NCBI GenBank assembly: GCA_012962155.1
Contig: DTXZ01000058.1
Span: forward strand, 1 to 47,650
Length of the DNA: 47,650 nucleotides
Source of the DNA: Aquificales bacterium
Lineage (GTDB): Bacteria; Aquificota; Aquificia; Aquificales; QOAS01
Direction of reading: 5' to 3'
Part shown: piece after piece, positions 1 through 47,650 of the stretch
How the letters are laid out: every line of letters begins with the position of its first letter
Position numbering within the stretch: position 1 is the first letter of the stretch
Position numbers and translations under genes: made by a program
Notes under the pieces: model-generated
The model's input: the letters and a program-made list of their open reading frames with translations, nothing else
The model's database searches: none
Told to the model about the DNA's origin: nothing

Positions 1-147
1 GGTAAAACTTTTCACATCTAAAAGTTGGTTCACCCATAAGGGTTTGGCTTTCAAAGAAACTTTGGTAGGGTTTGCATATATTGGGCTGCAGCCCTTTTTA
101 GGGAGCTTTCCGAAAGTTGAAGTTCCTCTTTGGAAATTCCTCCCGTC

Positions 148-246
148 TCATATAGCTTTAGGTTCTTTGAAAAGGTATAAAACTCCCAATGCTATGGCCA
201 TAGCCAAAATTCCGAAACCGACGTGGCTATAGGTTACATGTTCCAT
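148..246 (-). CDS. possible small hydrophobic peptide (32 aa, one predicted TM helix); below the ORF-track length cutoff
   Basis: Hand translation of the minus strand gives ATG at 246-244, MEHVTYSHVGFGILAMAIALGVLYLFKEPKAI, and TGA at 150-148. A G6 run (complement of 254-259) lies 7 nt upstream of the ATG. A TATAAT hexamer (complement of 286-291) lies further upstream. No family recognised. Confidence 0.25.
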   Translation of the reverse strand: MEHVTYSHVGFGILAMAIALGVLYLFKEPKAI

Positions 247-333
247 TCTTTTTCCCCCCGTTGGTTAGAGCTTCTAAGACAAATCATTATAATCCGAGCG
301 AGCTTTTTCTCACCGTCTGTATAAGTATTTTAT

Positions 334-966
334 TTAATATTTCTTAAATAGGAGACCGACAAAGCTTCCCTTTCCTAAACCTTCTAAAACGGGGTAAAGC
401 TTATTTTCACTTCCAAAAATAGTCTGCTTAGCCTTTAAAAATACCATCTGTGAGTTTTTTTCCGTTATCTTTATTACTTCCTCCGAAGAGAAAAATTTAG
501 CTTCCTTGTAGAACCTGCTTTTATTCTTTTTCTTTTCATACAGTTTTCCGAGAAGGGAATTTTTATCAACGAAACCTACCAAAAAGTAGCCCCCCTTTTT
601 TAAAACTCTATTTGTTTCACCGATACTTTGTGGTAGGTTTTCAACGAAACATATAGTCGTGACCATTAAAACCAGGTCAAATGTTTCGGATTTAAAGGGC
701 AGATGTTCCGCCTCCCCTAAAACCACTTTTATTCCCCTTTTGGCGGCTATTTTAACCATCTTCGGGGAGGGGTCCACCCCAAATTTAACCCCCAAGGGTT
801 TTGCAAACCTTCCACTTCCAACTCCAATCTCTAGGGCTTTTTCAAAAGCTATCTCTTCCAAAAGGAGTTTTAGGACCTTTAACTCCGATTGGTATAGGTA
901 AAAGTTTTTTTCAAACCAATTTTCGTAATCCTTGGTAAATTTTTCAAAAGGGGTTATTTTTGCCAT
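334..966 (-). CDS. class I SAM-dependent methyltransferase (Methyltransf_11-like)
   Basis: 210-aa ORF. It has a glycine-rich SAM motif I (ALEIGVGSGRF), an acidic post-I residue (FGVDPSPKMV), DLVLM and KKGGYFLVGF blocks typical of UbiE/COQ5-type methyltransferases. Confidence 0.85.
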   Translation of the reverse strand: MAKITPFEKFTKDYENWFEKNFYLYQSELKVLKLLLEEIAFEKALEIGVGSGRFAKPLGVKFGVDPSPKMVKIAAKRGIKVVLGEAEHLPFKSETFDLVLMVTTICFVENLPQSIGETNRVLKKGGYFLVGFVDKNSLLGKLYEKKKNKSRFYKEAKFFSSEEVIKITEKNSQMVFLKAKQTIFGSENKLYPVLEGLGKGSFVGLLFKKY

Positions 967-1003
967 TAATTACCTTATTTTGAGGTTAGAATTCTTTTTT
1001 AGG

Positions 1004-1789
1004 ATGCTTAGAGCACTTTGGACCGCCGCCACGGGTATGACCGCCCAACAGGAAAATATAGACATTATTTCCAATAATATAGCCAACGTTAATACCACCG
1101 GATATAAAAAAATGAGACCCGCATTCCAAGATTTGGTATATCAAACGGTGGAGCAACCGGGAGTTCCCACTTCCGATACAACTCAAAACCCCTCCGGTAA
1201 ACAGGTAGGTTTGGGAACCCGCATAGCGGGAACTTACGGAATTTTTTCCCAAGGAAATTTAATAAAAACCGATCGTCAACTTGATATAGCCATAGATGGT
1301 GACGGTTTCTTTAAAATCCTCCTTCCCGATGGAACGGAAGCCTATACCAGAGATGGAAACTTTAAATTGGATAAAGACGGAAGAATTGTTACCGCAATGG
1401 GATATCCCCTTTCTCCCCAAATAACAATTCCGCCTAACGCAATTCAAATTTCTATCTCCCCCGACGGTATAGTGGTAGCTATTCTAGACGACAACACCAC
1501 CACCGAATTGGGAAGGATTACCTTGGTTAAATTTATAAACTCCGCGGGATTAAAAAGGATAGGGGATAACCTATACATCAAAACCGATGCTTCGGGCGAT
1601 CCCATAGAGGCCAATCCGGGAACCCAAGGTTTGGGAATACTTCGCCAAGGTTTTCTCGAAGCGTCCAATGTTGATATCGTAGAAGAGATGATTAATTTAA
1701 TAACCGCCCAGAGGGCTTACGAATTTAACGCCAAAGCTATAAGGGCTGGTGATGAAATGCTTAAAACTGCCGCTAACTTACGTCCTTAA
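1004..1789 (+). CDS. flgG: flagellar basal-body distal rod protein FlgG
   Basis: The ORF is trimmed to the internal ATG at 1004. MLRALWTAATGMTAQQENIDIISNNIANVNTTGYKK is the canonical flagellar rod N-terminus. The C-terminus SNVDIVEEMINLITAQRAYEFNAKAIRAGDEMLKTAANL is the canonical rod/hook C-terminal heptad region. Confidence 0.92.
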   Translation: MLRALWTAATGMTAQQENIDIISNNIANVNTTGYKKMRPAFQDLVYQTVEQPGVPTSDTTQNPSGKQVGLGTRIAGTYGIFSQGNLIKTDRQLDIAIDGDGFFKILLPDGTEAYTRDGNFKLDKDGRIVTAMGYPLSPQITIPPNAIQISISPDGIVVAILDDNTTTELGRITLVKFINSAGLKRIGDNLYIKTDASGDPIEANPGTQGLGILRQGFLEASNVDIVEEMINLITAQRAYEFNAKAIRAGDEMLKTAANLRP

Positions 1790-2423
1790 TTTCTTCCTTT
1801 TTCTCTTTATTTTTAGCGCGGAAATTTTTGCCCTCGTTCTTTCTAAGGGGAAGCTTATCAAAATAGCCGAGAGAGAACTTAAAAAAATAGATAAACATCT
1901 TTATCTAAAGGGTATCATTTTTTATGGTGACTCTATAAGACTAAACGACAAAGGCTATATCTTTGAAGTTTCAAAGGAAAACAATTCCTACTTTTTGGAC
2001 ATTTTGGAGGCTACTACCTTAAGAAGGATAAAGAGAATTCCACTAAAGGTGGAAAGGTTAATTAGAGTTCCCGTAGCGGTTAGGGATATAAAAGCGGGAG
2101 AGATTATCGCCGAAAGTGACATAAGATGGACTCAAAAACCCTTCCAAGGTCCTTTAAGAAACTTTCCTTCGCCGGTGGGTAAAGTGGCCAAAGTACCGAT
2201 AAAAGAGGGAACGGAAATAAAACCCTCTATGGTTACCACAAAAAAAATAGCCCCCGGAAAGAGGGTGAAGATTATCTTTGTTAAAGGACCACTTACAATT
2301 GAAACCTACGGAAAACTGCTGGATTATGCAAAGGTGGGTGGCAAGGTTAGGGTAAAAAGGGGTAAAAAAATTTTTTTTGGGAGATTAAAAGATGAAAATA
2401 CGGTTATTGTTAAGCTTTATTAG
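1752..2423 (+). CDS. flgA: flagellar P-ring assembly chaperone FlgA
   Basis: N-terminal signal-like hydrophobic segment. SAF-domain-like VAVRDIKAGEIIAESDIRW and VAKVPIKEGTEIKPSMV. Located between flgG and flgH. The start is ATG 1752 (GTG 1749 also possible) and overlaps the flgG 3' end. Confidence 0.75.
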   Translation: MKCLKLPLTYVLNFFLFLFIFSAEIFALVLSKGKLIKIAERELKKIDKHLYLKGIIFYGDSIRLNDKGYIFEVSKENNSYFLDILEATTLRRIKRIPLKVERLIRVPVAVRDIKAGEIIAESDIRWTQKPFQGPLRNFPSPVGKVAKVPIKEGTEIKPSMVTTKKIAPGKRVKIIFVKGPLTIETYGKLLDYAKVGGKVRVKRGKKIFFGRLKDENTVIVKLY

Positions 2424-3093
2424 TTTAAGCTTTATAGCCTGTGCACCTCCCCCTAGACAGCTTCCCCCTCCACAAAAGGATAAAGTTTTAAAGGAATACG
2501 AAAAAACGGTAACTACTCCAAATTCTTATAAATTAAATGAAGCCGAAATAACGGTAACAAGAGCTAACTCCCTTTACAACCCCTACTTTAACCTATACGG
2601 CGATGTTAAGGCTTACCGAAAAGGGGACATCGTTTATATAGTGGTTTACGAGAGTATAGATGCCGTCCAAAAATTGGCCACCCAAACGGGACAACAACAC
2701 CAAGTTAATAATGCGGTCGCCTCCTTCTTCGGTGTGCACCCTAAAACCCTTCAGAATTTAGGTGTTTATTGGCAGTATCAATCGGGTTCTAAATACGGGG
2801 GTTCAACCCAGCAGAGAGGAGTTTTATCAACCCGTTTAGCCGCTTATGTAAAGAAGGTATACCCAAATGGCAATTTACTAATAGAGGCTTCCCGCTATAT
2901 CTATCTAAACGAGGCGGGACACAGGATTGTTTTAAGGGGTATAGTTCGTCCCGAGGATATAGGTCCCGATAACTCGGTTCCCTCCTCAAGGATAGCCAAT
3001 TTGGAAATTATTTACGACGGTAAAGGGTATATGGTTGACGCTTCTTCCCCCGGTTGGTTCACCCGTTTTTTGGCAAAAATTTGGCCTTTTTAA
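2392..3093 (+). CDS. flgH: flagellar L-ring lipoprotein FlgH
   Basis: Lipoprotein signal with lipobox (LSFIAC). It also has GDIVYIVV, LAAYVKKVYPNGNLLIEASR, RGIVRPEDIGPDNSVPSSRIANLEI, and the C-terminal GWFTRFLAKIWPF typical of FlgH. Confidence 0.88.
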   Translation: MKIRLLLSFISLSFIACAPPPRQLPPPQKDKVLKEYEKTVTTPNSYKLNEAEITVTRANSLYNPYFNLYGDVKAYRKGDIVYIVVYESIDAVQKLATQTGQQHQVNNAVASFFGVHPKTLQNLGVYWQYQSGSKYGGSTQQRGVLSTRLAAYVKKVYPNGNLLIEASRYIYLNEAGHRIVLRGIVRPEDIGPDNSVPSSRIANLEIIYDGKGYMVDASSPGWFTRFLAKIWPF

Positions 3094-3144
3094 TTTATAA
3101 ATTTATAAAAGGTAGTGTATTTTTTTTTATAAAAGCTTTATAAA
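3094..3144. promoter_or_regulatory. four copies of the 8-nt palindrome TTTATAAA upstream of the inositol-phosphate synthase gene
   Basis: TTTATAAA occurs at 3094-3101, 3102-3109, 3126-3133 and 3137-3144. The first two copies together form a perfect 16-nt palindrome. They lie 63-113 nt upstream of the ATG at 3207. Confidence 0.35.
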
Positions 3145-3206
3145 GTTCTCTATCTATATAAAAATTTTTTGCCAATACAATAGAACTCCACTCTGGAGGT
3201 TACGGA

Positions 3207-4394
3207 ATGAAACTATGGCTTTTTGGGATTTACGGGATAGTAGGTTCAACCGCAATAGTAGGAGAGAGGGCTATAAGAAGGGGACTTTCCGATACTACCG
3301 GTCTCGTATCGGAGCTTTCCTACTTTAAAAAACTTAAGGATTTTGCACCCCTTGAATTTGATTTCGGCGGTCACGACATAAGGAGTTTAGACAAAAATCT
3401 TTATCAAATAACGGAGGAACATTGGGAACTCAATCACCACTTTGATAGGAGAATTTTGGAACAACTTAAAGGGGATTTAGAAAATATTAAGGCAAAAAAG
3501 GGAACCGCTATAAATTGCGGTGAGGGAGTTTTAGAAGATCTTAAACCGGTAAACACATTGGAGGAAGAGGGTTTTACCCTCAGAGAGATTGTAGAAAGAT
3601 TGGAAGAAGATATCGGTAATTTTGCGGATGAGGATACCGTTGCGATAAACGTTGCATCCACCGAACCTTTATTGCCTTTTGATCCCGAATACCATTCTAC
3701 CTTGGAAGGTTTTGAAAAAGCCCTAGAGGAAGACAGAAAAGACAAAATTAGCGCTTCTATGCTATACGCCTATGTAGCCCTTAAAAGAGGCATACCTTAT
3801 GCAAATTTCACTCCCAGTGTAGGTTCTTCTTTGCCCGCCCTCAAAGAGTTAGCGGAAAAAGTCGGTGTTCCTCACGCTGGAAATGACGGAAAAACAGGCG
3901 AAACTCTGGTTAAAACTACATTGGCACCGATGTTTGCCTACAGAAACCTAAAAGTTTTGGGATGGATGGGATACAACATTCTCGGAGACCTAGATGGTAA
4001 AGTTTTAGCCCACAAACGAAACAGGGAAAGTAAAATAGTCTCCAAAGATAAAGTTGTAGGAAAAATACTTGGTTATTATCCTTACACGATAACCGAAATA
4101 AATTACTTCCCCTCTTTACAGGACAATAAAACGGCTTTGGACTTTATCCACTACGAGGGTTTTTTGGGAACAAAAATGAAATTCTACTTTATCTGGGACG
4201 CTATAGATGCCATCGTGGCCGCTCCGCTTGTTTTGGATATAGCCAGATTCCTATTGCTGGCTAAGAAAAAAGGATTAAAGGGAGTGGTTAAAGAATTGGC
4301 TTTCTTCTTCAAATCCCCCATGGATACCGACGAATACAACACCCATAGGCAATTTGAAATTCTGAAAGAGTGGTATAAAGAACTGGTAAGGTGA
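3207..4394 (+). CDS. myo-inositol-1-phosphate synthase (archaeal/thermophile short type)
   Basis: 395 aa. It has an N-terminal Rossmann start (LFGIYGIVGST), GNDGKTGETLVKTTLAPMF, GWMGYNILGD.DG and ESK..SK blocks characteristic of MIPS. GGAGG lies 8 nt upstream of the ATG. Confidence 0.9.
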   Translation: MKLWLFGIYGIVGSTAIVGERAIRRGLSDTTGLVSELSYFKKLKDFAPLEFDFGGHDIRSLDKNLYQITEEHWELNHHFDRRILEQLKGDLENIKAKKGTAINCGEGVLEDLKPVNTLEEEGFTLREIVERLEEDIGNFADEDTVAINVASTEPLLPFDPEYHSTLEGFEKALEEDRKDKISASMLYAYVALKRGIPYANFTPSVGSSLPALKELAEKVGVPHAGNDGKTGETLVKTTLAPMFAYRNLKVLGWMGYNILGDLDGKVLAHKRNRESKIVSKDKVVGKILGYYPYTITEINYFPSLQDNKTALDFIHYEGFLGTKMKFYFIWDAIDAIVAAPLVLDIARFLLLAKKKGLKGVVKELAFFFKSPMDTDEYNTHRQFEILKEWYKELVR

Positions 4395-4494
4395 AGAAGA
4401 GTTCCGTCTCAAAGATGCGAGGTTTCCTCCGCCCCTACTTTCGCCTCTTTTACCCGTTATACGGGATTTTAAAAGAAGATAGTTTTTTCATATA

Positions 4495-4524
4495 GTTGAC
4501 CTAAAATATCGAGAAATAGTTATA
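4495..4524 (+). promoter_or_regulatory. candidate sigma70-type promoter for the ech operon
   Basis: TTGACC (4495-4500), an 18-nt spacer, then TTATAT (4519-4524). It sits in an AT-rich stretch about 80 nt upstream of echA. This is a hexamer match only. Confidence 0.3.
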
Positions 4525-4601
4525 TACTAATTAGCGAATTTTTAACATTCGGATATATCATATCAACGGAGATTTCTAAAAGTCCCCATCGGAGGTAGCC
4601 T

Positions 4602-6455
4602 ATGATAGCCGCGGAAATTCTTGCGTCTATTTTACTACCTTGGATTTCGGCGTTGGTAATTTATGTATTAAACAACCACAGGGTGTCGGTTTTCCTCACG
4701 GTGTTAAATTTCGTAATTCTAACCATTATAGGGTTACACCTATGGTTTAGCGTGAATAATCCAATAACCTTGCACCCCCCTCACCTTGTAGATTGGTTAC
4801 TATTGGTTTATGACTACGGCCTACTACTTTATTTCTTCAAACAGGGTATAGAAAACCGAAACCCCCTAGTATCGGTTCTAGCGGTTATTCAGATTTTCTT
4901 GCTCTCGTGGGTGGTACTTATAAGACCCCATTCGGAAGTTCCCAATATTTACATTGACAAACTCACGGTGTTTATGTATTTAATCGTAGGCTTCGTAGGT
5001 TCGCTAATTACCCTTTTCGCCACGAGGTATATGCAAGATGAAAATCCAGTAAGGGAAGGAGAATTCGTAGCTATATTGGTTTGGTTTCTCGGAGTTATGA
5101 ATTTCATAGTGAGTGTGAATAACATTGAATGGTTTTTCGCACTCTTTGAAACTACCACTTTGGCATCTTATCTTCTCATCCGTTTTAGAGGAGATACGGT
5201 TTCCGTAAATAACGCCCTTTTAGCCCTTTGGATGAACCAAATAGGTGGTATTACCATTTTGCTTGCTCTACTATTTGCTATTCACAAATACGGAATTACC
5301 CACTTCTCCCAATTCGGGGAACATACCCAATTGGCTCTCTTTCCATTAGCATTTTTAAGCGCGGCCGCCTTGGTAAAGGGTGCCCAAATGCCTTTCCACC
5401 GTTGGTTGTTGGGAGCAATGGTTGCCCCCACACCGGTTAGCGCTATTTTACACTCCGCAACAATGGTTAAGGTTGCCCCCTATTTAATTCTCCGTCTCTC
5501 TCCCTTTATAAAAGGGACCCTGTTGGCAAAGCTTATAGTCGTATTTACCGGTTTTGTCTTCGTGGTAACCGCACTCTTAGCCCTAAACGAAACCCACTTT
5601 AAAAGAATACTCGCTTATTCCACCATCTCTCTACTTTCCCTAATGATGTTGGCGGGTACCATCGGCACCCCCATCACAATTACCGTTGCCCTAATGCTTA
5701 TAGCTTTCCACGCCGTTGCCAAGGCACTGCTCTTTTTGGAAGCGGGAGTTTTGGAAAAGAGATATCACGCGAAAACTATTTACGACCTCAAGCACATTAT
5801 CAACAAAGCTCCTCTAACAGTTTTCTTCATATTGGTAGGTTTCCTTAGCATGACTATGGTTCCCTTTGCAATGTTTGTAGCCAAATGGTTAATGATTTCC
5901 GAAATGTCGGAGTTGTTAAGCAAGGCTTCCTATATTATCACCGTTGCAATCTTGGCTATAGGTGGTGCTATCTTGACCGTTCTTTATCTAAAAATTCTCG
6001 GTCTAACAATTAACCGCGACGAGGAAAGCTTTAGGGTAAAAATAGAGAAACTGCCGAGTCTATATACCATTCCCAATGTTATTTATGTAGTTCTTATACT
6101 GATAGCAACGCTATTTATTAACACATTCTTGGTATACTTCTTTGCTCCCATAACCCAATCAATAATTGGTTACATACCCCCCTTCTGCGAAGGTTTAAGC
6201 GTATGTATAAAGAACTTACAACTACCCTTCTGGCAGATAATCATAGCATTCTTCTTTGTGGTATTTTTCCCGATAATAGCCCATTACATCCACTTCAAAA
6301 CGGATAGAACCGCTGAATATTCTTGTGGAGAGCCTGTAAAACCCCGAATTAGCACTTATAACATGGTCTGTTTAAACAAAGTTAGTACCTACTTTGAAAG
6401 TATATCCCTAGCCCTTTTTGTCCTTGTTTTGGTTATCGGGGGAGGAATGCTTTAA
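4602..6455 (+). CDS. echA: Ech-type hydrogenase membrane subunit A (NuoL/Mrp antiporter-like)
   Basis: 617-aa polytopic membrane ORF. KGAQMPFHRWLLGAMVAPTPVSAILHSATMVKVAPYL is the NuoL/M/N-MrpA/D signature. It is the first gene of a six-gene cluster in echABCDEF order. GGAGGT lies 7 nt upstream. Confidence 0.85.
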   Translation: MIAAEILASILLPWISALVIYVLNNHRVSVFLTVLNFVILTIIGLHLWFSVNNPITLHPPHLVDWLLLVYDYGLLLYFFKQGIENRNPLVSVLAVIQIFLLSWVVLIRPHSEVPNIYIDKLTVFMYLIVGFVGSLITLFATRYMQDENPVREGEFVAILVWFLGVMNFIVSVNNIEWFFALFETTTLASYLLIRFRGDTVSVNNALLALWMNQIGGITILLALLFAIHKYGITHFSQFGEHTQLALFPLAFLSAAALVKGAQMPFHRWLLGAMVAPTPVSAILHSATMVKVAPYLILRLSPFIKGTLLAKLIVVFTGFVFVVTALLALNETHFKRILAYSTISLLSLMMLAGTIGTPITITVALMLIAFHAVAKALLFLEAGVLEKRYHAKTIYDLKHIINKAPLTVFFILVGFLSMTMVPFAMFVAKWLMISEMSELLSKASYIITVAILAIGGAILTVLYLKILGLTINRDEESFRVKIEKLPSLYTIPNVIYVVLILIATLFINTFLVYFFAPITQSIIGYIPPFCEGLSVCIKNLQLPFWQIIIAFFFVVFFPIIAHYIHFKTDRTAEYSCGEPVKPRISTYNMVCLNKVSTYFESISLALFVLVLVIGGGML

Positions 6456-6470
6456 AAGGAGGGTAGAACA

Positions 6471-7307
6471 ATGAAGGGTATCCTTTTCACCTTCGCTTTA
6501 CTATCCCCTATTATCGGGGGATTGATTTACGGATTGGAGAGGAAGTTCAAAGCCCGCATGCAAAATCGACAGGGACCTCCTATTCTTCAACCTTTTTATG
6601 ACTTTTTCAAGTTGACGGACAAAAGAGCCTTACAGGTGCATTCCTTTCATAGCTTAATGGGAATAGCATTCTTTGTAGCCGCATGGTTTGCCGTATTTGC
6701 CCTCCTTATTGGACCTAATATCCTTATTGCGATATTTCTCCACGTATTGGCATTGCTATTCTTTACAGCCGGTGGATTTAGCGTTAAGTCTCCCTATAGC
6801 GTAATGGGTGCGTTGAGAGAACTTGCCCATATATTAGCCGCCGAACCTATATTGGTTTTTGCGGCTATAGCCCTCTATCTATCAACGGGTTCTTGGAATA
6901 TTGAAGGGATTTTAACTTCCAATACAGTACCTATCCTCCAGATGCCTTTGCTATTCTGTGCTTTAGTTCTTACGGTTCCTATATTGTTGAAACGTTCCCC
7001 CTTTGATATATCGGAAGCCCACCAGGAAATTATTGGCGGGGCAGAAATAGAATACAGCGGGCTTTTTTATGAAGCGGTTTATACCGCCAAGTGGCTGGAA
7101 TATATTTTCATAGGGGTAATAGTGTTCCTTTTTGGAGGCTCCAACTATTTATTAGGAGCGCTATTGGTAGCTGCAACCTTCTTATTCGTTTGGCTACTGG
7201 ATAACGCCACAACCCGTTTGACTATTCACTACATGATGAAGTTTGCATGGGGAATTCTACTTCCTTTGGCGGCGTTTAACATCTTTTGGGTTGCTATTTG
7301 GAGGTAA
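6471..7307 (+). CDS. echB: Ech-type hydrogenase membrane subunit B (NuoH/HycD-like)
   Basis: 278 aa. It has ERKFKARMQNRQGPP near the N-terminus and RSPFDISEAHQEIIGGAEIEYSG, both hallmark NuoH/HycD/EchB motifs. Confidence 0.88.
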   Translation: MKGILFTFALLSPIIGGLIYGLERKFKARMQNRQGPPILQPFYDFFKLTDKRALQVHSFHSLMGIAFFVAAWFAVFALLIGPNILIAIFLHVLALLFFTAGGFSVKSPYSVMGALRELAHILAAEPILVFAAIALYLSTGSWNIEGILTSNTVPILQMPLLFCALVLTVPILLKRSPFDISEAHQEIIGGAEIEYSGLFYEAVYTAKWLEYIFIGVIVFLFGGSNYLLGALLVAATFLFVWLLDNATTRLTIHYMMKFAWGILLPLAAFNIFWVAIWR

Positions 7308-7312
7308 GGGCA

Positions 7313-7870
7313 ATGTTCGGATTTTTTAAAAAGTTTAGAAAGAAGTCTCCTTGGATACTTCACTATAACACCGGTAGTTGTAACGGGTGCGATATAGAGA
7401 TAATGGCCTGCTTAGGTCCCAAATACGACTTGGAAAGATTTGGAATTATTAATAAAGGAAACCCCAAACAGGCGGACATTCTCCTAGTTACAGGCCCGGT
7501 TACTAAAAGGGCGAGAGCCCGCCTTCTCCGTCTCTATATGCAGATGCCCGAACCCAAGGTGGTAGTTGCGGTAGGAGCCTGTGCCTGCACCGGTGGAGTT
7601 TTCAGACATATGTACAATGTCGAAAATGGAATAGATAGATTTATTCCCGTAGATGTTTATATTCCCGGATGTGCAGCCCGACCCGAAAATATCATTGAAG
7701 GGATAAAAAAAGCAATAGAAATTTGGGAAAGGAAACAAAAAGAGAAAGTGGAAGTCCCCAAGGTTCTTAAAGAGATTCCCGATGTTGAAACCTTAGACCG
7801 TAGGGAGATTATAAGCAAGTTGGAGGAAAAATACTCCGAGAGATTAGTCATTGAGGAGGATGAGAAATGA
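7313..7870 (+). CDS. echC: Ech-type hydrogenase small subunit (NuoB-like, one [4Fe-4S])
   Basis: Start taken at ATG 7313, after GGAGGTAAGGG. The cluster Cys residues lie in GSCNGCDIE, GACACTGG and IPGCAARPE. A roughly 50-aa charged C-terminal tail lies beyond the conserved core. Confidence 0.88.
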   Translation: MFGFFKKFRKKSPWILHYNTGSCNGCDIEIMACLGPKYDLERFGIINKGNPKQADILLVTGPVTKRARARLLRLYMQMPEPKVVVAVGACACTGGVFRHMYNVENGIDRFIPVDVYIPGCAARPENIIEGIKKAIEIWERKQKEKVEVPKVLKEIPDVETLDRREIISKLEEKYSERLVIEEDEK

Positions 7871-8226
7871 AAAATTTTGAAGAGATACAAGTTTCCCTTT
7901 CCGAACTTAGGGAGGCTATAAAGAGGTTCTACAAACCCGAAGAGTGGCACTTTATAACCATAAATGGAACCGATGTAGGGGACGGGATAGAGATAAAGTA
8001 TTTCTTCGCCGCTTACGGGAAAAGTAAAAAGGTAAAGGCTTTTTCCCTAAAAATAGACTACAACCAAACTATTCCTTCTATTAGAGACATAATACCCTCC
8101 GCCTGGATAGCGGAAGAGGAACTAAAAGACCTATTAGGGGTGAATGTAGAGGGAACAAAGGGGGGTATATTCCTAGAGCCCGACTCTCCCCAAGCCCCTT
8201 TGAGGAAGGAGGTGAAAAATGGGTAA
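7867..8226 (+). CDS. echD: Ech-type hydrogenase subunit D (short NuoC-like)
   Basis: 119 aa. The start overlaps the echC stop (ATGA). The position and size match EchD/MbhK-type NuoC homologues. The ...AEEELKDLLGVNVEG... block resembles the NuoC ERE..D..G core. Confidence 0.75.
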   Translation: MKNFEEIQVSLSELREAIKRFYKPEEWHFITINGTDVGDGIEIKYFFAAYGKSKKVKAFSLKIDYNQTIPSIRDIIPSAWIAEEELKDLLGVNVEGTKGGIFLEPDSPQAPLRKEVKNG

Positions 8227-9304
8227 AAAATTTGTCGTCCCCTTTGGTAGTCAACATATAGCTATCCCCGAACCTATAAGGTTTATATTCACCACGGAGA
8301 ACGAGATAATTAAAAGTGTCTCGGTTGATTTTGGATATGTTCACAGGGGTATTGAAAAGGCCTGTATGACCCGCTATAAATACACCCAAGTTCCCTATGT
8401 GGTAGCCCGTGTATGCGGATTATGTGCCGTATCCCAAGCCACTGCATACTGTATGGCAATAGAATCCCTTATGGATATAGAAATTCCCGAGAGGGCTAAG
8501 TATCTGCGAATTATCGTCCACGAAATGGATAGAATTCACTCCCATCTTTTTGCCATTGCCCACCTAAGCGAAGCGGCGGGATACGAAAACCTTTTCATGA
8601 GGGTGATGAGAGATAGGGAATTCGTTATGGAGTGTCTAGAAATCCTAACCGGAAATAGAATTCAAGCCGACTATAGCACAATAGGAGGGGTAAACCGAGA
8701 CCTTACAAAGGAGGTTTACGAAATCTTAAAACCGCGTTTGGATGAACTTGAAAGAAGACTTTACGAACTTAAAGAGATTTTTGAAAGAGATTATACCCTC
8801 CAAAAGAAGTGGAAGGGAATTGGGGTTATTACACTTGAAATGGCCCAAAAATATAATGCAGTGGGACCCGTAGCGAGGGCCTCGGGACTGGCGACCGACT
8901 GTAGGGTTGAATTTGAATACCTTCCCTATAAGGAGTTGGATTATAAAATGGTTCTCTACCAAGAGGGAGATGTATGGGCTAGGAACATGGTCCGTCTGGA
9001 TGAAACTTTGGTCTCTATAAGGGTGCTAAAAAATGCCATAGACAATCTCCCCGAAGGGGATATAAAAGTAAAAGTAAAAGGCAATCCTAAAGGTGAAGCC
9101 CTTATAAGGTGGGAAGCACCAAGGGGAGAACTTCTTTATTACGTAAAAGGTAACGGAAAATCGGTACTGGAAAGGTTGAGAATTAAAACCCCAACCTTTA
9201 GCGTTATACCGGTCATGAAAGAGCTTTATTACAACCAACCTTACGCTTTTGTTCCCGATATAACTATTAGCTTTGATCCCTGCCTATCTTGCAGCGCCCG
9301 TTAG
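8219..9304 (+). CDS. echE: group-4 [NiFe]-hydrogenase large subunit (NuoD-like, EchE type)
   Basis: 361 aa. Both NiFe ligand pairs are present: RVCGLC near the N-terminus and DPCLSCSAR at the extreme C-terminus. GYVHRGIEK block present. AGGAGGTG lies upstream of the ATG. Confidence 0.92.
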   Translation: MGKKFVVPFGSQHIAIPEPIRFIFTTENEIIKSVSVDFGYVHRGIEKACMTRYKYTQVPYVVARVCGLCAVSQATAYCMAIESLMDIEIPERAKYLRIIVHEMDRIHSHLFAIAHLSEAAGYENLFMRVMRDREFVMECLEILTGNRIQADYSTIGGVNRDLTKEVYEILKPRLDELERRLYELKEIFERDYTLQKKWKGIGVITLEMAQKYNAVGPVARASGLATDCRVEFEYLPYKELDYKMVLYQEGDVWARNMVRLDETLVSIRVLKNAIDNLPEGDIKVKVKGNPKGEALIRWEAPRGELLYYVKGNGKSVLERLRIKTPTFSVIPVMKELYYNQPYAFVPDITISFDPCLSCSAR

Positions 9305-9315
9305 GAGGAAAGAAG

Positions 9316-9726
9316 ATGTTTAAAATGTTTCTTTTTTCTTTAAAAAATCTCTTTTCCAAACCGGCAACTTTACCGGAAGGAACGGAAAAACCTAAGCAAT
9401 ATAGGGGCCTTATTAAGTATTACGAGGAAACCTGTATCTATTGCAAAAAGTGTGAAATGGTGTGCCCTCCCGGAGCTATCATCTTTACCTATCCCGAAGA
9501 CGGTTCCAAGAGATTGATATTCCACTATAACCCTTATTTATGTATTTATTGCGGAGAGTGTGTGAGGGCTTGCCCCAAACCGGGAACTCTGGTTCAAGTG
9601 GAAGATACCGCCCCCCCCGCCACCGCCCAAGATAAACCTAACGATCTTTGGTTTGAAGTTGAAAAGGAAGCCGTTGAAAGTAAAAAAATCTGGCAAGAAG
9701 CCCGCCGTAAGAAACGTAACAAATGA
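9316..9726 (+). CDS. echF: Ech-type hydrogenase 2x[4Fe-4S] ferredoxin subunit (NuoI-like)
   Basis: Start at ATG 9316, after AGGAGG (9303-9308). It has two CxxCxxCxxxCP motifs (CIYCKKCEMVCP, CIYCGECVRACP) and a basic C-terminal tail. Confidence 0.88.
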   Translation: MFKMFLFSLKNLFSKPATLPEGTEKPKQYRGLIKYYEETCIYCKKCEMVCPPGAIIFTYPEDGSKRLIFHYNPYLCIYCGECVRACPKPGTLVQVEDTAPPATAQDKPNDLWFEVEKEAVESKKIWQEARRKKRNK

Positions 9727-9935
9727 ACTTCTCCCAATTGCGGAGCTTGGAACGGTTTCACCCCACTTTTTTTTAAAAATTTTTTCTTTTCCCGTTCTTT
9801 ACTATAAGAAAGAAACCCGACAAAAGTCATAGTGTAAGCTTTTACTTTCCAAAAAAACACTTATTAAAAGTTTTATTGCGTTTTGAAATATAGCAATATA
9901 AGAAAATTAGCGATTTCTTTTTCGGAGGTTAGGCC

Positions 9936-10277
9936 ATGCTAGCGGCTTTTATAACTTTTGTGGTTGCCCTTCTGGCTACGGCTGTACTCTTTTGGGTGAT
10001 AGCTTTGCTATATGCACCAAAAGGGGAATCGGTAGCCAAACACGTTCCCTACGAATGCGCTGTTCCTCCCGAAGGGCCCCTACCAAAGAAATCCAACTTC
10101 AGATACTACTTTTTCGGAATTCTGTTCCTAGTTATGGATATGGTTGGAATGTTTATCGCTTTGGAAGCGATAACTAATGGACAGGCTATCTGGATTTATT
10201 TACTTTTTGTAATACCGCTTCTCCTCGCTATCTGGCACATTATAGGAGGTAAAAAATATGTTGACCAAGTTTCTTGA
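9936..10277 (+). CDS. nuoA: NADH-quinone oxidoreductase-like complex, subunit A
   Basis: 113 aa with three hydrophobic segments. It has the PYEC motif of NuoA. GGAGGT lies upstream. It is the first gene of the nuoABCDHIJKLMN array. Confidence 0.85.
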   Translation: MLAAFITFVVALLATAVLFWVIALLYAPKGESVAKHVPYECAVPPEGPLPKKSNFRYYFFGILFLVMDMVGMFIALEAITNGQAIWIYLLFVIPLLLAIWHIIGGKKYVDQVS

Positions 10278-10788
10278 CTTTTTCGGTTGGGCTAGGGCTA
10301 ACAGCCCCTGGATGGTCCACTACTGTTCCGGATGTTGTTCATTAGAGATATTGGCGCTTATGGGTCCCAGATTTGACTGGGAACGTTACGGTTTTATGCC
10401 GGTTCCCTCCCCCCGTCAGGCTGACTTTATAGTTATTACAGGATTGATATCAAGAAAGGTTCTCCCCGTACTTTTAATGACCTACGACCAGATGCCCAAA
10501 CCTAGATACGTATTCGCCATAGGTTCCTGTGCATTTGATGGTGGACCCTATTACGACTCCACTTCGGTTGTTACCAACGTTCCCGAAATATTGCCTCCCG
10601 ATGTATTCGTAGCCGGATGCCCTCCAACCCCCGAAGCCATACTGGAAGGCCTTCTTGAAATGAAGAAGATTATTAGGGAAAAGAGGGAAGCCCGTGCAGA
10701 AAGGGAGGGAACTTGGAAAGAAATTCTCAAACAGGAATTGGAAAAGAATCCTTTACTGTCGCAACAACCTTTCTTTGTCGGAGGATAA
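10258..10788 (+). CDS. nuoB: complex I-like subunit B (N2 [4Fe-4S] carrier)
   Basis: 176 aa. It has SGCCSLE (tandem Cys typical of NuoB), GSCAFDGGPY and VAGCPPTPE. Confidence 0.9.
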   Translation: MLTKFLDFFGWARANSPWMVHYCSGCCSLEILALMGPRFDWERYGFMPVPSPRQADFIVITGLISRKVLPVLLMTYDQMPKPRYVFAIGSCAFDGGPYYDSTSVVTNVPEILPPDVFVAGCPPTPEAILEGLLEMKKIIREKREARAEREGTWKEILKQELEKNPLLSQQPFFVGG

Positions 10789-10852
10789 AACTTGTTATCC
10801 GTAATGGTTTCTCTTTACCTTTCTTCTCAATTTTTCCCGCAGGAGGGGTTTT

Positions 10853-11317
10853 ATGGGTTTTGAAAATTTTGTAAAGTTAATGAAAAGTTACTTTGGGGTG
10901 GAAGCGGAAGAATACCCCCAAAACCACACGGCTAAAACCTATCTCTTTAAGATAAAACCGGAGTATATTAGGGAAGTTGCAAAACTTTTAAAGGAAAATG
11001 GATTTGACTTTTTCCATACATTGGCTCCGGTGGATTACTCGCCCAAGGGTAGGGGATTGGAACTTAATTACTTTTTTGAGAATGTGGAAGAAAGGATTTG
11101 GATTCTTATTAAAACCGAAATTCCTTTAGACAATCCCGAAATAGATTCCCTACACGATATTTATCCCTCCTTAGAAGCCTGCGAAAGGGAAGAGTGGGAA
11201 AAATTTGGTATTTTCTTCAAAGGACATCCCAGACTAAAGCCGCTGCTATTGGACGATACCCTACAAGGTAGATGGGTTCTGAGGAAATCTTACATTCCCG
11301 AACCCCATAGGAAATAA
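10853..11317 (+). CDS. nuoC: complex I-like subunit C
   Basis: 154 aa. CEREEWEKFGIFFKGHPRLKPLLL matches the NuoC ERE..D..G..F.GHP signature. Confidence 0.88.
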   Translation: MGFENFVKLMKSYFGVEAEEYPQNHTAKTYLFKIKPEYIREVAKLLKENGFDFFHTLAPVDYSPKGRGLELNYFFENVEERIWILIKTEIPLDNPEIDSLHDIYPSLEACEREEWEKFGIFFKGHPRLKPLLLDDTLQGRWVLRKSYIPEPHRK

Positions 11318-11332
11318 AACGGAGGTTTTGCT

Positions 11333-12460
11333 ATGTATAAAGGGGCACAAATAATAACCGAACCGATAGGTAAAGAAGGCGACTTAATGGTTTTAAACTG
11401 GGGTGTGCAACACCCCGCATCGGGGCCTATGAGGATTAAAGTCTGGCTTGACGGGGAAACCATAGTAAAGGTTGAAAACGACCCCGGATACGTAACCCGT
11501 AACATGGAAAAAATGTTGGAATACCGAACTTGGGAAAATGCGGTGGTTAATGTTGAAAGGATTTGTTTCATAGACGACTTGGGAACTATCTTAAATTGGG
11601 CTTTAGCGATAGAAAAACTGGCCGAAGTGGAAGTTCCCAAAAACGTGGAATATTTCAGGGTAATACTGGCGGAAGTAGGAAGAATAGTTTCCCACCTCAT
11701 AGGTGTGGGAGGAATGTTTGGAGCCTTAGGAGTTGCTACACCAATGATGTGGGTTCTCTCTCTCAGGGAGTTTTATCTAGACTTTTTGGAACACTACTCG
11801 GGTTACCGAATATCAACTGCCGCCATAGTTCCCGGTGGAGTTAGATTTGAACCCACAAAAGAGGACATGGAATTACTTAAAAAGGCTATAAAGGAAACCG
11901 AAAAAAGATGGCCCGAATACAAAGAGGTATTTAAAGATAACCCCACATTGGTTGAAAGGTACAAGGGTGTGGGAATTATACCCAAAGAGCTGGTTTACAA
12001 ATTGGGTCTAAGGGGGCCCGTTGCAAGGGCTTCGGGAGTGGCTTACGATTACAGAAAAACCTACCCTTATAGCTCCTACGAGGATTTTAACTTCAATGTA
12101 GTCGTAAAGGAAGAGGGAGATGCCTACGCCCGGTTTTTGGTAGTCCTTGAGGAAATAGAGGAATCGGTAAAGATTATCAAACAGGCAATGGAAGGAATGC
12201 CCGAAGGGGACAAATGGAAGGTCAGGGTACCCAAAAAGATAAAAGCGGGCGAAACCTTTTCCGCGGTAGAATGGGCTAGGGGAGGTATAGAGTATTTCGT
12301 AGTAAGCGATGGGGGAACGGAACCTTACAGGGTTAAAATTTCTGCCCCCTCGTTCATGAACATTTGGGCTCTGGAATACATTGCTCCCGGTCACAAGTTG
12401 GCGGACTTGGCGACAATATTTGCAAGCCTTTACATCTGCCACGGAGATTTGGACAGATAA
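11333..12460 (+). CDS. nuoD: complex I-like subunit D, atypical (no canonical quinone ligands; two residual hydrogenase-position Cys)
   Basis: 375 aa. It has NuoD/NiFe-large-subunit fold blocks (GVQHPASGPMRI, GYVTRNMEK, GLRGPVARASGVAYDYRK, RVKISAPSF, terminal GDLDR). It has RICFID where hydrogenases have RxCGxC and canonical NuoD has R.DY.. . The C-terminus is SLYICHGDLDR. Confidence 0.88.
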   Translation: MYKGAQIITEPIGKEGDLMVLNWGVQHPASGPMRIKVWLDGETIVKVENDPGYVTRNMEKMLEYRTWENAVVNVERICFIDDLGTILNWALAIEKLAEVEVPKNVEYFRVILAEVGRIVSHLIGVGGMFGALGVATPMMWVLSLREFYLDFLEHYSGYRISTAAIVPGGVRFEPTKEDMELLKKAIKETEKRWPEYKEVFKDNPTLVERYKGVGIIPKELVYKLGLRGPVARASGVAYDYRKTYPYSSYEDFNFNVVVKEEGDAYARFLVVLEEIEESVKIIKQAMEGMPEGDKWKVRVPKKIKAGETFSAVEWARGGIEYFVVSDGGTEPYRVKISAPSFMNIWALEYIAPGHKLADLATIFASLYICHGDLDR

Positions 12461-12473
12461 GGAGGGGTTAAAA

Positions 12474-13421
12474 ATGGATTGGGGGTGGATACTTTTTAAA
12501 ACCCTGGTTTTTCCGGGATTAACTTTCCTACTGCTGGTCATATTTGCAACCTTTTACCTTGAAAGGAAACTGGTTGCCGATATGCACGGTAGAACTGGTC
12601 CTTACTACGTTGGTCCCTATGGACTTTTGCAAACGGTGGCGGATATATTTAAAATCCTCCAAAAAGAGGTAATAATTCACAGGGAAGCGGATAAGCTCCT
12701 ATTTTTGGTAGTTCCCGCCGTTGCCTTCTTTATGGTGGCATTGGTAGCAGCCTTTATCCCTTATTCGGAAACTCTCTGGATAGTTTCCACTCCTTACGAC
12801 TTGGTTATTTCCTTGGCACTACTTACGTCTCTACCGGCTATATTCCTTTTTGCGGGATGGGTTTCCAAGAGTAAATATCCCTTCATAGGAGGTATTAGAG
12901 TTATAAACCAGCTAATTTCCGGTGAAATTCCTTTGTGGTTGGCGGGTCTTTCGGTAGCCCTTTGGTATGGAACTTTCAATTACGTTGAAATAGTTCAAAA
13001 ATTTGACCTTATAGGTTTTCTCGTTAATTTGGTGGGTTTCGTAATATTTCTGGTGGCAATTCTCATAGTTGCGGACAGACCTCCCTTTGACATACCCGAA
13101 GCGGAACAGGAAATTGTTTACGGTTTCCTTACCGAGTATACGGGAGTCGGTTACCTACTTTTAGCTGGTGCTAAATTCTTGGAAATTTTCGTATTGGCGG
13201 CAATGACCGTAACCCTCTTTTTAGGTGGATTTAAAGGACCTTTCCTCCCCGGTTGGGTATGGTTCTTAATAAAGATATTTACGGTATATTACTTGGCTTT
13301 TGCGATAAGAGCTTCCACCCCACGTATTAGGCTGGACCAACTCATCAAATTTACTTGGAACATACTGGTTCCGTTGGCACTACTGAACATTGTTTTCATA
13401 CTGGTTATAAAAGCGTTGTAA
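12474..13421 (+). CDS. nuoH: complex I-like subunit H
   Basis: Start at ATG 12474, after GGAGGGG. It has ERKLVADMHGRTGPYYVGPYGLLQTVADIFK and RPPFDIPEAEQEIVYGFLTEYTG. Confidence 0.9.
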   Translation: MDWGWILFKTLVFPGLTFLLLVIFATFYLERKLVADMHGRTGPYYVGPYGLLQTVADIFKILQKEVIIHREADKLLFLVVPAVAFFMVALVAAFIPYSETLWIVSTPYDLVISLALLTSLPAIFLFAGWVSKSKYPFIGGIRVINQLISGEIPLWLAGLSVALWYGTFNYVEIVQKFDLIGFLVNLVGFVIFLVAILIVADRPPFDIPEAEQEIVYGFLTEYTGVGYLLLAGAKFLEIFVLAAMTVTLFLGGFKGPFLPGWVWFLIKIFTVYYLAFAIRASTPRIRLDQLIKFTWNILVPLALLNIVFILVIKAL

Positions 13422-13434
13422 GGAGGTAAGGATT

Positions 13435-13887
13435 ATGCTAAATAAAATTTTGGAAAAAATAGTTTTAGTAGCATCCAGGGCGACCAAACCCAAAGATACT
13501 ACATACTTTCACGAAAGTAGACCGAAGAAACCGGCAAGGTTTAGGGGAAAACATTTCATCAATGCCGAAACTTGCATAGGTTGTTACGCCTGCGAAAGGG
13601 CTTGCCCCATAGGGGCTATTATTATGGTTCCCACCGGACTTAAAAGACCCAGGGCTATGCCTACGGTGAATTTAGGAAGGTGTTGCTATTGCGGTCTCTG
13701 CGAAGATGCCTGCCCTACCAAGGAGAAATCTATATATCTAACGGAGAAATACGAGATGATAGTGGAAGAGGTTGAACTTACCCCTCTAATAGACGATCTG
13801 TGGGCTAAACCGGTAGGAGATATTACCAAAAACCCACTTGTGATTAAGGACTTACAAAAACAAAAGCAACAGAAGGAGGGTAAATAA
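13435..13887 (+). CDS. nuoI: complex I-like subunit I (2x[4Fe-4S])
   Basis: 150 aa. It has RFRGKH followed by CIGCYACERACP and CCYCGLCEDACP. Confidence 0.9.
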   Translation: MLNKILEKIVLVASRATKPKDTTYFHESRPKKPARFRGKHFINAETCIGCYACERACPIGAIIMVPTGLKRPRAMPTVNLGRCCYCGLCEDACPTKEKSIYLTEKYEMIVEEVELTPLIDDLWAKPVGDITKNPLVIKDLQKQKQQKEGK

Positions 13888-14363
13888 TGTTCCTTTACTT
13901 TACCATTCTCTTTTTAATAGTTATTGCAACCGCAATAGCGGCTATAGAACTAACCAACTTTATATGGGTTTTGGTGGCCTTCGCCACGCTACTAACGGAA
14001 ATAGCCCTGTTTTATTTTTCCTTAGGTTTTCCTCTATTGGGGGCCTTTCAGCTGGCGGTTTACGCGGGTGGAGTTGCAATTCTGGTGCTATTTACAATTC
14101 TCACTATAGGCGAAAGGGAAGAGGAAAAAAAGGAAAGCAAATTGGCCGCAGGGGTAGCGATTGCTATATTTATCACCGGTGTAATAGCCTCTATATGGAC
14201 CGGACTTAATACCAAACCTTATTTGAATATAAGCCTTCAGGAACTCGGTAACGTGTTTATTGAAAAATACGCTTTATTGGTGATTCCATTGGGTTTTACC
14301 GCGGTGGGGATTATTTTCGGTGCTTACTACCTACTTTCCAAAAAACTACAAGGGGAGGAATAG
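13887..14363 (+). CDS. nuoJ: complex I-like subunit J
   Basis: 158-aa hydrophobic ORF. Its position and size fit NuoJ. FQLAVYAGGVAILVLF resembles the conserved NuoJ TM3 block. The start overlaps the nuoI stop (TAATG). Confidence 0.8.
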   Translation: MFLYFTILFLIVIATAIAAIELTNFIWVLVAFATLLTEIALFYFSLGFPLLGAFQLAVYAGGVAILVLFTILTIGEREEEKKESKLAAGVAIAIFITGVIASIWTGLNTKPYLNISLQELGNVFIEKYALLVIPLGFTAVGIIFGAYYLLSKKLQGEE

Positions 14364-14364
14364 G

Positions 14365-14676
14365 ATGCAATTCACCCAAGAACCTATGCTCTGGTTTCTG
14401 CTTGTGGCGGTATCGCTATTGGCGATAGGGGTTTACGGACTGCTTTCCCGAAAGTCTATTTTAAAGATGATAATCTCCATAGAAATTATCGTAAACGGGG
14501 CAAATGTAGGATTGGCAGCCTTTGCCACCCAACACGGGGCGGACGGAGTTATTTTGGCTTTCTTCGCAATAGCGTTGGCGGCTCTTGAAGTAGCGGTAGG
14601 TTTGACCTTGCTAATAATCCTTGCCCGTAAATATAGTATCACCTTCCCCGAAAAAATAAACAACCTGAGGTGGTAA
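14365..14676 (+). CDS. nuoK: complex I-like subunit K
   Basis: Trimmed to ATG 14365 (103 aa). It has three TM segments with GLLSRKSILKMIISIEII.NG and AALEVAVGLTLLI typical of NuoK. Confidence 0.85.
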   Translation: MQFTQEPMLWFLLVAVSLLAIGVYGLLSRKSILKMIISIEIIVNGANVGLAAFATQHGADGVILAFFAIALAALEVAVGLTLLIILARKYSITFPEKINNLRW

Positions 14677-14678
14677 AG

Positions 14679-16511
14679 ATGGAGTGGCTAATTTACTTGT
14701 CGGTGTTGCTACCGATTTTTGGAGCACCAATCATTTGGTTTATAAGTCACTACACCAATAAATGGTTCTCTTGGTATTTATCTCTGGCGGTTACAGGTTT
14801 TTCCGCATTAGTAGCATTGTTAACCGCCCTGCAGGTGGCGGGGGGAGCTAAATTTGAACACTCCTTCACCTGGTTTAATTTCGGAGGGGTAGAGGTTCCC
14901 TTCGGAATTTACGTTGACGGAATGTCCACAGTAGTTTACGCAATGGCGGCACTCTTAGGGTTTCTTATAGTTATATACTCCCGCGGTTACATGGAACACG
15001 ACGAAAGTCCCCATAGGTTCTTCATGAAGGTTACCTTCTTCATAGGTTCTATGCTAGGACTCACCGTATCGGACAACCTAATAGGAATGTTTATCTTCTG
15101 GGAGTTTATGGGATTGGCTTCTTACCTACTTATCTCTTATTGGTATTACAAAAACAGTGCCGCCGATGCAGGTTTGAAAGCTTTCCTTATGACAAAATTT
15201 GCCGACGGATTCTTCTTGGCCGGAATAGTGCTTCTCTGGTGGTATAGCGGGAGCCTAAAAGTTGTCGAAATCAACCATCTTGCGGAAACAGCAGGAATAC
15301 CTTTATTTATAGCGGCCGTTTCCGCACTCTTAATGTTCGGAGGAGCCATAGGAAAATCGGCCCAATTCCCGCTGTTCCCGTGGCTACTAGACGCTATGGA
15401 AGGTCCCACACCCGTTTCCGCGTTAATTCACGCCGCAACAATGGTCAATGCGGGTGTTTTCTTGGTAGGTAGATTATTTGACTTTTACACTTATTCGGGA
15501 GTTCTATATGTGGTGCTTGCAATCGGTGCGATTTCCGCTTTCATAGCGGTTCTCGGAGCCATGGTTCACAGGGAAATTAAAAAGATAATCGCTTTTTCAA
15601 CAATGGAAAACCTTGGACTTATGTTCGTCGGATTGGGAGCCGGTTCTTTGGCCGCAGGTATTTTTCACCTAGTTTCCCATGCGACCTTTAAAGCACTAAT
15701 GTTCCTATCCGCAGGTAACGTTATCCACTTTACCCACGAAAAAGATGCCTTTAAAATCCGCGGACTTAGGAAATTTATGCCCTATACCGCAATACTATTT
15801 CTTATAGCTTTACTTTCCCTAGCGGGCATACCTCCCTTAAGCGGATTCTTCTCCAAAGAGTGGATTGTTCACGAAGCCAAGTTAAGCGGCGACCCCATAG
15901 CGTTTGCCTTTGTTTTAACCGCCGCAGTATTGACCATCTACTACGGTTTTAGATTGTGGTTCCAAATCTTTACTGGAGAACCCAACGAAATTGCAAAACG
16001 TGCAAAGGAAGCTTACCTCGTCATGCTAATACCTTTGGTAGTCTTGGCGGTTTTAACTTTCCTGGTAGGGATTTTCCATCAATCTATAGTTCACCTTATA
16101 GAACGGCATGCCCACATTCCCCACGATTGGGGGTTAACCATTTTGGTATTCTCCCTAATGGCGGTAGCCTTCGGCTTGGCTTGGCTTATTTACTACAAGA
16201 GGGCTATTGATACCGAAGAACTGATGAAAGACCCCATCGTATCTGCACTAAACAAAGTTTTCTACAACTCCTTTTTTGTAGACTTTCTCCTGCGTTGGCT
16301 ATCCAGAAACTTTGTGGTTGAATTCCTAGCCTTGCTCGCCCACTGGCTTGATAGAAACGTCTACGACTATATCGTTAATGGGGTTGCTAAAACCGCCCTG
16401 TGGACCTGGGAAAAGGTTAAAATTATACAAACCGGTAACCTAATTCATTACCTAACTATTTTTGTTAGTGGTGCAATAGTCCTTTACTACCTTTACCTCG
16501 TAATACTCTAA
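14679..16511 (+). CDS. nuoL: complex I-like subunit L (antiporter-like, with C-terminal lateral-helix region)
   Basis: ATG 14679 follows GAGGTGG (GTG 14670 is an alternative start). It has FWEFMGLASYLLISYWY and GKSAQFPLFPWLLDAMEGPTPVSALIHAATMVNAGVFL. Confidence 0.9.
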   Translation: MEWLIYLSVLLPIFGAPIIWFISHYTNKWFSWYLSLAVTGFSALVALLTALQVAGGAKFEHSFTWFNFGGVEVPFGIYVDGMSTVVYAMAALLGFLIVIYSRGYMEHDESPHRFFMKVTFFIGSMLGLTVSDNLIGMFIFWEFMGLASYLLISYWYYKNSAADAGLKAFLMTKFADGFFLAGIVLLWWYSGSLKVVEINHLAETAGIPLFIAAVSALLMFGGAIGKSAQFPLFPWLLDAMEGPTPVSALIHAATMVNAGVFLVGRLFDFYTYSGVLYVVLAIGAISAFIAVLGAMVHREIKKIIAFSTMENLGLMFVGLGAGSLAAGIFHLVSHATFKALMFLSAGNVIHFTHEKDAFKIRGLRKFMPYTAILFLIALLSLAGIPPLSGFFSKEWIVHEAKLSGDPIAFAFVLTAAVLTIYYGFRLWFQIFTGEPNEIAKRAKEAYLVMLIPLVVLAVLTFLVGIFHQSIVHLIERHAHIPHDWGLTILVFSLMAVAFGLAWLIYYKRAIDTEELMKDPIVSALNKVFYNSFFVDFLLRWLSRNFVVEFLALLAHWLDRNVYDYIVNGVAKTALWTWEKVKIIQTGNLIHYLTIFVSGAIVLYYLYLVIL

Positions 16512-16524
16512 AGGAGGATAGAAA

Positions 16525-17958
16525 ATGTTGCTGACCACAATAATACTTCCCGTTTTGCTCGCACCTTTTGCTTACTTCTTTGAAAGGCAAGCTAAATACC
16601 TCTCGCTCTTTGCGGGGATTTTTGTAACCTTCGTAGGTCTTTACCTATGGACTAACTATCCCGGACACGGATTTGCCTTTGAGGAATTTTACCCCATATT
16701 CCCCCAATGGGATTTCAACCTCCACCTCGGAGTGGATGCCCTATCCATAGCCTTAATAACTTTAACGGGAATCATAGCCATTCTTGTAACCCTTTCATCG
16801 TGGAATATAAATTGGCAGGGAGCCTACTTCTTCCTAATATTGATCTTCTTGGGTGCAATGGTAGGAGTCTTTGCCTCCCTAAACTACCTATGGTTCTTTA
16901 TATTCTGGGAATTCACCCTGGTACCGATGTTTTTCCATATAGGTATCTGGGGGGCGGAAAATAGAATTTATGCGGCTGTAAAATTCTTTCTATATACCCA
17001 CTTGGCGTCTATATTCCTCTTCCTAGCAATTTTGATAATTTTTATTAAAACCGGCCACTTTGACTTTCTTGCTATAAAGCAAGCCAATATTCCTCTGGAT
17101 TTACAAAAAGTTATTTGGGCGTTAGCCTTTATAGGTTACATCGTTAAAATGCCTGTAGTCCCCTTCCACACTTGGCTTCCCGATGCCCACGTTCAGGCCC
17201 CCTCTCCCATATCGGTAATCTTGGCGGGCTTACTTTTGAAAATGGGAGCTTATGGACTTCTCAGGTGGAACATAGAACTATTTCCCGAAGCGTCCAAACA
17301 TTTCATCTACCTTATGTTGGCAATAGGACTGCTTACCGTTTTCCACGCCGCCTTTAAAGCCCTTTACGAGGACCACGTCAAGAGAATGGTAGCCTACTCC
17401 TCTATAAACCACATGGGATTGGTTTTGGTAGCCTTGGCTACCTTAACATCGGTGGGTATAAGCGCGGCAATATACGAAATGGTGGCCCACGCCCTTATTA
17501 TCTCCCTAATGTTTATGGTTGCGGGTTATATACATCACATTACGGGAACTTGGTATATTTCCGAAATAGGCGGTGGATTTTTACGAAAGTTTCCCTTTAT
17601 AGGAACCCTTTATGTATTGGGTGCCCTTGGAGCATTGGGATTCCCCGGAACCGCCGGATTTATCGGTGAAGTTACCGCCATTTACGCCGCCTTTGACAAA
17701 TTTGGTTGGTTGGCCCTCTCGTTACCTTTCTCCGCTGTTCTCACCGCCGGGTTCTTCTTCTGGGCTATAAGAAGGATGCTTCACGGTGAGGAGAGCAAAA
17801 AGGTTTCCCAACTACATATCCATCCCCTTCCCACGGTGGAAAAGCTTCCTCTAGTGGTCTACGTTGCCCTATTTATATTCCTCGGTGTGGCTCCTTCCCT
17901 TCTATTCAACTTCATTAACGGTTACACCCAAACCTTAGGAAAGATTTTGGGAGGTTAA
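16525..17958 (+). CDS. nuoM: complex I-like subunit M
   Basis: 477 aa. It has VKMPVVPFHTWLPDAHVQAPSPISVILAGLLLKMGAYG. AGGAGG lies upstream. Confidence 0.9.
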   Translation: MLLTTIILPVLLAPFAYFFERQAKYLSLFAGIFVTFVGLYLWTNYPGHGFAFEEFYPIFPQWDFNLHLGVDALSIALITLTGIIAILVTLSSWNINWQGAYFFLILIFLGAMVGVFASLNYLWFFIFWEFTLVPMFFHIGIWGAENRIYAAVKFFLYTHLASIFLFLAILIIFIKTGHFDFLAIKQANIPLDLQKVIWALAFIGYIVKMPVVPFHTWLPDAHVQAPSPISVILAGLLLKMGAYGLLRWNIELFPEASKHFIYLMLAIGLLTVFHAAFKALYEDHVKRMVAYSSINHMGLVLVALATLTSVGISAAIYEMVAHALIISLMFMVAGYIHHITGTWYISEIGGGFLRKFPFIGTLYVLGALGALGFPGTAGFIGEVTAIYAAFDKFGWLALSLPFSAVLTAGFFFWAIRRMLHGEESKKVSQLHIHPLPTVEKLPLVVYVALFIFLGVAPSLLFNFINGYTQTLGKILGG

Positions 17959-17962
17959 AAGG

Positions 17963-19393
17963 ATGAACTGTATTATTTTCAGTGGAATAATAACTTTGGC
18001 TTTTGGCGGTCTTTTGGTTCCCATAGTTGGGAACCTTTTTAAACTTTCCCGCGAATGGATTTTAAACCTCTTCCTACTCGTTTTTTTAATCGCAGGTGGA
18101 TTATTCCTATACGGGTTTGGTCACGGGCATATTATCTACCCCAACCTGTTTACAACCGATACGGTAAGTCTCCTAATGACCATTTTCGTATGGTTTACCG
18201 GTGCGGTTGTTTTAATAACAATCTTCAATACCCTTAAGGAGATAAACAATTTAGCGGAAATCCTGGGTGTGTATGCAATTTCCCTTTCGGGAGCAATCTT
18301 AACCCTTTATGCAAATAACTTCGTATCCTTTTTGGTTGCAATGGAACTGATGACCATACCTTCCTATTATCTGATAATGGCAAGACTTAACACCATAACC
18401 ACCGAAGCGGCCACCAAATACTTTTTCAATGGTGCTCTATCCACGGGATTTTTCCTATTCGGTATATTAGTTTTTTACGCCATAACCGGAGACCTCCAAT
18501 TTTCCGCAATAAACAAAGCCTTCCAAGCGGAAGATTCTTTTGGAATTCTATTTTTCGTATTTGGATTTATAGCCATTTTGTCCGCCATAGGTTTCAAAAT
18601 GTCTTTTGCACCATACCACTTTTATGCACCCGATACTTACACCGGAGCTCCCGCATCGGTGGCCGCATATTTAGCGGGTATTACAAAAAGTGCAGTTGCC
18701 ATTCCCGTAATAAGACTATTCTTTGAAGCTTTAAGCTTCCAAAAAGAGGATTGGAGTATCCTTTTGGCACTCCTTGCGGTCGTTACTATGACCATAGGTA
18801 ACCTATTGGCGTTGGCACAACAAAGCGTTGCAAGGATTTTGGCCTACTCATCTATAGCCCACGCCGGGTATATCCTGGTAGGATTTGCAGCCGCCGTCTC
18901 CGGTTTGGCTATAACGGGTATCGTATATCAGGCGGTTGCTTACATTCTTATGAAGGCGGGGGCCTTCCTAATGGTTACACTGCTAATTTACTACTACGGT
19001 ATAAAAACCCGTGAGCAACTAAGGGGTTTCGGAAAGATTAACCCCTTTATGGCTTTAGTATTTACCATCTTGCTACTTTCCCTCGCGGGAGTGCCCCCCA
19101 CCGCGGGATTTATAGCCAAAGTTTATCTCTTCCAAGCGGCGGTTGATGCGGGAATGGCGTGGCTTGCCTTTATAGGACTTCTCAACTCCGCCTTTGCGGT
19201 AGCCTATTACCTTTGGATTATTAAAGAAATGTACCTGGAAGCACCCCAAAGGTTGGAAAAACCCAAAGATACCTCCTTCCTCGTTCCCACAATGGCTATA
19301 GGAATGTTGGCGTTTTTAACCATAGTATTCGGTATCTGGGTAACCCCCGTTGTAAAGGCCTCCCTTGCCTTTACCCAACTCTTTCCTTTCTAA
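17963..19393 (+). CDS. nuoN: complex I-like subunit N
   Basis: 476 aa. It has GFKMSFAPYHFYAPDTYTGAPASVAAYLAGITKSA and ILAYSSIAHAGYIL. It is the last gene of the array. Confidence 0.9.
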   Translation: MNCIIFSGIITLAFGGLLVPIVGNLFKLSREWILNLFLLVFLIAGGLFLYGFGHGHIIYPNLFTTDTVSLLMTIFVWFTGAVVLITIFNTLKEINNLAEILGVYAISLSGAILTLYANNFVSFLVAMELMTIPSYYLIMARLNTITTEAATKYFFNGALSTGFFLFGILVFYAITGDLQFSAINKAFQAEDSFGILFFVFGFIAILSAIGFKMSFAPYHFYAPDTYTGAPASVAAYLAGITKSAVAIPVIRLFFEALSFQKEDWSILLALLAVVTMTIGNLLALAQQSVARILAYSSIAHAGYILVGFAAAVSGLAITGIVYQAVAYILMKAGAFLMVTLLIYYYGIKTREQLRGFGKINPFMALVFTILLLSLAGVPPTAGFIAKVYLFQAAVDAGMAWLAFIGLLNSAFAVAYYLWIIKEMYLEAPQRLEKPKDTSFLVPTMAIGMLAFLTIVFGIWVTPVVKASLAFTQLFPF

Positions 19394-19480
19394 GATTTTC
19401 CTTTTTATAACACTTAAACCGATTACGGTATTCTCAAGACAGATTTAGGCACCCGAAGTATTTAAAAAGGGAAAGGTAGA

Positions 19481-19975
19481 CTATCCGCAGTATTCGGCTT
19501 TGGAAGTTGCGGTTTCCCATACGGTAACCTTAACGATATCCACCTCTTTAATTCCCGAGGAGTGGAATTTCTCCTTTAGGTAGCCGTATATAAACTCCGC
19601 CAACCGCTCCGCGGTTGGAACAAAATTTACCACAAAAAGCTTTAAGCCGAATTCCTTTGCCATTTTCTCCAGATGGGGAAATAGAGGGTCATTTCTATCA
19701 ATAATGAAAGAGTGGTCTAGTTTGTAGTCTATAAGTTCCTTGATGGCACTCTTTAGATGGTAAAAATCCATAACCATATCCGCATCCAAGGTGTCCGAAC
19801 CGATGGTTAGCTCAACTACATAGCTATGACCGTGTAGATGCCTGCACTTATTTTCGGGAGGACAAACCCCACCGCTAAGCTCCGCCCCTCTACCTTTGCT
19901 TAAATCTTGGGTCCAAACCCTATGCCCTGCCTCAAAGCGGTATATTTTGGTGATTTCATACTTATACCTTTTCAT
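19481..19975 (-). CDS. queD: 6-carboxytetrahydropterin / 6-pyruvoyl-tetrahydropterin synthase family protein (QueD/PTPS)
   Basis: 164 aa. It has FEAGHRV ... CRHLHGHSY (Zn-binding His triad context) and DHSFI. The segment between the two motifs is about 14 aa longer than in E. coli QueD as I remember it. Confidence 0.8.
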   Translation of the reverse strand: MKRYKYEITKIYRFEAGHRVWTQDLSKGRGAELSGGVCPPENKCRHLHGHSYVVELTIGSDTLDADMVMDFYHLKSAIKELIDYKLDHSFIIDRNDPLFPHLEKMAKEFGLKLFVVNFVPTAERLAEFIYGYLKEKFHSSGIKEVDIVKVTVWETATSKAEYCG

Positions 19976-20021
19976 GGTTAAAAATTAATTCTCCCCTTAG
20001 CCCATAAAATAACTCTAAGTT

Positions 20022-21353
20022 ATGGCATATATTCCCCATTCCTCAGACGAAACTCAAGAAATGCTTTCACTAATAGGGGCAAAAAGCTTCCAAGACCTCT
20101 ATTCTCACATAGATAAAAATCTCCTATTCCATGGTGGGTTAAATCTACCCCAACCCCTATCGGAAGCGGAAATTCTGCAGACCTTTAAAGGTTGGGCGGC
20201 AAAAAATAAACAACTTACGATATTTGCGGGGGCGGGGGCCTACGACCGCTACATTCCCGCGGCGGTGGATTATTTGGTAGAACGGGGAGAGTTTTTAACC
20301 ACCTATACCCCTTACCAACCGGAGGTATCCCAAGGGACATTAACCGCAATTTTTGAATTTCAGACTGTTATAGCCCAACTTACGGGTATGGACGTGGCCA
20401 ATGCCTCCATGTATGACGGTTCAAGTGCCTTGGCGGAAGCCGTCCTTATGGCACGGGCGATAAAGGGAAAGGGGGACACCGTAGTTTTGTCTTCCACAAT
20501 ACACCCATTTTATCGTCAGGTGGTAAAAACCTACCTTTACGGTTACAGGGATAAGGTGGTAGAAATTCCCCACACCGAAGGGGGAGTTACCGATCTAAAC
20601 GAACTACAGGAGGTTTTAAAAAAGGAAGACGTCCATGCGTTGGCTGTTCAGTATCCCAACTTTTTCGGTTTTGTGGAACCCCTCAAGGAAATAGGAGAGT
20701 TGGCCCAAAAATACGGCGTTCCTCTCATAGTAGTTTCCGACCCGATAGCCCTTGCCATATTAAAACCTCCCGCCCTTTTTGGAGCGGATATCGTCGTAGG
20801 AGAGGGACAACAATTGGGTAATCCCCTATACTTTGGAGGACCTTACTTGGGATTCTTTGCAACCCGTCAAAAGTATGTGAGAAAAATGCCCGGAAGATTG
20901 GTAGGAATGGGAGAGGATCTAGAAGGTAAAAGGGCATTCACCCTGGTTTTGCAGGCTAGGGAGCAACACATAAGAAGGGAAAGGGCAACCTCTAATATCT
21001 GTTCCAACCAGAATTTGCTATTACTAAGAGCGTTAATTTATGTAGCCCTTCTTGGCAAGGAGGGTTTAAGAGAGGTTGCCAAACAATCGGTAGCCAAAGC
21101 CCGTTACCTCTATAGGGGGTTGACCTCCCTCGGTTGGGAAAATCCATTTAGAAACGAACAATTTTTGTGGGAATTTCCGCTAAAGCATCCCGAGGTTCAA
21201 GAAATTAGAAAAAAACTTCTCAAAGAGGGTTTTTTGTTCGGAATTGACCTCGGAAAGTTTTATCCCGATATGGAAAACACCCTACTGGTTGTGGTTACCG
21301 AAAAGAGAACCAAAGGGGAGATGGATAAACTCCTTACCCTTTTAAAGTTGTAG
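20022..21353 (+). CDS. gcvPA: glycine dehydrogenase (decarboxylating) subunit 1
   Basis: 443 aa. It has YIPHS..E..EML, FAGAGAYD.YIPA, YTPYQPEVSQGTL and REQHIRRERATSNICSNQ blocks, all typical of GcvPA. No gcvPB adjacent. Confidence 0.9.
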   Translation: MAYIPHSSDETQEMLSLIGAKSFQDLYSHIDKNLLFHGGLNLPQPLSEAEILQTFKGWAAKNKQLTIFAGAGAYDRYIPAAVDYLVERGEFLTTYTPYQPEVSQGTLTAIFEFQTVIAQLTGMDVANASMYDGSSALAEAVLMARAIKGKGDTVVLSSTIHPFYRQVVKTYLYGYRDKVVEIPHTEGGVTDLNELQEVLKKEDVHALAVQYPNFFGFVEPLKEIGELAQKYGVPLIVVSDPIALAILKPPALFGADIVVGEGQQLGNPLYFGGPYLGFFATRQKYVRKMPGRLVGMGEDLEGKRAFTLVLQAREQHIRRERATSNICSNQNLLLLRALIYVALLGKEGLREVAKQSVAKARYLYRGLTSLGWENPFRNEQFLWEFPLKHPEVQEIRKKLLKEGFLFGIDLGKFYPDMENTLLVVVTEKRTKGEMDKLLTLLKL

Positions 21354-22100
21354 TAAAAAGTTTTTTAACTCCTTAGGGGTGTAAAAGGTTATATCCCCTT
21401 CTTCCCTCTTTTCCGAAAAATTACATTGGATATAGGTTAAATTGGTATCACCGTACCGGTTTTTATACCCTTGAGCCATCCATTTATCCGCTACGGTGTC
21501 CCCTAGGTAGTATTTATCATCCTTTGGCTTTGCCCCTAAGAGTTTAAGTGTGTAGTAAAGGGCGTAGGGGTTGGGTTTCCTTAAAGCCACATCTTCTATG
21601 GTATCGTCGCATACTATAACATCAAATTTGTCCAATAGATTAAATTTTTTGAAAGAATATTCCAAATCCCCTTTCGGTCTTCCGGTGAGAACCGCCAATT
21701 TATACTTTTTACGTTTTAGCCATTCAAAAACAAAAGGTTCCAAAAAGAGTTCCTCGTTATCCTTCACCCCTTCAAAGTAATCTATAAAGGTTTGAGTTAC
21801 CTCATCCACCGTAATGGGTAGATTAAATCTTTTCTCCAAGCAAAAGGCTACCGCATTTTTACATTCCAATGAGAGTTTTTTTATCTCCTCTTCGGGGACT
21901 CCGTATTTTTTAAGAGCTATAATAGCGTAGGAGGCGTAATAGTCGTTATTTATACCCCATCGGAATTTATAATTTTTAACCTCCTCCAGTGGAACGCTTT
22001 CACCAACGTAGCGTTCCACCGTTTTTTGTATAGCCAAGTGGTAGGTTTTTGAAACATCTATAATCACACCGTCCACGTCAAAAACCAAAATTTTTCCCAT
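21342..22100 (-). CDS. HAD-superfamily hydrolase
   Basis: 252 aa. It has motif I (VFDVDGVIID), motif II (AVLTGRP), and K...GDT.AD late motifs. Substrate not assignable. Confidence 0.8.
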   Translation of the reverse strand: MGKILVFDVDGVIIDVSKTYHLAIQKTVERYVGESVPLEEVKNYKFRWGINNDYYASYAIIALKKYGVPEEEIKKLSLECKNAVAFCLEKRFNLPITVDEVTQTFIDYFEGVKDNEELFLEPFVFEWLKRKKYKLAVLTGRPKGDLEYSFKKFNLLDKFDVIVCDDTIEDVALRKPNPYALYYTLKLLGAKPKDDKYYLGDTVADKWMAQGYKNRYGDTNLTYIQCNFSEKREEGDITFYTPKELKNFLLQL

Positions 22101-22151
22101 TACCGTTTTGAATATTACCCACCCCTTGAAGGGGATAACATTAATTCACTT

Positions 22152-23996
22152 ATGCTAACGGTTTTGGGAAATTTCAGAAGAACCCACTATTGCGGTGAAA
22201 TTAACGAGAATAACATAGACCAAAGTGTTCGTTTGGTGGGATGGGTTGATACTGTAAGAAACCACGGCGGAGTCGTTTTCATAGACTTAAGGGACCGCTC
22301 GGGAATAGTTCAAGTGGTAGTTGAAGAGTTAAAAAATCCCGAGGCTTACGAAATTGCAGATAAGGTAAAACCCGAATACGTTATAGCGGTAGAGGGTAAG
22401 GTAAGGCGCCGACCCGAGGGAACGGAAAATCCCAAACTTCCCACCGGTTTTGTTGAAGTGGTTGCGGATAAAGTCCTTCTTTTGAATACCGCTCATCAAC
22501 CTTTACCTTTCCAAATAGAGGATGAAATAAAGGTTAATGAAGAGGTTCGCCTACGTTACCGCTACTTAGATTTGAGACGCCGACCTATGCTCAATAACCT
22601 CCTCCTTCGCCACAAAACTTATCAGGTGGTGAGAAACTTTTTAACCGATGAAGGTTTTATAGAGGTTGAAACTCCCCTTCTAACAAAATCAACCCCCGAA
22701 GGGGCTAGGGACTTTATAGTTCCCTCAAGGCTTCATCCCGGAAAGTTCTACGCGCTTCCCCAATCACCCCAGCTATTTAAACAAATCTTAATGGTTGCGG
22801 GTTTAGACAAATACTTTCAGATAGCCAAATGCCTAAGGGACGAAGACCTAAGGGCGGACCGACAACCGGAGTTTACCCAAATAGACTTGGAGATGTCCTT
22901 TGTGGGTAGAGAAGATGTTATGAATCTCACCGAAAGGTTGGTAAAGGAGGTCTTTAAACAGGTTGCGGGAATTGAAATAGATTACCCCCTCCCGATTTAC
23001 TCCTACGAAGAGGTTATGTCCAAATACGGGAGCGATAAACCCGATCTCCGTATAAGGGAAGATGTAATAACCCCCCTTATAGAGCTTACCGATATTTTTA
23101 AGAATACCCAATTTAAGGTCTTTAAAAATGTGGTGGACAAAGGGGGTATCATTAAAGCGGTTGTCGTAAAAGGCGGGGCGAAAACACTTTCCCGCCAAAA
23201 GATAGACGAACTTACCAAGTTTGTTCAAAAATTGGGTGCCAAAGGTCTCGCTTGGATTAGGGTGGATGAAGACAAGCTAACCTCCCCTATTACCAAGTTC
23301 TTTAGTAAAGAGGAGATAGAAAATCTTCTAAACCGTTGCAATGCTCAGGTTGGAGACATTATCTTCTTTCAAGCCGATAGCGATAGGGAATCGGTTTACA
23401 AGGTATTGGATGCCCTACGTAGGAGATTAGCGGACGAACTTAAGGCAAGGGAAGAGGGATTTAAATTTCTCTGGGTGGTAGATTTTCCTCTTCTTGAATG
23501 GGATAAAGAGGAAGAGAGGTTTGTTTCCGTTCACCATCCCTTTACCATGCCTAGGGAGGAAGACCTTCTCCAAATAGACCGGGCGCTAAATACAGAAGAT
23601 ATTGAGGAGAGAAAGGAAATCCTAAAAGGCGTAAAATCCCTTGCCTACGATATGGTATTAAATGGCGAGGAGATAGGAGGCGGTTCCATCAGGATACACC
23701 GAACCGACATCCAGGAAAAAATCTTTAAACTCTTAGGTATCGGCGCAGTGGAGGCGGAGGAAAAATTCGGCTTTCTATTGGAAGCTTTAAAATACGGCGC
23801 ACCTCCCCACGGAGGATTTGCCTTCGGTTTAGACCGCCTTTTGGCCATTATGGTAGGGGTGGACAGTATAAGGGAGGTTATAGCCTTCCCCAAAACCCAA
23901 AAAGGTATTTGTCCTCTAACCAACGCTCCCGACTACGTAGACCCCAAACAACTAAAAGAGGTTCACTGCGAGGTGGAAAGACGGGAAGAGGAGTAA
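22152..23996 (+). CDS. aspS: aspartate--tRNA ligase (bacterial type)
   Basis: 614 aa. It has RTHYCGE, an OB-fold N-domain, class II motifs (FRDEDLRADRQPEFTQID; GGGSIRIH; GFAFGLDRL) and the bacterial insertion domain. Confidence 0.93.
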   Translation: MLTVLGNFRRTHYCGEINENNIDQSVRLVGWVDTVRNHGGVVFIDLRDRSGIVQVVVEELKNPEAYEIADKVKPEYVIAVEGKVRRRPEGTENPKLPTGFVEVVADKVLLLNTAHQPLPFQIEDEIKVNEEVRLRYRYLDLRRRPMLNNLLLRHKTYQVVRNFLTDEGFIEVETPLLTKSTPEGARDFIVPSRLHPGKFYALPQSPQLFKQILMVAGLDKYFQIAKCLRDEDLRADRQPEFTQIDLEMSFVGREDVMNLTERLVKEVFKQVAGIEIDYPLPIYSYEEVMSKYGSDKPDLRIREDVITPLIELTDIFKNTQFKVFKNVVDKGGIIKAVVVKGGAKTLSRQKIDELTKFVQKLGAKGLAWIRVDEDKLTSPITKFFSKEEIENLLNRCNAQVGDIIFFQADSDRESVYKVLDALRRRLADELKAREEGFKFLWVVDFPLLEWDKEEERFVSVHHPFTMPREEDLLQIDRALNTEDIEERKEILKGVKSLAYDMVLNGEEIGGGSIRIHRTDIQEKIFKLLGIGAVEAEEKFGFLLEALKYGAPPHGGFAFGLDRLLAIMVGVDSIREVIAFPKTQKGICPLTNAPDYVDPKQLKEVHCEVERREEE

Positions 23997-24028
23997 CTTC
24001 CTTTCTTTTCCACTTAAAACTTTTCTTT

Positions 24029-24418
24029 ATGGGAAAACGGAAGGACTGTCCCTTTTGCAATATAGCCCCCAAAGCGGTTATTTTAAAAAATAACCACTGT
24101 TTTGCCATATTCGATAAATATCCCGTAAATCCCGGACACATTTTAATAATTCCTTACCGCCACACCGATAACTATTTTTCGCTAACAAAGGAAGAGAAAA
24201 TCGCAATAGTCGAACTTATAGACGAAGTTAAACGGTTTTTAGATAAAAAATTTTCCCCCGATGGTTACAACATAGGGGTAAATGTTGGGAAATGGGGAGG
24301 TCAAACTATTATGCATGTACATATCCATGTTATACCCCGTTACAAAGGCGATACACCCGACCCAACGGGTGGAGTTAGAGGCGTTATTCCCGAAAAGAGT
24401 AACTATTTGAAAAGATAA
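24029..24418 (+). CDS. HIT-family nucleotide hydrolase/transferase
   Basis: Trimmed to ATG 24029 (129 aa). It has an N-terminal CPFC and the histidine triad HVHIHVIPR. Confidence 0.85.
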   Translation: MGKRKDCPFCNIAPKAVILKNNHCFAIFDKYPVNPGHILIIPYRHTDNYFSLTKEEKIAIVELIDEVKRFLDKKFSPDGYNIGVNVGKWGGQTIMHVHIHVIPRYKGDTPDPTGGVRGVIPEKSNYLKR

Positions 24419-24427
24419 TTTCCTCTT

Positions 24428-25345
24428 ATGGGTATAGCATTTATTTTTCCCGGGCAAGGTTCGCAGTATGCAGGTATGGGTAGGGCTTTTTACGAAAAAT
24501 TTACCCTCGCAAGAGAGGTTTTTCAAAGGGCCAACGAGACTCTCGGTTTTGATTTAACAAAGCTAATTTTTGAGGGGGGTGGCGAGCTTAACAAAACGGT
24601 AAACACCCAACCGGCCATTTTAACCGTCAGTTTTGCGATATACACCGTTTTAAAAGAGCTTTACCCCGAATTAAAACCTATGCTGGTTGCGGGGCATTCG
24701 CTGGGGGAGTATACCGCCCTGCTGAGTGCGGGGGTTTTGGAATTTGAAGATGCCCTTAAATTGGTTAGATACCGCGCCCAATATATGCAATCCGCAGTCC
24801 CCGAAGGCGAAGGCGGTATGGCAGCGGTAATAGGTATTTCTCCCGAAGAGGTCGCCAAACTCTGCCAAGAGGTGGAAGGTGTAGTGGAACCGGTAAATTT
24901 TAATTCGCCTATCCAAACCGTTGTAGCGGGGCAGGCAAAGGCGGTTAAAGACCTGGTCCGACTTGCCAAAAGTAGGAAGATAAAGGCTATACCTCTAAAG
25001 GTATCGGTTCCCTCCCACAGTTCCCTTATGAGGGTTGCGGGAGAGAAATTTAAAGAGAAACTCAAAGAGGTCTCTTTTAAAGATGCCCAAACTCCCGTGG
25101 TTCAAAATTATACCGCCCAAGCCCACACTAAAGCCCAAGAGATTAAAGAAAATCTATATCTGCAACTTTTCAACCCGGTAAGGTGGGTAGAAAGCGTTGA
25201 ATTTATGCATTCTCAAGGTGTTGACACATTTATAGAGATAGGTCCAAAAAATGTTTTAACCAAACTTGTAACCCAAATTTTACCTTCTGTAAAAGCCTTT
25301 AATGTGGAAAGGGTGGAGGATTTGGAAAAACTAAAAGAGGTTTAG
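24428..25345 (+). CDS. fabD: malonyl-CoA:ACP transacylase
   Basis: 305 aa. It has FPGQGSQYAGMG, the GHSLGEY nucleophile elbow, and VSVPSHSSLM. Confidence 0.93.
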   Translation: MGIAFIFPGQGSQYAGMGRAFYEKFTLAREVFQRANETLGFDLTKLIFEGGGELNKTVNTQPAILTVSFAIYTVLKELYPELKPMLVAGHSLGEYTALLSAGVLEFEDALKLVRYRAQYMQSAVPEGEGGMAAVIGISPEEVAKLCQEVEGVVEPVNFNSPIQTVVAGQAKAVKDLVRLAKSRKIKAIPLKVSVPSHSSLMRVAGEKFKEKLKEVSFKDAQTPVVQNYTAQAHTKAQEIKENLYLQLFNPVRWVESVEFMHSQGVDTFIEIGPKNVLTKLVTQILPSVKAFNVERVEDLEKLKEV

Positions 25346-26628
25346 CTTTTGCCTCTATATACTATTTTCCCCTCTTTAATTGTGTAAAAAACTTTTCCGA
25401 CCAACTTTCGCCCCATAAACGGGGAGTTACTACTTTTTGAGGGATTTATTTTTTCGTCAAACACCCACTCGTGTTTTAGGTCAAAAATAACCACATCCGC
25501 GGTGGTGCCCACCTTTAGAGTACCAAGCTCGGGATAGAGGTTCAAAATTTTTGCCGGTGTGGTGGAAAGAACCTCAACCAATCTTTTGAGGGTTATCAGT
25601 CCCTCGTTATAGAGCTTTACGAGGGCGGGCAGGGCTATTTGGAAACCGAGCATTCCCGGAGGGGCTTGGTCCAAAGGCTTTTCCTTTTCCCAAGAGGCGT
25701 GGGGGGCGTGGTCTGTCCCTATACAGTCTATAATTCCCTCCGCCAGTGCTTGAATTAGGGCCTTTCTGTCCTCTTTGGTTCTCAAAGGGGGATTTACCTT
25801 GGCAAGAGGCCCGTATTTCAAAACAGCTTCTTCGGTCAGTAACAGATGGTTTGGATTGACTTCCGAGGTTATATTAACCCCCTTTTCTTTGAAAAGACTT
25901 AGAAGGTCCACACTTTCTTTGGCGCTTACGTGTTGAATATGAATCTTTGCATCGGTTTCCTGAGCCAAAAATCCATCCCGTGCCACCGCTATAGCTTCGG
26001 CACTCCTGCTTCTTCCCGCAAGTCCCAAAAGGGAAGAAACCTTACCCTCGTTAAGGTGTCCCCTGGAAAGGGAGGGCAGTTCCGCATGGTCCATCACAAG
26101 CAATCCCAAATCCGATGCCCAATAGAGGGCGGTTTTAAGGAGACTTTCATCGGTTAAAGTGGTTCCATCGTCGGTTAGGGCCACAGCCCCCGCCTTTTTT
26201 AATGCGTTGAAATCGGTTAATTTCTCTCCCTTCCTACCTACGGTTATCGTCCCCGCGGGTAAAAGCCTTATAAGCCCCACCTTTTGGGCTTTTTGAATTT
26301 GATATTCAACTATTGCGGGATTATCGGTTGTAGGCGAGGTATTGGGCATACTAACCACGGTGGTAAATCCGCCAAAAACCGCCGCTCTGCTACCGCTTTC
26401 AATGTCTTCTTTGTAAGTTTGTCCCGGATCCCGTAAATGGGCATGGGGGTCTACAAAGGCGGGGGCAACCACCATAGAACGGGCATCTATAACCTCTTCA
26501 TCTCCCGAAGGGGGGATATTCCTTTCTATTTTGGAAATTTTTCCCTTTTCTATAAGGATGTCGGCCAAACCTTCTAGCTTTTGCGATGGGTCTACCACAA
26601 AACCACCCTTTATTAGAAGTTTTTCCAT
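25342..26628 (-). CDS. pyrC: dihydroorotase (class I, multifunctional-complex type)
   Basis: 428 aa. It has FVDPHAHLRDPG, IHIQHVS and GTDHAPH metal-ligand motifs of amidohydrolase-fold DHOase. Confidence 0.9.
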   Translation of the reverse strand: MEKLLIKGGFVVDPSQKLEGLADILIEKGKISKIERNIPPSGDEEVIDARSMVVAPAFVDPHAHLRDPGQTYKEDIESGSRAAVFGGFTTVVSMPNTSPTTDNPAIVEYQIQKAQKVGLIRLLPAGTITVGRKGEKLTDFNALKKAGAVALTDDGTTLTDESLLKTALYWASDLGLLVMDHAELPSLSRGHLNEGKVSSLLGLAGRSRSAEAIAVARDGFLAQETDAKIHIQHVSAKESVDLLSLFKEKGVNITSEVNPNHLLLTEEAVLKYGPLAKVNPPLRTKEDRKALIQALAEGIIDCIGTDHAPHASWEKEKPLDQAPPGMLGFQIALPALVKLYNEGLITLKRLVEVLSTTPAKILNLYPELGTLKVGTTADVVIFDLKHEWVFDEKINPSKSSNSPFMGRKLVGKVFYTIKEGKIVYRGKS

Positions 26629-26657
26629 TGGGGTTAAAAATTAAACTAAAACTTCTA

Positions 26658-28670
26658 ATGCACCGAAGGTTATTTTTACTTCTTTTAAGTCTATCTTTAA
26701 CCTACGCAAAACTTCTTTATTTGGATGCGGAAAAAGTGGAAAAAGAGGAAAATAACTTTATCGCCGAAGGAAACGTAAATCTATCTTTTGGAAAATTTTT
26801 TTTAAAAACTAGGCGGATTAATTATATAAAAAACCAAGAAAAACTGATTGCTGAAGGGGAAGTCTTTTTAACCGATAAAAAAGAGGTCTTCTTACACGCA
26901 AAAAGGGTAGTTTACCACTTAAAAACAAAAGTGGTAGAGCTATATCGGGTGGAAGGAAAGGTTAAAGATGGCTTCTTTAAAAGTGATTTTCTAAGACTAA
27001 AAGGTAATTTATACATATTTAGGAATTTCTGCGCCAGTAAGTGCGAAGATTATCAGGCAGAACTTTGTGCGAAAAAGTTTATCTATAATTCCACTCAGGG
27101 GGAAGGAACGGCTCACAACGCCCTTTTGAAGGTGGAAAATGTCCCAATCTTTTACACTCCCTATTACTCCTTTCTAACCAAGAGGAAGAGCGGGTTTTTA
27201 TCCCCTTTGATTGGAATTGACAGTTACGGAGGTTTCCTTTACAGGCAACCCTACTTTTGGGCCATAGACCCCTACTCCGACTTAACGGTTACCGCGGACT
27301 ACCGAAGTGTGGGAATGAAAGGTATAGGGCTCCATTTTAGGAAGTATTTTTCCCCCAATTTTTACTTGGAAAGTTTAAATGAATACTATTACGATAGTTC
27401 GGAATTTTCCCTCTGGTGGGAAGGGAGGGATTATTACAGAAAAAACCGCTTCCTACTCTACGGATGGGGTTATAAAGGAAAACTCCAATTCGGGTGGGAT
27501 TTACCGTCCGACCTAGATTACTACTACGATATTTTCTTCTTTGATAAAGGAAAACGTTATAAGAGTTTTGCCAAAAGCTATGTAAACTACTCGGTGGAAG
27601 ACCACCAATTTATCCTAAACCTATCGGGTAAATACTTTTATAATCTCTCTACCGGCGATAGGAGTGCAGACCTCCTAATTTTACCCGATGTCTATTTTTA
27701 TCTAAAACCTATAAGGTTGGGTAAGGAATTCTCTTTAGACCTAACCTCTGAGCTTACAAACTTTTACCAATACAACAAAAACCTTTTTAGGTGGAGAATT
27801 GAAACCAACTTCAAGTGGAGGCATATATTCGGAAAAACTCCCCTTACCTTCTACTTTAAACCCTATTACGTTTATTACTCCTCGGGGAGATACGGGAATA
27901 AAAGGCAAGTTACCGGTTTCGACTTAAAGTTAAAGAGTCTCCTCTACGATTACGATTTGGTAAGAGCCTCCCATTGGAAAGTGTTTTCCAGTTTTGAATG
28001 GGTATACGAATTTTCCCCCTTTGAGGAAAAGAAAACCCCAAATTACGATTACTTTGACCGGTTTTCAAAAAAAAATATGGTAAATTTGAGAAACTTAAAC
28101 ATCCTCTACTACAAAGGTATAGCGGTAGGTGAAATTATTTTTGAACAACCCTATAACTTCTATAACGGTTACAACTTTCCAACCGACGGCGAATGGGTAA
28201 ACGGTAAAATCCTCCCTCTAAAGGTCTATTACAAATTTAAAACTCCTTCGCAGGATTTATATCTTTCGGGAAAATTCTATTACGACTATCAACTATCTAA
28301 GGTAGTCTATAACTCCAACTCCTTCAGTTGGAAGGCGGTAAACACCCTCCTTACGGAGGTTAAGCTAAAATTTTCCCACTTTCTTAGTAAGGACCATTTG
28401 GGAAAACGCCAATCGGAGGGTATCTCTTACGGGCTCTCTGCACGTATGGGAAAACTTTATACGGAAATGGAAAACTACTACGATTTTTTCCTTTCAAAAA
28501 ACGTGAGGACCTCTTTAAATCTTTCCTATAGGAAGAGGTGTTGGTCTTTGGGATTAAAGTATGAAAGAAACTACGATAGGGATAGCGGTAAATACGAGTG
28601 GAGGGCTATGTTGGTATTCTCGGTCTTTTCCAATCCGTTTAATTTCTTACTCACGGGTGGTAGGCAATGA
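26658..28670 (+). CDS. lptD: LPS-assembly outer-membrane protein LptD (OstA family)
   Basis: Trimmed to ATG 26658, giving the signal peptide MHRRLFLLLLSLSLTYA. It has an N-terminal OstA-like beta-jellyroll segment. This is followed by a long Tyr/Phe/Asn-rich beta-barrel region (GFLSPLIG, YRQPYFWAI). Confidence 0.8.
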   Translation: MHRRLFLLLLSLSLTYAKLLYLDAEKVEKEENNFIAEGNVNLSFGKFFLKTRRINYIKNQEKLIAEGEVFLTDKKEVFLHAKRVVYHLKTKVVELYRVEGKVKDGFFKSDFLRLKGNLYIFRNFCASKCEDYQAELCAKKFIYNSTQGEGTAHNALLKVENVPIFYTPYYSFLTKRKSGFLSPLIGIDSYGGFLYRQPYFWAIDPYSDLTVTADYRSVGMKGIGLHFRKYFSPNFYLESLNEYYYDSSEFSLWWEGRDYYRKNRFLLYGWGYKGKLQFGWDLPSDLDYYYDIFFFDKGKRYKSFAKSYVNYSVEDHQFILNLSGKYFYNLSTGDRSADLLILPDVYFYLKPIRLGKEFSLDLTSELTNFYQYNKNLFRWRIETNFKWRHIFGKTPLTFYFKPYYVYYSSGRYGNKRQVTGFDLKLKSLLYDYDLVRASHWKVFSSFEWVYEFSPFEEKKTPNYDYFDRFSKKNMVNLRNLNILYYKGIAVGEIIFEQPYNFYNGYNFPTDGEWVNGKILPLKVYYKFKTPSQDLYLSGKFYYDYQLSKVVYNSNSFSWKAVNTLLTEVKLKFSHFLSKDHLGKRQSEGISYGLSARMGKLYTEMENYYDFFLSKNVRTSLNLSYRKRCWSLGLKYERNYDRDSGKYEWRAMLVFSVFSNPFNFLLTGGRQ

Positions 28671-29446
28671 AAAAGAGTTGGCAAAACTCCAAAATCCAGT
28701 GCGAGTGGAATATCATAGGGGAACTAAAGGCCAAACAGGGTGACGTTTGGAGGCTTTTGAGGATACTTTCGGAGTTTGTTCAGGGCTTTGACCTCCTTTC
28801 GGAAATAGGTCCCTCCGTTACCTTTTTCGGTAGTTCCCGCTTTAGCCCCGAAAATCCCTACTACCGGAAAGCCTATGAAACTGCCTATCTTTTCGGTAAG
28901 GAAGGTTATACGGTGGTAACCGGCGGTGGCCCCGGTATAATGGAGGCGGCAAATAAAGGGGCTAAAGAAGCGGGTGCGGAAAGTATAGGCCTTCAAATAG
29001 ACATTCCCGCCGAGGAAGGTAAGAACCCTTATTTGACCAAAAGTTTACTCTTTAAACACTTTTTCGTCAGGAAAGTAATGCTCCTAAGATACGCGTTGGG
29101 GTATGTAATATTTCCGGGAGGTTACGGAACCCTTGACGAACTCTTTGAGGCTTTAACCTTGATGCAGACAAAAAAGATGTTTCCCTTTCCGATACTCCTC
29201 TTTGGAAGTGATTATTGGAAACCTTTGGTTCACTTTATGAGGCATACCATGGTTGAATTCGGAACTATTGGCGACGAAGACCTCAATTTCTTCCAAATTG
29301 TAGACGACCCTAAGGAGGCGGTTGAAATAATAAACCGTTTCGTGTTGGAAAAGAGTAAACATTTCGGGGAAAGTTTCTACGTAAACCCCAAATTCGTTAA
29401 ATTCCTACAGAAGCTAAGGAAAAAATACGAAAAAAGTTGTAATTAG
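28667..29446 (+). CDS. LOG-family / TIGR00730 nucleotide phosphoribohydrolase
   Basis: 259 aa. It has GGGPGIMEAANKGA and PGGYGTLDELFE signature motifs. The start overlaps the lptD stop (ATGA). Confidence 0.88.
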   Translation: MKKSWQNSKIQCEWNIIGELKAKQGDVWRLLRILSEFVQGFDLLSEIGPSVTFFGSSRFSPENPYYRKAYETAYLFGKEGYTVVTGGGPGIMEAANKGAKEAGAESIGLQIDIPAEEGKNPYLTKSLLFKHFFVRKVMLLRYALGYVIFPGGYGTLDELFEALTLMQTKKMFPFPILLFGSDYWKPLVHFMRHTMVEFGTIGDEDLNFFQIVDDPKEAVEIINRFVLEKSKHFGESFYVNPKFVKFLQKLRKKYEKSCN

Positions 29447-29487
29447 TCTTTGCAACTGTTTGTTTTTTTTGTTTAAAATTCCAACCG

Positions 29488-29805
29488 ATGGCGGTAGCAT
29501 TGGTTGTAAACTCCGAAACTAAAGATGGAAAAAAGGCTAAAATTAGCATAACACTAAAAAAGTTTTGCCAATGCAAATCCTCCCACCCCCAATGTCGGGA
29601 GGATGCCCAAAAATTAGCCCCCGAAAAGGTTTCACCGGTTTTAGCCCGTTGGGAAAGTGAAAAAATATTTTGGCAGGACGGAAAACTCCACCCCAACTTT
29701 ATCCTTGAAGTTTTGGAAGCGGTAACGGAAGTTTTGGAAACCGTTTGCGTAACCGCAAAAAGCGAACACTTGCAAGGTGCGGATGTCAAAGTGGAAATTT
29801 CGTAA
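29488..29805 (+). CDS. hypothetical 105-aa ORF in an otherwise unexplained gap (coding status uncertain)
   Basis: It is the only sense-orientation ORF in the 458-nt gap. It has thermophile-like K/E/V/L composition and a CQCKSSHPQC cluster. There is no Shine-Dalgarno sequence, the ATG is buried in a 9-bp hairpin stem, and the opposite strand is also open (130 aa). Confidence 0.3.
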   Translation: MAVALVVNSETKDGKKAKISITLKKFCQCKSSHPQCREDAQKLAPEKVSPVLARWESEKIFWQDGKLHPNFILEVLEAVTEVLETVCVTAKSEHLQGADVKVEIS

Positions 29806-29904
29806 CCCCAAACTTTCTCTTTTCTATAAATCCTCCCCTGTGGGTCTAAAACAGAAAAAACTTAAACTAAAAGTTGTTCTAAACTAATAATTCACTCCAA
29901 GGGA

Positions 29905-30357
29905 ATGCTTAGAAAAGCCAAACCCAAAGACGCGGTTTCTATTCACGGACTTATAAACTTTTATGCCAAGAAAGGTTTACTTTTGCCCGTAAGTTTGAAC
30001 AACCTGTACGACAACATTAGGGACTTTTGGGTATACGAACAAAACGGGCAAATTTGGGGATGTTGCGCCTTGCACATTACTTGGGAAGATTTGGCGGAAA
30101 TCAGAAGTTTGGCGGTAAAAAAGGAGTTCCACGGAAGGGGTATAGGGAAAAAGTTAGTCTTAAAGTGTTTGAAGGAAGCCAAAGAATTAGACCTAAAAAA
30201 GGTTTTCGTTTTAACCTACCAAGTGGAGTTTTTTAAAAAGCTAGGCTTTAAGGAGATAGATAAAACCCTGCTTCCCCACAAGGTTTGGACCGACTGCTTA
30301 AATTGTCCCAAATTTCCCACTTGCGACGAAACCGCAATGGTTAAACATTTGGAGTAG
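29905..30357 (+). CDS. GNAT N-acetyltransferase, short N-acetylglutamate-synthase-like type
   Basis: 150 aa. It has an acetyl-CoA motif A (RGIGKKLV) and a C-terminal CLNCPKFPTCDE cluster, as seen in short ArgA-like GNATs. The family recall is from memory. Confidence 0.75.
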   Translation: MLRKAKPKDAVSIHGLINFYAKKGLLLPVSLNNLYDNIRDFWVYEQNGQIWGCCALHITWEDLAEIRSLAVKKEFHGRGIGKKLVLKCLKEAKELDLKKVFVLTYQVEFFKKLGFKEIDKTLLPHKVWTDCLNCPKFPTCDETAMVKHLE

Positions 30358-30360
30358 AAA

Positions 30361-31050
30361 ATGGGTTTAGACCCCAAAGCGGTAAGACCCTTTTTAAGAA
30401 AAGCCCTAATAGGTTTGAATCTCCCTATAGTGCAACTTTTGAAACTTTTAAGGTTTTCCCTGCGGTTTGAAGATAGTTTTTGGAACGAGGTTTCTAAAAA
30501 TAGACCCGCCCTTATAGCCCTTTACCACGGAGAACTTTTGCCTTTAACCCTTTACGGGGCATACCGGGGAAAATTGGCAACGGTTGTAAGCTTACATGCG
30601 GATGGGGAAATTATCGCCAAAGTTTTGAATAGACTAGGTTACAAAGTTATCCGAGGTTCAAGCGACGAGGGTAGGTATAAGGGTGGTTCTAAAGCCCTTC
30701 GGGAAATATTGAAGCTGCTAGGTAACGGTTACTTGGTAGCGATTACCGTTGATGGACCCAAAGGACCTTGTTGCAAGGTAAAAGACGGAATCATCTATGC
30801 CGGTTGGTTTTCTAGAAGACCAATATACCCCGTAAGAATAGAGGTTAAGGGAATGCGCCTCCCAACATGGGACAGATTTTTAGTCCCCTTCCCCTTTGCG
30901 GAGGTAAAGATAAAATTGGGAAACCCCATTTGGGTTAAAGATAAAACTGCCTTTCCCCTTTACAGGAAAAAGTTGGAAAGGGAGCTAATTTCTATAGGTG
31001 AGACCGTCGAAAAGTACCGCATTTTTGATGCAGGAAGGGGGGTTCAATGA
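30361..31050 (+). CDS. DUF374 / lysophospholipid-acyltransferase-like protein
   Basis: 229 aa. It has HGELLPL ... SLHADGEIIAKVLNRLGYKVIRGSS ... ITVDGPKGP blocks characteristic of DUF374 proteins. Confidence 0.75.
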   Translation: MGLDPKAVRPFLRKALIGLNLPIVQLLKLLRFSLRFEDSFWNEVSKNRPALIALYHGELLPLTLYGAYRGKLATVVSLHADGEIIAKVLNRLGYKVIRGSSDEGRYKGGSKALREILKLLGNGYLVAITVDGPKGPCCKVKDGIIYAGWFSRRPIYPVRIEVKGMRLPTWDRFLVPFPFAEVKIKLGNPIWVKDKTAFPLYRKKLERELISIGETVEKYRIFDAGRGVQ

Positions 31051-31673
31051 GAATCCTGACAATCCACGGTTGGGGTTTCTGTCCCAAGGTCTTTCAAACT
31101 TTGGAAGGAATTGGAGAAGTTTTTCACCACCACCTTGAGGAAGAAAGCCTAAAAAGGGAAAGCCAAAAGGTGGCGGAAAAAATTGATAAGGAGACCTTAG
31201 TAGTTGGTTGGTCCCTGGGGGCAACCGTTGCGGTTTTAGCGGGTATAAAAAATCCCCCCAAAGGGTTGGTATTAATAGGTGCAACCCCCCACTTTGGAAA
31301 GGCTTGGAAAGGGCAATACATAAATAGCTTTTTTAAAGAACTGAAGGAAAACTTTGAAAGGAAGTTAAAAGAATTTAGAAAAATCGCTTGGAAAGATTCT
31401 ATATGTGGAGATGAAATCCCTTCCGAGGAAAAAGCGGTAAAACTACTGAGGGAGTTTGTGAATACCGATATATCGGAATTCCTAATGTTGTTAAATATTC
31501 CAACCGTTATCCTCCATGGAAGGAAAGACCCCGTAACCCCCTACAGAGAAGCCAGAAAGATGGTAAAATTAAACCCCTCTTTTAGGCTAGTAACCTACGA
31601 TGGAGGACATTTTCCGAAACATTTTACCCGAAGAGATTGGGAGGAGATTTTCTCAAGCCTTTGCCAGCTATAA
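31047..31673 (+). CDS. alpha/beta hydrolase, BioH-like pimeloyl-ACP methyl ester esterase candidate
   Basis: 208 aa. It has HGWG, the GWSLGA nucleophile elbow, GRKDPV and GGHFP (Ser-Asp-His triad context). It lies immediately upstream of a BioC-like gene. Confidence 0.7.
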   Translation: MRILTIHGWGFCPKVFQTLEGIGEVFHHHLEEESLKRESQKVAEKIDKETLVVGWSLGATVAVLAGIKNPPKGLVLIGATPHFGKAWKGQYINSFFKELKENFERKLKEFRKIAWKDSICGDEIPSEEKAVKLLREFVNTDISEFLMLLNIPTVILHGRKDPVTPYREARKMVKLNPSFRLVTYDGGHFPKHFTRRDWEEIFSSLCQL

Positions 31674-32277
31674 AGCATGGGCTATACCCCAAAGGGAAGC
31701 GGGAAAAATCCTTATAGAAAAATTCGGAGTTTTTATAAAGAAAGGAGAAATCGTTTTAGACGCGGGTGCGGGGGTAGGGCTTTTAACGGAGAAACTTTTG
31801 GAACTTTGTAATAAAGTTTTCGTTTGCGATTTATCTTTTCCCTCTTTAAAGGAAAACCCCGCCGTAAGGCGGGCCTTTATCTGCAATATTGAAAATCTAC
31901 CACTGAAAAACCGTTCGGTGGATTGGGTAGCTTCAAACTTTGTATTGCATTGGTGCAACCATAAAAAGGCTCTGGGGGAATTTTTAAGGGTTTCCAAAAA
32001 GGGGTTTTTCTTTTCCGTTCCAGTCAAAGGTTCATTAGAGGGTATAGGTTTTCCCTTCCCTTGTGAGGAGGATATTTTGGAAACGGTTAAACCCCAAAGG
32101 TGGTTTACCGAGGAAATAGAAATCCCCTTCAGGGGGAAGGATTTTCTCCTTTTTTTCAAGAAAACGGGAACGGGATTTAACCCCAATAAGACCCTCTCCG
32201 CCTTCGAAATTTTGAAAAAACCACATTTGGTAAAAAACTACTCTTTCAAAGTTCTATTTGCGCTAAAAACCCTCTAA
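31600..32277 (+). CDS. SAM methyltransferase, BioC-like malonyl-ACP O-methyltransferase candidate
   Basis: 225 aa. The N-terminus IGRRFSQAFASYKAWAIPQREAG parallels the BioC F..AA..Y...A..Q start. SAM motif I is LDAGAGVGLLT. It also has NLPL...SVDWVASNFVLHW. The ATG at 31600 lies 74 nt inside the upstream gene. Confidence 0.7.
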   Translation: MEDIFRNILPEEIGRRFSQAFASYKAWAIPQREAGKILIEKFGVFIKKGEIVLDAGAGVGLLTEKLLELCNKVFVCDLSFPSLKENPAVRRAFICNIENLPLKNRSVDWVASNFVLHWCNHKKALGEFLRVSKKGFFFSVPVKGSLEGIGFPFPCEEDILETVKPQRWFTEEIEIPFRGKDFLLFFKKTGTGFNPNKTLSAFEILKKPHLVKNYSFKVLFALKTL

Positions 32278-32342
32278 GGTCGGGAATGAATTTTCTTATT
32301 CAGTAGAGTGTGTGTCGGCTAACTTGCCGGTGTAGAATCCAA

Positions 32343-32835
32343 TTAAAAGCCCTTAGGTGATTTTTTGAACCTATCATTAATTTGGAATTTAATGTACTTC
32401 TCTTCTATAGTTGCTCCTATCTTTAGGGCTTCAATTACCGATTTTTCCCCTTGGGTTACCAAGCTGGTATACAAACTTTGTATTTTCTTGTTTTTAAAAA
32501 CTTCTATCTTGTCGGTAACAGGGTCTTCCAGTCCGTATTTCTTTATTAACCTCCCTATAATGTTCATATATCTTTGCTCCGAACGGGCGATTTTTCCAAA
32601 AACCGAAAGCCCCCATTTTTGGTAGATGGCTAGGTAAACATCTCTTGCAAGTTTTTCCTCTTCTCTCACATAAAGCAAGGTTTCTACTTCTTGTTTGAGG
32701 AGTTAGTTTTTTCTTAGGTAAACTTTTTATGTAATGAATTCCGTGATTCTTTTCCACCACCCAACAGGGAGGATTAAAAGAAAATCCTATTAAAGGTATT
32801 ACCGATAGGGAAACTACCAAACCAATTAACTTCAT
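32343..32835 (-). pseudogene. DUF2202 ferritin-like protein gene, frameshifted and apparently 3'-truncated
   Basis: There are two overlapping minus-strand ORFs. The signal-peptide part (MKLIGLVVSLSVIPLIG... from 32835) is in one frame. The conserved LLYVREEEKLARDVY...SEQRYMNII core is in the +1 frame. The frames must be joined within 32679-32702. The ORF ends soon after IGATIEE, without the expected second ferritin-like half. Confidence 0.65.
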
Positions 32836-32910
32836 CAGTTTTATAATTATAAAAATAGACTTCACTTTACAAAGTGACAAACCGATAAAGGAATAGGGAA
32901 AAAGAAACGG

Positions 32911-35013
32911 CTACTCCTGTTTTTCTTTCATTCTTTCACCGACTATTTTTTCCTGAATTTGTTTGGGAACTTCCTCATAGTGGGAGAAGGTCATTTGGAA
33001 GGTTCCCCTACCTTGGGTTAGAGACCTTAGGGAGGTTGCATATCCAAACATTTCCGCCAAGGGAACGTGGGCTTTTATGGTAACAATTTGTCCTTTTTTC
33101 TCGGTTCCGAGAATTTTACCCCTTCTGGAGTTGAGGTCTCCGATAACCGCACCCATGTATTCTTCGGGAACCTCCACTTCAACTTCCATTATGGGTTCAA
33201 GCAGAACAGGTTGGGCTTTTTTAAACGCTTCTTTAAAGGCTATCTGCCCCGCTATTTGGAATGCGATATCGGAAGAGTCAACTTCGTGGTAAGAACCGTT
33301 GTGGAGTCTTACTTTAACGTCTACAATGGGATAACCCGCCAATATACCACTTTCGAGGACTTGTCTTATACCCTTTTCAACGGAAGGAATGAACTCTTTG
33401 GGAATAATACCACCCACTATTGCGTCTTCAAATTCAAATCCTTTACCCCTGGGTAAGGGTTCGAGGTCTATAACGACATGTCCATATTGACCCCTACCAC
33501 CGGACTGTCGGATGTATTTTCCTTCAACATTTTTAACGGGAACTTTAATGGTTTCCCTATAGGCAACTTGGGGTTTACCCATTGTTACGTCAACGTTATA
33601 TTCCCTTTTCATACGGTCTACCATAATTTCAAGGTGAAGCTCACCCATTCCGTGGATTAGGGTTTGTCCGGTTTCGGGGTCTACCGTTGCCCTAAAGGTG
33701 GGGTCTTCCTTCATAAGTTTGTTGAGAATCTCGGAGAGTTTTTCTTGATCTTTTTTAGTTTTTGGTTCTATAGCCATAGAGATAACGGGTTCGGGAAATT
33801 CCAATTTTTCCAGAACTACGGGGTGCTTTTCGTCGGATAAGGTATCTCCGGTAGCGGCGTCCAAGCCAACAACCGCAACGATGTCTCCCGCGTTAACTTC
33901 GGGAACTTCCGACCTGTGATTGGCATGCATTAGGTAGAACCTTGCCAGTCTCTCCTTTTTATTTCTGGTTGCGTTGTAGACGTAAGTTCCCGCTTTGGCA
34001 TGTCCGGAGAATACCCTTATGTAGGTAAGCTGCCCCGCATAGGGGTCTGCCATTATTTTGAAGACGTATGCGACAAAAGGTTCGTCGTCCAAGGGTTTGA
34101 TAATAACTTCCTCGCCGGTTTTGGGGTTTATTCCTTTTATGGGAGGTAGGTCTATAGGCGAAGGTAGGTAGTCCACAACCGCATCCAACAGGGGTTGGAT
34201 ACCTTTATTCTTAAACGCAGAACCGCACAATACGGGAACCAATTGGCGTTCTATAGTGGCTTTTCTCAAAGCCTTTTTGAGTTCCTCGTTGGAAATTTCT
34301 TCCCCTTCCAAGTATTTTTCCATTAACTTTTCGTCGGTTTCCACTATAGCCTCTATCATCTTTTCCCGCCACTCTTGGGCTTGCTCTCTCAGTTCGGGTC
34401 TTATTTCCCTGTATTCGTATTTTGCCCCTAGGGTTTCTTCCAACCAGATTATCTCTTTCATTTCAAATAGGTCTATAACTCCCTCAAAACGGTCTTCCGC
34501 CCCTACGGGGAGTTGTATCGCAACGGGTTTTATGGTGAGCTTCTTCTCAACCTCTTCCAAGACCCTGAAAAAGTCGGCCCCTAAACGGTCCATTTTGTTG
34601 ATGAAGATGATTCTCGGCTTTCCAAATTTGTCCGCCCATCTCCAGTTAGCCTCGGATTGGGGCTGAACTCCTTCAACTGCGGAGAGAATAAATACGATTC
34701 CGTCCAAAACTTTCATGGAACGGACAACTTCAACCGCAAAGTCTACGTGACCAGGAGTATCAATAATGTTTATTTGGTATCTTATTCCGTCCTTATCCCA
34801 GTATGTTGCGGTGGTAGCGGCGGTTATGGTGATACCCCTTTCCTTCTCTTGGGGCATCCAGTCCATAGTTGCGGCACCGTCGTGAACCTCTCCAATTTTG
34901 TAGGTTTTTCCGGTGTAATACAAAATTCTTTCGGTGGTGGTGGTTTTTCCCGCGTCTATGTGGGCTACGATACCTATGTTTCTAAGATGCTCTATGGGAA
35001 CTTGCCTTGCCAT
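32911..35013 (-). CDS. fusA: elongation factor G
   Basis: 700 aa. It has [28 protein letters not shown] and the complete EF-G domains II-V. Confidence 0.97.
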
Positions 35014-35095
35014 TTTTTACCTCCCCAAAGGTTTTTGATCTGCTAAAACTTTGAGGTTGATAAAGCGAAAAATGAAATAGGTGGAATCCATTGAA

Positions 35096-35581
35096 TTACC
35101 ACCTAAAGTGGGAGAAAACTTTATTGGCTTCCGCCATGCGGTGGACTTCTTCTTTTTTCTTAATTGCCCCACCTTTGCCGTTTATAGCGTCTATTAATTC
35201 CTGCTTCAATTTATATTCCATTTTGTTTTTCTTTCCGTCACCTATAAAGCGTTCCCTAGCGGCTTCTACAATCCACCTAAGGGCCAGAGATATTTGCCTC
35301 CTTTCGGGAACTTCTACGGGAACTTGGTAGGTTGCACCTCCCACCCTTCGGGTTCTCACTTCCCATTCCGGTTTTACATTTTCAACCGCCTTTTCTAAAA
35401 CTTCTACGGGGGTAAGTCCAAGTTCTTTAGCCGCTTCTTCTAAAGCGGTGTAAACGATATATTCCGCAACCGATTTTTTACCGTCTTTCATTACACGGTT
35501 TATAAGCTTGTGAACTAGAACGCTACCGTATTTGTTATCCGGGGTTATTTCCCTCGGAGGAACGGGTCCTTTTCTTGGCAT
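35096..35581 (-). CDS. rpsG: 30S ribosomal protein S7
   Basis: 161 aa. It has [34 protein letters not shown] and a C-terminal HFRW. Confidence 0.96.
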
Positions 35582-35600
35582 TACTTGTTACCTCCGATAA

Positions 35601-35984
35601 TTATTTTTTCTCTTCTTTAGGTCTTTTAGTTCCGTATTTAGAACGGGATTGGCGTCTGTGGGGAACACCCGCGGCGTCCAAAGCTCCCCTAATAACTTTA
35701 TACCTAACACCGGGTAGATCTTTAACCCTACCACCCCTTACCAACACTATGGAGTGTTCCTGTAGGTTGTGTCCCTCACCGGGAATATAGGCGGTAACCT
35801 CTATACCATTGGAAAGTCTAACCCTTGTAACTTTCCTTAGCGCGGAGTTGGGTTTTTTGGGGGTTACGGTATAAACCCTTACACAAACTCCCCTCTTTTG
35901 AGGACAACCTTGAAGCGCCGGAGCTTTAGATTTTTTAGGTTTTCTTTCTCTACCCTTTCTTATAAGCTGGTTAATTGTCGGCAT
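35601..35984 (-). CDS. rpsL: 30S ribosomal protein S12
   Basis: 127 aa. It has [23 protein letters not shown] and [14 protein letters not shown]. Confidence 0.97.
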
Positions 35985-36034
35985 TCGGTAAAGCCTCCTC
36001 CAGTATTATTACCAATTAAAAACGCCAAACTGTT

Positions 36035-36064
36035 ATTATAACATATGGAACTTGCGGGATACAA
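36035..36064 (-). promoter_or_regulatory. candidate promoter of the rpsL-rpsG-fusA operon
   Basis: On the minus strand: TTGTAT (complement of 36059-36064), an 18-nt spacer, then TGT-TATAAT (extended -10; TATAAT is the complement of 36035-36040). It lies about 50 nt upstream of the rpsL ATG. Confidence 0.45.
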
Positions 36065-36115
36065 TGGAAAGAAATAGAATAAGAGGAAAATTTTAACCTT
36101 TAGAAGGTTGTATTT

Positions 36116-36742
36116 TCAAGACTTTTTTACAACATCGTGGATTATAACGGTTTTACCCGCAAGGTCCGAAAGGAGGTTTAAAGCACTTTCGGTTCCCGAA
36201 CCCATAGCTATGGCTACCATCGTTTGCTCTCCCGCTATTAAACCGGCAGCGTAAACGCCGGGGGAAACCCTTTTCTTTTCGTCAACCTTGAGCATAACTT
36301 TACCCGGACGGGGGGCTTTGGCGTGGGGCAAAATTTCCGCGTTTAAACCTTTTATGTCAAATTTATGAAATCCGGTAGCCAATATTATTTTTTCCCCTTC
36401 AAAAATCTTTCCATCTTCCGTTTTTACTTTAAAGTTTCCGTCCTGACCGGAAATTTCCACGACTTTGCCTTCAACAAAATCTACGTTATCCAGAGTCTTT
36501 ACCCTTTCACGCATCGAACTTAAAACTTCGACACCCTTTGCTCCTATATCAACGGCCGGAAAATTTTTCAAAAGGGCTTTGTTTAAGTCGCTATTTCCCT
36601 CGTCTATGACGAGGATTTTCTTATCTTCCATAAAGGGCAGGTGTCCTTTGGCACTGGCGAGGGTTGATGCGGCGGAAAGGCCCGCGGGACCTCCTCCAAC
36701 TATTATTGTAAAGTACTTCATAGGGTTGAATATATAACCCAC
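36116..36742 (-). CDS. small FAD-dependent oxidoreductase, thioredoxin-reductase-like but lacking CxxC and a full NAD(P)H domain
   Basis: 208 aa. It has the FAD dinucleotide motif IIVGGGPAGLSAA and the C-terminal GVYAAGLIAG FAD motif. There is no redox-active CxxC anywhere. The start is uncertain (GTG 36742 or ATG 36721). Confidence 0.75.
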   Translation of the reverse strand: MGYIFNPMKYFTIIVGGGPAGLSAASTLASAKGHLPFMEDKKILVIDEGNSDLNKALLKNFPAVDIGAKGVEVLSSMRERVKTLDNVDFVEGKVVEISGQDGNFKVKTEDGKIFEGEKIILATGFHKFDIKGLNAEILPHAKAPRPGKVMLKVDEKKRVSPGVYAAGLIAGEQTMVAIAMGSGTESALNLLSDLAGKTVIIHDVVKKS

Positions 36743-36799
36743 GCCCCTTTAAGGTTACCCCGTAAAATCTCACAATTTAGGTTAAATTTTTTGTAGTCA

Positions 36800-37456
36800 A
36801 TGTACGGAGGTTTCGTTTACATTCTCTCCGCCCCTTCGGGAGCGGGAAAAACGACGGTTGGAAATCTCCTTTTGAGGGAGGTTCCCTACTTGGAAAAGGT
36901 TATAACCGTAACCACGAGGTCTCCCAGAGAGGGTGAAAAACACGGGGTAGATTACTACTTCCTTTCCGAGGATGAATTTCTAAAAAAAATAGAAAAGGGC
37001 GAATTCCTAGAGTGGGCAAGAGTCTACAGATATTACTATGGAACCCCCAAAAGTGAGGTTGAAAGAATTTTGTCCCAAGGTAAGGATGCCCTCCTCATTA
37101 TAGATGTCCAAGGGGCGTTTCAGGTAAAGGAAAAGTTCCCCAATGCGGTTTCCATATTTCTACTTCCCCCCTCCCTTGGAGAACTCAAAAAGAGGCTTAC
37201 CCTAAGGGGGGAAAGGGAAATTGAAGAACGCCTTGAGTGGGCTAAAAAGGAAATTCCCTGCGCCAAACATTTTGACTACGTAGTGGTCAATAACGTTTTG
37301 GAAAAAGCTGTTGAAGAAATAAAATCTATTATGTTATCCAACCGCCGTAAGGCGGCTTTTGTTTTTAATAATGAAAATTACCAATCCTTACATTTGGGAG
37401 AGGATATTCTACAGGTTATAAAAGGGGAGGATTGCCATGGAAACAAAAAGGTATGA
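36800..37456 (+). CDS. gmk: guanylate kinase
   Basis: 218 aa. It has the P-loop SAPSGAGKTT, TTR.PR.GE..G.DY.F, and EWA.VY...YGT. It has a C-terminal extension of about 30 aa that overlaps the rpoZ start by 20 nt. Confidence 0.9.
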   Translation: MYGGFVYILSAPSGAGKTTVGNLLLREVPYLEKVITVTTRSPREGEKHGVDYYFLSEDEFLKKIEKGEFLEWARVYRYYYGTPKSEVERILSQGKDALLIIDVQGAFQVKEKFPNAVSIFLLPPSLGELKKRLTLRGEREIEERLEWAKKEIPCAKHFDYVVVNNVLEKAVEEIKSIMLSNRRKAAFVFNNENYQSLHLGEDILQVIKGEDCHGNKKV

Positions 37457-37685
37457 GGAGAGCGGAAGACCTCCAATAGAGGAAGCCTTAAAGAAGGTTT
37501 CCACCAAATACGAGCTAGTTCACGCCGCCGCCCAAAGGGTAAAACAGCTTTTAAAGGAACAGGGCGAGTTTATAGTTATAGAAGGCAAAAAGGGAGAACT
37601 AAAGAAATTAACCTTCAAGGCTATAGAGGATATAGCCAACGACAGGGTTAAGGTTATAAGCCTTAAGAAGCTCTTCGGTGCTTGA
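37437..37685 (+). CDS. rpoZ: DNA-directed RNA polymerase subunit omega
   Basis: 82 aa. STKYELVHAAAQRVKQL matches the omega N.YELV..AA.RARQL core. gmk-rpoZ adjacency is a common arrangement. Confidence 0.85.
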   Translation: METKRYEESGRPPIEEALKKVSTKYELVHAAAQRVKQLLKEQGEFIVIEGKKGELKKLTFKAIEDIANDRVKVISLKKLFGA

Positions 37686-37706
37686 TACTTCCCCCTTTTT
37701 TAGAAA

Positions 37707-37725
37707 TTTGCAAATTCTTTGCAAA
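37707..37725. promoter_or_regulatory. two TTTGCAAA palindromes one helical turn apart upstream of leuA
   Basis: TTTGCAAA occurs at 37707-37714 and 37718-37725, an 11-nt centre-to-centre spacing. They lie 66-84 nt upstream of the leuA ATG. A CATAAT hexamer lies at 37739-37744. Confidence 0.3.
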
Positions 37726-37790
37726 ATCTAACTGTGTTCATAATCCATTGTGGTCTAAATTTTTAAGTTTACCTCTTAGGGGTAAGTCCA

Positions 37791-39353
37791 ATGGGAGAGA
37801 AAGTTTATATATTTGATACCACCCTAAGGGATGGGGAGCAAGCTCCCGGTTTTTCTATGACGACTCAAGAAAAATTACAGATGGCTCAACAATTGGCGAA
37901 TTTGAAGGTTGACATAATAGAAGCGGGTTTTGCCGCCGCATCAAAAGGGGATTGGGAAGCTATAAACCTTATTGCGAGGGAGGTTAAGGGACCCGTAATC
38001 TGCTCTTTGGCTAGGGCGTTGGAAAAGGATATAGAAGCGGCGGCGTCAGCTTTAAAACCTGCGGAACGGAAAAGGATACACACCTTTATAGCGACCTCCC
38101 CAATCCACATGAAGTATAAACTCAAAATGTCCCCCGAAGAGGTTTTGAAAAGGGCCGTTAAAGCGGTCAGGTATGCCCGAAACTTTACCGACGATGTGGA
38201 ATTTTCTTGCGAAGACGCCACTAGAAGTGAAAGGGTCTTTCTCTACAAAATAATAGAAGCGGTTATAAAAGCGGGTGCCACCGTTATAAACATTCCCGAT
38301 ACTGTGGGCTATGCCATTCCCGACGAGTTTTATACCCTAATAAAAGGTATAAAGGAAAACGTTCCAAACATAGACAAGGCTATCATTTCGGTTCACTGCC
38401 ATGACGATTTGGGCTTGGCCACCGCCAACTCCTTGATGGCGGTTTTAGCGGGCGCAAGGCAGGTTGAATGCACCATTAACGGTATAGGTGAGAGGGCGGG
38501 AAACGCGGCCCTTGAAGAGGTTGTTATGGCTTTAAAGGTTAGAAAAGACCACTTTGGGGGGTTGTATACCGATATAAATACACCCGAAATTTACAAAACC
38601 TCCCGACTCCTATGTAGGATTACGGGAACTTTTGTTCAACCAAACAAGGCTATTGTGGGAGAAAACGCCTTTGCCCACGAGAGTGGAATACACCAGCACG
38701 GCGTTTTGGCAAAAAGGGAAACTTACGAAATAATGAAACCGGAAGATGTAGGTTTCCCCCGTTCCAAAATTGTATTGGGTAAACACTCGGGAAGACACGC
38801 TCTAAAGGCGAAATTAAAAGAACTCGGTTACGAAGTGGACGAGGAAACTCTAAACAAACTCTTTGAGAAGTTTAAAGCTTTGGCCGACCAAAAGAAGGAA
38901 GTTTACGAGGAAGATTTGGAAGCCCTAATTTACGAACAATTTAGAAGCTCCTCTTATGAGAATTTTTTGAAACTTTTACATCTTCAGGTGCAGACGGGAA
39001 GCGGAATTTTGCCCACCGCAATGGTAAAAGTTATCTTTAAAGGAGAAGAAAAAACCGCAACGGAAACCGGTAACGGTCCCGTGGATGCCGCTATAAAAGC
39101 CATTCAAAAGGCTACCGAACTCTATCCCCAATTTGTGGATTACTCCATAAAGGCTTTAACTCCCAACACCGATGCACAAGCGGAGGCGAGGGTTGTTATT
39201 GAATTGGATGGGATAAAGGCCAGCGGTAGGGCTAGCGATATAGACATAGTAAAGGCCAGCGTAAAGGCGTATGTTGACGCTTTAAACCGCCTCTTGGCCA
39301 GAAGGGAGTATTTAAAGGCTAAAGAGAACGTAAGGAAGGAGGGAACGGTTTAA
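37791..39353 (+). CDS. leuA: 2-isopropylmalate synthase
   Basis: 520 aa. It has IFDTTLRDGEQAPG, HCHDDLGLATAN, HESGIHQ and a C-terminal LeuA regulatory (dimerisation) domain. Confidence 0.93.
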   Translation: MGEKVYIFDTTLRDGEQAPGFSMTTQEKLQMAQQLANLKVDIIEAGFAAASKGDWEAINLIAREVKGPVICSLARALEKDIEAAASALKPAERKRIHTFIATSPIHMKYKLKMSPEEVLKRAVKAVRYARNFTDDVEFSCEDATRSERVFLYKIIEAVIKAGATVINIPDTVGYAIPDEFYTLIKGIKENVPNIDKAIISVHCHDDLGLATANSLMAVLAGARQVECTINGIGERAGNAALEEVVMALKVRKDHFGGLYTDINTPEIYKTSRLLCRITGTFVQPNKAIVGENAFAHESGIHQHGVLAKRETYEIMKPEDVGFPRSKIVLGKHSGRHALKAKLKELGYEVDEETLNKLFEKFKALADQKKEVYEEDLEALIYEQFRSSSYENFLKLLHLQVQTGSGILPTAMVKVIFKGEEKTATETGNGPVDAAIKAIQKATELYPQFVDYSIKALTPNTDAQAEARVVIELDGIKASGRASDIDIVKASVKAYVDALNRLLARREYLKAKENVRKEGTV

Positions 39354-39416
39354 TTTTTTTCTCCCTTTAGTGCTTTTTTCATACGCTATGCTATTGTTTA
39401 GGTATTTGAGGAGATA

Positions 39417-40388
39417 CTATCCCCCTATCCCTATCATACTTTTTGCGGTTGCAAACCAACCGAAACCGTTTAGGGCTATAAAACGGTTGCTTTCCCCTTT
39501 AAGGGCCAAAAGTCGGGGAACAAATTTTTCCAAATTTTCCTCCGAAGTTAGGTGGGGAAGGAGGTCTATTTCCGAGGTAGTTCTCAAACATAGGTGTACT
39601 TTTCCGTCGGGGGTTATCCTAAATTTTTCGCAACCTTCGCAGAAAGGCTCGGTTACCGACTTTATAAATCCCACCTTTAGGTTTAAAGAAGGCAGGTAAA
39701 AATCTTTGGAAGAACCCGAGCCGTTGCTTTTGATAGGTTCCAATTTTCCGTAGCGATTTTCTATATATTTTTTAATCTCTTCCAACGGTAGGAAATGCTC
39801 TTTTTTAAAGAAAGGTAATTCCCCAACGGGCATCAGTTCTATAAACCTAAGGTGAAATCCGTTTTTTGCACAAAACTCCAAAAGGCCGTCTACTTCCTCT
39901 TCGGTAAAACCTCTAATGGCTACGGTGTTTATTTTTATAACATTAAAGTAGTTTTTAGCTTCATATACCCCCCTTAGTACAACTTCCAAATTTCCCCCCG
40001 TAAGGCGTTGGAATTTTTCGGTATTTAAACTGTCTAAGGAAACGTTTAACCTTTTAAGACCCACTTCCTTGAGTTGTTTGGCATATTTTTCCAAAAGGAA
40101 ACCGTTGGTTGTAAGGGAAACATCTTCAACATATTGGGTTGCTACTTTTACTATCGGAATTATGTCTTTCCTCAAGAGGGGTTCTCCACCGGTAAAGCGA
40201 ACCGTTTTTAAACCGAAAAGGGAAAAAACTTTCAAAATTAACTCCACCCTTTGGAGCGTTAAAACTTCCTTTGTTGGTCGAAAATTTTCTCCCCTACAGT
40301 AGAGACATCGGAAGTTACACGCATCGGTTAGGGAGATGCGAAGATATCTTATCCCCCTTACGGGGGGGATATATGACTTTTTTGACAT
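39417..40388 (-). CDS. moaA: GTP 3',8-cyclase (molybdenum cofactor biosynthesis protein A)
   Basis: 323 aa. It has the radical-SAM CNFRCLYC motif, GGEPLLR, and the C-terminal CxxCxxx...C cluster (CEGCEKFRITPDGKVHLC). Confidence 0.92.
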   Translation of the reverse strand: MSKKSYIPPVRGIRYLRISLTDACNFRCLYCRGENFRPTKEVLTLQRVELILKVFSLFGLKTVRFTGGEPLLRKDIIPIVKVATQYVEDVSLTTNGFLLEKYAKQLKEVGLKRLNVSLDSLNTEKFQRLTGGNLEVVLRGVYEAKNYFNVIKINTVAIRGFTEEEVDGLLEFCAKNGFHLRFIELMPVGELPFFKKEHFLPLEEIKKYIENRYGKLEPIKSNGSGSSKDFYLPSLNLKVGFIKSVTEPFCEGCEKFRITPDGKVHLCLRTTSEIDLLPHLTSEENLEKFVPRLLALKGESNRFIALNGFGWFATAKSMIGIGG

Positions 40389-40428
40389 ATGGAAAAGTTT
40401 AACAAATCTATAGTTATGCTATAGGGAA

Positions 40429-40797
40429 ATGGAGAAAGTTCTCGTTAGCGCTTGCCTACTGGGGATTAACTGCAGATACGACGGGAAACATAAACTAAAC
40501 AAGTTTTTATTGGAAAGATTGAAATTTTACGAGGTAATACCTATTTGTCCCGAAACCGAAGGTGGGCTTCCTACCCCTCGCGAACCGGCCACCCGCGAAG
40601 GGGATAAGGTTATAACGAATTTTACAAAGAGGGATGTTACACCTTTCTTTAAACTCGGTGCTTTAAAAACTTTGGAAAGGGCCAAGAGGTTGGGAATAAA
40701 AAAGGCTTTTTTGAAAAGTAAAAGCCCATCCTGTGGAGAAAATGGAATAACCGCCCAAAAGTTAAGGAAAAAGGGAATTACCCTAGAGTGGTTTTAA
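40429..40797 (+). CDS. DUF523 (YbbK/TudS-like) protein
   Basis: 122 aa. It has SACLLGINCRYDG, ICPE and SPSCG Cys-containing blocks typical of DUF523. Confidence 0.8.
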   Translation: MEKVLVSACLLGINCRYDGKHKLNKFLLERLKFYEVIPICPETEGGLPTPREPATREGDKVITNFTKRDVTPFFKLGALKTLERAKRLGIKKAFLKSKSPSCGENGITAQKLRKKGITLEWF

Positions 40798-40887
40798 TAC
40801 CCTTTCGCCTCCAGTTCCCCTTGAAACATATACAAAATACTACAACCGTACGGGCTTTCTATCTTTTATAAACTTTATTAAAGGGGT

Positions 40888-42165
40888 ATGCGCAAAATCA
40901 AGCTAGTTTCGGTCTTATTGGCTGTTTTGCTTACGTTGGGTGGTATTCTCTACCTTTATTCCAGTGTAAAGGTGGGTATTGAGATACCACCTTCCGCCTC
41001 TCTGCTTGCAAAAAAAGAGAGTATTCCCCTTAAGGTAGAGGTGGACCCCAACTTACCCCTCCTAAAGTTGGAAATTTTTTTAATTCAGGGAACCCATAAG
41101 GTTGTTCTTTACAGCGGAAAACCTCAAAATGGATTATTTAACTTTGAAATAGACACCGCCAAAGCGGGGTTGAAAGATGGAAAGGCTCAAATAGTAGCAA
41201 AACTTTTATTCCCCTGGGGTGGCGAGAAAACCGTCTACCGCAAAGAGGTAACCATAGACGGAACCCCTCCCTCGGTTGATGTTGTACACCAACCCCATAG
41301 ACTGGTAGTGGGGGAACCGGGGGTTTTAATCGTAAAAAGCTCCGAGGATACAGACCAAATCTTCATCTCGTTGGGAGAGGCCAAATTTCCACTCCTTAAG
41401 GTGGGGGATAACATTTACAAGACGATATTTACCGCTCCCCTTTTTTTACTCCAAAACCCCGAAAGGTTCTATATCGTAGCTATAGACAAGGCAGGTAACG
41501 TAACCCGAAAGTTTTTGCCCGTAGCGGTAAAGGTAAAGAAATTCCGCAAAGTGAAAATAAACCTGACCGACCCAATTTTGGAAAGGATAGTCCTAAAATA
41601 CTTTGACGATACAGAAAATGCCCTTCAAAAATTTAAGGTGATAAACGAACAATTCCGTGAAGAAGACCACAAAAAGCTTGTAGAAATTTGTCGGAACTCG
41701 AACGGTATTTTTTACCCCGTTGGGGCATTTAAACAACTTCCCGGGAGTAAACCGACCGCCTATTTTGGGGACTATAGAACCTATTATTACAAAGGGGAGG
41801 TGGTAAGCCAATCGGTTCACAAAGGGTTGGATTTGGCAAAGTATAGACACGCACCGGTTGTGGCCGCCAACGACGGGAAAGTTTCATTCGTCGGCAGGTT
41901 AAAAATTTATGGAAAAGTAATTTTAATAGACCACGGATTTGGTATCTTTACGTTGTATGCCCATCTAAATGACTTTACCGTTAAAGAGGGAGATAGGGTT
42001 AAAAAGGGAGATATAATCGGGTATACCGATACAACCGGTTTGGCTTTGGGTGACCATCTGCATTTTGGCATTTTGGCGTGGGGATATGCAACAAATCCTC
42101 TTTTCTTTTTCGACAAAAAATATTTAAATTACAATCTCTATCCCTATATTGGTAGTTCCGACTAA
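40888..42165 (+). CDS. M23-family metallopeptidase with N-terminal membrane anchor
   Basis: 425 aa. It has an N-terminal TM segment and a C-terminal LytM domain with HKGLDLA and GDHLHFGI zinc motifs. Confidence 0.88.
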   Translation: MRKIKLVSVLLAVLLTLGGILYLYSSVKVGIEIPPSASLLAKKESIPLKVEVDPNLPLLKLEIFLIQGTHKVVLYSGKPQNGLFNFEIDTAKAGLKDGKAQIVAKLLFPWGGEKTVYRKEVTIDGTPPSVDVVHQPHRLVVGEPGVLIVKSSEDTDQIFISLGEAKFPLLKVGDNIYKTIFTAPLFLLQNPERFYIVAIDKAGNVTRKFLPVAVKVKKFRKVKINLTDPILERIVLKYFDDTENALQKFKVINEQFREEDHKKLVEICRNSNGIFYPVGAFKQLPGSKPTAYFGDYRTYYYKGEVVSQSVHKGLDLAKYRHAPVVAANDGKVSFVGRLKIYGKVILIDHGFGIFTLYAHLNDFTVKEGDRVKKGDIIGYTDTTGLALGDHLHFGILAWGYATNPLFFFDKKYLNYNLYPYIGSSD

Positions 42166-42189
42166 AATATTTGCAAAATATTGTTCTTT

Positions 42190-44229
42190 ATGTCTTTTAA
42201 ATTTTCCCAAAAGGTTTCCCTTTTTATTATCTTACTAATACCTATATCGGTTGGCCTTTGGATCCGTTATAAACCGGTGGAGTTTTGGCTAACCCATAAA
42301 AGTGCTTTTTTTGTGGAAAACCGCCCTATTTTTACAGGCTACGATTCTTATTACTTTGCGCGGTTGGCGGAGGATTACAAAATAGGGGTCTTTAAACCGG
42401 GAGGGGAAGACCCTTTGCGCTTCGTTCCCGACCAGGTCCAATATCCCGACGTTATTCCCTTTTACTCATGGCTTTTTGCAAAACTAAGTCAAATCTTTAA
42501 TAAACCTATTGAGAATATAACATTTTGGCTAATCCCTATATTGGCGGTTTGGTTCGTAATACCGCTGACGGTTTTGCTTTACAAATTGAAAAGCCCCTTG
42601 GGAGCTTTGGGAGCTTCCTTAGCGGGGGTAGTTTCTTTTATCTACCTCGGTAGAACTTCCCTAAACAGATTGGACACCGACAGTATTATTTACTTTTCAA
42701 TATTTGCCATTCCCTTGGCGGTATACCTTTATTCAATTTCCAATGGAAAAAGAGTAAAATATTTATTCCTCGTTTTACTCTCCCTTTTTGTTCACATCTT
42801 TTATTGGGGTTACCTCCACCCGGACTTAATATTTGTTTTCTGGATAACTTCTATCGTTTACTTAGTTTTACCTAACTTTAAGGGTTCAAATCCCTTCCGA
42901 GAAAGAAACTTTTGGAAAGAAATCGCCCTGGTAACCTTAGCGTTTAATCCTATAATTCTCGGAATAGGTTTTTTCAGTTTTTTAGGAAAAATTAATAGTT
43001 ACATATTCCACTTTGGCCAACCTATAGAGAGTAACTTTCCCAACATTCAACTATCTATTTCCGAACTTCAAAAGTTTGACCTAGCGACCATTGCCAACAT
43101 TACGGTTGGTAGTCAGCCTTTGTTTTATCTGGGACTTTTCGGACTTTTACTCTTTGCCTACAAAAGACCCCGCGAGTCTATCCTGTTTCTCCCAACCCTT
43201 TTGATGGGACTTATATCCCTCAAGGGGGCTTCCCGTTTTGCGATGTTTCTTTCCCCCCTCTTGGGACTGGGTATCGGATTTCTACTAGACTATCTTAGTT
43301 CGGAGATTAAAAGATACTTTCAAAGCGGTTTTAGTCTTTTAATAAAACCTCTTCTGGGGGCTACTTTAGTACTTGTTTTAATGCTTACAAACCTAAAGAG
43401 TTTTTATTACATTCCCAAACCGATAATGTCGCCGTCTTTAGCCCAAGCCTTTATAGAATTGGGAAAGAGAACACCACCCGATGCTTGGATCTACACTTGG
43501 TGGGATTACGGATATGCAATACAGTATTACGCCCGCAGGGCTACCTTCCATGACGGTGGAACCCAATTCAGCCCCAAAACTTACTTTATAGCCTTGGGGT
43601 TTACCTCTCCTTCTCCAGAGGTTGGGTACAATGTAACAAAAACTTTGGCGGTTTGTGGTAAGGAATGTATAGAGCAACTCTTAGAGGAAGGAAAGAGTGC
43701 AAAACAAATAAAGGAGCTGTTTGAAAGTGGAAAACTTTTAAAGGGGAAAAATATAAACCATCCCATCTATTGGGTATTTACGGGCGACCTCATAAGTAAG
43801 TTTTTCTGGATTTCCTACTTTGGTAGTTGGAATTTTGAAACATTAAAAGGTAACCACTATCCTTTATACCAAACCATCTGCATTGAAAGGTTACCCAAAG
43901 GTATTTTCTGTCCCATTGGAGGTGCAACAGCTATTTTTAATCCCCTAAATATGTCGCTAGTTTTAAAGAAGAGAACCTATCCCGTTAAAATCTTTGCCGT
44001 TAAAACTCCTAAAGAGCTTAAGATTTACTTAAATGAAAAGATTTCAAACGGCAATGCAATTGAAAAAGTTTATACCTTCAAGGAAAACTTTTATATCTGG
44101 TTTTTAACCAACCGAGAAGGTTTTTATACCAACTTCAATAGGATGTTTATCTTGAGAACCTACAACCAAAGTTTATTTGAATTGGTAGCCAGTAGATTCC
44201 CAGATTACCTTTTTTATAAAGTAAGATAG
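42190..44229 (+). CDS. STT3/AglB/PglB-family oligosaccharyltransferase
   Basis: About 679 aa from ATG 42190, with roughly 13 TM segments and a C-terminal soluble domain. Catalytic motifs: GYDSYYFARL (EL1 acidic motif), RLDTDS, SISEL (TIxE-like) and WWDYGY, followed by GDLISKFFWI. Confidence 0.88.
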   Translation: MSFKFSQKVSLFIILLIPISVGLWIRYKPVEFWLTHKSAFFVENRPIFTGYDSYYFARLAEDYKIGVFKPGGEDPLRFVPDQVQYPDVIPFYSWLFAKLSQIFNKPIENITFWLIPILAVWFVIPLTVLLYKLKSPLGALGASLAGVVSFIYLGRTSLNRLDTDSIIYFSIFAIPLAVYLYSISNGKRVKYLFLVLLSLFVHIFYWGYLHPDLIFVFWITSIVYLVLPNFKGSNPFRERNFWKEIALVTLAFNPIILGIGFFSFLGKINSYIFHFGQPIESNFPNIQLSISELQKFDLATIANITVGSQPLFYLGLFGLLLFAYKRPRESILFLPTLLMGLISLKGASRFAMFLSPLLGLGIGFLLDYLSSEIKRYFQSGFSLLIKPLLGATLVLVLMLTNLKSFYYIPKPIMSPSLAQAFIELGKRTPPDAWIYTWWDYGYAIQYYARRATFHDGGTQFSPKTYFIALGFTSPSPEVGYNVTKTLAVCGKECIEQLLEEGKSAKQIKELFESGKLLKGKNINHPIYWVFTGDLISKFFWISYFGSWNFETLKGNHYPLYQTICIERLPKGIFCPIGGATAIFNPLNMSLVLKKRTYPVKIFAVKTPKELKIYLNEKISNGNAIEKVYTFKENFYIWFLTNREGFYTNFNRMFILRTYNQSLFELVASRFPDYLFYKVR

Positions 44230-44320
44230 AGAACGGTCTAACCGGGGATTTTCCCCTCCTTGGGAGTCTTATATAGAATAGAAAAGACTTTAGATAAAAC
44301 AGCAAAAGGAGGTAGTAAAA

Positions 44321-45385
44321 GTGGCCGACCTACTAATGGAAATATTAAAGGATGTTCAAGCCAAAGGTATTCAAAACATCTACAGAAGAAACGTTGAAAG
44401 GGTGCTTGCCGCCCTAAAAGTAACAACCGACTTTTGGAAAATTGTAGATTACTCCGACCTGCCCGTTCCTTACGCCAGCGCCATTATAAACTCCCTACTG
44501 GAAAAGGGTTTGGTACGGATAGAAAACGACGAGATTCTTTTGACCGAAAAGGGATGGCAGGTTTGCGAAGAATACCAAATAGGTAGCTATAAAGACTTTT
44601 CCTGTGAGGCTTGCCAGGGAAGGGGAGTTCCCTTTTTTAAAAATACCGAATTTTACAGAACCTTTGTGGGAATCGCCAAAGACCGTCCCGAACCTGTGCA
44701 ACAATTTGACCAGGGAGCGGTAACGCCCGAAACCACCGTATCCAGAGTTCTACACATGGATATGAGGGGAGACATAGAGGGCAAAGAAATTATCGTTATG
44801 GGTGCGGAGGACGACCTTACCGGATTGGCAATAGCCCTTTATGGAGGTTACAAAAGATTGCTCATTATAGATATTGATGAAAGACTCATAGAGTTTGATA
44901 ACAAACTTATCAAAGAATTGGGGCTAAAAAATGTTGAAGCGAAGGTTCACGACCTTAGGAATCCTTACAGCGAAGAGTTCTTAGGAAAATTTGACGTGTT
45001 TGTTACCGACCCCCCCGAAACTTTCGCCGCCTTTAAAGCTTTTATAGCAAGGGGAATTGCAACCATAAAAGACCAGGGTGGTGCCGGTTATTTTGGACTT
45101 ACCCTAAGGGATAGCTCCATTTTCAGATGGCAAAAGTTTCAAAAAGAACTCCTTAGAATCGGTGCGGTAATTACCGATATCATTCAAGACTTTAATAACT
45201 ATATGAACTGGGGTTACCACGAAGAAACCAAGGCGGCAAAGGTTGCACCCGTTAAAAAAGCCCCCCGAGATATTTGGTATAGAAGCGCTTGGTATAGAAT
45301 TGAACTATTGCCCGGATTTGAAAGAACAAACGAGCCCATCTCGGATGAGGTTTTCTACCTTGATGAGGAAGGTTCAACCACTTAA
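44321..45385 (+). CDS. bpsA: BpsA-like (DUF43) aminopropyltransferase, candidate branched-chain polyamine synthase
   Basis: 354 aa from GTG 44321, after AAGGAGG. It has an N-terminal winged-helix-like region and a C-terminal Rossmann domain with GAEDDLTGLAIAL, IIDIDERL and FVTDPPET. The family recall is from memory. Confidence 0.75.
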   Translation: MADLLMEILKDVQAKGIQNIYRRNVERVLAALKVTTDFWKIVDYSDLPVPYASAIINSLLEKGLVRIENDEILLTEKGWQVCEEYQIGSYKDFSCEACQGRGVPFFKNTEFYRTFVGIAKDRPEPVQQFDQGAVTPETTVSRVLHMDMRGDIEGKEIIVMGAEDDLTGLAIALYGGYKRLLIIDIDERLIEFDNKLIKELGLKNVEAKVHDLRNPYSEEFLGKFDVFVTDPPETFAAFKAFIARGIATIKDQGGAGYFGLTLRDSSIFRWQKFQKELLRIGAVITDIIQDFNNYMNWGYHEETKAAKVAPVKKAPRDIWYRSAWYRIELLPGFERTNEPISDEVFYLDEEGSTT

Positions 45386-45427
45386 ACTTTTCCTTTCCGA
45401 TTTTCCTTTTAAAATTTCTACCCCCGT

Positions 45428-46639
45428 ATGGGTGAAGTTGTAAAGGAAGTTCTCCCCAACGGTGTAACCCTTTTAGTAAAACCCACCGAAGGTGCGGGTA
45501 TAGTAGCCCTCAATCTGTTTATAAGGGGCGGTATTACCGACGAGGAAGTGGCGGGGGTTACCAATTTAACCACCTACCTACTCATAAAAGGTTCTAAAAA
45601 CTTCTCCAAAGAGGAAATTTCGGAAGCTTTTGAAGACTTTGGAGGGTCAATAACCACCTCTACCGCCGATGAATACGGTGAAATAGAAATTCTTACCAAA
45701 GTTGAAGGATTGAAAAAGGGTTTAACCGTTTTAAAGGATATTCTTTTAAATCCCCTTTTTACCGAAGAGGATTTGGAAAGGGAAAAGAAAAACGTCCTCA
45801 CCGCCATAAAGTCTAAAAGGGAAAACCCTTTCAAGTTTGCCTATTCCGAACTTAAAAAATTGACCTTTGAGGGAACTCCTTATGAAAGGGACCCTCTTGG
45901 AGAAGAGGATAGTGTTAAAAAGATAACTACCTCCGAGGTAAAGAAAAGGTGGAATCAGCTTCTAAAGGGTGGAAGATTTGTAGTTTCCCTCGTAGGGGAT
46001 ATAGAAACCCCAAAAGAAACTCTAAAGTTGTTAAAGGAAACATTTGGTGAAATACCCGAAGGGGTCTTTAAATATCCTACGTTTGAAAAGGAAATTAAGA
46101 ACTCCCAATTGAAAGAGTTAAAAAGGGAAGGAAGCCAAGCAACGGTTATTTGTGCCTTCAACGCACCCCCTTGCCAAAGTGAATATTACCCCGCAGGGAA
46201 GGTTTTTAATGCGGTTTTAGGAGACGGTTTTACCTCCATTCTCTTTAGAGAACTGAGGGAAAAAAGAGGTTACGCCTATGCAACCACCTCCTTTTATCCA
46301 ACCAAAGTGAATATGCCGAGATTTTTCGCCTATATAGGAACCTCTCCCCAAAAGGTGGAAAAGGCATTAAGGGACCTTATAAAGGTTACCCAAGAATTTC
46401 CCTTTACCGAAGAAGATGTAGAAATTGCCAAAAGGAAATTTATTGGCGATTGGCTTTTAGACCACCAAACCCGTTTAAGGCAATCGTGGTATCTTGGTTG
46501 GTTTGAGACTTTGGGATTAGGTTTTGAAAAGGACTTTAAATTTACCCAACTTATAAAGGATGTAACCTTTAAAGAGGTTTTAGAAATAAGGGAAAAGTTT
46601 ATAGACAACCTACACCAATGTGTTTTGGTTAAACCTTAA
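45428..46639 (+). CDS. M16-family peptidase homologue lacking the HxxEH zinc motif (probably non-catalytic)
   Basis: 403 aa. It has the M16 fold blocks (NGVTLLV, ..EDLEREKKNVL.., RLRQSWYLG). At the position of HxxEH it reads NLTTYLLIKGSKN. Confidence 0.8.
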   Translation: MGEVVKEVLPNGVTLLVKPTEGAGIVALNLFIRGGITDEEVAGVTNLTTYLLIKGSKNFSKEEISEAFEDFGGSITTSTADEYGEIEILTKVEGLKKGLTVLKDILLNPLFTEEDLEREKKNVLTAIKSKRENPFKFAYSELKKLTFEGTPYERDPLGEEDSVKKITTSEVKKRWNQLLKGGRFVVSLVGDIETPKETLKLLKETFGEIPEGVFKYPTFEKEIKNSQLKELKREGSQATVICAFNAPPCQSEYYPAGKVFNAVLGDGFTSILFRELREKRGYAYATTSFYPTKVNMPRFFAYIGTSPQKVEKALRDLIKVTQEFPFTEEDVEIAKRKFIGDWLLDHQTRLRQSWYLGWFETLGLGFEKDFKFTQLIKDVTFKEVLEIREKFIDNLHQCVLVKP

Positions 46640-46720
46640 CCAATTAAATCCGAAATCGCTCTTGGTAAAGTTTTTCGCCTTTGTCTTCGTTTGCATTAAG
46701 GTAATAACCCAGCTTTCTCT

Positions 46721-47221
46721 TTAGCGTGCCATATCCAATCCTAAACTTCCTATAACCGAAAAGCTGGCTACAAATAGGACAACCTTAAGGTAATTTTCAA
46801 TTCCGCTAACAAAGGTTGGATAAATGCCCAATAAAGCCACCACAAAGGCGGAAACTGTCAAAGATATAACAGCGCTGGTTAGAAGTCTCAGCTGAAGAAA
46901 CCCTAACACCGTCTGTTGTGCCCACTGTTTTCTATTACCGTAACAGACGAAGAAATTGGCTACCACTAATACAAAGATAAATACAAAGGCTATGTGTAAC
47001 CAAGAGAGTTTTTGAGCCAATTCCCACATTTCCTCCGATAGGGACATCGTAAGGGCTACTACTAGAGCCCCCGCAAGTTCCTGAAAAAGGTCATCCAAAC
47101 TTAACTTGCGGGGTATACTCTCCTCCCGAATTTTTTCTATTTCTTCTTCCAAACTCTTTAGACGGTCGTTTAGCGTTTCCAAATTTTCATTTATCCTCTT
47201 CAATTCCTCGCTATCCCCCAT
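46721..47221 (-). CDS. membrane protein with N-terminal coiled coil (DUF2391-like)
   Basis: 166 aa. It has a heptad-like acidic N-terminus (ELKRINENLETLNDRLKSLEEEIEKIREE), then LDDLFQELAGALVVAL and three or four hydrophobic segments. The family assignment is tentative. Confidence 0.7.
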   Translation of the reverse strand: MGDSEELKRINENLETLNDRLKSLEEEIEKIREESIPRKLSLDDLFQELAGALVVALTMSLSEEMWELAQKLSWLHIAFVFIFVLVVANFFVCYGNRKQWAQQTVLGFLQLRLLTSAVISLTVSAFVVALLGIYPTFVSGIENYLKVVLFVASFSVIGSLGLDMAR

Positions 47222-47324
47222 CTTAGTCTAATGCGTTTATAACAAATTTTCTAAATTCTTCCTCTGCCGGTAAAAATTTTAACTTTACATTCGCGTCAAA
47301 TCCCCCGTTCAATCATGCGTACAG

Positions 47325-47402
47325 TGGCATAAATTGATCGATCATGCCAATATGAGGCAGCCTATTTGATAGATTAAATCTTGACTGAAGATTAGCAATC
47401 TT
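47325..47402. repeat. cluster of short palindromes at the compositional boundary
   Basis: TGGCAT-N4-TGATCGATCA-TGCCA occurs at 47325-47349, with a perfect 10-nt palindrome at 47335-47344. AGATT-A-AATCT occurs at 47371-47381. AAGATT-AGC-AATCTT occurs at 47388-47402. The last two share the AGATT half-site. Confidence 0.5.
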
Positions 47403-47650
47403 AATCAAAGTTAATATATGAATTTACAAATTTTATTTTATAATTTTATTATTATATATTGTTTGATTTTTAATTTATTTATTTTATTTATAGAATACTT
47501 TTTGTGTAAAATTTAATAATCTTAAAAAGTTATCTATATAATAAATAACATTAAATTAGATTATAAATATAATTTATAAATATCATGATTAATAATTTAA
47601 AAAATAAAAAATAAATGTATAATTTATATAAATTTAAATATTAGATATTA
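47401..47650. other. extreme AT-rich tract (about 8% GC) running off the window edge
   Basis: A hand count finds 19 G+C in the last 250 nt. There is no ORF. It contains degenerate ATAATTTATA-type repeats. This contrasts sharply with the rest of the window. Confidence 0.9.

Follow-up and report, generated by a model that had tools for sequence, protein, structure and literature searches.

Neighbouring but probably separate operons for an Ech-type hydrogenase and an EFG-less complex-I relative in an uncultivated deep-sea-vent Aquificales genus

The window, the whole 47,650-nt stretch of DNA analysed, comes from an uncultivated Aquificales genus of deep-sea vents. Two gene clusters, echABCDEF (4602-9726) and nuoABCDHIJKLMN (9936-19393), lie in it on the + strand, and the gap between echF and nuoA is 209 nt. 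This arrangement of 17 co-oriented genes, reported in an earlier note on the sequence, was borne out, positions included, by a check of the ORFs, each of which has an ATG start codon and a GGAGG ribosome-binding site, and by the gene families assigned using Pfam and NCBIfam. Five starts (echC 7313, echF 9316, nuoH 12474, nuoK 14365 and nuoL 14679) were refined from the gene calls on identical public contigs and by inspection of the SD and ATG positions. Inside either cluster, intergenic distances range from -20 to +64 nt. Omega is about 0.02-0.1 in both clusters, indicating purifying selection.

The first cluster is predicted to encode a six-subunit, group-4 Ech-type energy-converting [NiFe]-hydrogenase. 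It consists of echA (4602-6455, 617 aa) for a single antiporter-like membrane subunit of the NuoL/MrpA type (Proton_antipo_M, 7.8e-40, and Proton_antipo_N), echB (6471-7307, 278 aa) for a NuoH-like membrane subunit (Pfam NADHdh, 4.3e-44), echC (7313-7870, 185 aa, with the ATG start used on identical public contigs) for the NuoB-like hydrogenase small subunit (Oxidored_q6, 1.6e-32), echD (7867-8226, 119 aa) for a NuoC-like subunit (Pfam Complex1_30kDa, 3.5e-12), echE (8219-9304, 361 aa) for the NuoD-like [NiFe] large subunit (Complex1_49kDa and NiFeSe_Hases), and echF (9316-9726, 136 aa) for a NuoI-like 2x[4Fe-4S] ferredoxin-like subunit (Pfam Fer4 families). The eight Cys of EchF are arranged as two CxxCxxCxxxCP motifs, and the CxxC...C...C ligands for the proximal [4Fe-4S] cluster in EchC are Cys23, 26, 90 and 120. 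As judged by motif inspection, EchE keeps all four NiFe cysteines (RVCGLC...DPCLSCSAR at the C-terminus) and, together with the family assignments, this upholds the earlier designation of the cluster as a true Ech-type hydrogenase.

The L2 motif of EchE is DPCLSCSAR, with no C-terminal extension following it, and the L1 motif is RVCGLCAVSQ, where Gln replaces His. This Gln is found in no other of the 119 homologues, His being present in 118 of them; in view of the loss of this otherwise invariant His, full hydrogenase activity of EchE is an assumption. The replacement in L1 (RxCGxCxxxH) might mean that the Ech of the present species is catalytically impaired or has been repurposed; the Gln is unique to it, congeners are repeatedly without ech, and the residue would be consistent with an ech cluster heading for loss. 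However, such an impairment is very unlikely, as all six ech genes are intact and have good SD sites, ech dN/dS (about 0.03-0.1) is much as in nuo, and several vent samples yielded at least 23 contigs with exactly the same EchE protein, which marks it as an allele fixed in an abundant population. Hydrogen-bond donation, as general chemistry has it, is also still open to Gln.

The second cluster comprises nuoA (9936-10277, 113 aa; Pfam Oxidored_q4), nuoB (10258-10788, 176 aa; Pfam Oxidored_q6 and the NCBIfam NuoB subfamily, above cut-off), nuoC (10853-11317, 154 aa; Pfam Complex1_30kDa, 1.3e-25), which is unfused to nuoD (11333-12460, 375 aa), nuoH (12474-13421, 315 aa; Pfam NADHdh, 6e-87), nuoI (13435-13887, 150 aa), nuoJ (13887-14363, 158 aa; Pfam Oxidored_q3), nuoK (14365-14676, 103 aa; Pfam Oxidored_q2), nuoL (14679-16511, 610 aa; NCBIfam NDH_I_L, 476 bits, above cut-off), nuoM (16525-17958, 477 aa; NCBIfam NDH_I_M, 401 bits, above cut-off) and nuoN (17963-19393, 476 aa; NCBIfam NDH_I_N, 313 bits). 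The nuoH and nuoK starts are those of the public-contig gene calls. By its Pfam match and Cys motifs, NuoI is a plain 2x[4Fe-4S] protein without a fused flavoprotein domain. No NuoE, NuoF or NuoG gene was found between nuoD and nuoH, and the family assignments agree with the view that the cluster encodes an EFG-less, 11-subunit relative of complex I, predicted here to be of the 'ancestral NUO11' type and present throughout the genus.

NuoD has no NiFe site. Only two Cys, Cys78 (in ERIC) and Cys369 (in the C-terminal ICHGDLDR), remain, the first of each ancestral pair, and both quinone ligands are gone, His38 through a one-residue deletion and Tyr87 through replacement by Phe (Thermus numbering). 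In NuoB, the arrangement C-x-x-C-C...C...C includes the tandem Cys typical of cluster N2. It is possible, though doubtful, that NUO11 is an MBS/Mbx-like ferredoxin-dependent sulfane (polysulfide) reductase, or serves another non-quinone acceptor, on a complex-I membrane arm. Besides the loss of the quinone ligands, such an activity would suit the positions of the NuoD Cys, which are exactly the two kept by Pyrococcus furiosus MbsL (6U8Y chain L), and the beta1-beta2 loop, which is equally long in both proteins. The same pattern, two Cys without His38 and Tyr87, is kept in Desulfurobacterium and in NuoCD of the Caminibacter/Sulfurimonas type, lineages known as sulfur reducers (PMC4758237). On the other hand, the best PDB match to NuoD is Thermus Nqo4 (254 bits), ahead of MbsL (206 bits), the membrane arm belongs to the Nuo type (A, H, J, K, L, M, N) rather than the Mrp type, the tandem Cys of an N2 motif are present in NuoB, and a cytochrome-b-linked uptake hydrogenase in the genome implies a quinone pool. 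This alternative concerns the acceptor alone and is compatible with the reading of two separate operons preferred below.

The earlier note had found no NADH-input module in the window and had proposed ferredoxin as the likely partner. The absence extends beyond the window, as NuoF (PF01512) was not found in the whole 95.5%-complete genome, nor in any of the eight genomes of the genus, though all six Desulfurobacteriaceae-like controls have it; NUO11 of this genus therefore cannot use a NuoEFG module. Rnf was not found in any of nine genomes searched. All eight genus genomes encode two 2-oxoacid:ferredoxin oxidoreductases (POR_N; POR/OGOR-type) and a quinone-linked group-1 uptake hydrogenase with HypD, the hydrogenase, cytochrome b and HypD genes lying on contig C72. 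Given these enzymes and the lack of NuoF and Rnf, a ferredoxin-centred role is reasonable, and ferredoxin would be the most reasonable electron partner of the two complexes.

The tandem, in which every core module is present twice and in one orientation, had also been put forward as a possible snapshot of the transition from hydrogenase to complex I. In published trees, complex I arises directly from the branch of the ech hydrogenases, and its most ancestral form is the Desulfurobacterium-type NUO11 (PMC4758237). However, that the present tandem records a recent duplication or such a transition is scarcely credible. Identities between the paralogues are low, namely 35% for EchE/NuoD, 36% for EchC/NuoB, 29% for both EchB/NuoH and EchA/NuoL, 38% over 84 aa for EchF/NuoI and 27% over 66 aa for EchD/NuoC, compared with 63% and 59% between EchE and NuoD, respectively, and their own orthologues in Desulfurobacterium thermolithotrophum. 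In the EchE/NuoD tree, the two families show parallel topologies, each protein being nearest to its own orthologues in Desulfurobacteriaceae and Campylobacterota, and are separated by a branch of 1.13 substitutions/site with 100% support. The gene orders are also unlike (A-B-C-D-E-F, equivalent to L-H-B-C-D-I, versus A-B-C-D-H-I-J-K-L-M-N), and no adjacency was found outside the one genus. The Ech and Nuo subunits are thus judged to be ancient paralogues; the snapshot reading is contradicted by the phylogeny.

The region upstream of echA (4395-4601) contains a conserved element, ATAGTTATATAC-TAATTAGCGAATTTTTAACATTCGGATATATCAT, which we infer is probably the ech promoter/operator. Its core, AATTAGCGAA(T/A)TTTTAACA..GATATATCAT, is kept upstream of echA in a relative with 85% EchE identity (L011), and L025, a contig resembling congener G003, has a near match to it, GCAATTAACCGATTTTTAACATTCGGATATATCAT. 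The 209-nt spacer between the clusters (9727-9935) is AT-rich and includes a further conserved element, ATAGCAATATAAG (9890-9902), about 35 nt ahead of the nuoA ATG. This element precedes nuoA in 6/6 genus genomes, irrespective of the gene on its upstream side (echF, flgH, a methyltransferase gene or another), and the spacer is probably the nuo promoter. The spacer gave no Rfam match and shows no hairpin that would make a convincing terminator (fold z = -0.2), so that some transcription may continue from ech into nuo.

EchE orthologues are encoded by 24 of 178 Aquificota genomes, and only two of the 24, the present one (G000) and G003, have ech next to nuo; L025 is a third instance. Adjoining nuo genes are lacking beside ech in L002, L011, L013-L017, L026-L028 and D. 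thermolithotrophum, in which about 275 kb separate the two orthologous operons. The tandem therefore recurs in one congener and L025 and is absent outside the genus, within which ech is present in three of eight genomes and nuo occurs without ech in the other five. In one of the latter, G004, the nuo proteins are about 1% diverged from those of G003 and L025, yet the whole ech cassette is missing, the methyltransferase gene being followed by nuoA rather than by ech and nuoA, with clean junctions. Hence, ech is an accessory cassette that comes and goes at the nuo site.

The significance attached to the physical tandem in the earlier note was not supported by this comparison. Joint transcription or regulation of ech and nuo, with a chain from H2 via Ech to ferredoxin and via NUO11 to quinone, is unlikely. 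Such a chain could stand in for the group-1 uptake hydrogenase while pumping ions more strongly. The shared strand, the short gap without a convincing terminator, the co-occurrence of Ech with the same NuoD type in 21/24 Ech-bearing genomes, and similar short motifs ahead of both echA and nuoA (ATAGNNATATA and AATTAGCGA) would be in keeping with it, as would the persistence of the tandem in G000, G003 and L025 even though their synonymous divergence is saturated. However, five of the eight congeners, including a near-identical strain, do without ech, nuoA has its own upstream element in every context, AATTAGCGA ahead of nuoA is not kept in G003 or other genomes, and ATAGNNATATA has 23 copies in the genome, mostly within genes. 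In D. thermolithotrophum, with its distant operons, Ech rises 8-15-fold at low H2, when most Nuo11 subunits were undetected, NuoC and NuoI were seen but unquantified, and NuoEFG, encoded in a separate nuoGFE operon, fell (PMC12724263). The two tandem-bearing lineages do not form sister groups in the nuo tree (deep nodes with 30-79% support), which suggests that the tandem may be ancestral to the genus and long maintained, leaving room for some selective benefit. The adjacency is lineage-specific and dispensable and seems to carry little functional meaning; it probably joins two separately promoted operons that are neither fused nor transitional.

The locus is thus best explained, with a probability of about 0.72, as two neighbouring but separate operons, one for an accessory Ech hydrogenase and one for a genus-wide NUO11. 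Both complexes would trade electrons with the pool of ferredoxin, either drawing on the membrane potential or adding to it. Driven by the ion gradient, Ech would pass electrons from H2 to ferredoxin and so supply the reductive TCA cycle; judging by the D. thermolithotrophum proteome, it would be of importance mainly at times of H2 scarcity. Lacking an NADH module, NUO11 would connect ferredoxin, in either direction, with an acceptor in the membrane, which would be menaquinone or perhaps a sulfane compound; both direction and acceptor are inferred, the canonical quinone ligands being missing from NuoD. In sister strains without ech, NUO11 alone would link the quinone pool to that of ferredoxin at the membrane.

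Both complex types are already known. The EchABCDEF of Desulfurobacteriaceae (D. thermolithotrophum HR11 and Thermovibrio ammonificans) has the same six genes in identical order and of near-identical size, and its EchE likewise has the four NiFe Cys and, without a maturation peptide, stops at DPCxxCxxR. For both species, it has been proposed that Ech supplies the reductive TCA cycle with reduced ferredoxin, the T. ammonificans Ech being a Group 4 enzyme (PMC5441870). Unlike the locus described here, where ech is flanked by a myo-inositol-phosphate synthase gene and nuoA, the Desulfurobacteriaceae ech adjoins hydBCDA (group 3b hydrogenase) and reductive TCA cycle genes, and the L1 Gln is not shared. 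The nuoABCDHIJKLMN order is that of the 'ancestral NUO11' of Desulfurobacterium, Thermovibrio and Nautiliales (Degli Esposti 2015, PMC4758237), represented in T. ammonificans by an 11-gene nuo cluster without EFG (PMC5441870). As here, the complexes of Desulfurobacterium and Nautilia retain the first and third NiFe Cys as vestigial ligands and lack His38 and Tyr87 (PMC4758237), and NuoB has the tandem Cys; the separate nuoGFE operon of Desulfurobacteriaceae has no counterpart in the present genus as far as NuoF is concerned.

More distant likenesses are found in other lineages. The analogy with cyanobacterial or chloroplast NDH-1 and archaeal Fpo would lie in the eleven core subunits without EFG and in ferredoxin as the likely partner, NDH-1 and Fpo being ferredoxin- or F420-linked relatives of complex I. 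The NuoD described here is distant from theirs (190-200 bits to NdhH chains), and NdhH and FpoD keep Tyr87 (PMC4758237). Furthermore, NDH-1 has the ferredoxin-docking subunits NdhS/V/O and Fpo has FpoF/O, none of which is encoded in the operon. The MBS of P. furiosus (formerly Mbx; PDB 6U8Y) shares the two Cys positions and the short beta1-beta2 loop, and MbsL aligns with NuoD from end to end, but MBS has an Mrp-type membrane arm and another gene order, whereas the operon here is a canonical Nuo11.

Seventeen co-oriented genes occupy positions 4602-19393 of the window, each with an ATG start codon and a GGAGG-type ribosome-binding site in front of it. The layout of the earlier note was confirmed as written by the open reading frames and by Pfam and NCBIfam assignments, with five starts refined (echC 7313, echF 9316, nuoH 12474, nuoK 14365 and nuoL 14679) from Shine-Dalgarno positions and from gene calls on identical public contigs. 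The first six genes, echABCDEF (4602-9726, forward strand), form an Ech-type set. EchA is the antiporter-like subunit, EchB is NuoH-like, EchC is the NuoB-like small subunit with four cysteines for the proximal cluster, EchD is NuoC-like, EchE is the large subunit (Complex1_49kDa, with an N-terminal NiFeSe_Hases match), and EchF is a 2x[4Fe-4S] protein with two CxxCxxCxxxCP motifs. The next eleven genes (9936-19393, forward strand) encode NuoA, B, C, D, H, I, J, K, L, M and N, so that all eleven core Q- and P-module subunits are present. Within either cluster the intergenic distances range from -20 to +64 nt, and 209 nt separate echF from nuoA and 207 nt lie upstream of echA. The six Ech/Nuo paralogous pairs share 27-38% identity.

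EchE retains both CxxC pairs of the NiFe ligand motifs, in L1 (RVCGLC; Cys66 and Cys69) and in L2 (DPCLSC; Cys355 and Cys358). The protein terminates in DPCLSCSAR; it thus has the full set of four NiFe cysteines and lacks a C-terminal maturation peptide. The single antiporter-like subunit and the termination of the large subunit at DPCxxCxxR are those of the six-gene echABCDEF architecture, and the identical cassette type was seen in 10 further contexts. Both NCBI and JGI label close EchE homologues 'ech hydrogenase subunit E', and among solved structures MBH (221 bits) and FHL HycE (200 bits) come nearest. Based on family knowledge and on proteomics of Desulfurobacterium thermolithotrophum, H2 turnover by this Ech would be ferredoxin-dependent and ion-translocating.

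The window EchE departs from the L1 motif of Group 4 Ech enzymes at one position. Residues 66-75 (window 8414-8443) read RVCGLCAVSQ, which places Gln at the otherwise invariant His four residues past the second L1 Cys (RxCGxCxxxH). This His is found in 118 of the 119 retrieved homologues, including congeners at 82-88% identity, and the window protein alone has Gln. The exact window protein is present on at least 23 contigs from several hydrothermal-vent metagenomes; hence, the Gln is a fixed allele and not an error. Decay of the ech genes was probed by dN/dS and rejected. Omega for ech is ~0.03-0.1; with saturation at synonymous sites (dS > 1 or undefined), this can be read only as strong purifying selection similar to that on nuo. 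The substitution is probably tolerated.

In NuoD (11333-12460), the paralogue of EchE, the NiFe site is gone, and Cys78 and Cys369 are its sole remainder. Of the quinone head-group ligands of canonical complex I (Thermus Nqo4 numbering), His38 is lost through a one-residue deletion (QHPAS-GP) and Tyr87 is replaced by Phe (ERICF). Both losses are common to the NuoD of the genus, that of Desulfurobacterium and the NuoCD of the Sulfurimonas/Caminibacter type, all of which also keep the first Cys in each of the two former NiFe pairs. The nearest relatives of the window NuoD are those of Desulfurobacteriaceae, followed by Nautiliales-type NuoCD. NuoB (10258-10788) has the tandem-Cys N2 motif (C26-C27, C91 and C121), and its C-x-x-C-C sequence is a hybrid of a hydrogenase-like CxxC and a complex-I-like CC. 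The gene order nuoABCDHIJKLMN, the first and third vestigial NiFe cysteines and the missing H38/Y87 pair thus place the complex in the 'ancestral NUO11' type.

The window's EchE and NuoD share 35% identity, and their identities to the respective Desulfurobacterium orthologues are 63% and 59%. In a maximum-likelihood tree, the two families are split by a branch of 1.13 substitutions/site with 100% support, and both show the same internal order, namely the genus itself, then Desulfurobacteriaceae, then Campylobacterota. These relationships point to parallel inheritance of the Ech and Nuo complexes over a long time. The long branch, the low identity and the parallel family orders refute the suggestion that the tandem might be an evolutionary snapshot of the transition from hydrogenase to complex I.

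No NuoE, NuoF or NuoG gene lies inside the operon, and NuoI is a plain 2x[4Fe-4S] protein of 150 aa without a fused flavoprotein domain. At the genome level, absence of the NADH-input module was judged on the NuoF family (PF01512). No match was found in the source genome, a MAG of 1.12 Mb in 93 contigs (the window being contig C58) with an estimated completeness of 95.5%, or in any of the eight genomes of the genus, whereas NuoF is present in all six Desulfurobacteriaceae-like and sister-family genomes and in nine control genomes. The claim that the cluster lacks EFG therefore holds genus-wide. Rnf (PF03116) was likewise not found in the genus. The closest cultured orthologue of the window nuo operon is that of D. 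thermolithotrophum (NuoD 59%), a species that carries nuoGFE as a separate operon, in contrast to the NuoF-less genus studied here.

The distribution of the tandem was examined by comparing gene neighbourhoods. EchE orthologues were found in 24 of the 178 Aquificota genomes scanned, comprising three of the eight in the genus, two of the sister family and 19 of a Desulfurobacteriaceae-like family. A NuoD orthologue co-occurs in 21 of these 24, and the two genes are adjacent on one contig in the window's genome (G000) and its congener G003 only. In complete genomes, ech and nuo are hundreds of kb apart (for example, at ~797 kb and 1.07 Mb in D. thermolithotrophum). Within the genus, a methyltransferase gene precedes nuo directly in G004 and G007, and precedes ech and then nuo in G003 and the G003-like contig L025. 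The order in G000 is methyltransferase-flgGAH-MIPS, ech, nuo, where the MIPS (myo-inositol-1-phosphate synthase) gene occupies 3207-4394 of the window, between flgH and echA. In G002, flgGAH is followed by nuo; flgH directly abuts nuoA, and MIPS and ech are thus missing there together. At L011, a locus with an EchE relative at 85%, ech lies between the methyltransferase gene and unrelated genes, and in G005 it is followed by PRTase-dynamin-IMPDH, with nuo on a separate contig.

Distant Ech cassettes (65-78% identity) are all stand-alone. A tandem outside the genus was sought in Lebetimonas, a Bdellovibrionales MAG and a long contig of one more lineage, and each shows ech alone. The flgH-MIPS-ech-nuo context of the window was found every time on the at least 23 vent contigs bearing its EchE, and this constancy indicates a real, abundant population rather than an assembly chimera. 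The tandem is shared with one congener, as well as contig L025, and does not extend to the other EchE-bearing Aquificota.

The same locus is polymorphic between near-identical strains. In a tree of concatenated NuoC-K, G004 groups with G003 and L025 with 99% support and ~1% divergence, and no EchE was found anywhere in the G004 genome. The methyltransferase-nuoA spacer of G004 (1088-1174 of its locus, L005) corresponds exactly to the left flank of ech between the methyltransferase gene and echA joined to the right flank between echF and nuoA in L025 (728-862 and 5984-6093). Given this exact joining, the ~5.3-kb cassette, which takes in its own upstream region, is a clean presence/absence polymorphism. 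At the boundaries of the indel, no long direct repeat and no mobile-element signature or genes were detected, only T-run/CCAT microhomology. The ech segment was also considered as a compositional anomaly, but its GC content (0.41-0.42 vs 0.43-0.445 for nuo) is not distinctive. With two adjacent cases among 24 genomes and ech missing from G004, the significance that the earlier note drew from the physical tandem is not supported. The ech-nuo adjacency is a lineage-specific, dispensable juxtaposition of two operons and should not be over-read. G000 and G003 do not pair as sisters on the NuoC-K tree, so that the junction may date back to the ancestor of the genus and have been lost or moved repeatedly since; support at the deep nodes is only 30-79%.

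The upstream regions suggest separate control of the two operons. The sequence ATAGCAATATAAG at 9890-9902, ~35 nt 5' of the nuoA ATG, is kept in all six genus genomes examined and precedes nuoA irrespective of the preceding gene (the window and loci L001, L003, L004, L005 and L006). It probably marks a promoter or operator belonging to the nuo operon itself. A separate conserved element lies 5' of echA (window 4516-4560, L011 ~4300-4345 and L025 ~770-825). It reads …ATATA..AATTAGCGAATTTTTAACA..C.GATATATCAT and contains an imperfect dyad, ATATA(T)C … GATATAT, which makes it a candidate site for a regulator of ech. In the 209-nt gap (9727-9935), no intrinsic terminator (fold z = -0.2 vs shuffles; consensus scan at background) and no Rfam family was found, and without a convincing terminator transcription may read through from ech to nuo. 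A motif shared by the upstream regions of echA and nuoA was considered as a sign of co-regulation and rejected: ATAGNNATATA, enriched in the window (3 observed vs 0.33 expected), occurs 23 times genome-wide, mostly within genes, and the 9-mer AATTAGCGA 5' of nuoA is not conserved among congeners.

All genomes of the genus have genes for two POR_N-type 2-oxoacid:ferredoxin oxidoreductases and for a group-1-like [NiFe] large subunit of full length. The source genome has the latter, part of an uptake hydrogenase, on contig C72, where genes for a TAT-signal small subunit and a cytochrome-b subunit are also found, as is HypD, the hyp gene on which the capacity for NiFe maturation was judged. Taken together, these genes indicate that H2 is oxidised into the quinone pool, that reduced ferredoxin is needed and that NiFe maturation is possible. 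On the same contig (1-2883, reverse strand), a uvrA-like gene is split into two ORFs, a 243-aa N-terminal one and one of 688 aa reaching the contig end, possibly by a frameshift or assembly error. G003 and G005 encode an extra [NiFe] large subunit of ~410-430 aa, group-3-like by size (G003 contig C109 ~4900-6050; G005 contig C57 ~18190-19340), which is absent from the window's genome.

Given the POR_N enzymes and the lack of NuoF and Rnf, the evidence best supports the ferredoxin-centred role that was proposed for the two complexes. A more specific scheme can be drawn tentatively, with a probability of about 0.2. As there is no NuoEFG and no Rnf, NUO11 would be the cell's constitutive ferredoxin-coupled ion pump. 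Its MbsL-like NuoD, with two vestigial Cys and no quinone ligands, would imply non-canonical acceptor chemistry, with either sulfane/polysulfide or a differently bound menaquinone. Ech would optionally boost the flow from H2 to ferredoxin, its 5.3-kb cassette being gained or lost at the promoter-proximal site of nuo according to local H2 supply. If so, the near-isogenic ech+ (G003/L025) and ech- (G004) vent populations would be a ready-made natural experiment on what feeds and drains NUO11. Whether or not this scheme holds, such strain pairs could be compared ecologically or by metatranscriptomics.

Ideas about the origin of respiratory complex I, and about the way H2-based autotrophs produce low-potential ferredoxin, give a central place to Ech hydrogenases and 11-subunit complex-I relatives. 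The locus brings no new enzyme type. The 'most ancestral' NUO11, in which the first and third Ni-Fe ligands persist as vestiges and H38/Y87 are missing, was already described in Desulfurobacterium, Thermovibrio and Nautiliales, and was suggested to retain an Mbx-like function (Degli Esposti 2015, PMC4758237). The new finding of most use is that NuoF, like Rnf, is missing throughout the genus alongside this complex. An entire genus of vent Aquificales runs it without a NuoF-type NADH module, whereas the closest cultured relatives have nuoGFE elsewhere, which sharpens the question of its natural electron partner and acceptor.

NuoD aligns end to end with MbsL of Pyrococcus furiosus (6U8Y), which matches it in its two Cys positions and in the length of the loop. 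The resemblance is limited to this active-site pattern, and membership in the MBS/Mbx group was rejected, as the MBS/Mbx sulfane reductase has a Mrp-type membrane arm and the mbs gene order, whereas the window operon has NuoA/H/J/K/L/M/N. Both enzyme types and the ferredoxin-centred reading are already published for the sister family. In T. ammonificans, Ech was proposed as the H2-to-ferredoxin route for the reductive TCA cycle (PMC5441870), and in D. thermolithotrophum EchABCDEF are up 8-15-fold at 2 uM H2 (PMC12724263). In the latter species, a four-gene cytoplasmic group-3b-type hydrogenase lies immediately 5' of ech (locus L009, 2388-6315) and malate dehydrogenase and fumarase genes lie 3' of it, an 'energy locus' context unlike that of the window.

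What the first reader, a model, noticed from the sequence alone, without database searches (positions are those of the whole stretch)
11333..12460. NuoD-like subunit lacks both canonical quinone ligands and keeps one Cys from each ancestral NiFe-ligand pair
I aligned the 45 residues from GY... to ...EKL, gaplessly and by eye, against Thermus thermophilus Nqo4 as I remember it (GYLHTGFEK...PRMDYLHSF...AVEKL).
- RICFID of this protein falls opposite RMDYLH, so the Tyr that binds the quinone head group (Y87 in Thermus numbering) is Phe here.
- The HPSTHG loop His (H38) is also absent. The loop reads HPASGPMR, one residue shorter and with no His.
- The Cys of RICFID sits where the first Cys of the hydrogenase RxCGxC motif sits (compare RVCGLC in the EchE paralogue 3 kb upstream).
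- The C-terminus is SLYICHGDLDR, with a Cys at the position of the first Cys of DPCxxCxxR. Canonical NuoD has ...SLDPVMGDVDR-type ends without Cys.

The catalytic pocket therefore looks intermediate between a group-4 hydrogenase and a true quinone reductase. This resembles what is reported for Mbx/MBS-type subunits that retain only a subset of NiFe Cys, although that comparison is from memory. Here, however, it is embedded in a complete complex-I membrane arm (NuoA, H, J, K, L, M, N). The electron acceptor of this 11-subunit complex may therefore not be a conventional quinone.
Basis: partly seen in the sequence, partly recalled or inferred. Interest (0 to 1): 0.75.

Follow-up and report, generated by a model that had tools for sequence, protein, structure and literature searches.

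The report
Ancestral-type complex I with hydrogenase-relic cysteines
This gene encodes the catalytic subunit of an 11-subunit complex-I-like proton pump that lacks the usual quinone-binding His and Tyr and keeps two cysteines left over from its hydrogenase ancestor; the sequence observation is correct, but the same pattern was already published in 2015 for close relatives, and what the enzyme reduces is still unknown.

Summary
HMMER alignment to Thermus Nqo4 puts a one-residue gap at His38, Phe79 at Tyr87, Cys78 at Asp86 and Cys369 at Val403. Asp139, Thr135, Phe146/147 and Asp401 are also replaced. P. furiosus MbsL (sulfane reductase MBS) has the same short His-less loop and the same two Cys.

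The signature is invariant across a 100%-bootstrap clade: Aquificota, including Desulfurobacterium and Thermovibrio, plus the fused NuoCD of Campylobacterota. Identity within the clade falls to about 41%. The clade lies outside canonical NuoD.

This is not new. Degli Esposti (2015, PMC4758237) reported these "first and third" NiFe Cys and the missing quinone residues in the "ancestral NUO11" of Desulfurobacteriales and Nautiliales.

What I add:
- The partner NuoB carries CxxCC, which is the MbsJ Cys25 equivalent plus the tandem Cys pair of complex I.
- The proximal cluster therefore probably has four Cys ligands, unlike MBS, which has three.
- NuoH is clearly of the complex-I type.

My best reading is a ferredoxin-linked, NuoEFG-less proton pump that passes electrons to menaquinone in a remodelled pocket, or runs in reverse. 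A non-quinone acceptor such as sulfane sulfur is not excluded. I class it as a new member of a known but biochemically uncharacterised kind.

The parts
11333..12460 (+). nuoD-like gene (375 aa), the catalytic 49-kDa-type subunit. It has a short His-less beta1-beta2 loop (H27-R34, 11411-11434), R76-I-C78-F79-I-D81 (11558-11575) and the C-terminal S365-L-Y-I-C369-H-G-D-L-D-R375 (12425-12457).
   Evidence: NCBIfam NF004739 scores 361.7 bits against a cutoff of 360; TIGR01962 scores 323 against 459. The AF2 model has pLDDT 89.5 and a TM-score of ~0.9 to 49-kDa subunits.
10258..10788 (+). nuoB (176 aa). Motif H21-Y-C23-S-G-C26-C27-S-L-E (10318-10347), plus C91 (10528) and C121 (10618). C26/C27 are the tandem N2 ligands and C23 is the MbsJ C25 equivalent.
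   Evidence: The N-terminal 53 residues hit MbsJ 6u8y_J best (E 2e-14), which reads FC25TGC28GGIE.
9936..10277 (+). nuoA (113 aa)
   Evidence: Weak NuoA NCBIfam hits; PF00507.
10853..11317 (+). nuoC (154 aa)
   Evidence: TIGR01961; PF00329.
12474..13421 (+). nuoH (315 aa), membrane anchor and substrate tunnel, of the complex-I type.
   Evidence: NF004741, 286 bits. PDB scores: E. coli NuoH 171 bits, Nqo8 150, MbhM 53, MbsM 52.
13435..13887 (+). nuoI (150 aa), 2x[4Fe-4S] ferredoxin-like subunit and the likely electron entry side.
   Evidence: TIGR01971. Two CxxCxxCxxxCP motifs are visible in the translation.
13887..14676 (+). nuoJ (13887-14363) and nuoK (14386-14676). NuoK keeps both membrane Glu residues.
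   Evidence: PF00499 and PF00420; translation.
14679..19393 (+). nuoL (14679-16511), nuoM (16525-17958) and nuoN (17963-19393), three antiporter-like subunits with the conserved TM5 Glu and TM7/TM12 Lys motifs.
   Evidence: PF00361 and PF00662; motifs.
4602..9726 (+). Neighbouring echABCDEF operon: a genuine group-4 [NiFe] hydrogenase (EchE has RVCGLC and DPCLSCSAR). It lies 210 nt upstream on the same strand. This is context only; the adjacency is not conserved in relatives.

Best explanation
This is a member of the deep-branching 'ancestral NUO11' clade of complex-I-like enzymes, found in Desulfurobacteriales-type Aquificota and, with fused NuoCD, in Campylobacterota.

Shown:
- A complete complex-I membrane arm (NuoA, H, J, K, L, M, N) with intact pump residues.
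- No NuoEFG in the cluster.
- A NuoB whose proximal cluster has the four complex-I Cys, including the tandem pair, plus an extra MbsJ-like Cys23.
- A NuoD pocket that matches MbsL rather than Nqo4: no His38, Tyr87 or Asp139, with Cys78 and Cys369 kept.

Inferred mechanism:
- Reduced ferredoxin docks at the NuoI side. This is the same carrier that the neighbouring Ech hydrogenase uses.
- Electrons pass through the two NuoI clusters to a fully Cys-ligated N2-like cluster.
- From there they pass to a membrane-borne two-electron acceptor in the NuoB/D/H chamber, which drives proton pumping.
- The most likely acceptor is menaquinone, bound in a remodelled site where Tyr/His367, His/Gln370 and the Cys thiols could replace the canonical H-bond and proton donors.
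- The enzyme could equally run backwards, using menaquinol and proton-motive force to reduce ferredoxin for the reductive TCA cycle.
- The three conserved Cys near the cluster are under selection, but their role is unknown. They could be structural, tune the redox potential, or form a dithiol/disulfide.
For: Family placement:
- The NJ tree of 66 sequences gives 100% bootstrap for Aquificota plus Campylobacterota. This clade lies outside the 99%-supported canonical NuoD clade.
- The signature is invariant within the clade.
- Degli Esposti 2015 describes the same clade and the same residues.

Complex-I-type features:
- NuoB tandem Cys.
- NuoH scores 171 and 150 bits to quinone-reducing NuoH against 52 to MbsM.
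- Pump motifs are present in NuoK, L, M and N.
- NuoD scores higher to Nqo4 (254 bits) than to MbsL (206 bits).

Ferredoxin as donor:
- No nuoEFG in the cluster.
- An Ech operon lies next door.
- Published host physiology is reductive-TCA autotrophy that needs reduced ferredoxin.

Menaquinone as a plausible acceptor:
- Desulfurobacterium contains MK-7.
- Fpo reduces methanophenazine without H38 and D139 and with vestigial Cys.
- The clade occurs in MAGs labelled Sulfurimonas and Sulfurovum, genera I know as sulfur oxidisers.
Against: - Every canonical quinone-headgroup ligand and proton donor is gone, together with T135, F146/147 and D401.
- The only solved enzyme with this pocket, MBS, does not use quinone.
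- Degli Esposti 2015 inferred that this clade predates effective quinone reactivity.
- T. ammonificans has this cluster and also a second nuo cluster that includes nuoEFG, so the two may have different jobs.
- The 11-subunit complex was barely detected in D. thermolithotrophum proteomes.
- No biochemical data exist for any member.
- The Ech adjacency is not conserved.
Confidence: 0.5

Rival explanations
1. It is a ferredoxin-dependent sulfane-sulfur (polysulfide) reductase, a bacterial functional analogue of MBS built on a complex-I membrane arm. Polysulfide would enter the hydrophobic chamber and be reduced at or near the proximal cluster, possibly through a Cys78/Cys369 (and NuoB Cys23) dithiol/disulfide.
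For: - The pocket matches MbsL, and the NuoB N-terminus matches MbsJ best of all PDB chains.
- The three-Cys set (MbsJ C25, MbsL C85 and C385) is reproduced exactly and is invariant.
- According to the literature, the cultured hosts (Desulfurobacterium, Thermovibrio, Caminibacter, Nautilia) are H2-oxidising sulfur reducers.
- D. thermolithotrophum lacks psr/sre, mbs and sqr, and its sulfur-reduction route is unknown.
- A DsrE-family gene follows nuoN in D. thermolithotrophum.
Against: - The MBS mechanism needs an Fe site with no Cys ligand. MbsJ has Gly29 where this NuoB has Cys27, so the cluster here is probably fully ligated.
- MBS C85A/C385A and C25A mutants keep their activity.
- The membrane arm and NuoH are of the complex-I type, not the Mrp/MBS type.
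- The clade also occurs in MAGs labelled Sulfurimonas, Sulfurovum and Thiotrichales; as far as I know, most cultured members of these groups oxidise rather than reduce sulfur.
- The Nautilia paper lists a polysulfide reductase (Psr) among its quinone-linked modules.
- The DsrE linkage is seen in one genome only.
Confidence: 0.22
2. It is an ordinary NADH:menaquinone complex I whose NuoEFG module is encoded elsewhere, as annotated for D. thermolithotrophum. On this view the unusual residues are neutral lineage-specific drift.
For: - The D. thermolithotrophum paper assigns a separate nuoEFG operon to this complex.
- NCBIfam NF004739 (NuoD) is just passed, 361.7 bits against 360.
- The fold is standard, with a TM-score of ~0.9.
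Against: - Drift cannot explain strict invariance of C78, F79, C369 and NuoB C23 down to ~41% identity, or their recurrence in other lineages.
- TIGR01962 is failed, 323 bits against 459.
- The Nautilia genome paper reports no nuoE, F or G.
- T. ammonificans carries a separate nuo cluster with its own nuoEFG. Its NuoD is named as the TIGR 'NADH dehydrogenase I, D subunit'.
- The clade lies outside canonical NuoD.
Confidence: 0.1
3. It is a ferredoxin-oxidising pump that hands electrons to a soluble or protein acceptor rather than to a membrane carrier. Candidates are NAD(P)+ through a separate module, or a disulfide reductase partner, as was once proposed for Mbx and for the Fpo-like complex of Methanomassiliicoccales.
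For: - Degli Esposti 2015 proposed ferredoxin to NADP+ transfer 'as in mbx' for this clade.
- The same paper cites a proposed Fpo-like complex that reduces a disulfide reductase directly.
Against: - The Mbx precedent has since been reassigned to sulfane reduction (MBS).
- No partner gene is conserved next to the cluster.
- The chamber-forming NuoH and NuoA are retained.
Confidence: 0.08

Closest known systems
'Ancestral NUO11/NUO10' complexes of Desulfurobacteriales and Nautiliales (Degli Esposti 2015, Genome Biol Evol, PMC4758237)
   Same: The gene order nuoABCDHIJKLMN without EFG is the same. NuoD keeps Cys at Thermus positions 86 and 403 and lacks H38, Y87 and D139. The window protein is 56-58% identical to NuoD of Desulfurobacterium and Thermovibrio and groups with it at 100% bootstrap.
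   Different: The window protein comes from a separate, uncultured Aquificota lineage (375 aa; 80-94% identical only to metagenomic sequences). Here the cluster sits directly behind an Ech operon. The 2015 text places the first appearance of the NuoB Cys doublet in Fpo, whereas every member I examined has CxxCC. Its figures are not held, so I could not check them.
[quoted passage not shown] 2020)
   Same: MbsL has the same short His-less beta1-beta2 loop, the same RIC motif and the same C-terminal Cys. MbsJ has the same FC-T-G-C motif. H38 and Y87 are absent. Ferredoxin is the likely donor.
   Different: MBS has an Mrp-type membrane arm with two pumps, and its proximal cluster has only three Cys ligands (Gly29 where this NuoB has Cys27). 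MbsM scores only 52 bits to this NuoH. Overall, this NuoD scores higher to Nqo4.
Canonical respiratory complex I (T. thermophilus Nqo4/Nqo6/Nqo8; PDB 4HEA)
   Same: The core architecture of 11 conserved subunits, the tandem-Cys N2 ligation, the NuoH tunnel subunit, three antiporter-like subunits and the 49-kDa fold are all shared.
   Different: There is no NuoEFG. H38, Y87, D139, T135, F146/147 and D401 are all replaced. Two NiFe-relic Cys are kept, and the ~35-residue Nqo4 insertion (300-338) is absent.
Ferredoxin-dependent 11-core-subunit relatives: cyanobacterial/chloroplast NDH-1 and archaeal Fpo/Fpo-like complexes
   Same: They also lack NuoEFG. Ferredoxin is the donor in NDH-1 (my background knowledge). 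According to Degli Esposti 2015, Fpo lacks H38 and D139 and keeps vestigial Cys yet reduces a membrane carrier, methanophenazine.
   Different: In the NdhH alignment of Yu et al. 2020 the canonical His and Tyr are reported absent only from MBS, which implies that NdhH keeps them. Fpo keeps Y87. Both have accessory donor-binding subunits that are not seen here.

Membership tests
Ancestral NUO11 clade (Desulfurobacteriales/Nautiliales type) | A contiguous nuoA-B-C-D-H-I-J-K-L-M-N cluster without nuoEFG | tested here: met
Ancestral NUO11 clade (Desulfurobacteriales/Nautiliales type) | NuoD keeps the first and third NiFe Cys (Thermus positions 86 and 403) and has lost the second and fourth | tested here: met
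   C78 and C369 are present; D81 and D372 occupy the second and fourth positions
Ancestral NUO11 clade (Desulfurobacteriales/Nautiliales type) | NuoD lacks H38, Y87 and D139 | tested here: met
   Gap, F79 and A131 respectively
Ancestral NUO11 clade (Desulfurobacteriales/Nautiliales type) | Groups phylogenetically with Desulfurobacterium, Thermovibrio and Nautiliales NuoD | tested here: met
   NJ tree, 100% bootstrap. NuoB scores fall from 225-395 bits inside the clade to 147 or less outside it
Canonical NADH:quinone oxidoreductase NuoD (TIGR01962 equivalog) | Profile score above the curated cutoff | tested here: not met
   323 bits against a cutoff of 459.35. The looser NF004739 is passed only just, 361.7 against 360
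Canonical NADH:quinone oxidoreductase NuoD (TIGR01962 equivalog) | Quinone headgroup ligands His38 and Tyr87, with Asp139 | tested here: not met
Canonical NADH:quinone oxidoreductase NuoD (TIGR01962 equivalog) | N-module (NuoEFG) for NADH oxidation | tested here: inconclusive
   Absent from the cluster and from the 47.6-kb window. The rest of the genome is not available
Canonical NADH:quinone oxidoreductase NuoD (TIGR01962 equivalog) | Tandem Cys ligands of cluster N2 in NuoB | tested here: met
   C26 and C27 align with Nqo6 C45 and C46
MBS (membrane-bound sulfane reductase) | MbsL-type pocket: C85 and C385 retained, no H38 or Y87 | tested here: met
MBS (membrane-bound sulfane reductase) | Site-differentiated proximal [4Fe-4S] cluster with only three Cys ligands | tested here: not met
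   MbsJ reads C28-G29; this NuoB reads C26-C27, so a fourth Cys is available. This is a sequence-level inference only
MBS (membrane-bound sulfane reductase) | Mrp-derived membrane arm (MbsA-H, H') | tested here: not met
   The arm is Nuo-type, with NuoA, H, J, K, L, M and N
MBS (membrane-bound sulfane reductase) | Ferredoxin-dependent polysulfide reduction | not testable with these tools
   Needs enzyme assays
Group 4 [NiFe] hydrogenase large subunit | Four Cys ligands (RxCGxC and DPCxxC) | tested here: not met
   Only two of the four are present. The neighbouring EchE has all four

The most novel reading that the evidence does not exclude
The invariant three-Cys set next to a fully ligated N2 cluster (NuoB Cys23, NuoD Cys78 and Cys369) is a working redox or sulfur-handling site. 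On this reading the clade is a complex-I-architecture enzyme that reduces sulfane sulfur, or another non-quinone acceptor. That would make it the missing membrane-bound sulfur reductase of Desulfurobacteriaceae, and a living intermediate between MBS and quinone-reducing complex I.
Probability: 0.2. Interest if true: 0.8.

Novelty: new member of a known kind. Interest (0 to 1): 0.35.

Why it matters
If the acceptor of this clade were determined, it would date the step at which complex I acquired quinone chemistry relative to the step at which it acquired its full four-channel membrane arm.

The clade combines a complete complex-I pump with an MBS-like catalytic pocket. It is therefore the natural test case for the proposal that the four NiFe Cys were lost stepwise from MBH to MBS to complex I.

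It could also explain two open points in hydrothermal-vent autotrophs: how they reduce sulfur, and how they make reduced ferredoxin. These organisms lack known enzymes for some of these steps.

As a sequence observation it is a rediscovery, so the value lies in the unanswered biochemistry rather than in the finding itself.

Tried and rejected
1. Structure. An AF2 model of NuoD was built (pLDDT 89.5) and searched against the PDB with Foldseek. All top hits are 49-kDa/NuoD chains with a TM-score of ~0.9. This confirms the fold but cannot separate a quinone pocket from a sulfane pocket. The tool returns no coordinates, so the Cys-Cys distance could not be measured.

2. Ech adjacency. I considered it as evidence for a functional Ech-Nuo unit and rejected it as general evidence. 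The 88%-identical relative L005 and D. thermolithotrophum have no Ech upstream.

3. DsrE gene after nuoN. I considered it as a sulfur link. It is present only in D. thermolithotrophum among the loci held.

4. Thermodynamics. I considered arguing that four pump channels are too many for ferredoxin-to-polysulfide transfer. I dropped this as decisive because, from standard midpoint potentials I recall, NADH-to-menaquinone complex I works with a similar energy span (about 47 kJ per 2e-) to the 41 kJ per 2e- quoted for MBS.

5. Rest of the window. I searched it for menaquinone-biosynthesis or sulfur-metabolism genes and found only housekeeping genes.

6. Literature. I found no biochemical work on any clade member. 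PMC9585477 was irrelevant.

7. First bootstrap tree with Biopython timed out. I redid it with my own distance code.

8. I could not retrieve the NuoD of the second T. ammonificans cluster (Theam_0734), so I could not check its residues. Only its annotation name is known.
Full report
**What is there**

The window carries an echABCDEF operon (4602-9726). It encodes a true group-4 [NiFe] hydrogenase, and its EchE has RVCGLC and DPCLSCSAR. After a 210-nt AT-rich gap comes a contiguous nuoA-B-C-D-H-I-J-K-L-M-N cluster (9936-19393) with no nuoEFG. The finding concerns nuoD (11333-12460, 375 aa). The window matches hydrothermal-type metagenome contigs. The closest named relative, at 88% identity, is a MAG labelled Aquificae/Aquificota. 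The remaining 28 kb is housekeeping: FabD, EF-G, S7/S12, LeuA, MoaA, a branched-chain polyamine synthase and others.

**Check of the observation**

The phmmer alignment to T. thermophilus Nqo4 (E 2e-74) confirms each point made by eye.
- The HPSTH38G loop is HPAS-G here, one residue shorter, with the gap at His38.
- R84-M-D86-Y87-L-H89 is R76-I-C78-F79-I-D81.
- SLDPV403MGDVDR is SLYIC369HGDLDR.
- Against EchE and P. furiosus MbhL, C78 and C369 occupy the first Cys of each NiFe-binding motif. The second Cys of each motif is Asp.
- Further Q-site residues are also replaced: T135->G, D139->A, F146/F147->M/M, D401->Y.

MbsL (6u8y_L) aligns in one ungapped-loop stretch and reads QHMATENF, RIC85VPE and SLDNC385PPDIDR. 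Yu et al. 2020 state that C85 and C385 are the two retained NiFe Cys and that the H38 and Y87 equivalents are absent.

**Conservation**

Among the best 120 database homologues, 113 carry the signature HPAS-GP[MIL]R / ERxCF[IM]D[DN] / S[LM][YHN]xC[HQ]GD[LIV][DG]R. They form three groups.
- The window's own lineage: 80-94% identity, 375 aa, metagenomic only.
- The Desulfurobacterium/Thermovibrio group: 53-59% identity, ~388 aa. It includes D. thermolithotrophum, D. pacificum and T. ammonificans ADU97456.
- Fused NuoCD proteins of Campylobacterota: 40-44% identity, ~547 aa. Examples are Caminibacter and MAGs labelled Sulfurimonas, Sulfurovum and Nautiliaceae.

C78, F79 and C369 are invariant, whereas mean column identity across a 13-sequence sample of the family is 54%. 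The Cys residues are therefore under selection and are not decaying relics.

An NJ tree (66 sequences, 367 columns, 100 bootstraps, rooted on MbhL) gives these results.
- The family is monophyletic at 100%.
- The canonical HPSTHG/DY NuoD clade, including Nqo4, is supported at 99%.
- MbsL and an archaeal short-loop group lie between the two and are unresolved.

**Wider survey**

An exhaustive HMMER search of 1.84 billion cluster representatives found 8835 relatives. At 50% clustering the family collapses to two representatives. About 20 of the best 150 representatives from other lineages also keep only the first and third Cys. Two of them sit in Nuo-type clusters:
- L087, with RACFLE and DVCPADLDR.
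- L088, with RFCFMD and DYCPGDSDR.

The state "first and third Cys only, no Tyr" is therefore widespread among non-hydrogenase relatives.

**Prior art**

Degli Esposti (2015, PMC4758237) calls the nuo operons of Desulfurobacteriales and Nautiliales the most ancestral form. The paper makes three relevant statements.
[quoted passage not shown] So the observation, and the idea that the acceptor is not a quinone, are both already published for the sister group. The window protein is a new, more divergent member. Later physiological papers still treat the complex as an ordinary NADH dehydrogenase. I found no biochemistry on any member.

**What the partner subunits add**

*NuoB.* Every family member has H[YF]C[ST]GCCSLE, whereas canonical NuoB reads TFGLACCAIE. 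The N-terminal 53 residues of the window NuoB hit MbsJ best of all PDB chains (E 2e-14), and MbsJ reads FC25TGC28GGIE.
- Cys23 is the equivalent of MbsJ Cys25.
- Cys26 is the equivalent of MbsJ Cys28 and Nqo6 Cys45.
- Cys27 is the second tandem Cys of complex I (Nqo6 Cys46), where MbsJ has Gly.
- In MBS the proximal cluster has only three Cys ligands, and the free Fe is the proposed catalytic site. Here a fourth ligand is available, so an MBS-type open Fe site is unlikely. This is a sequence-level inference.
- The same CxxCC recurs in L087 and L088, whose NuoD is also C-F-C. The NuoB Cys and the NuoD Cys pair therefore travel together.
- In MBS, C25A and C85A/C385A mutants keep in-vitro polysulfide reductase activity. 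The reason for their conservation is unexplained there too.

*NuoH.* It scores 171 bits to E. coli NuoH and 150 to Nqo8, but only 52-53 to MbsM and MbhM.

*Pump subunits.* NuoK, L, M and N keep the conserved Glu and Lys pump motifs.

*Overall.* The Q-module subunits B and D score only modestly lower to MBS than to complex I. NuoB scores 144 bits to NdhK against 140 to MbsJ. NuoD scores 254 bits to Nqo4 against 206 to MbsL. The membrane part is unambiguously complex I.

**Mechanism**

*Shown:* a complete complex-I pump without an NADH module, a proximal cluster that probably has four Cys ligands, and an MbsL-like pocket.

*Inferred:* ferredoxin is the donor, because there is no NuoEFG, an Ech operon is adjacent, and related cultured hosts are reductive-TCA autotrophs. 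A membrane-borne acceptor binds in the NuoB/D/H chamber.

I favour menaquinone, in either direction, with confidence of about 0.5 for the whole reading. The reasons are:
- The tandem Cys pair.
- The complex-I-type NuoH.
- The presence of MK-7 in Desulfurobacterium.
- The Fpo precedent, an enzyme reported to reduce a membrane carrier without H38 and D139 and with vestigial Cys.
- The occurrence of the clade in MAGs labelled as sulfur-oxidising genera.

Conserved polar residues in the pocket could replace the lost H-bond donors: Tyr/His/Asn367, His/Gln370 and the two thiols. This is speculative.

The main rival, at about 0.2, is MBS-like sulfane-sulfur reduction. It is supported by the pocket, by the sulfur-reducing lifestyle of the cultured hosts, and by the lack of any known membrane sulfur reductase in D. 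thermolithotrophum. It is weakened by the fourth Cys ligand, by the MBS mutant data and by the taxonomic spread.

An ordinary NADH:MK enzyme with NuoEFG encoded elsewhere is unlikely. The signature is invariant, and T. ammonificans has a second nuo cluster with its own EFG whose NuoD carries the strict TIGR name and was detected in the proteome.

**Verdict**

The intermediate, MBS-like pocket is real. "Not a quinone" remains open.
- Novelty: a new member of a known, published, but biochemically uncharacterised kind.
- Interest is moderate (0.35). The sequence finding is a rediscovery, but the clade is a good experimental handle on how complex I acquired quinone chemistry. The co-conserved NuoB Cys is a small addition to what is published.

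Noticed in passing
window 10318-10347 (NuoB H21-E30); also L005-L023, L027, L087, L088: NuoB carries C23-x-x-C26-C27, which is the MbsJ Cys25 equivalent plus the complex-I tandem pair. This is invariant in the family. It recurs in two other Nuo-type clusters whose NuoD is also Cys-Phe...Cys, and in an archaeal (Hecatella) cluster whose NuoD has no Cys.
   Followed up: yes
window 4602-9726 and the gap 9727-9935: A complete echABCDEF [NiFe] hydrogenase operon lies 210 nt upstream of nuoA on the same strand. The adjacency is absent in the 88%-identical relative L005 and in D. thermolithotrophum, so it is specific to this lineage.
   Followed up: partly
L085:18174-18524 (D. thermolithotrophum): A DsrE-family (sulfur-relay-like) gene starts 35 nt after nuoN. 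It was not found next to the cluster in any other locus held.
   Followed up: partly
L012, L015, L016: Three MAGs labelled Francisella, Piscirickettsiaceae and Thiotrichales carry the Campylobacterota-type fused nuoCD cluster and form their own 100%-bootstrap subclade. This is either horizontal transfer into Thiotrichales or misbinning.
   Followed up: no
L087 (ENA contig k141_518116) and L088 (Logan SRR21462135_762468): These are other Nuo-type clusters with a C-F-C NuoD. L087 has the gene order J-K-B-C-D-H-I with four antiporter-like genes and a divergently oriented nuoA. L088 has a NuoB-NuoC fusion and a PaREP1 neighbour, which suggests Thermoproteota.
   Followed up: partly
T. ammonificans (literature; P0124 = ADU97456): Thermovibrio has two nuo clusters: Theam_1488-1498 (11 genes; this family) and Theam_0731-0745 (with nuoEFG and a regulator). 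NuoD, NuoF and NuoG of the second cluster were detected in the proteome. I could not read the residues of Theam_0734.
   Followed up: partly
window 26586-28670: A 694-aa ORF on the + strand has no Pfam match at E<=1e-5.
   Followed up: no
window 44321-45385: A branched-chain polyamine synthase (BpsA_C, E 3e-103), which I associate with thermophiles and which fits a hot-vent Aquificota host.
   Followed up: no
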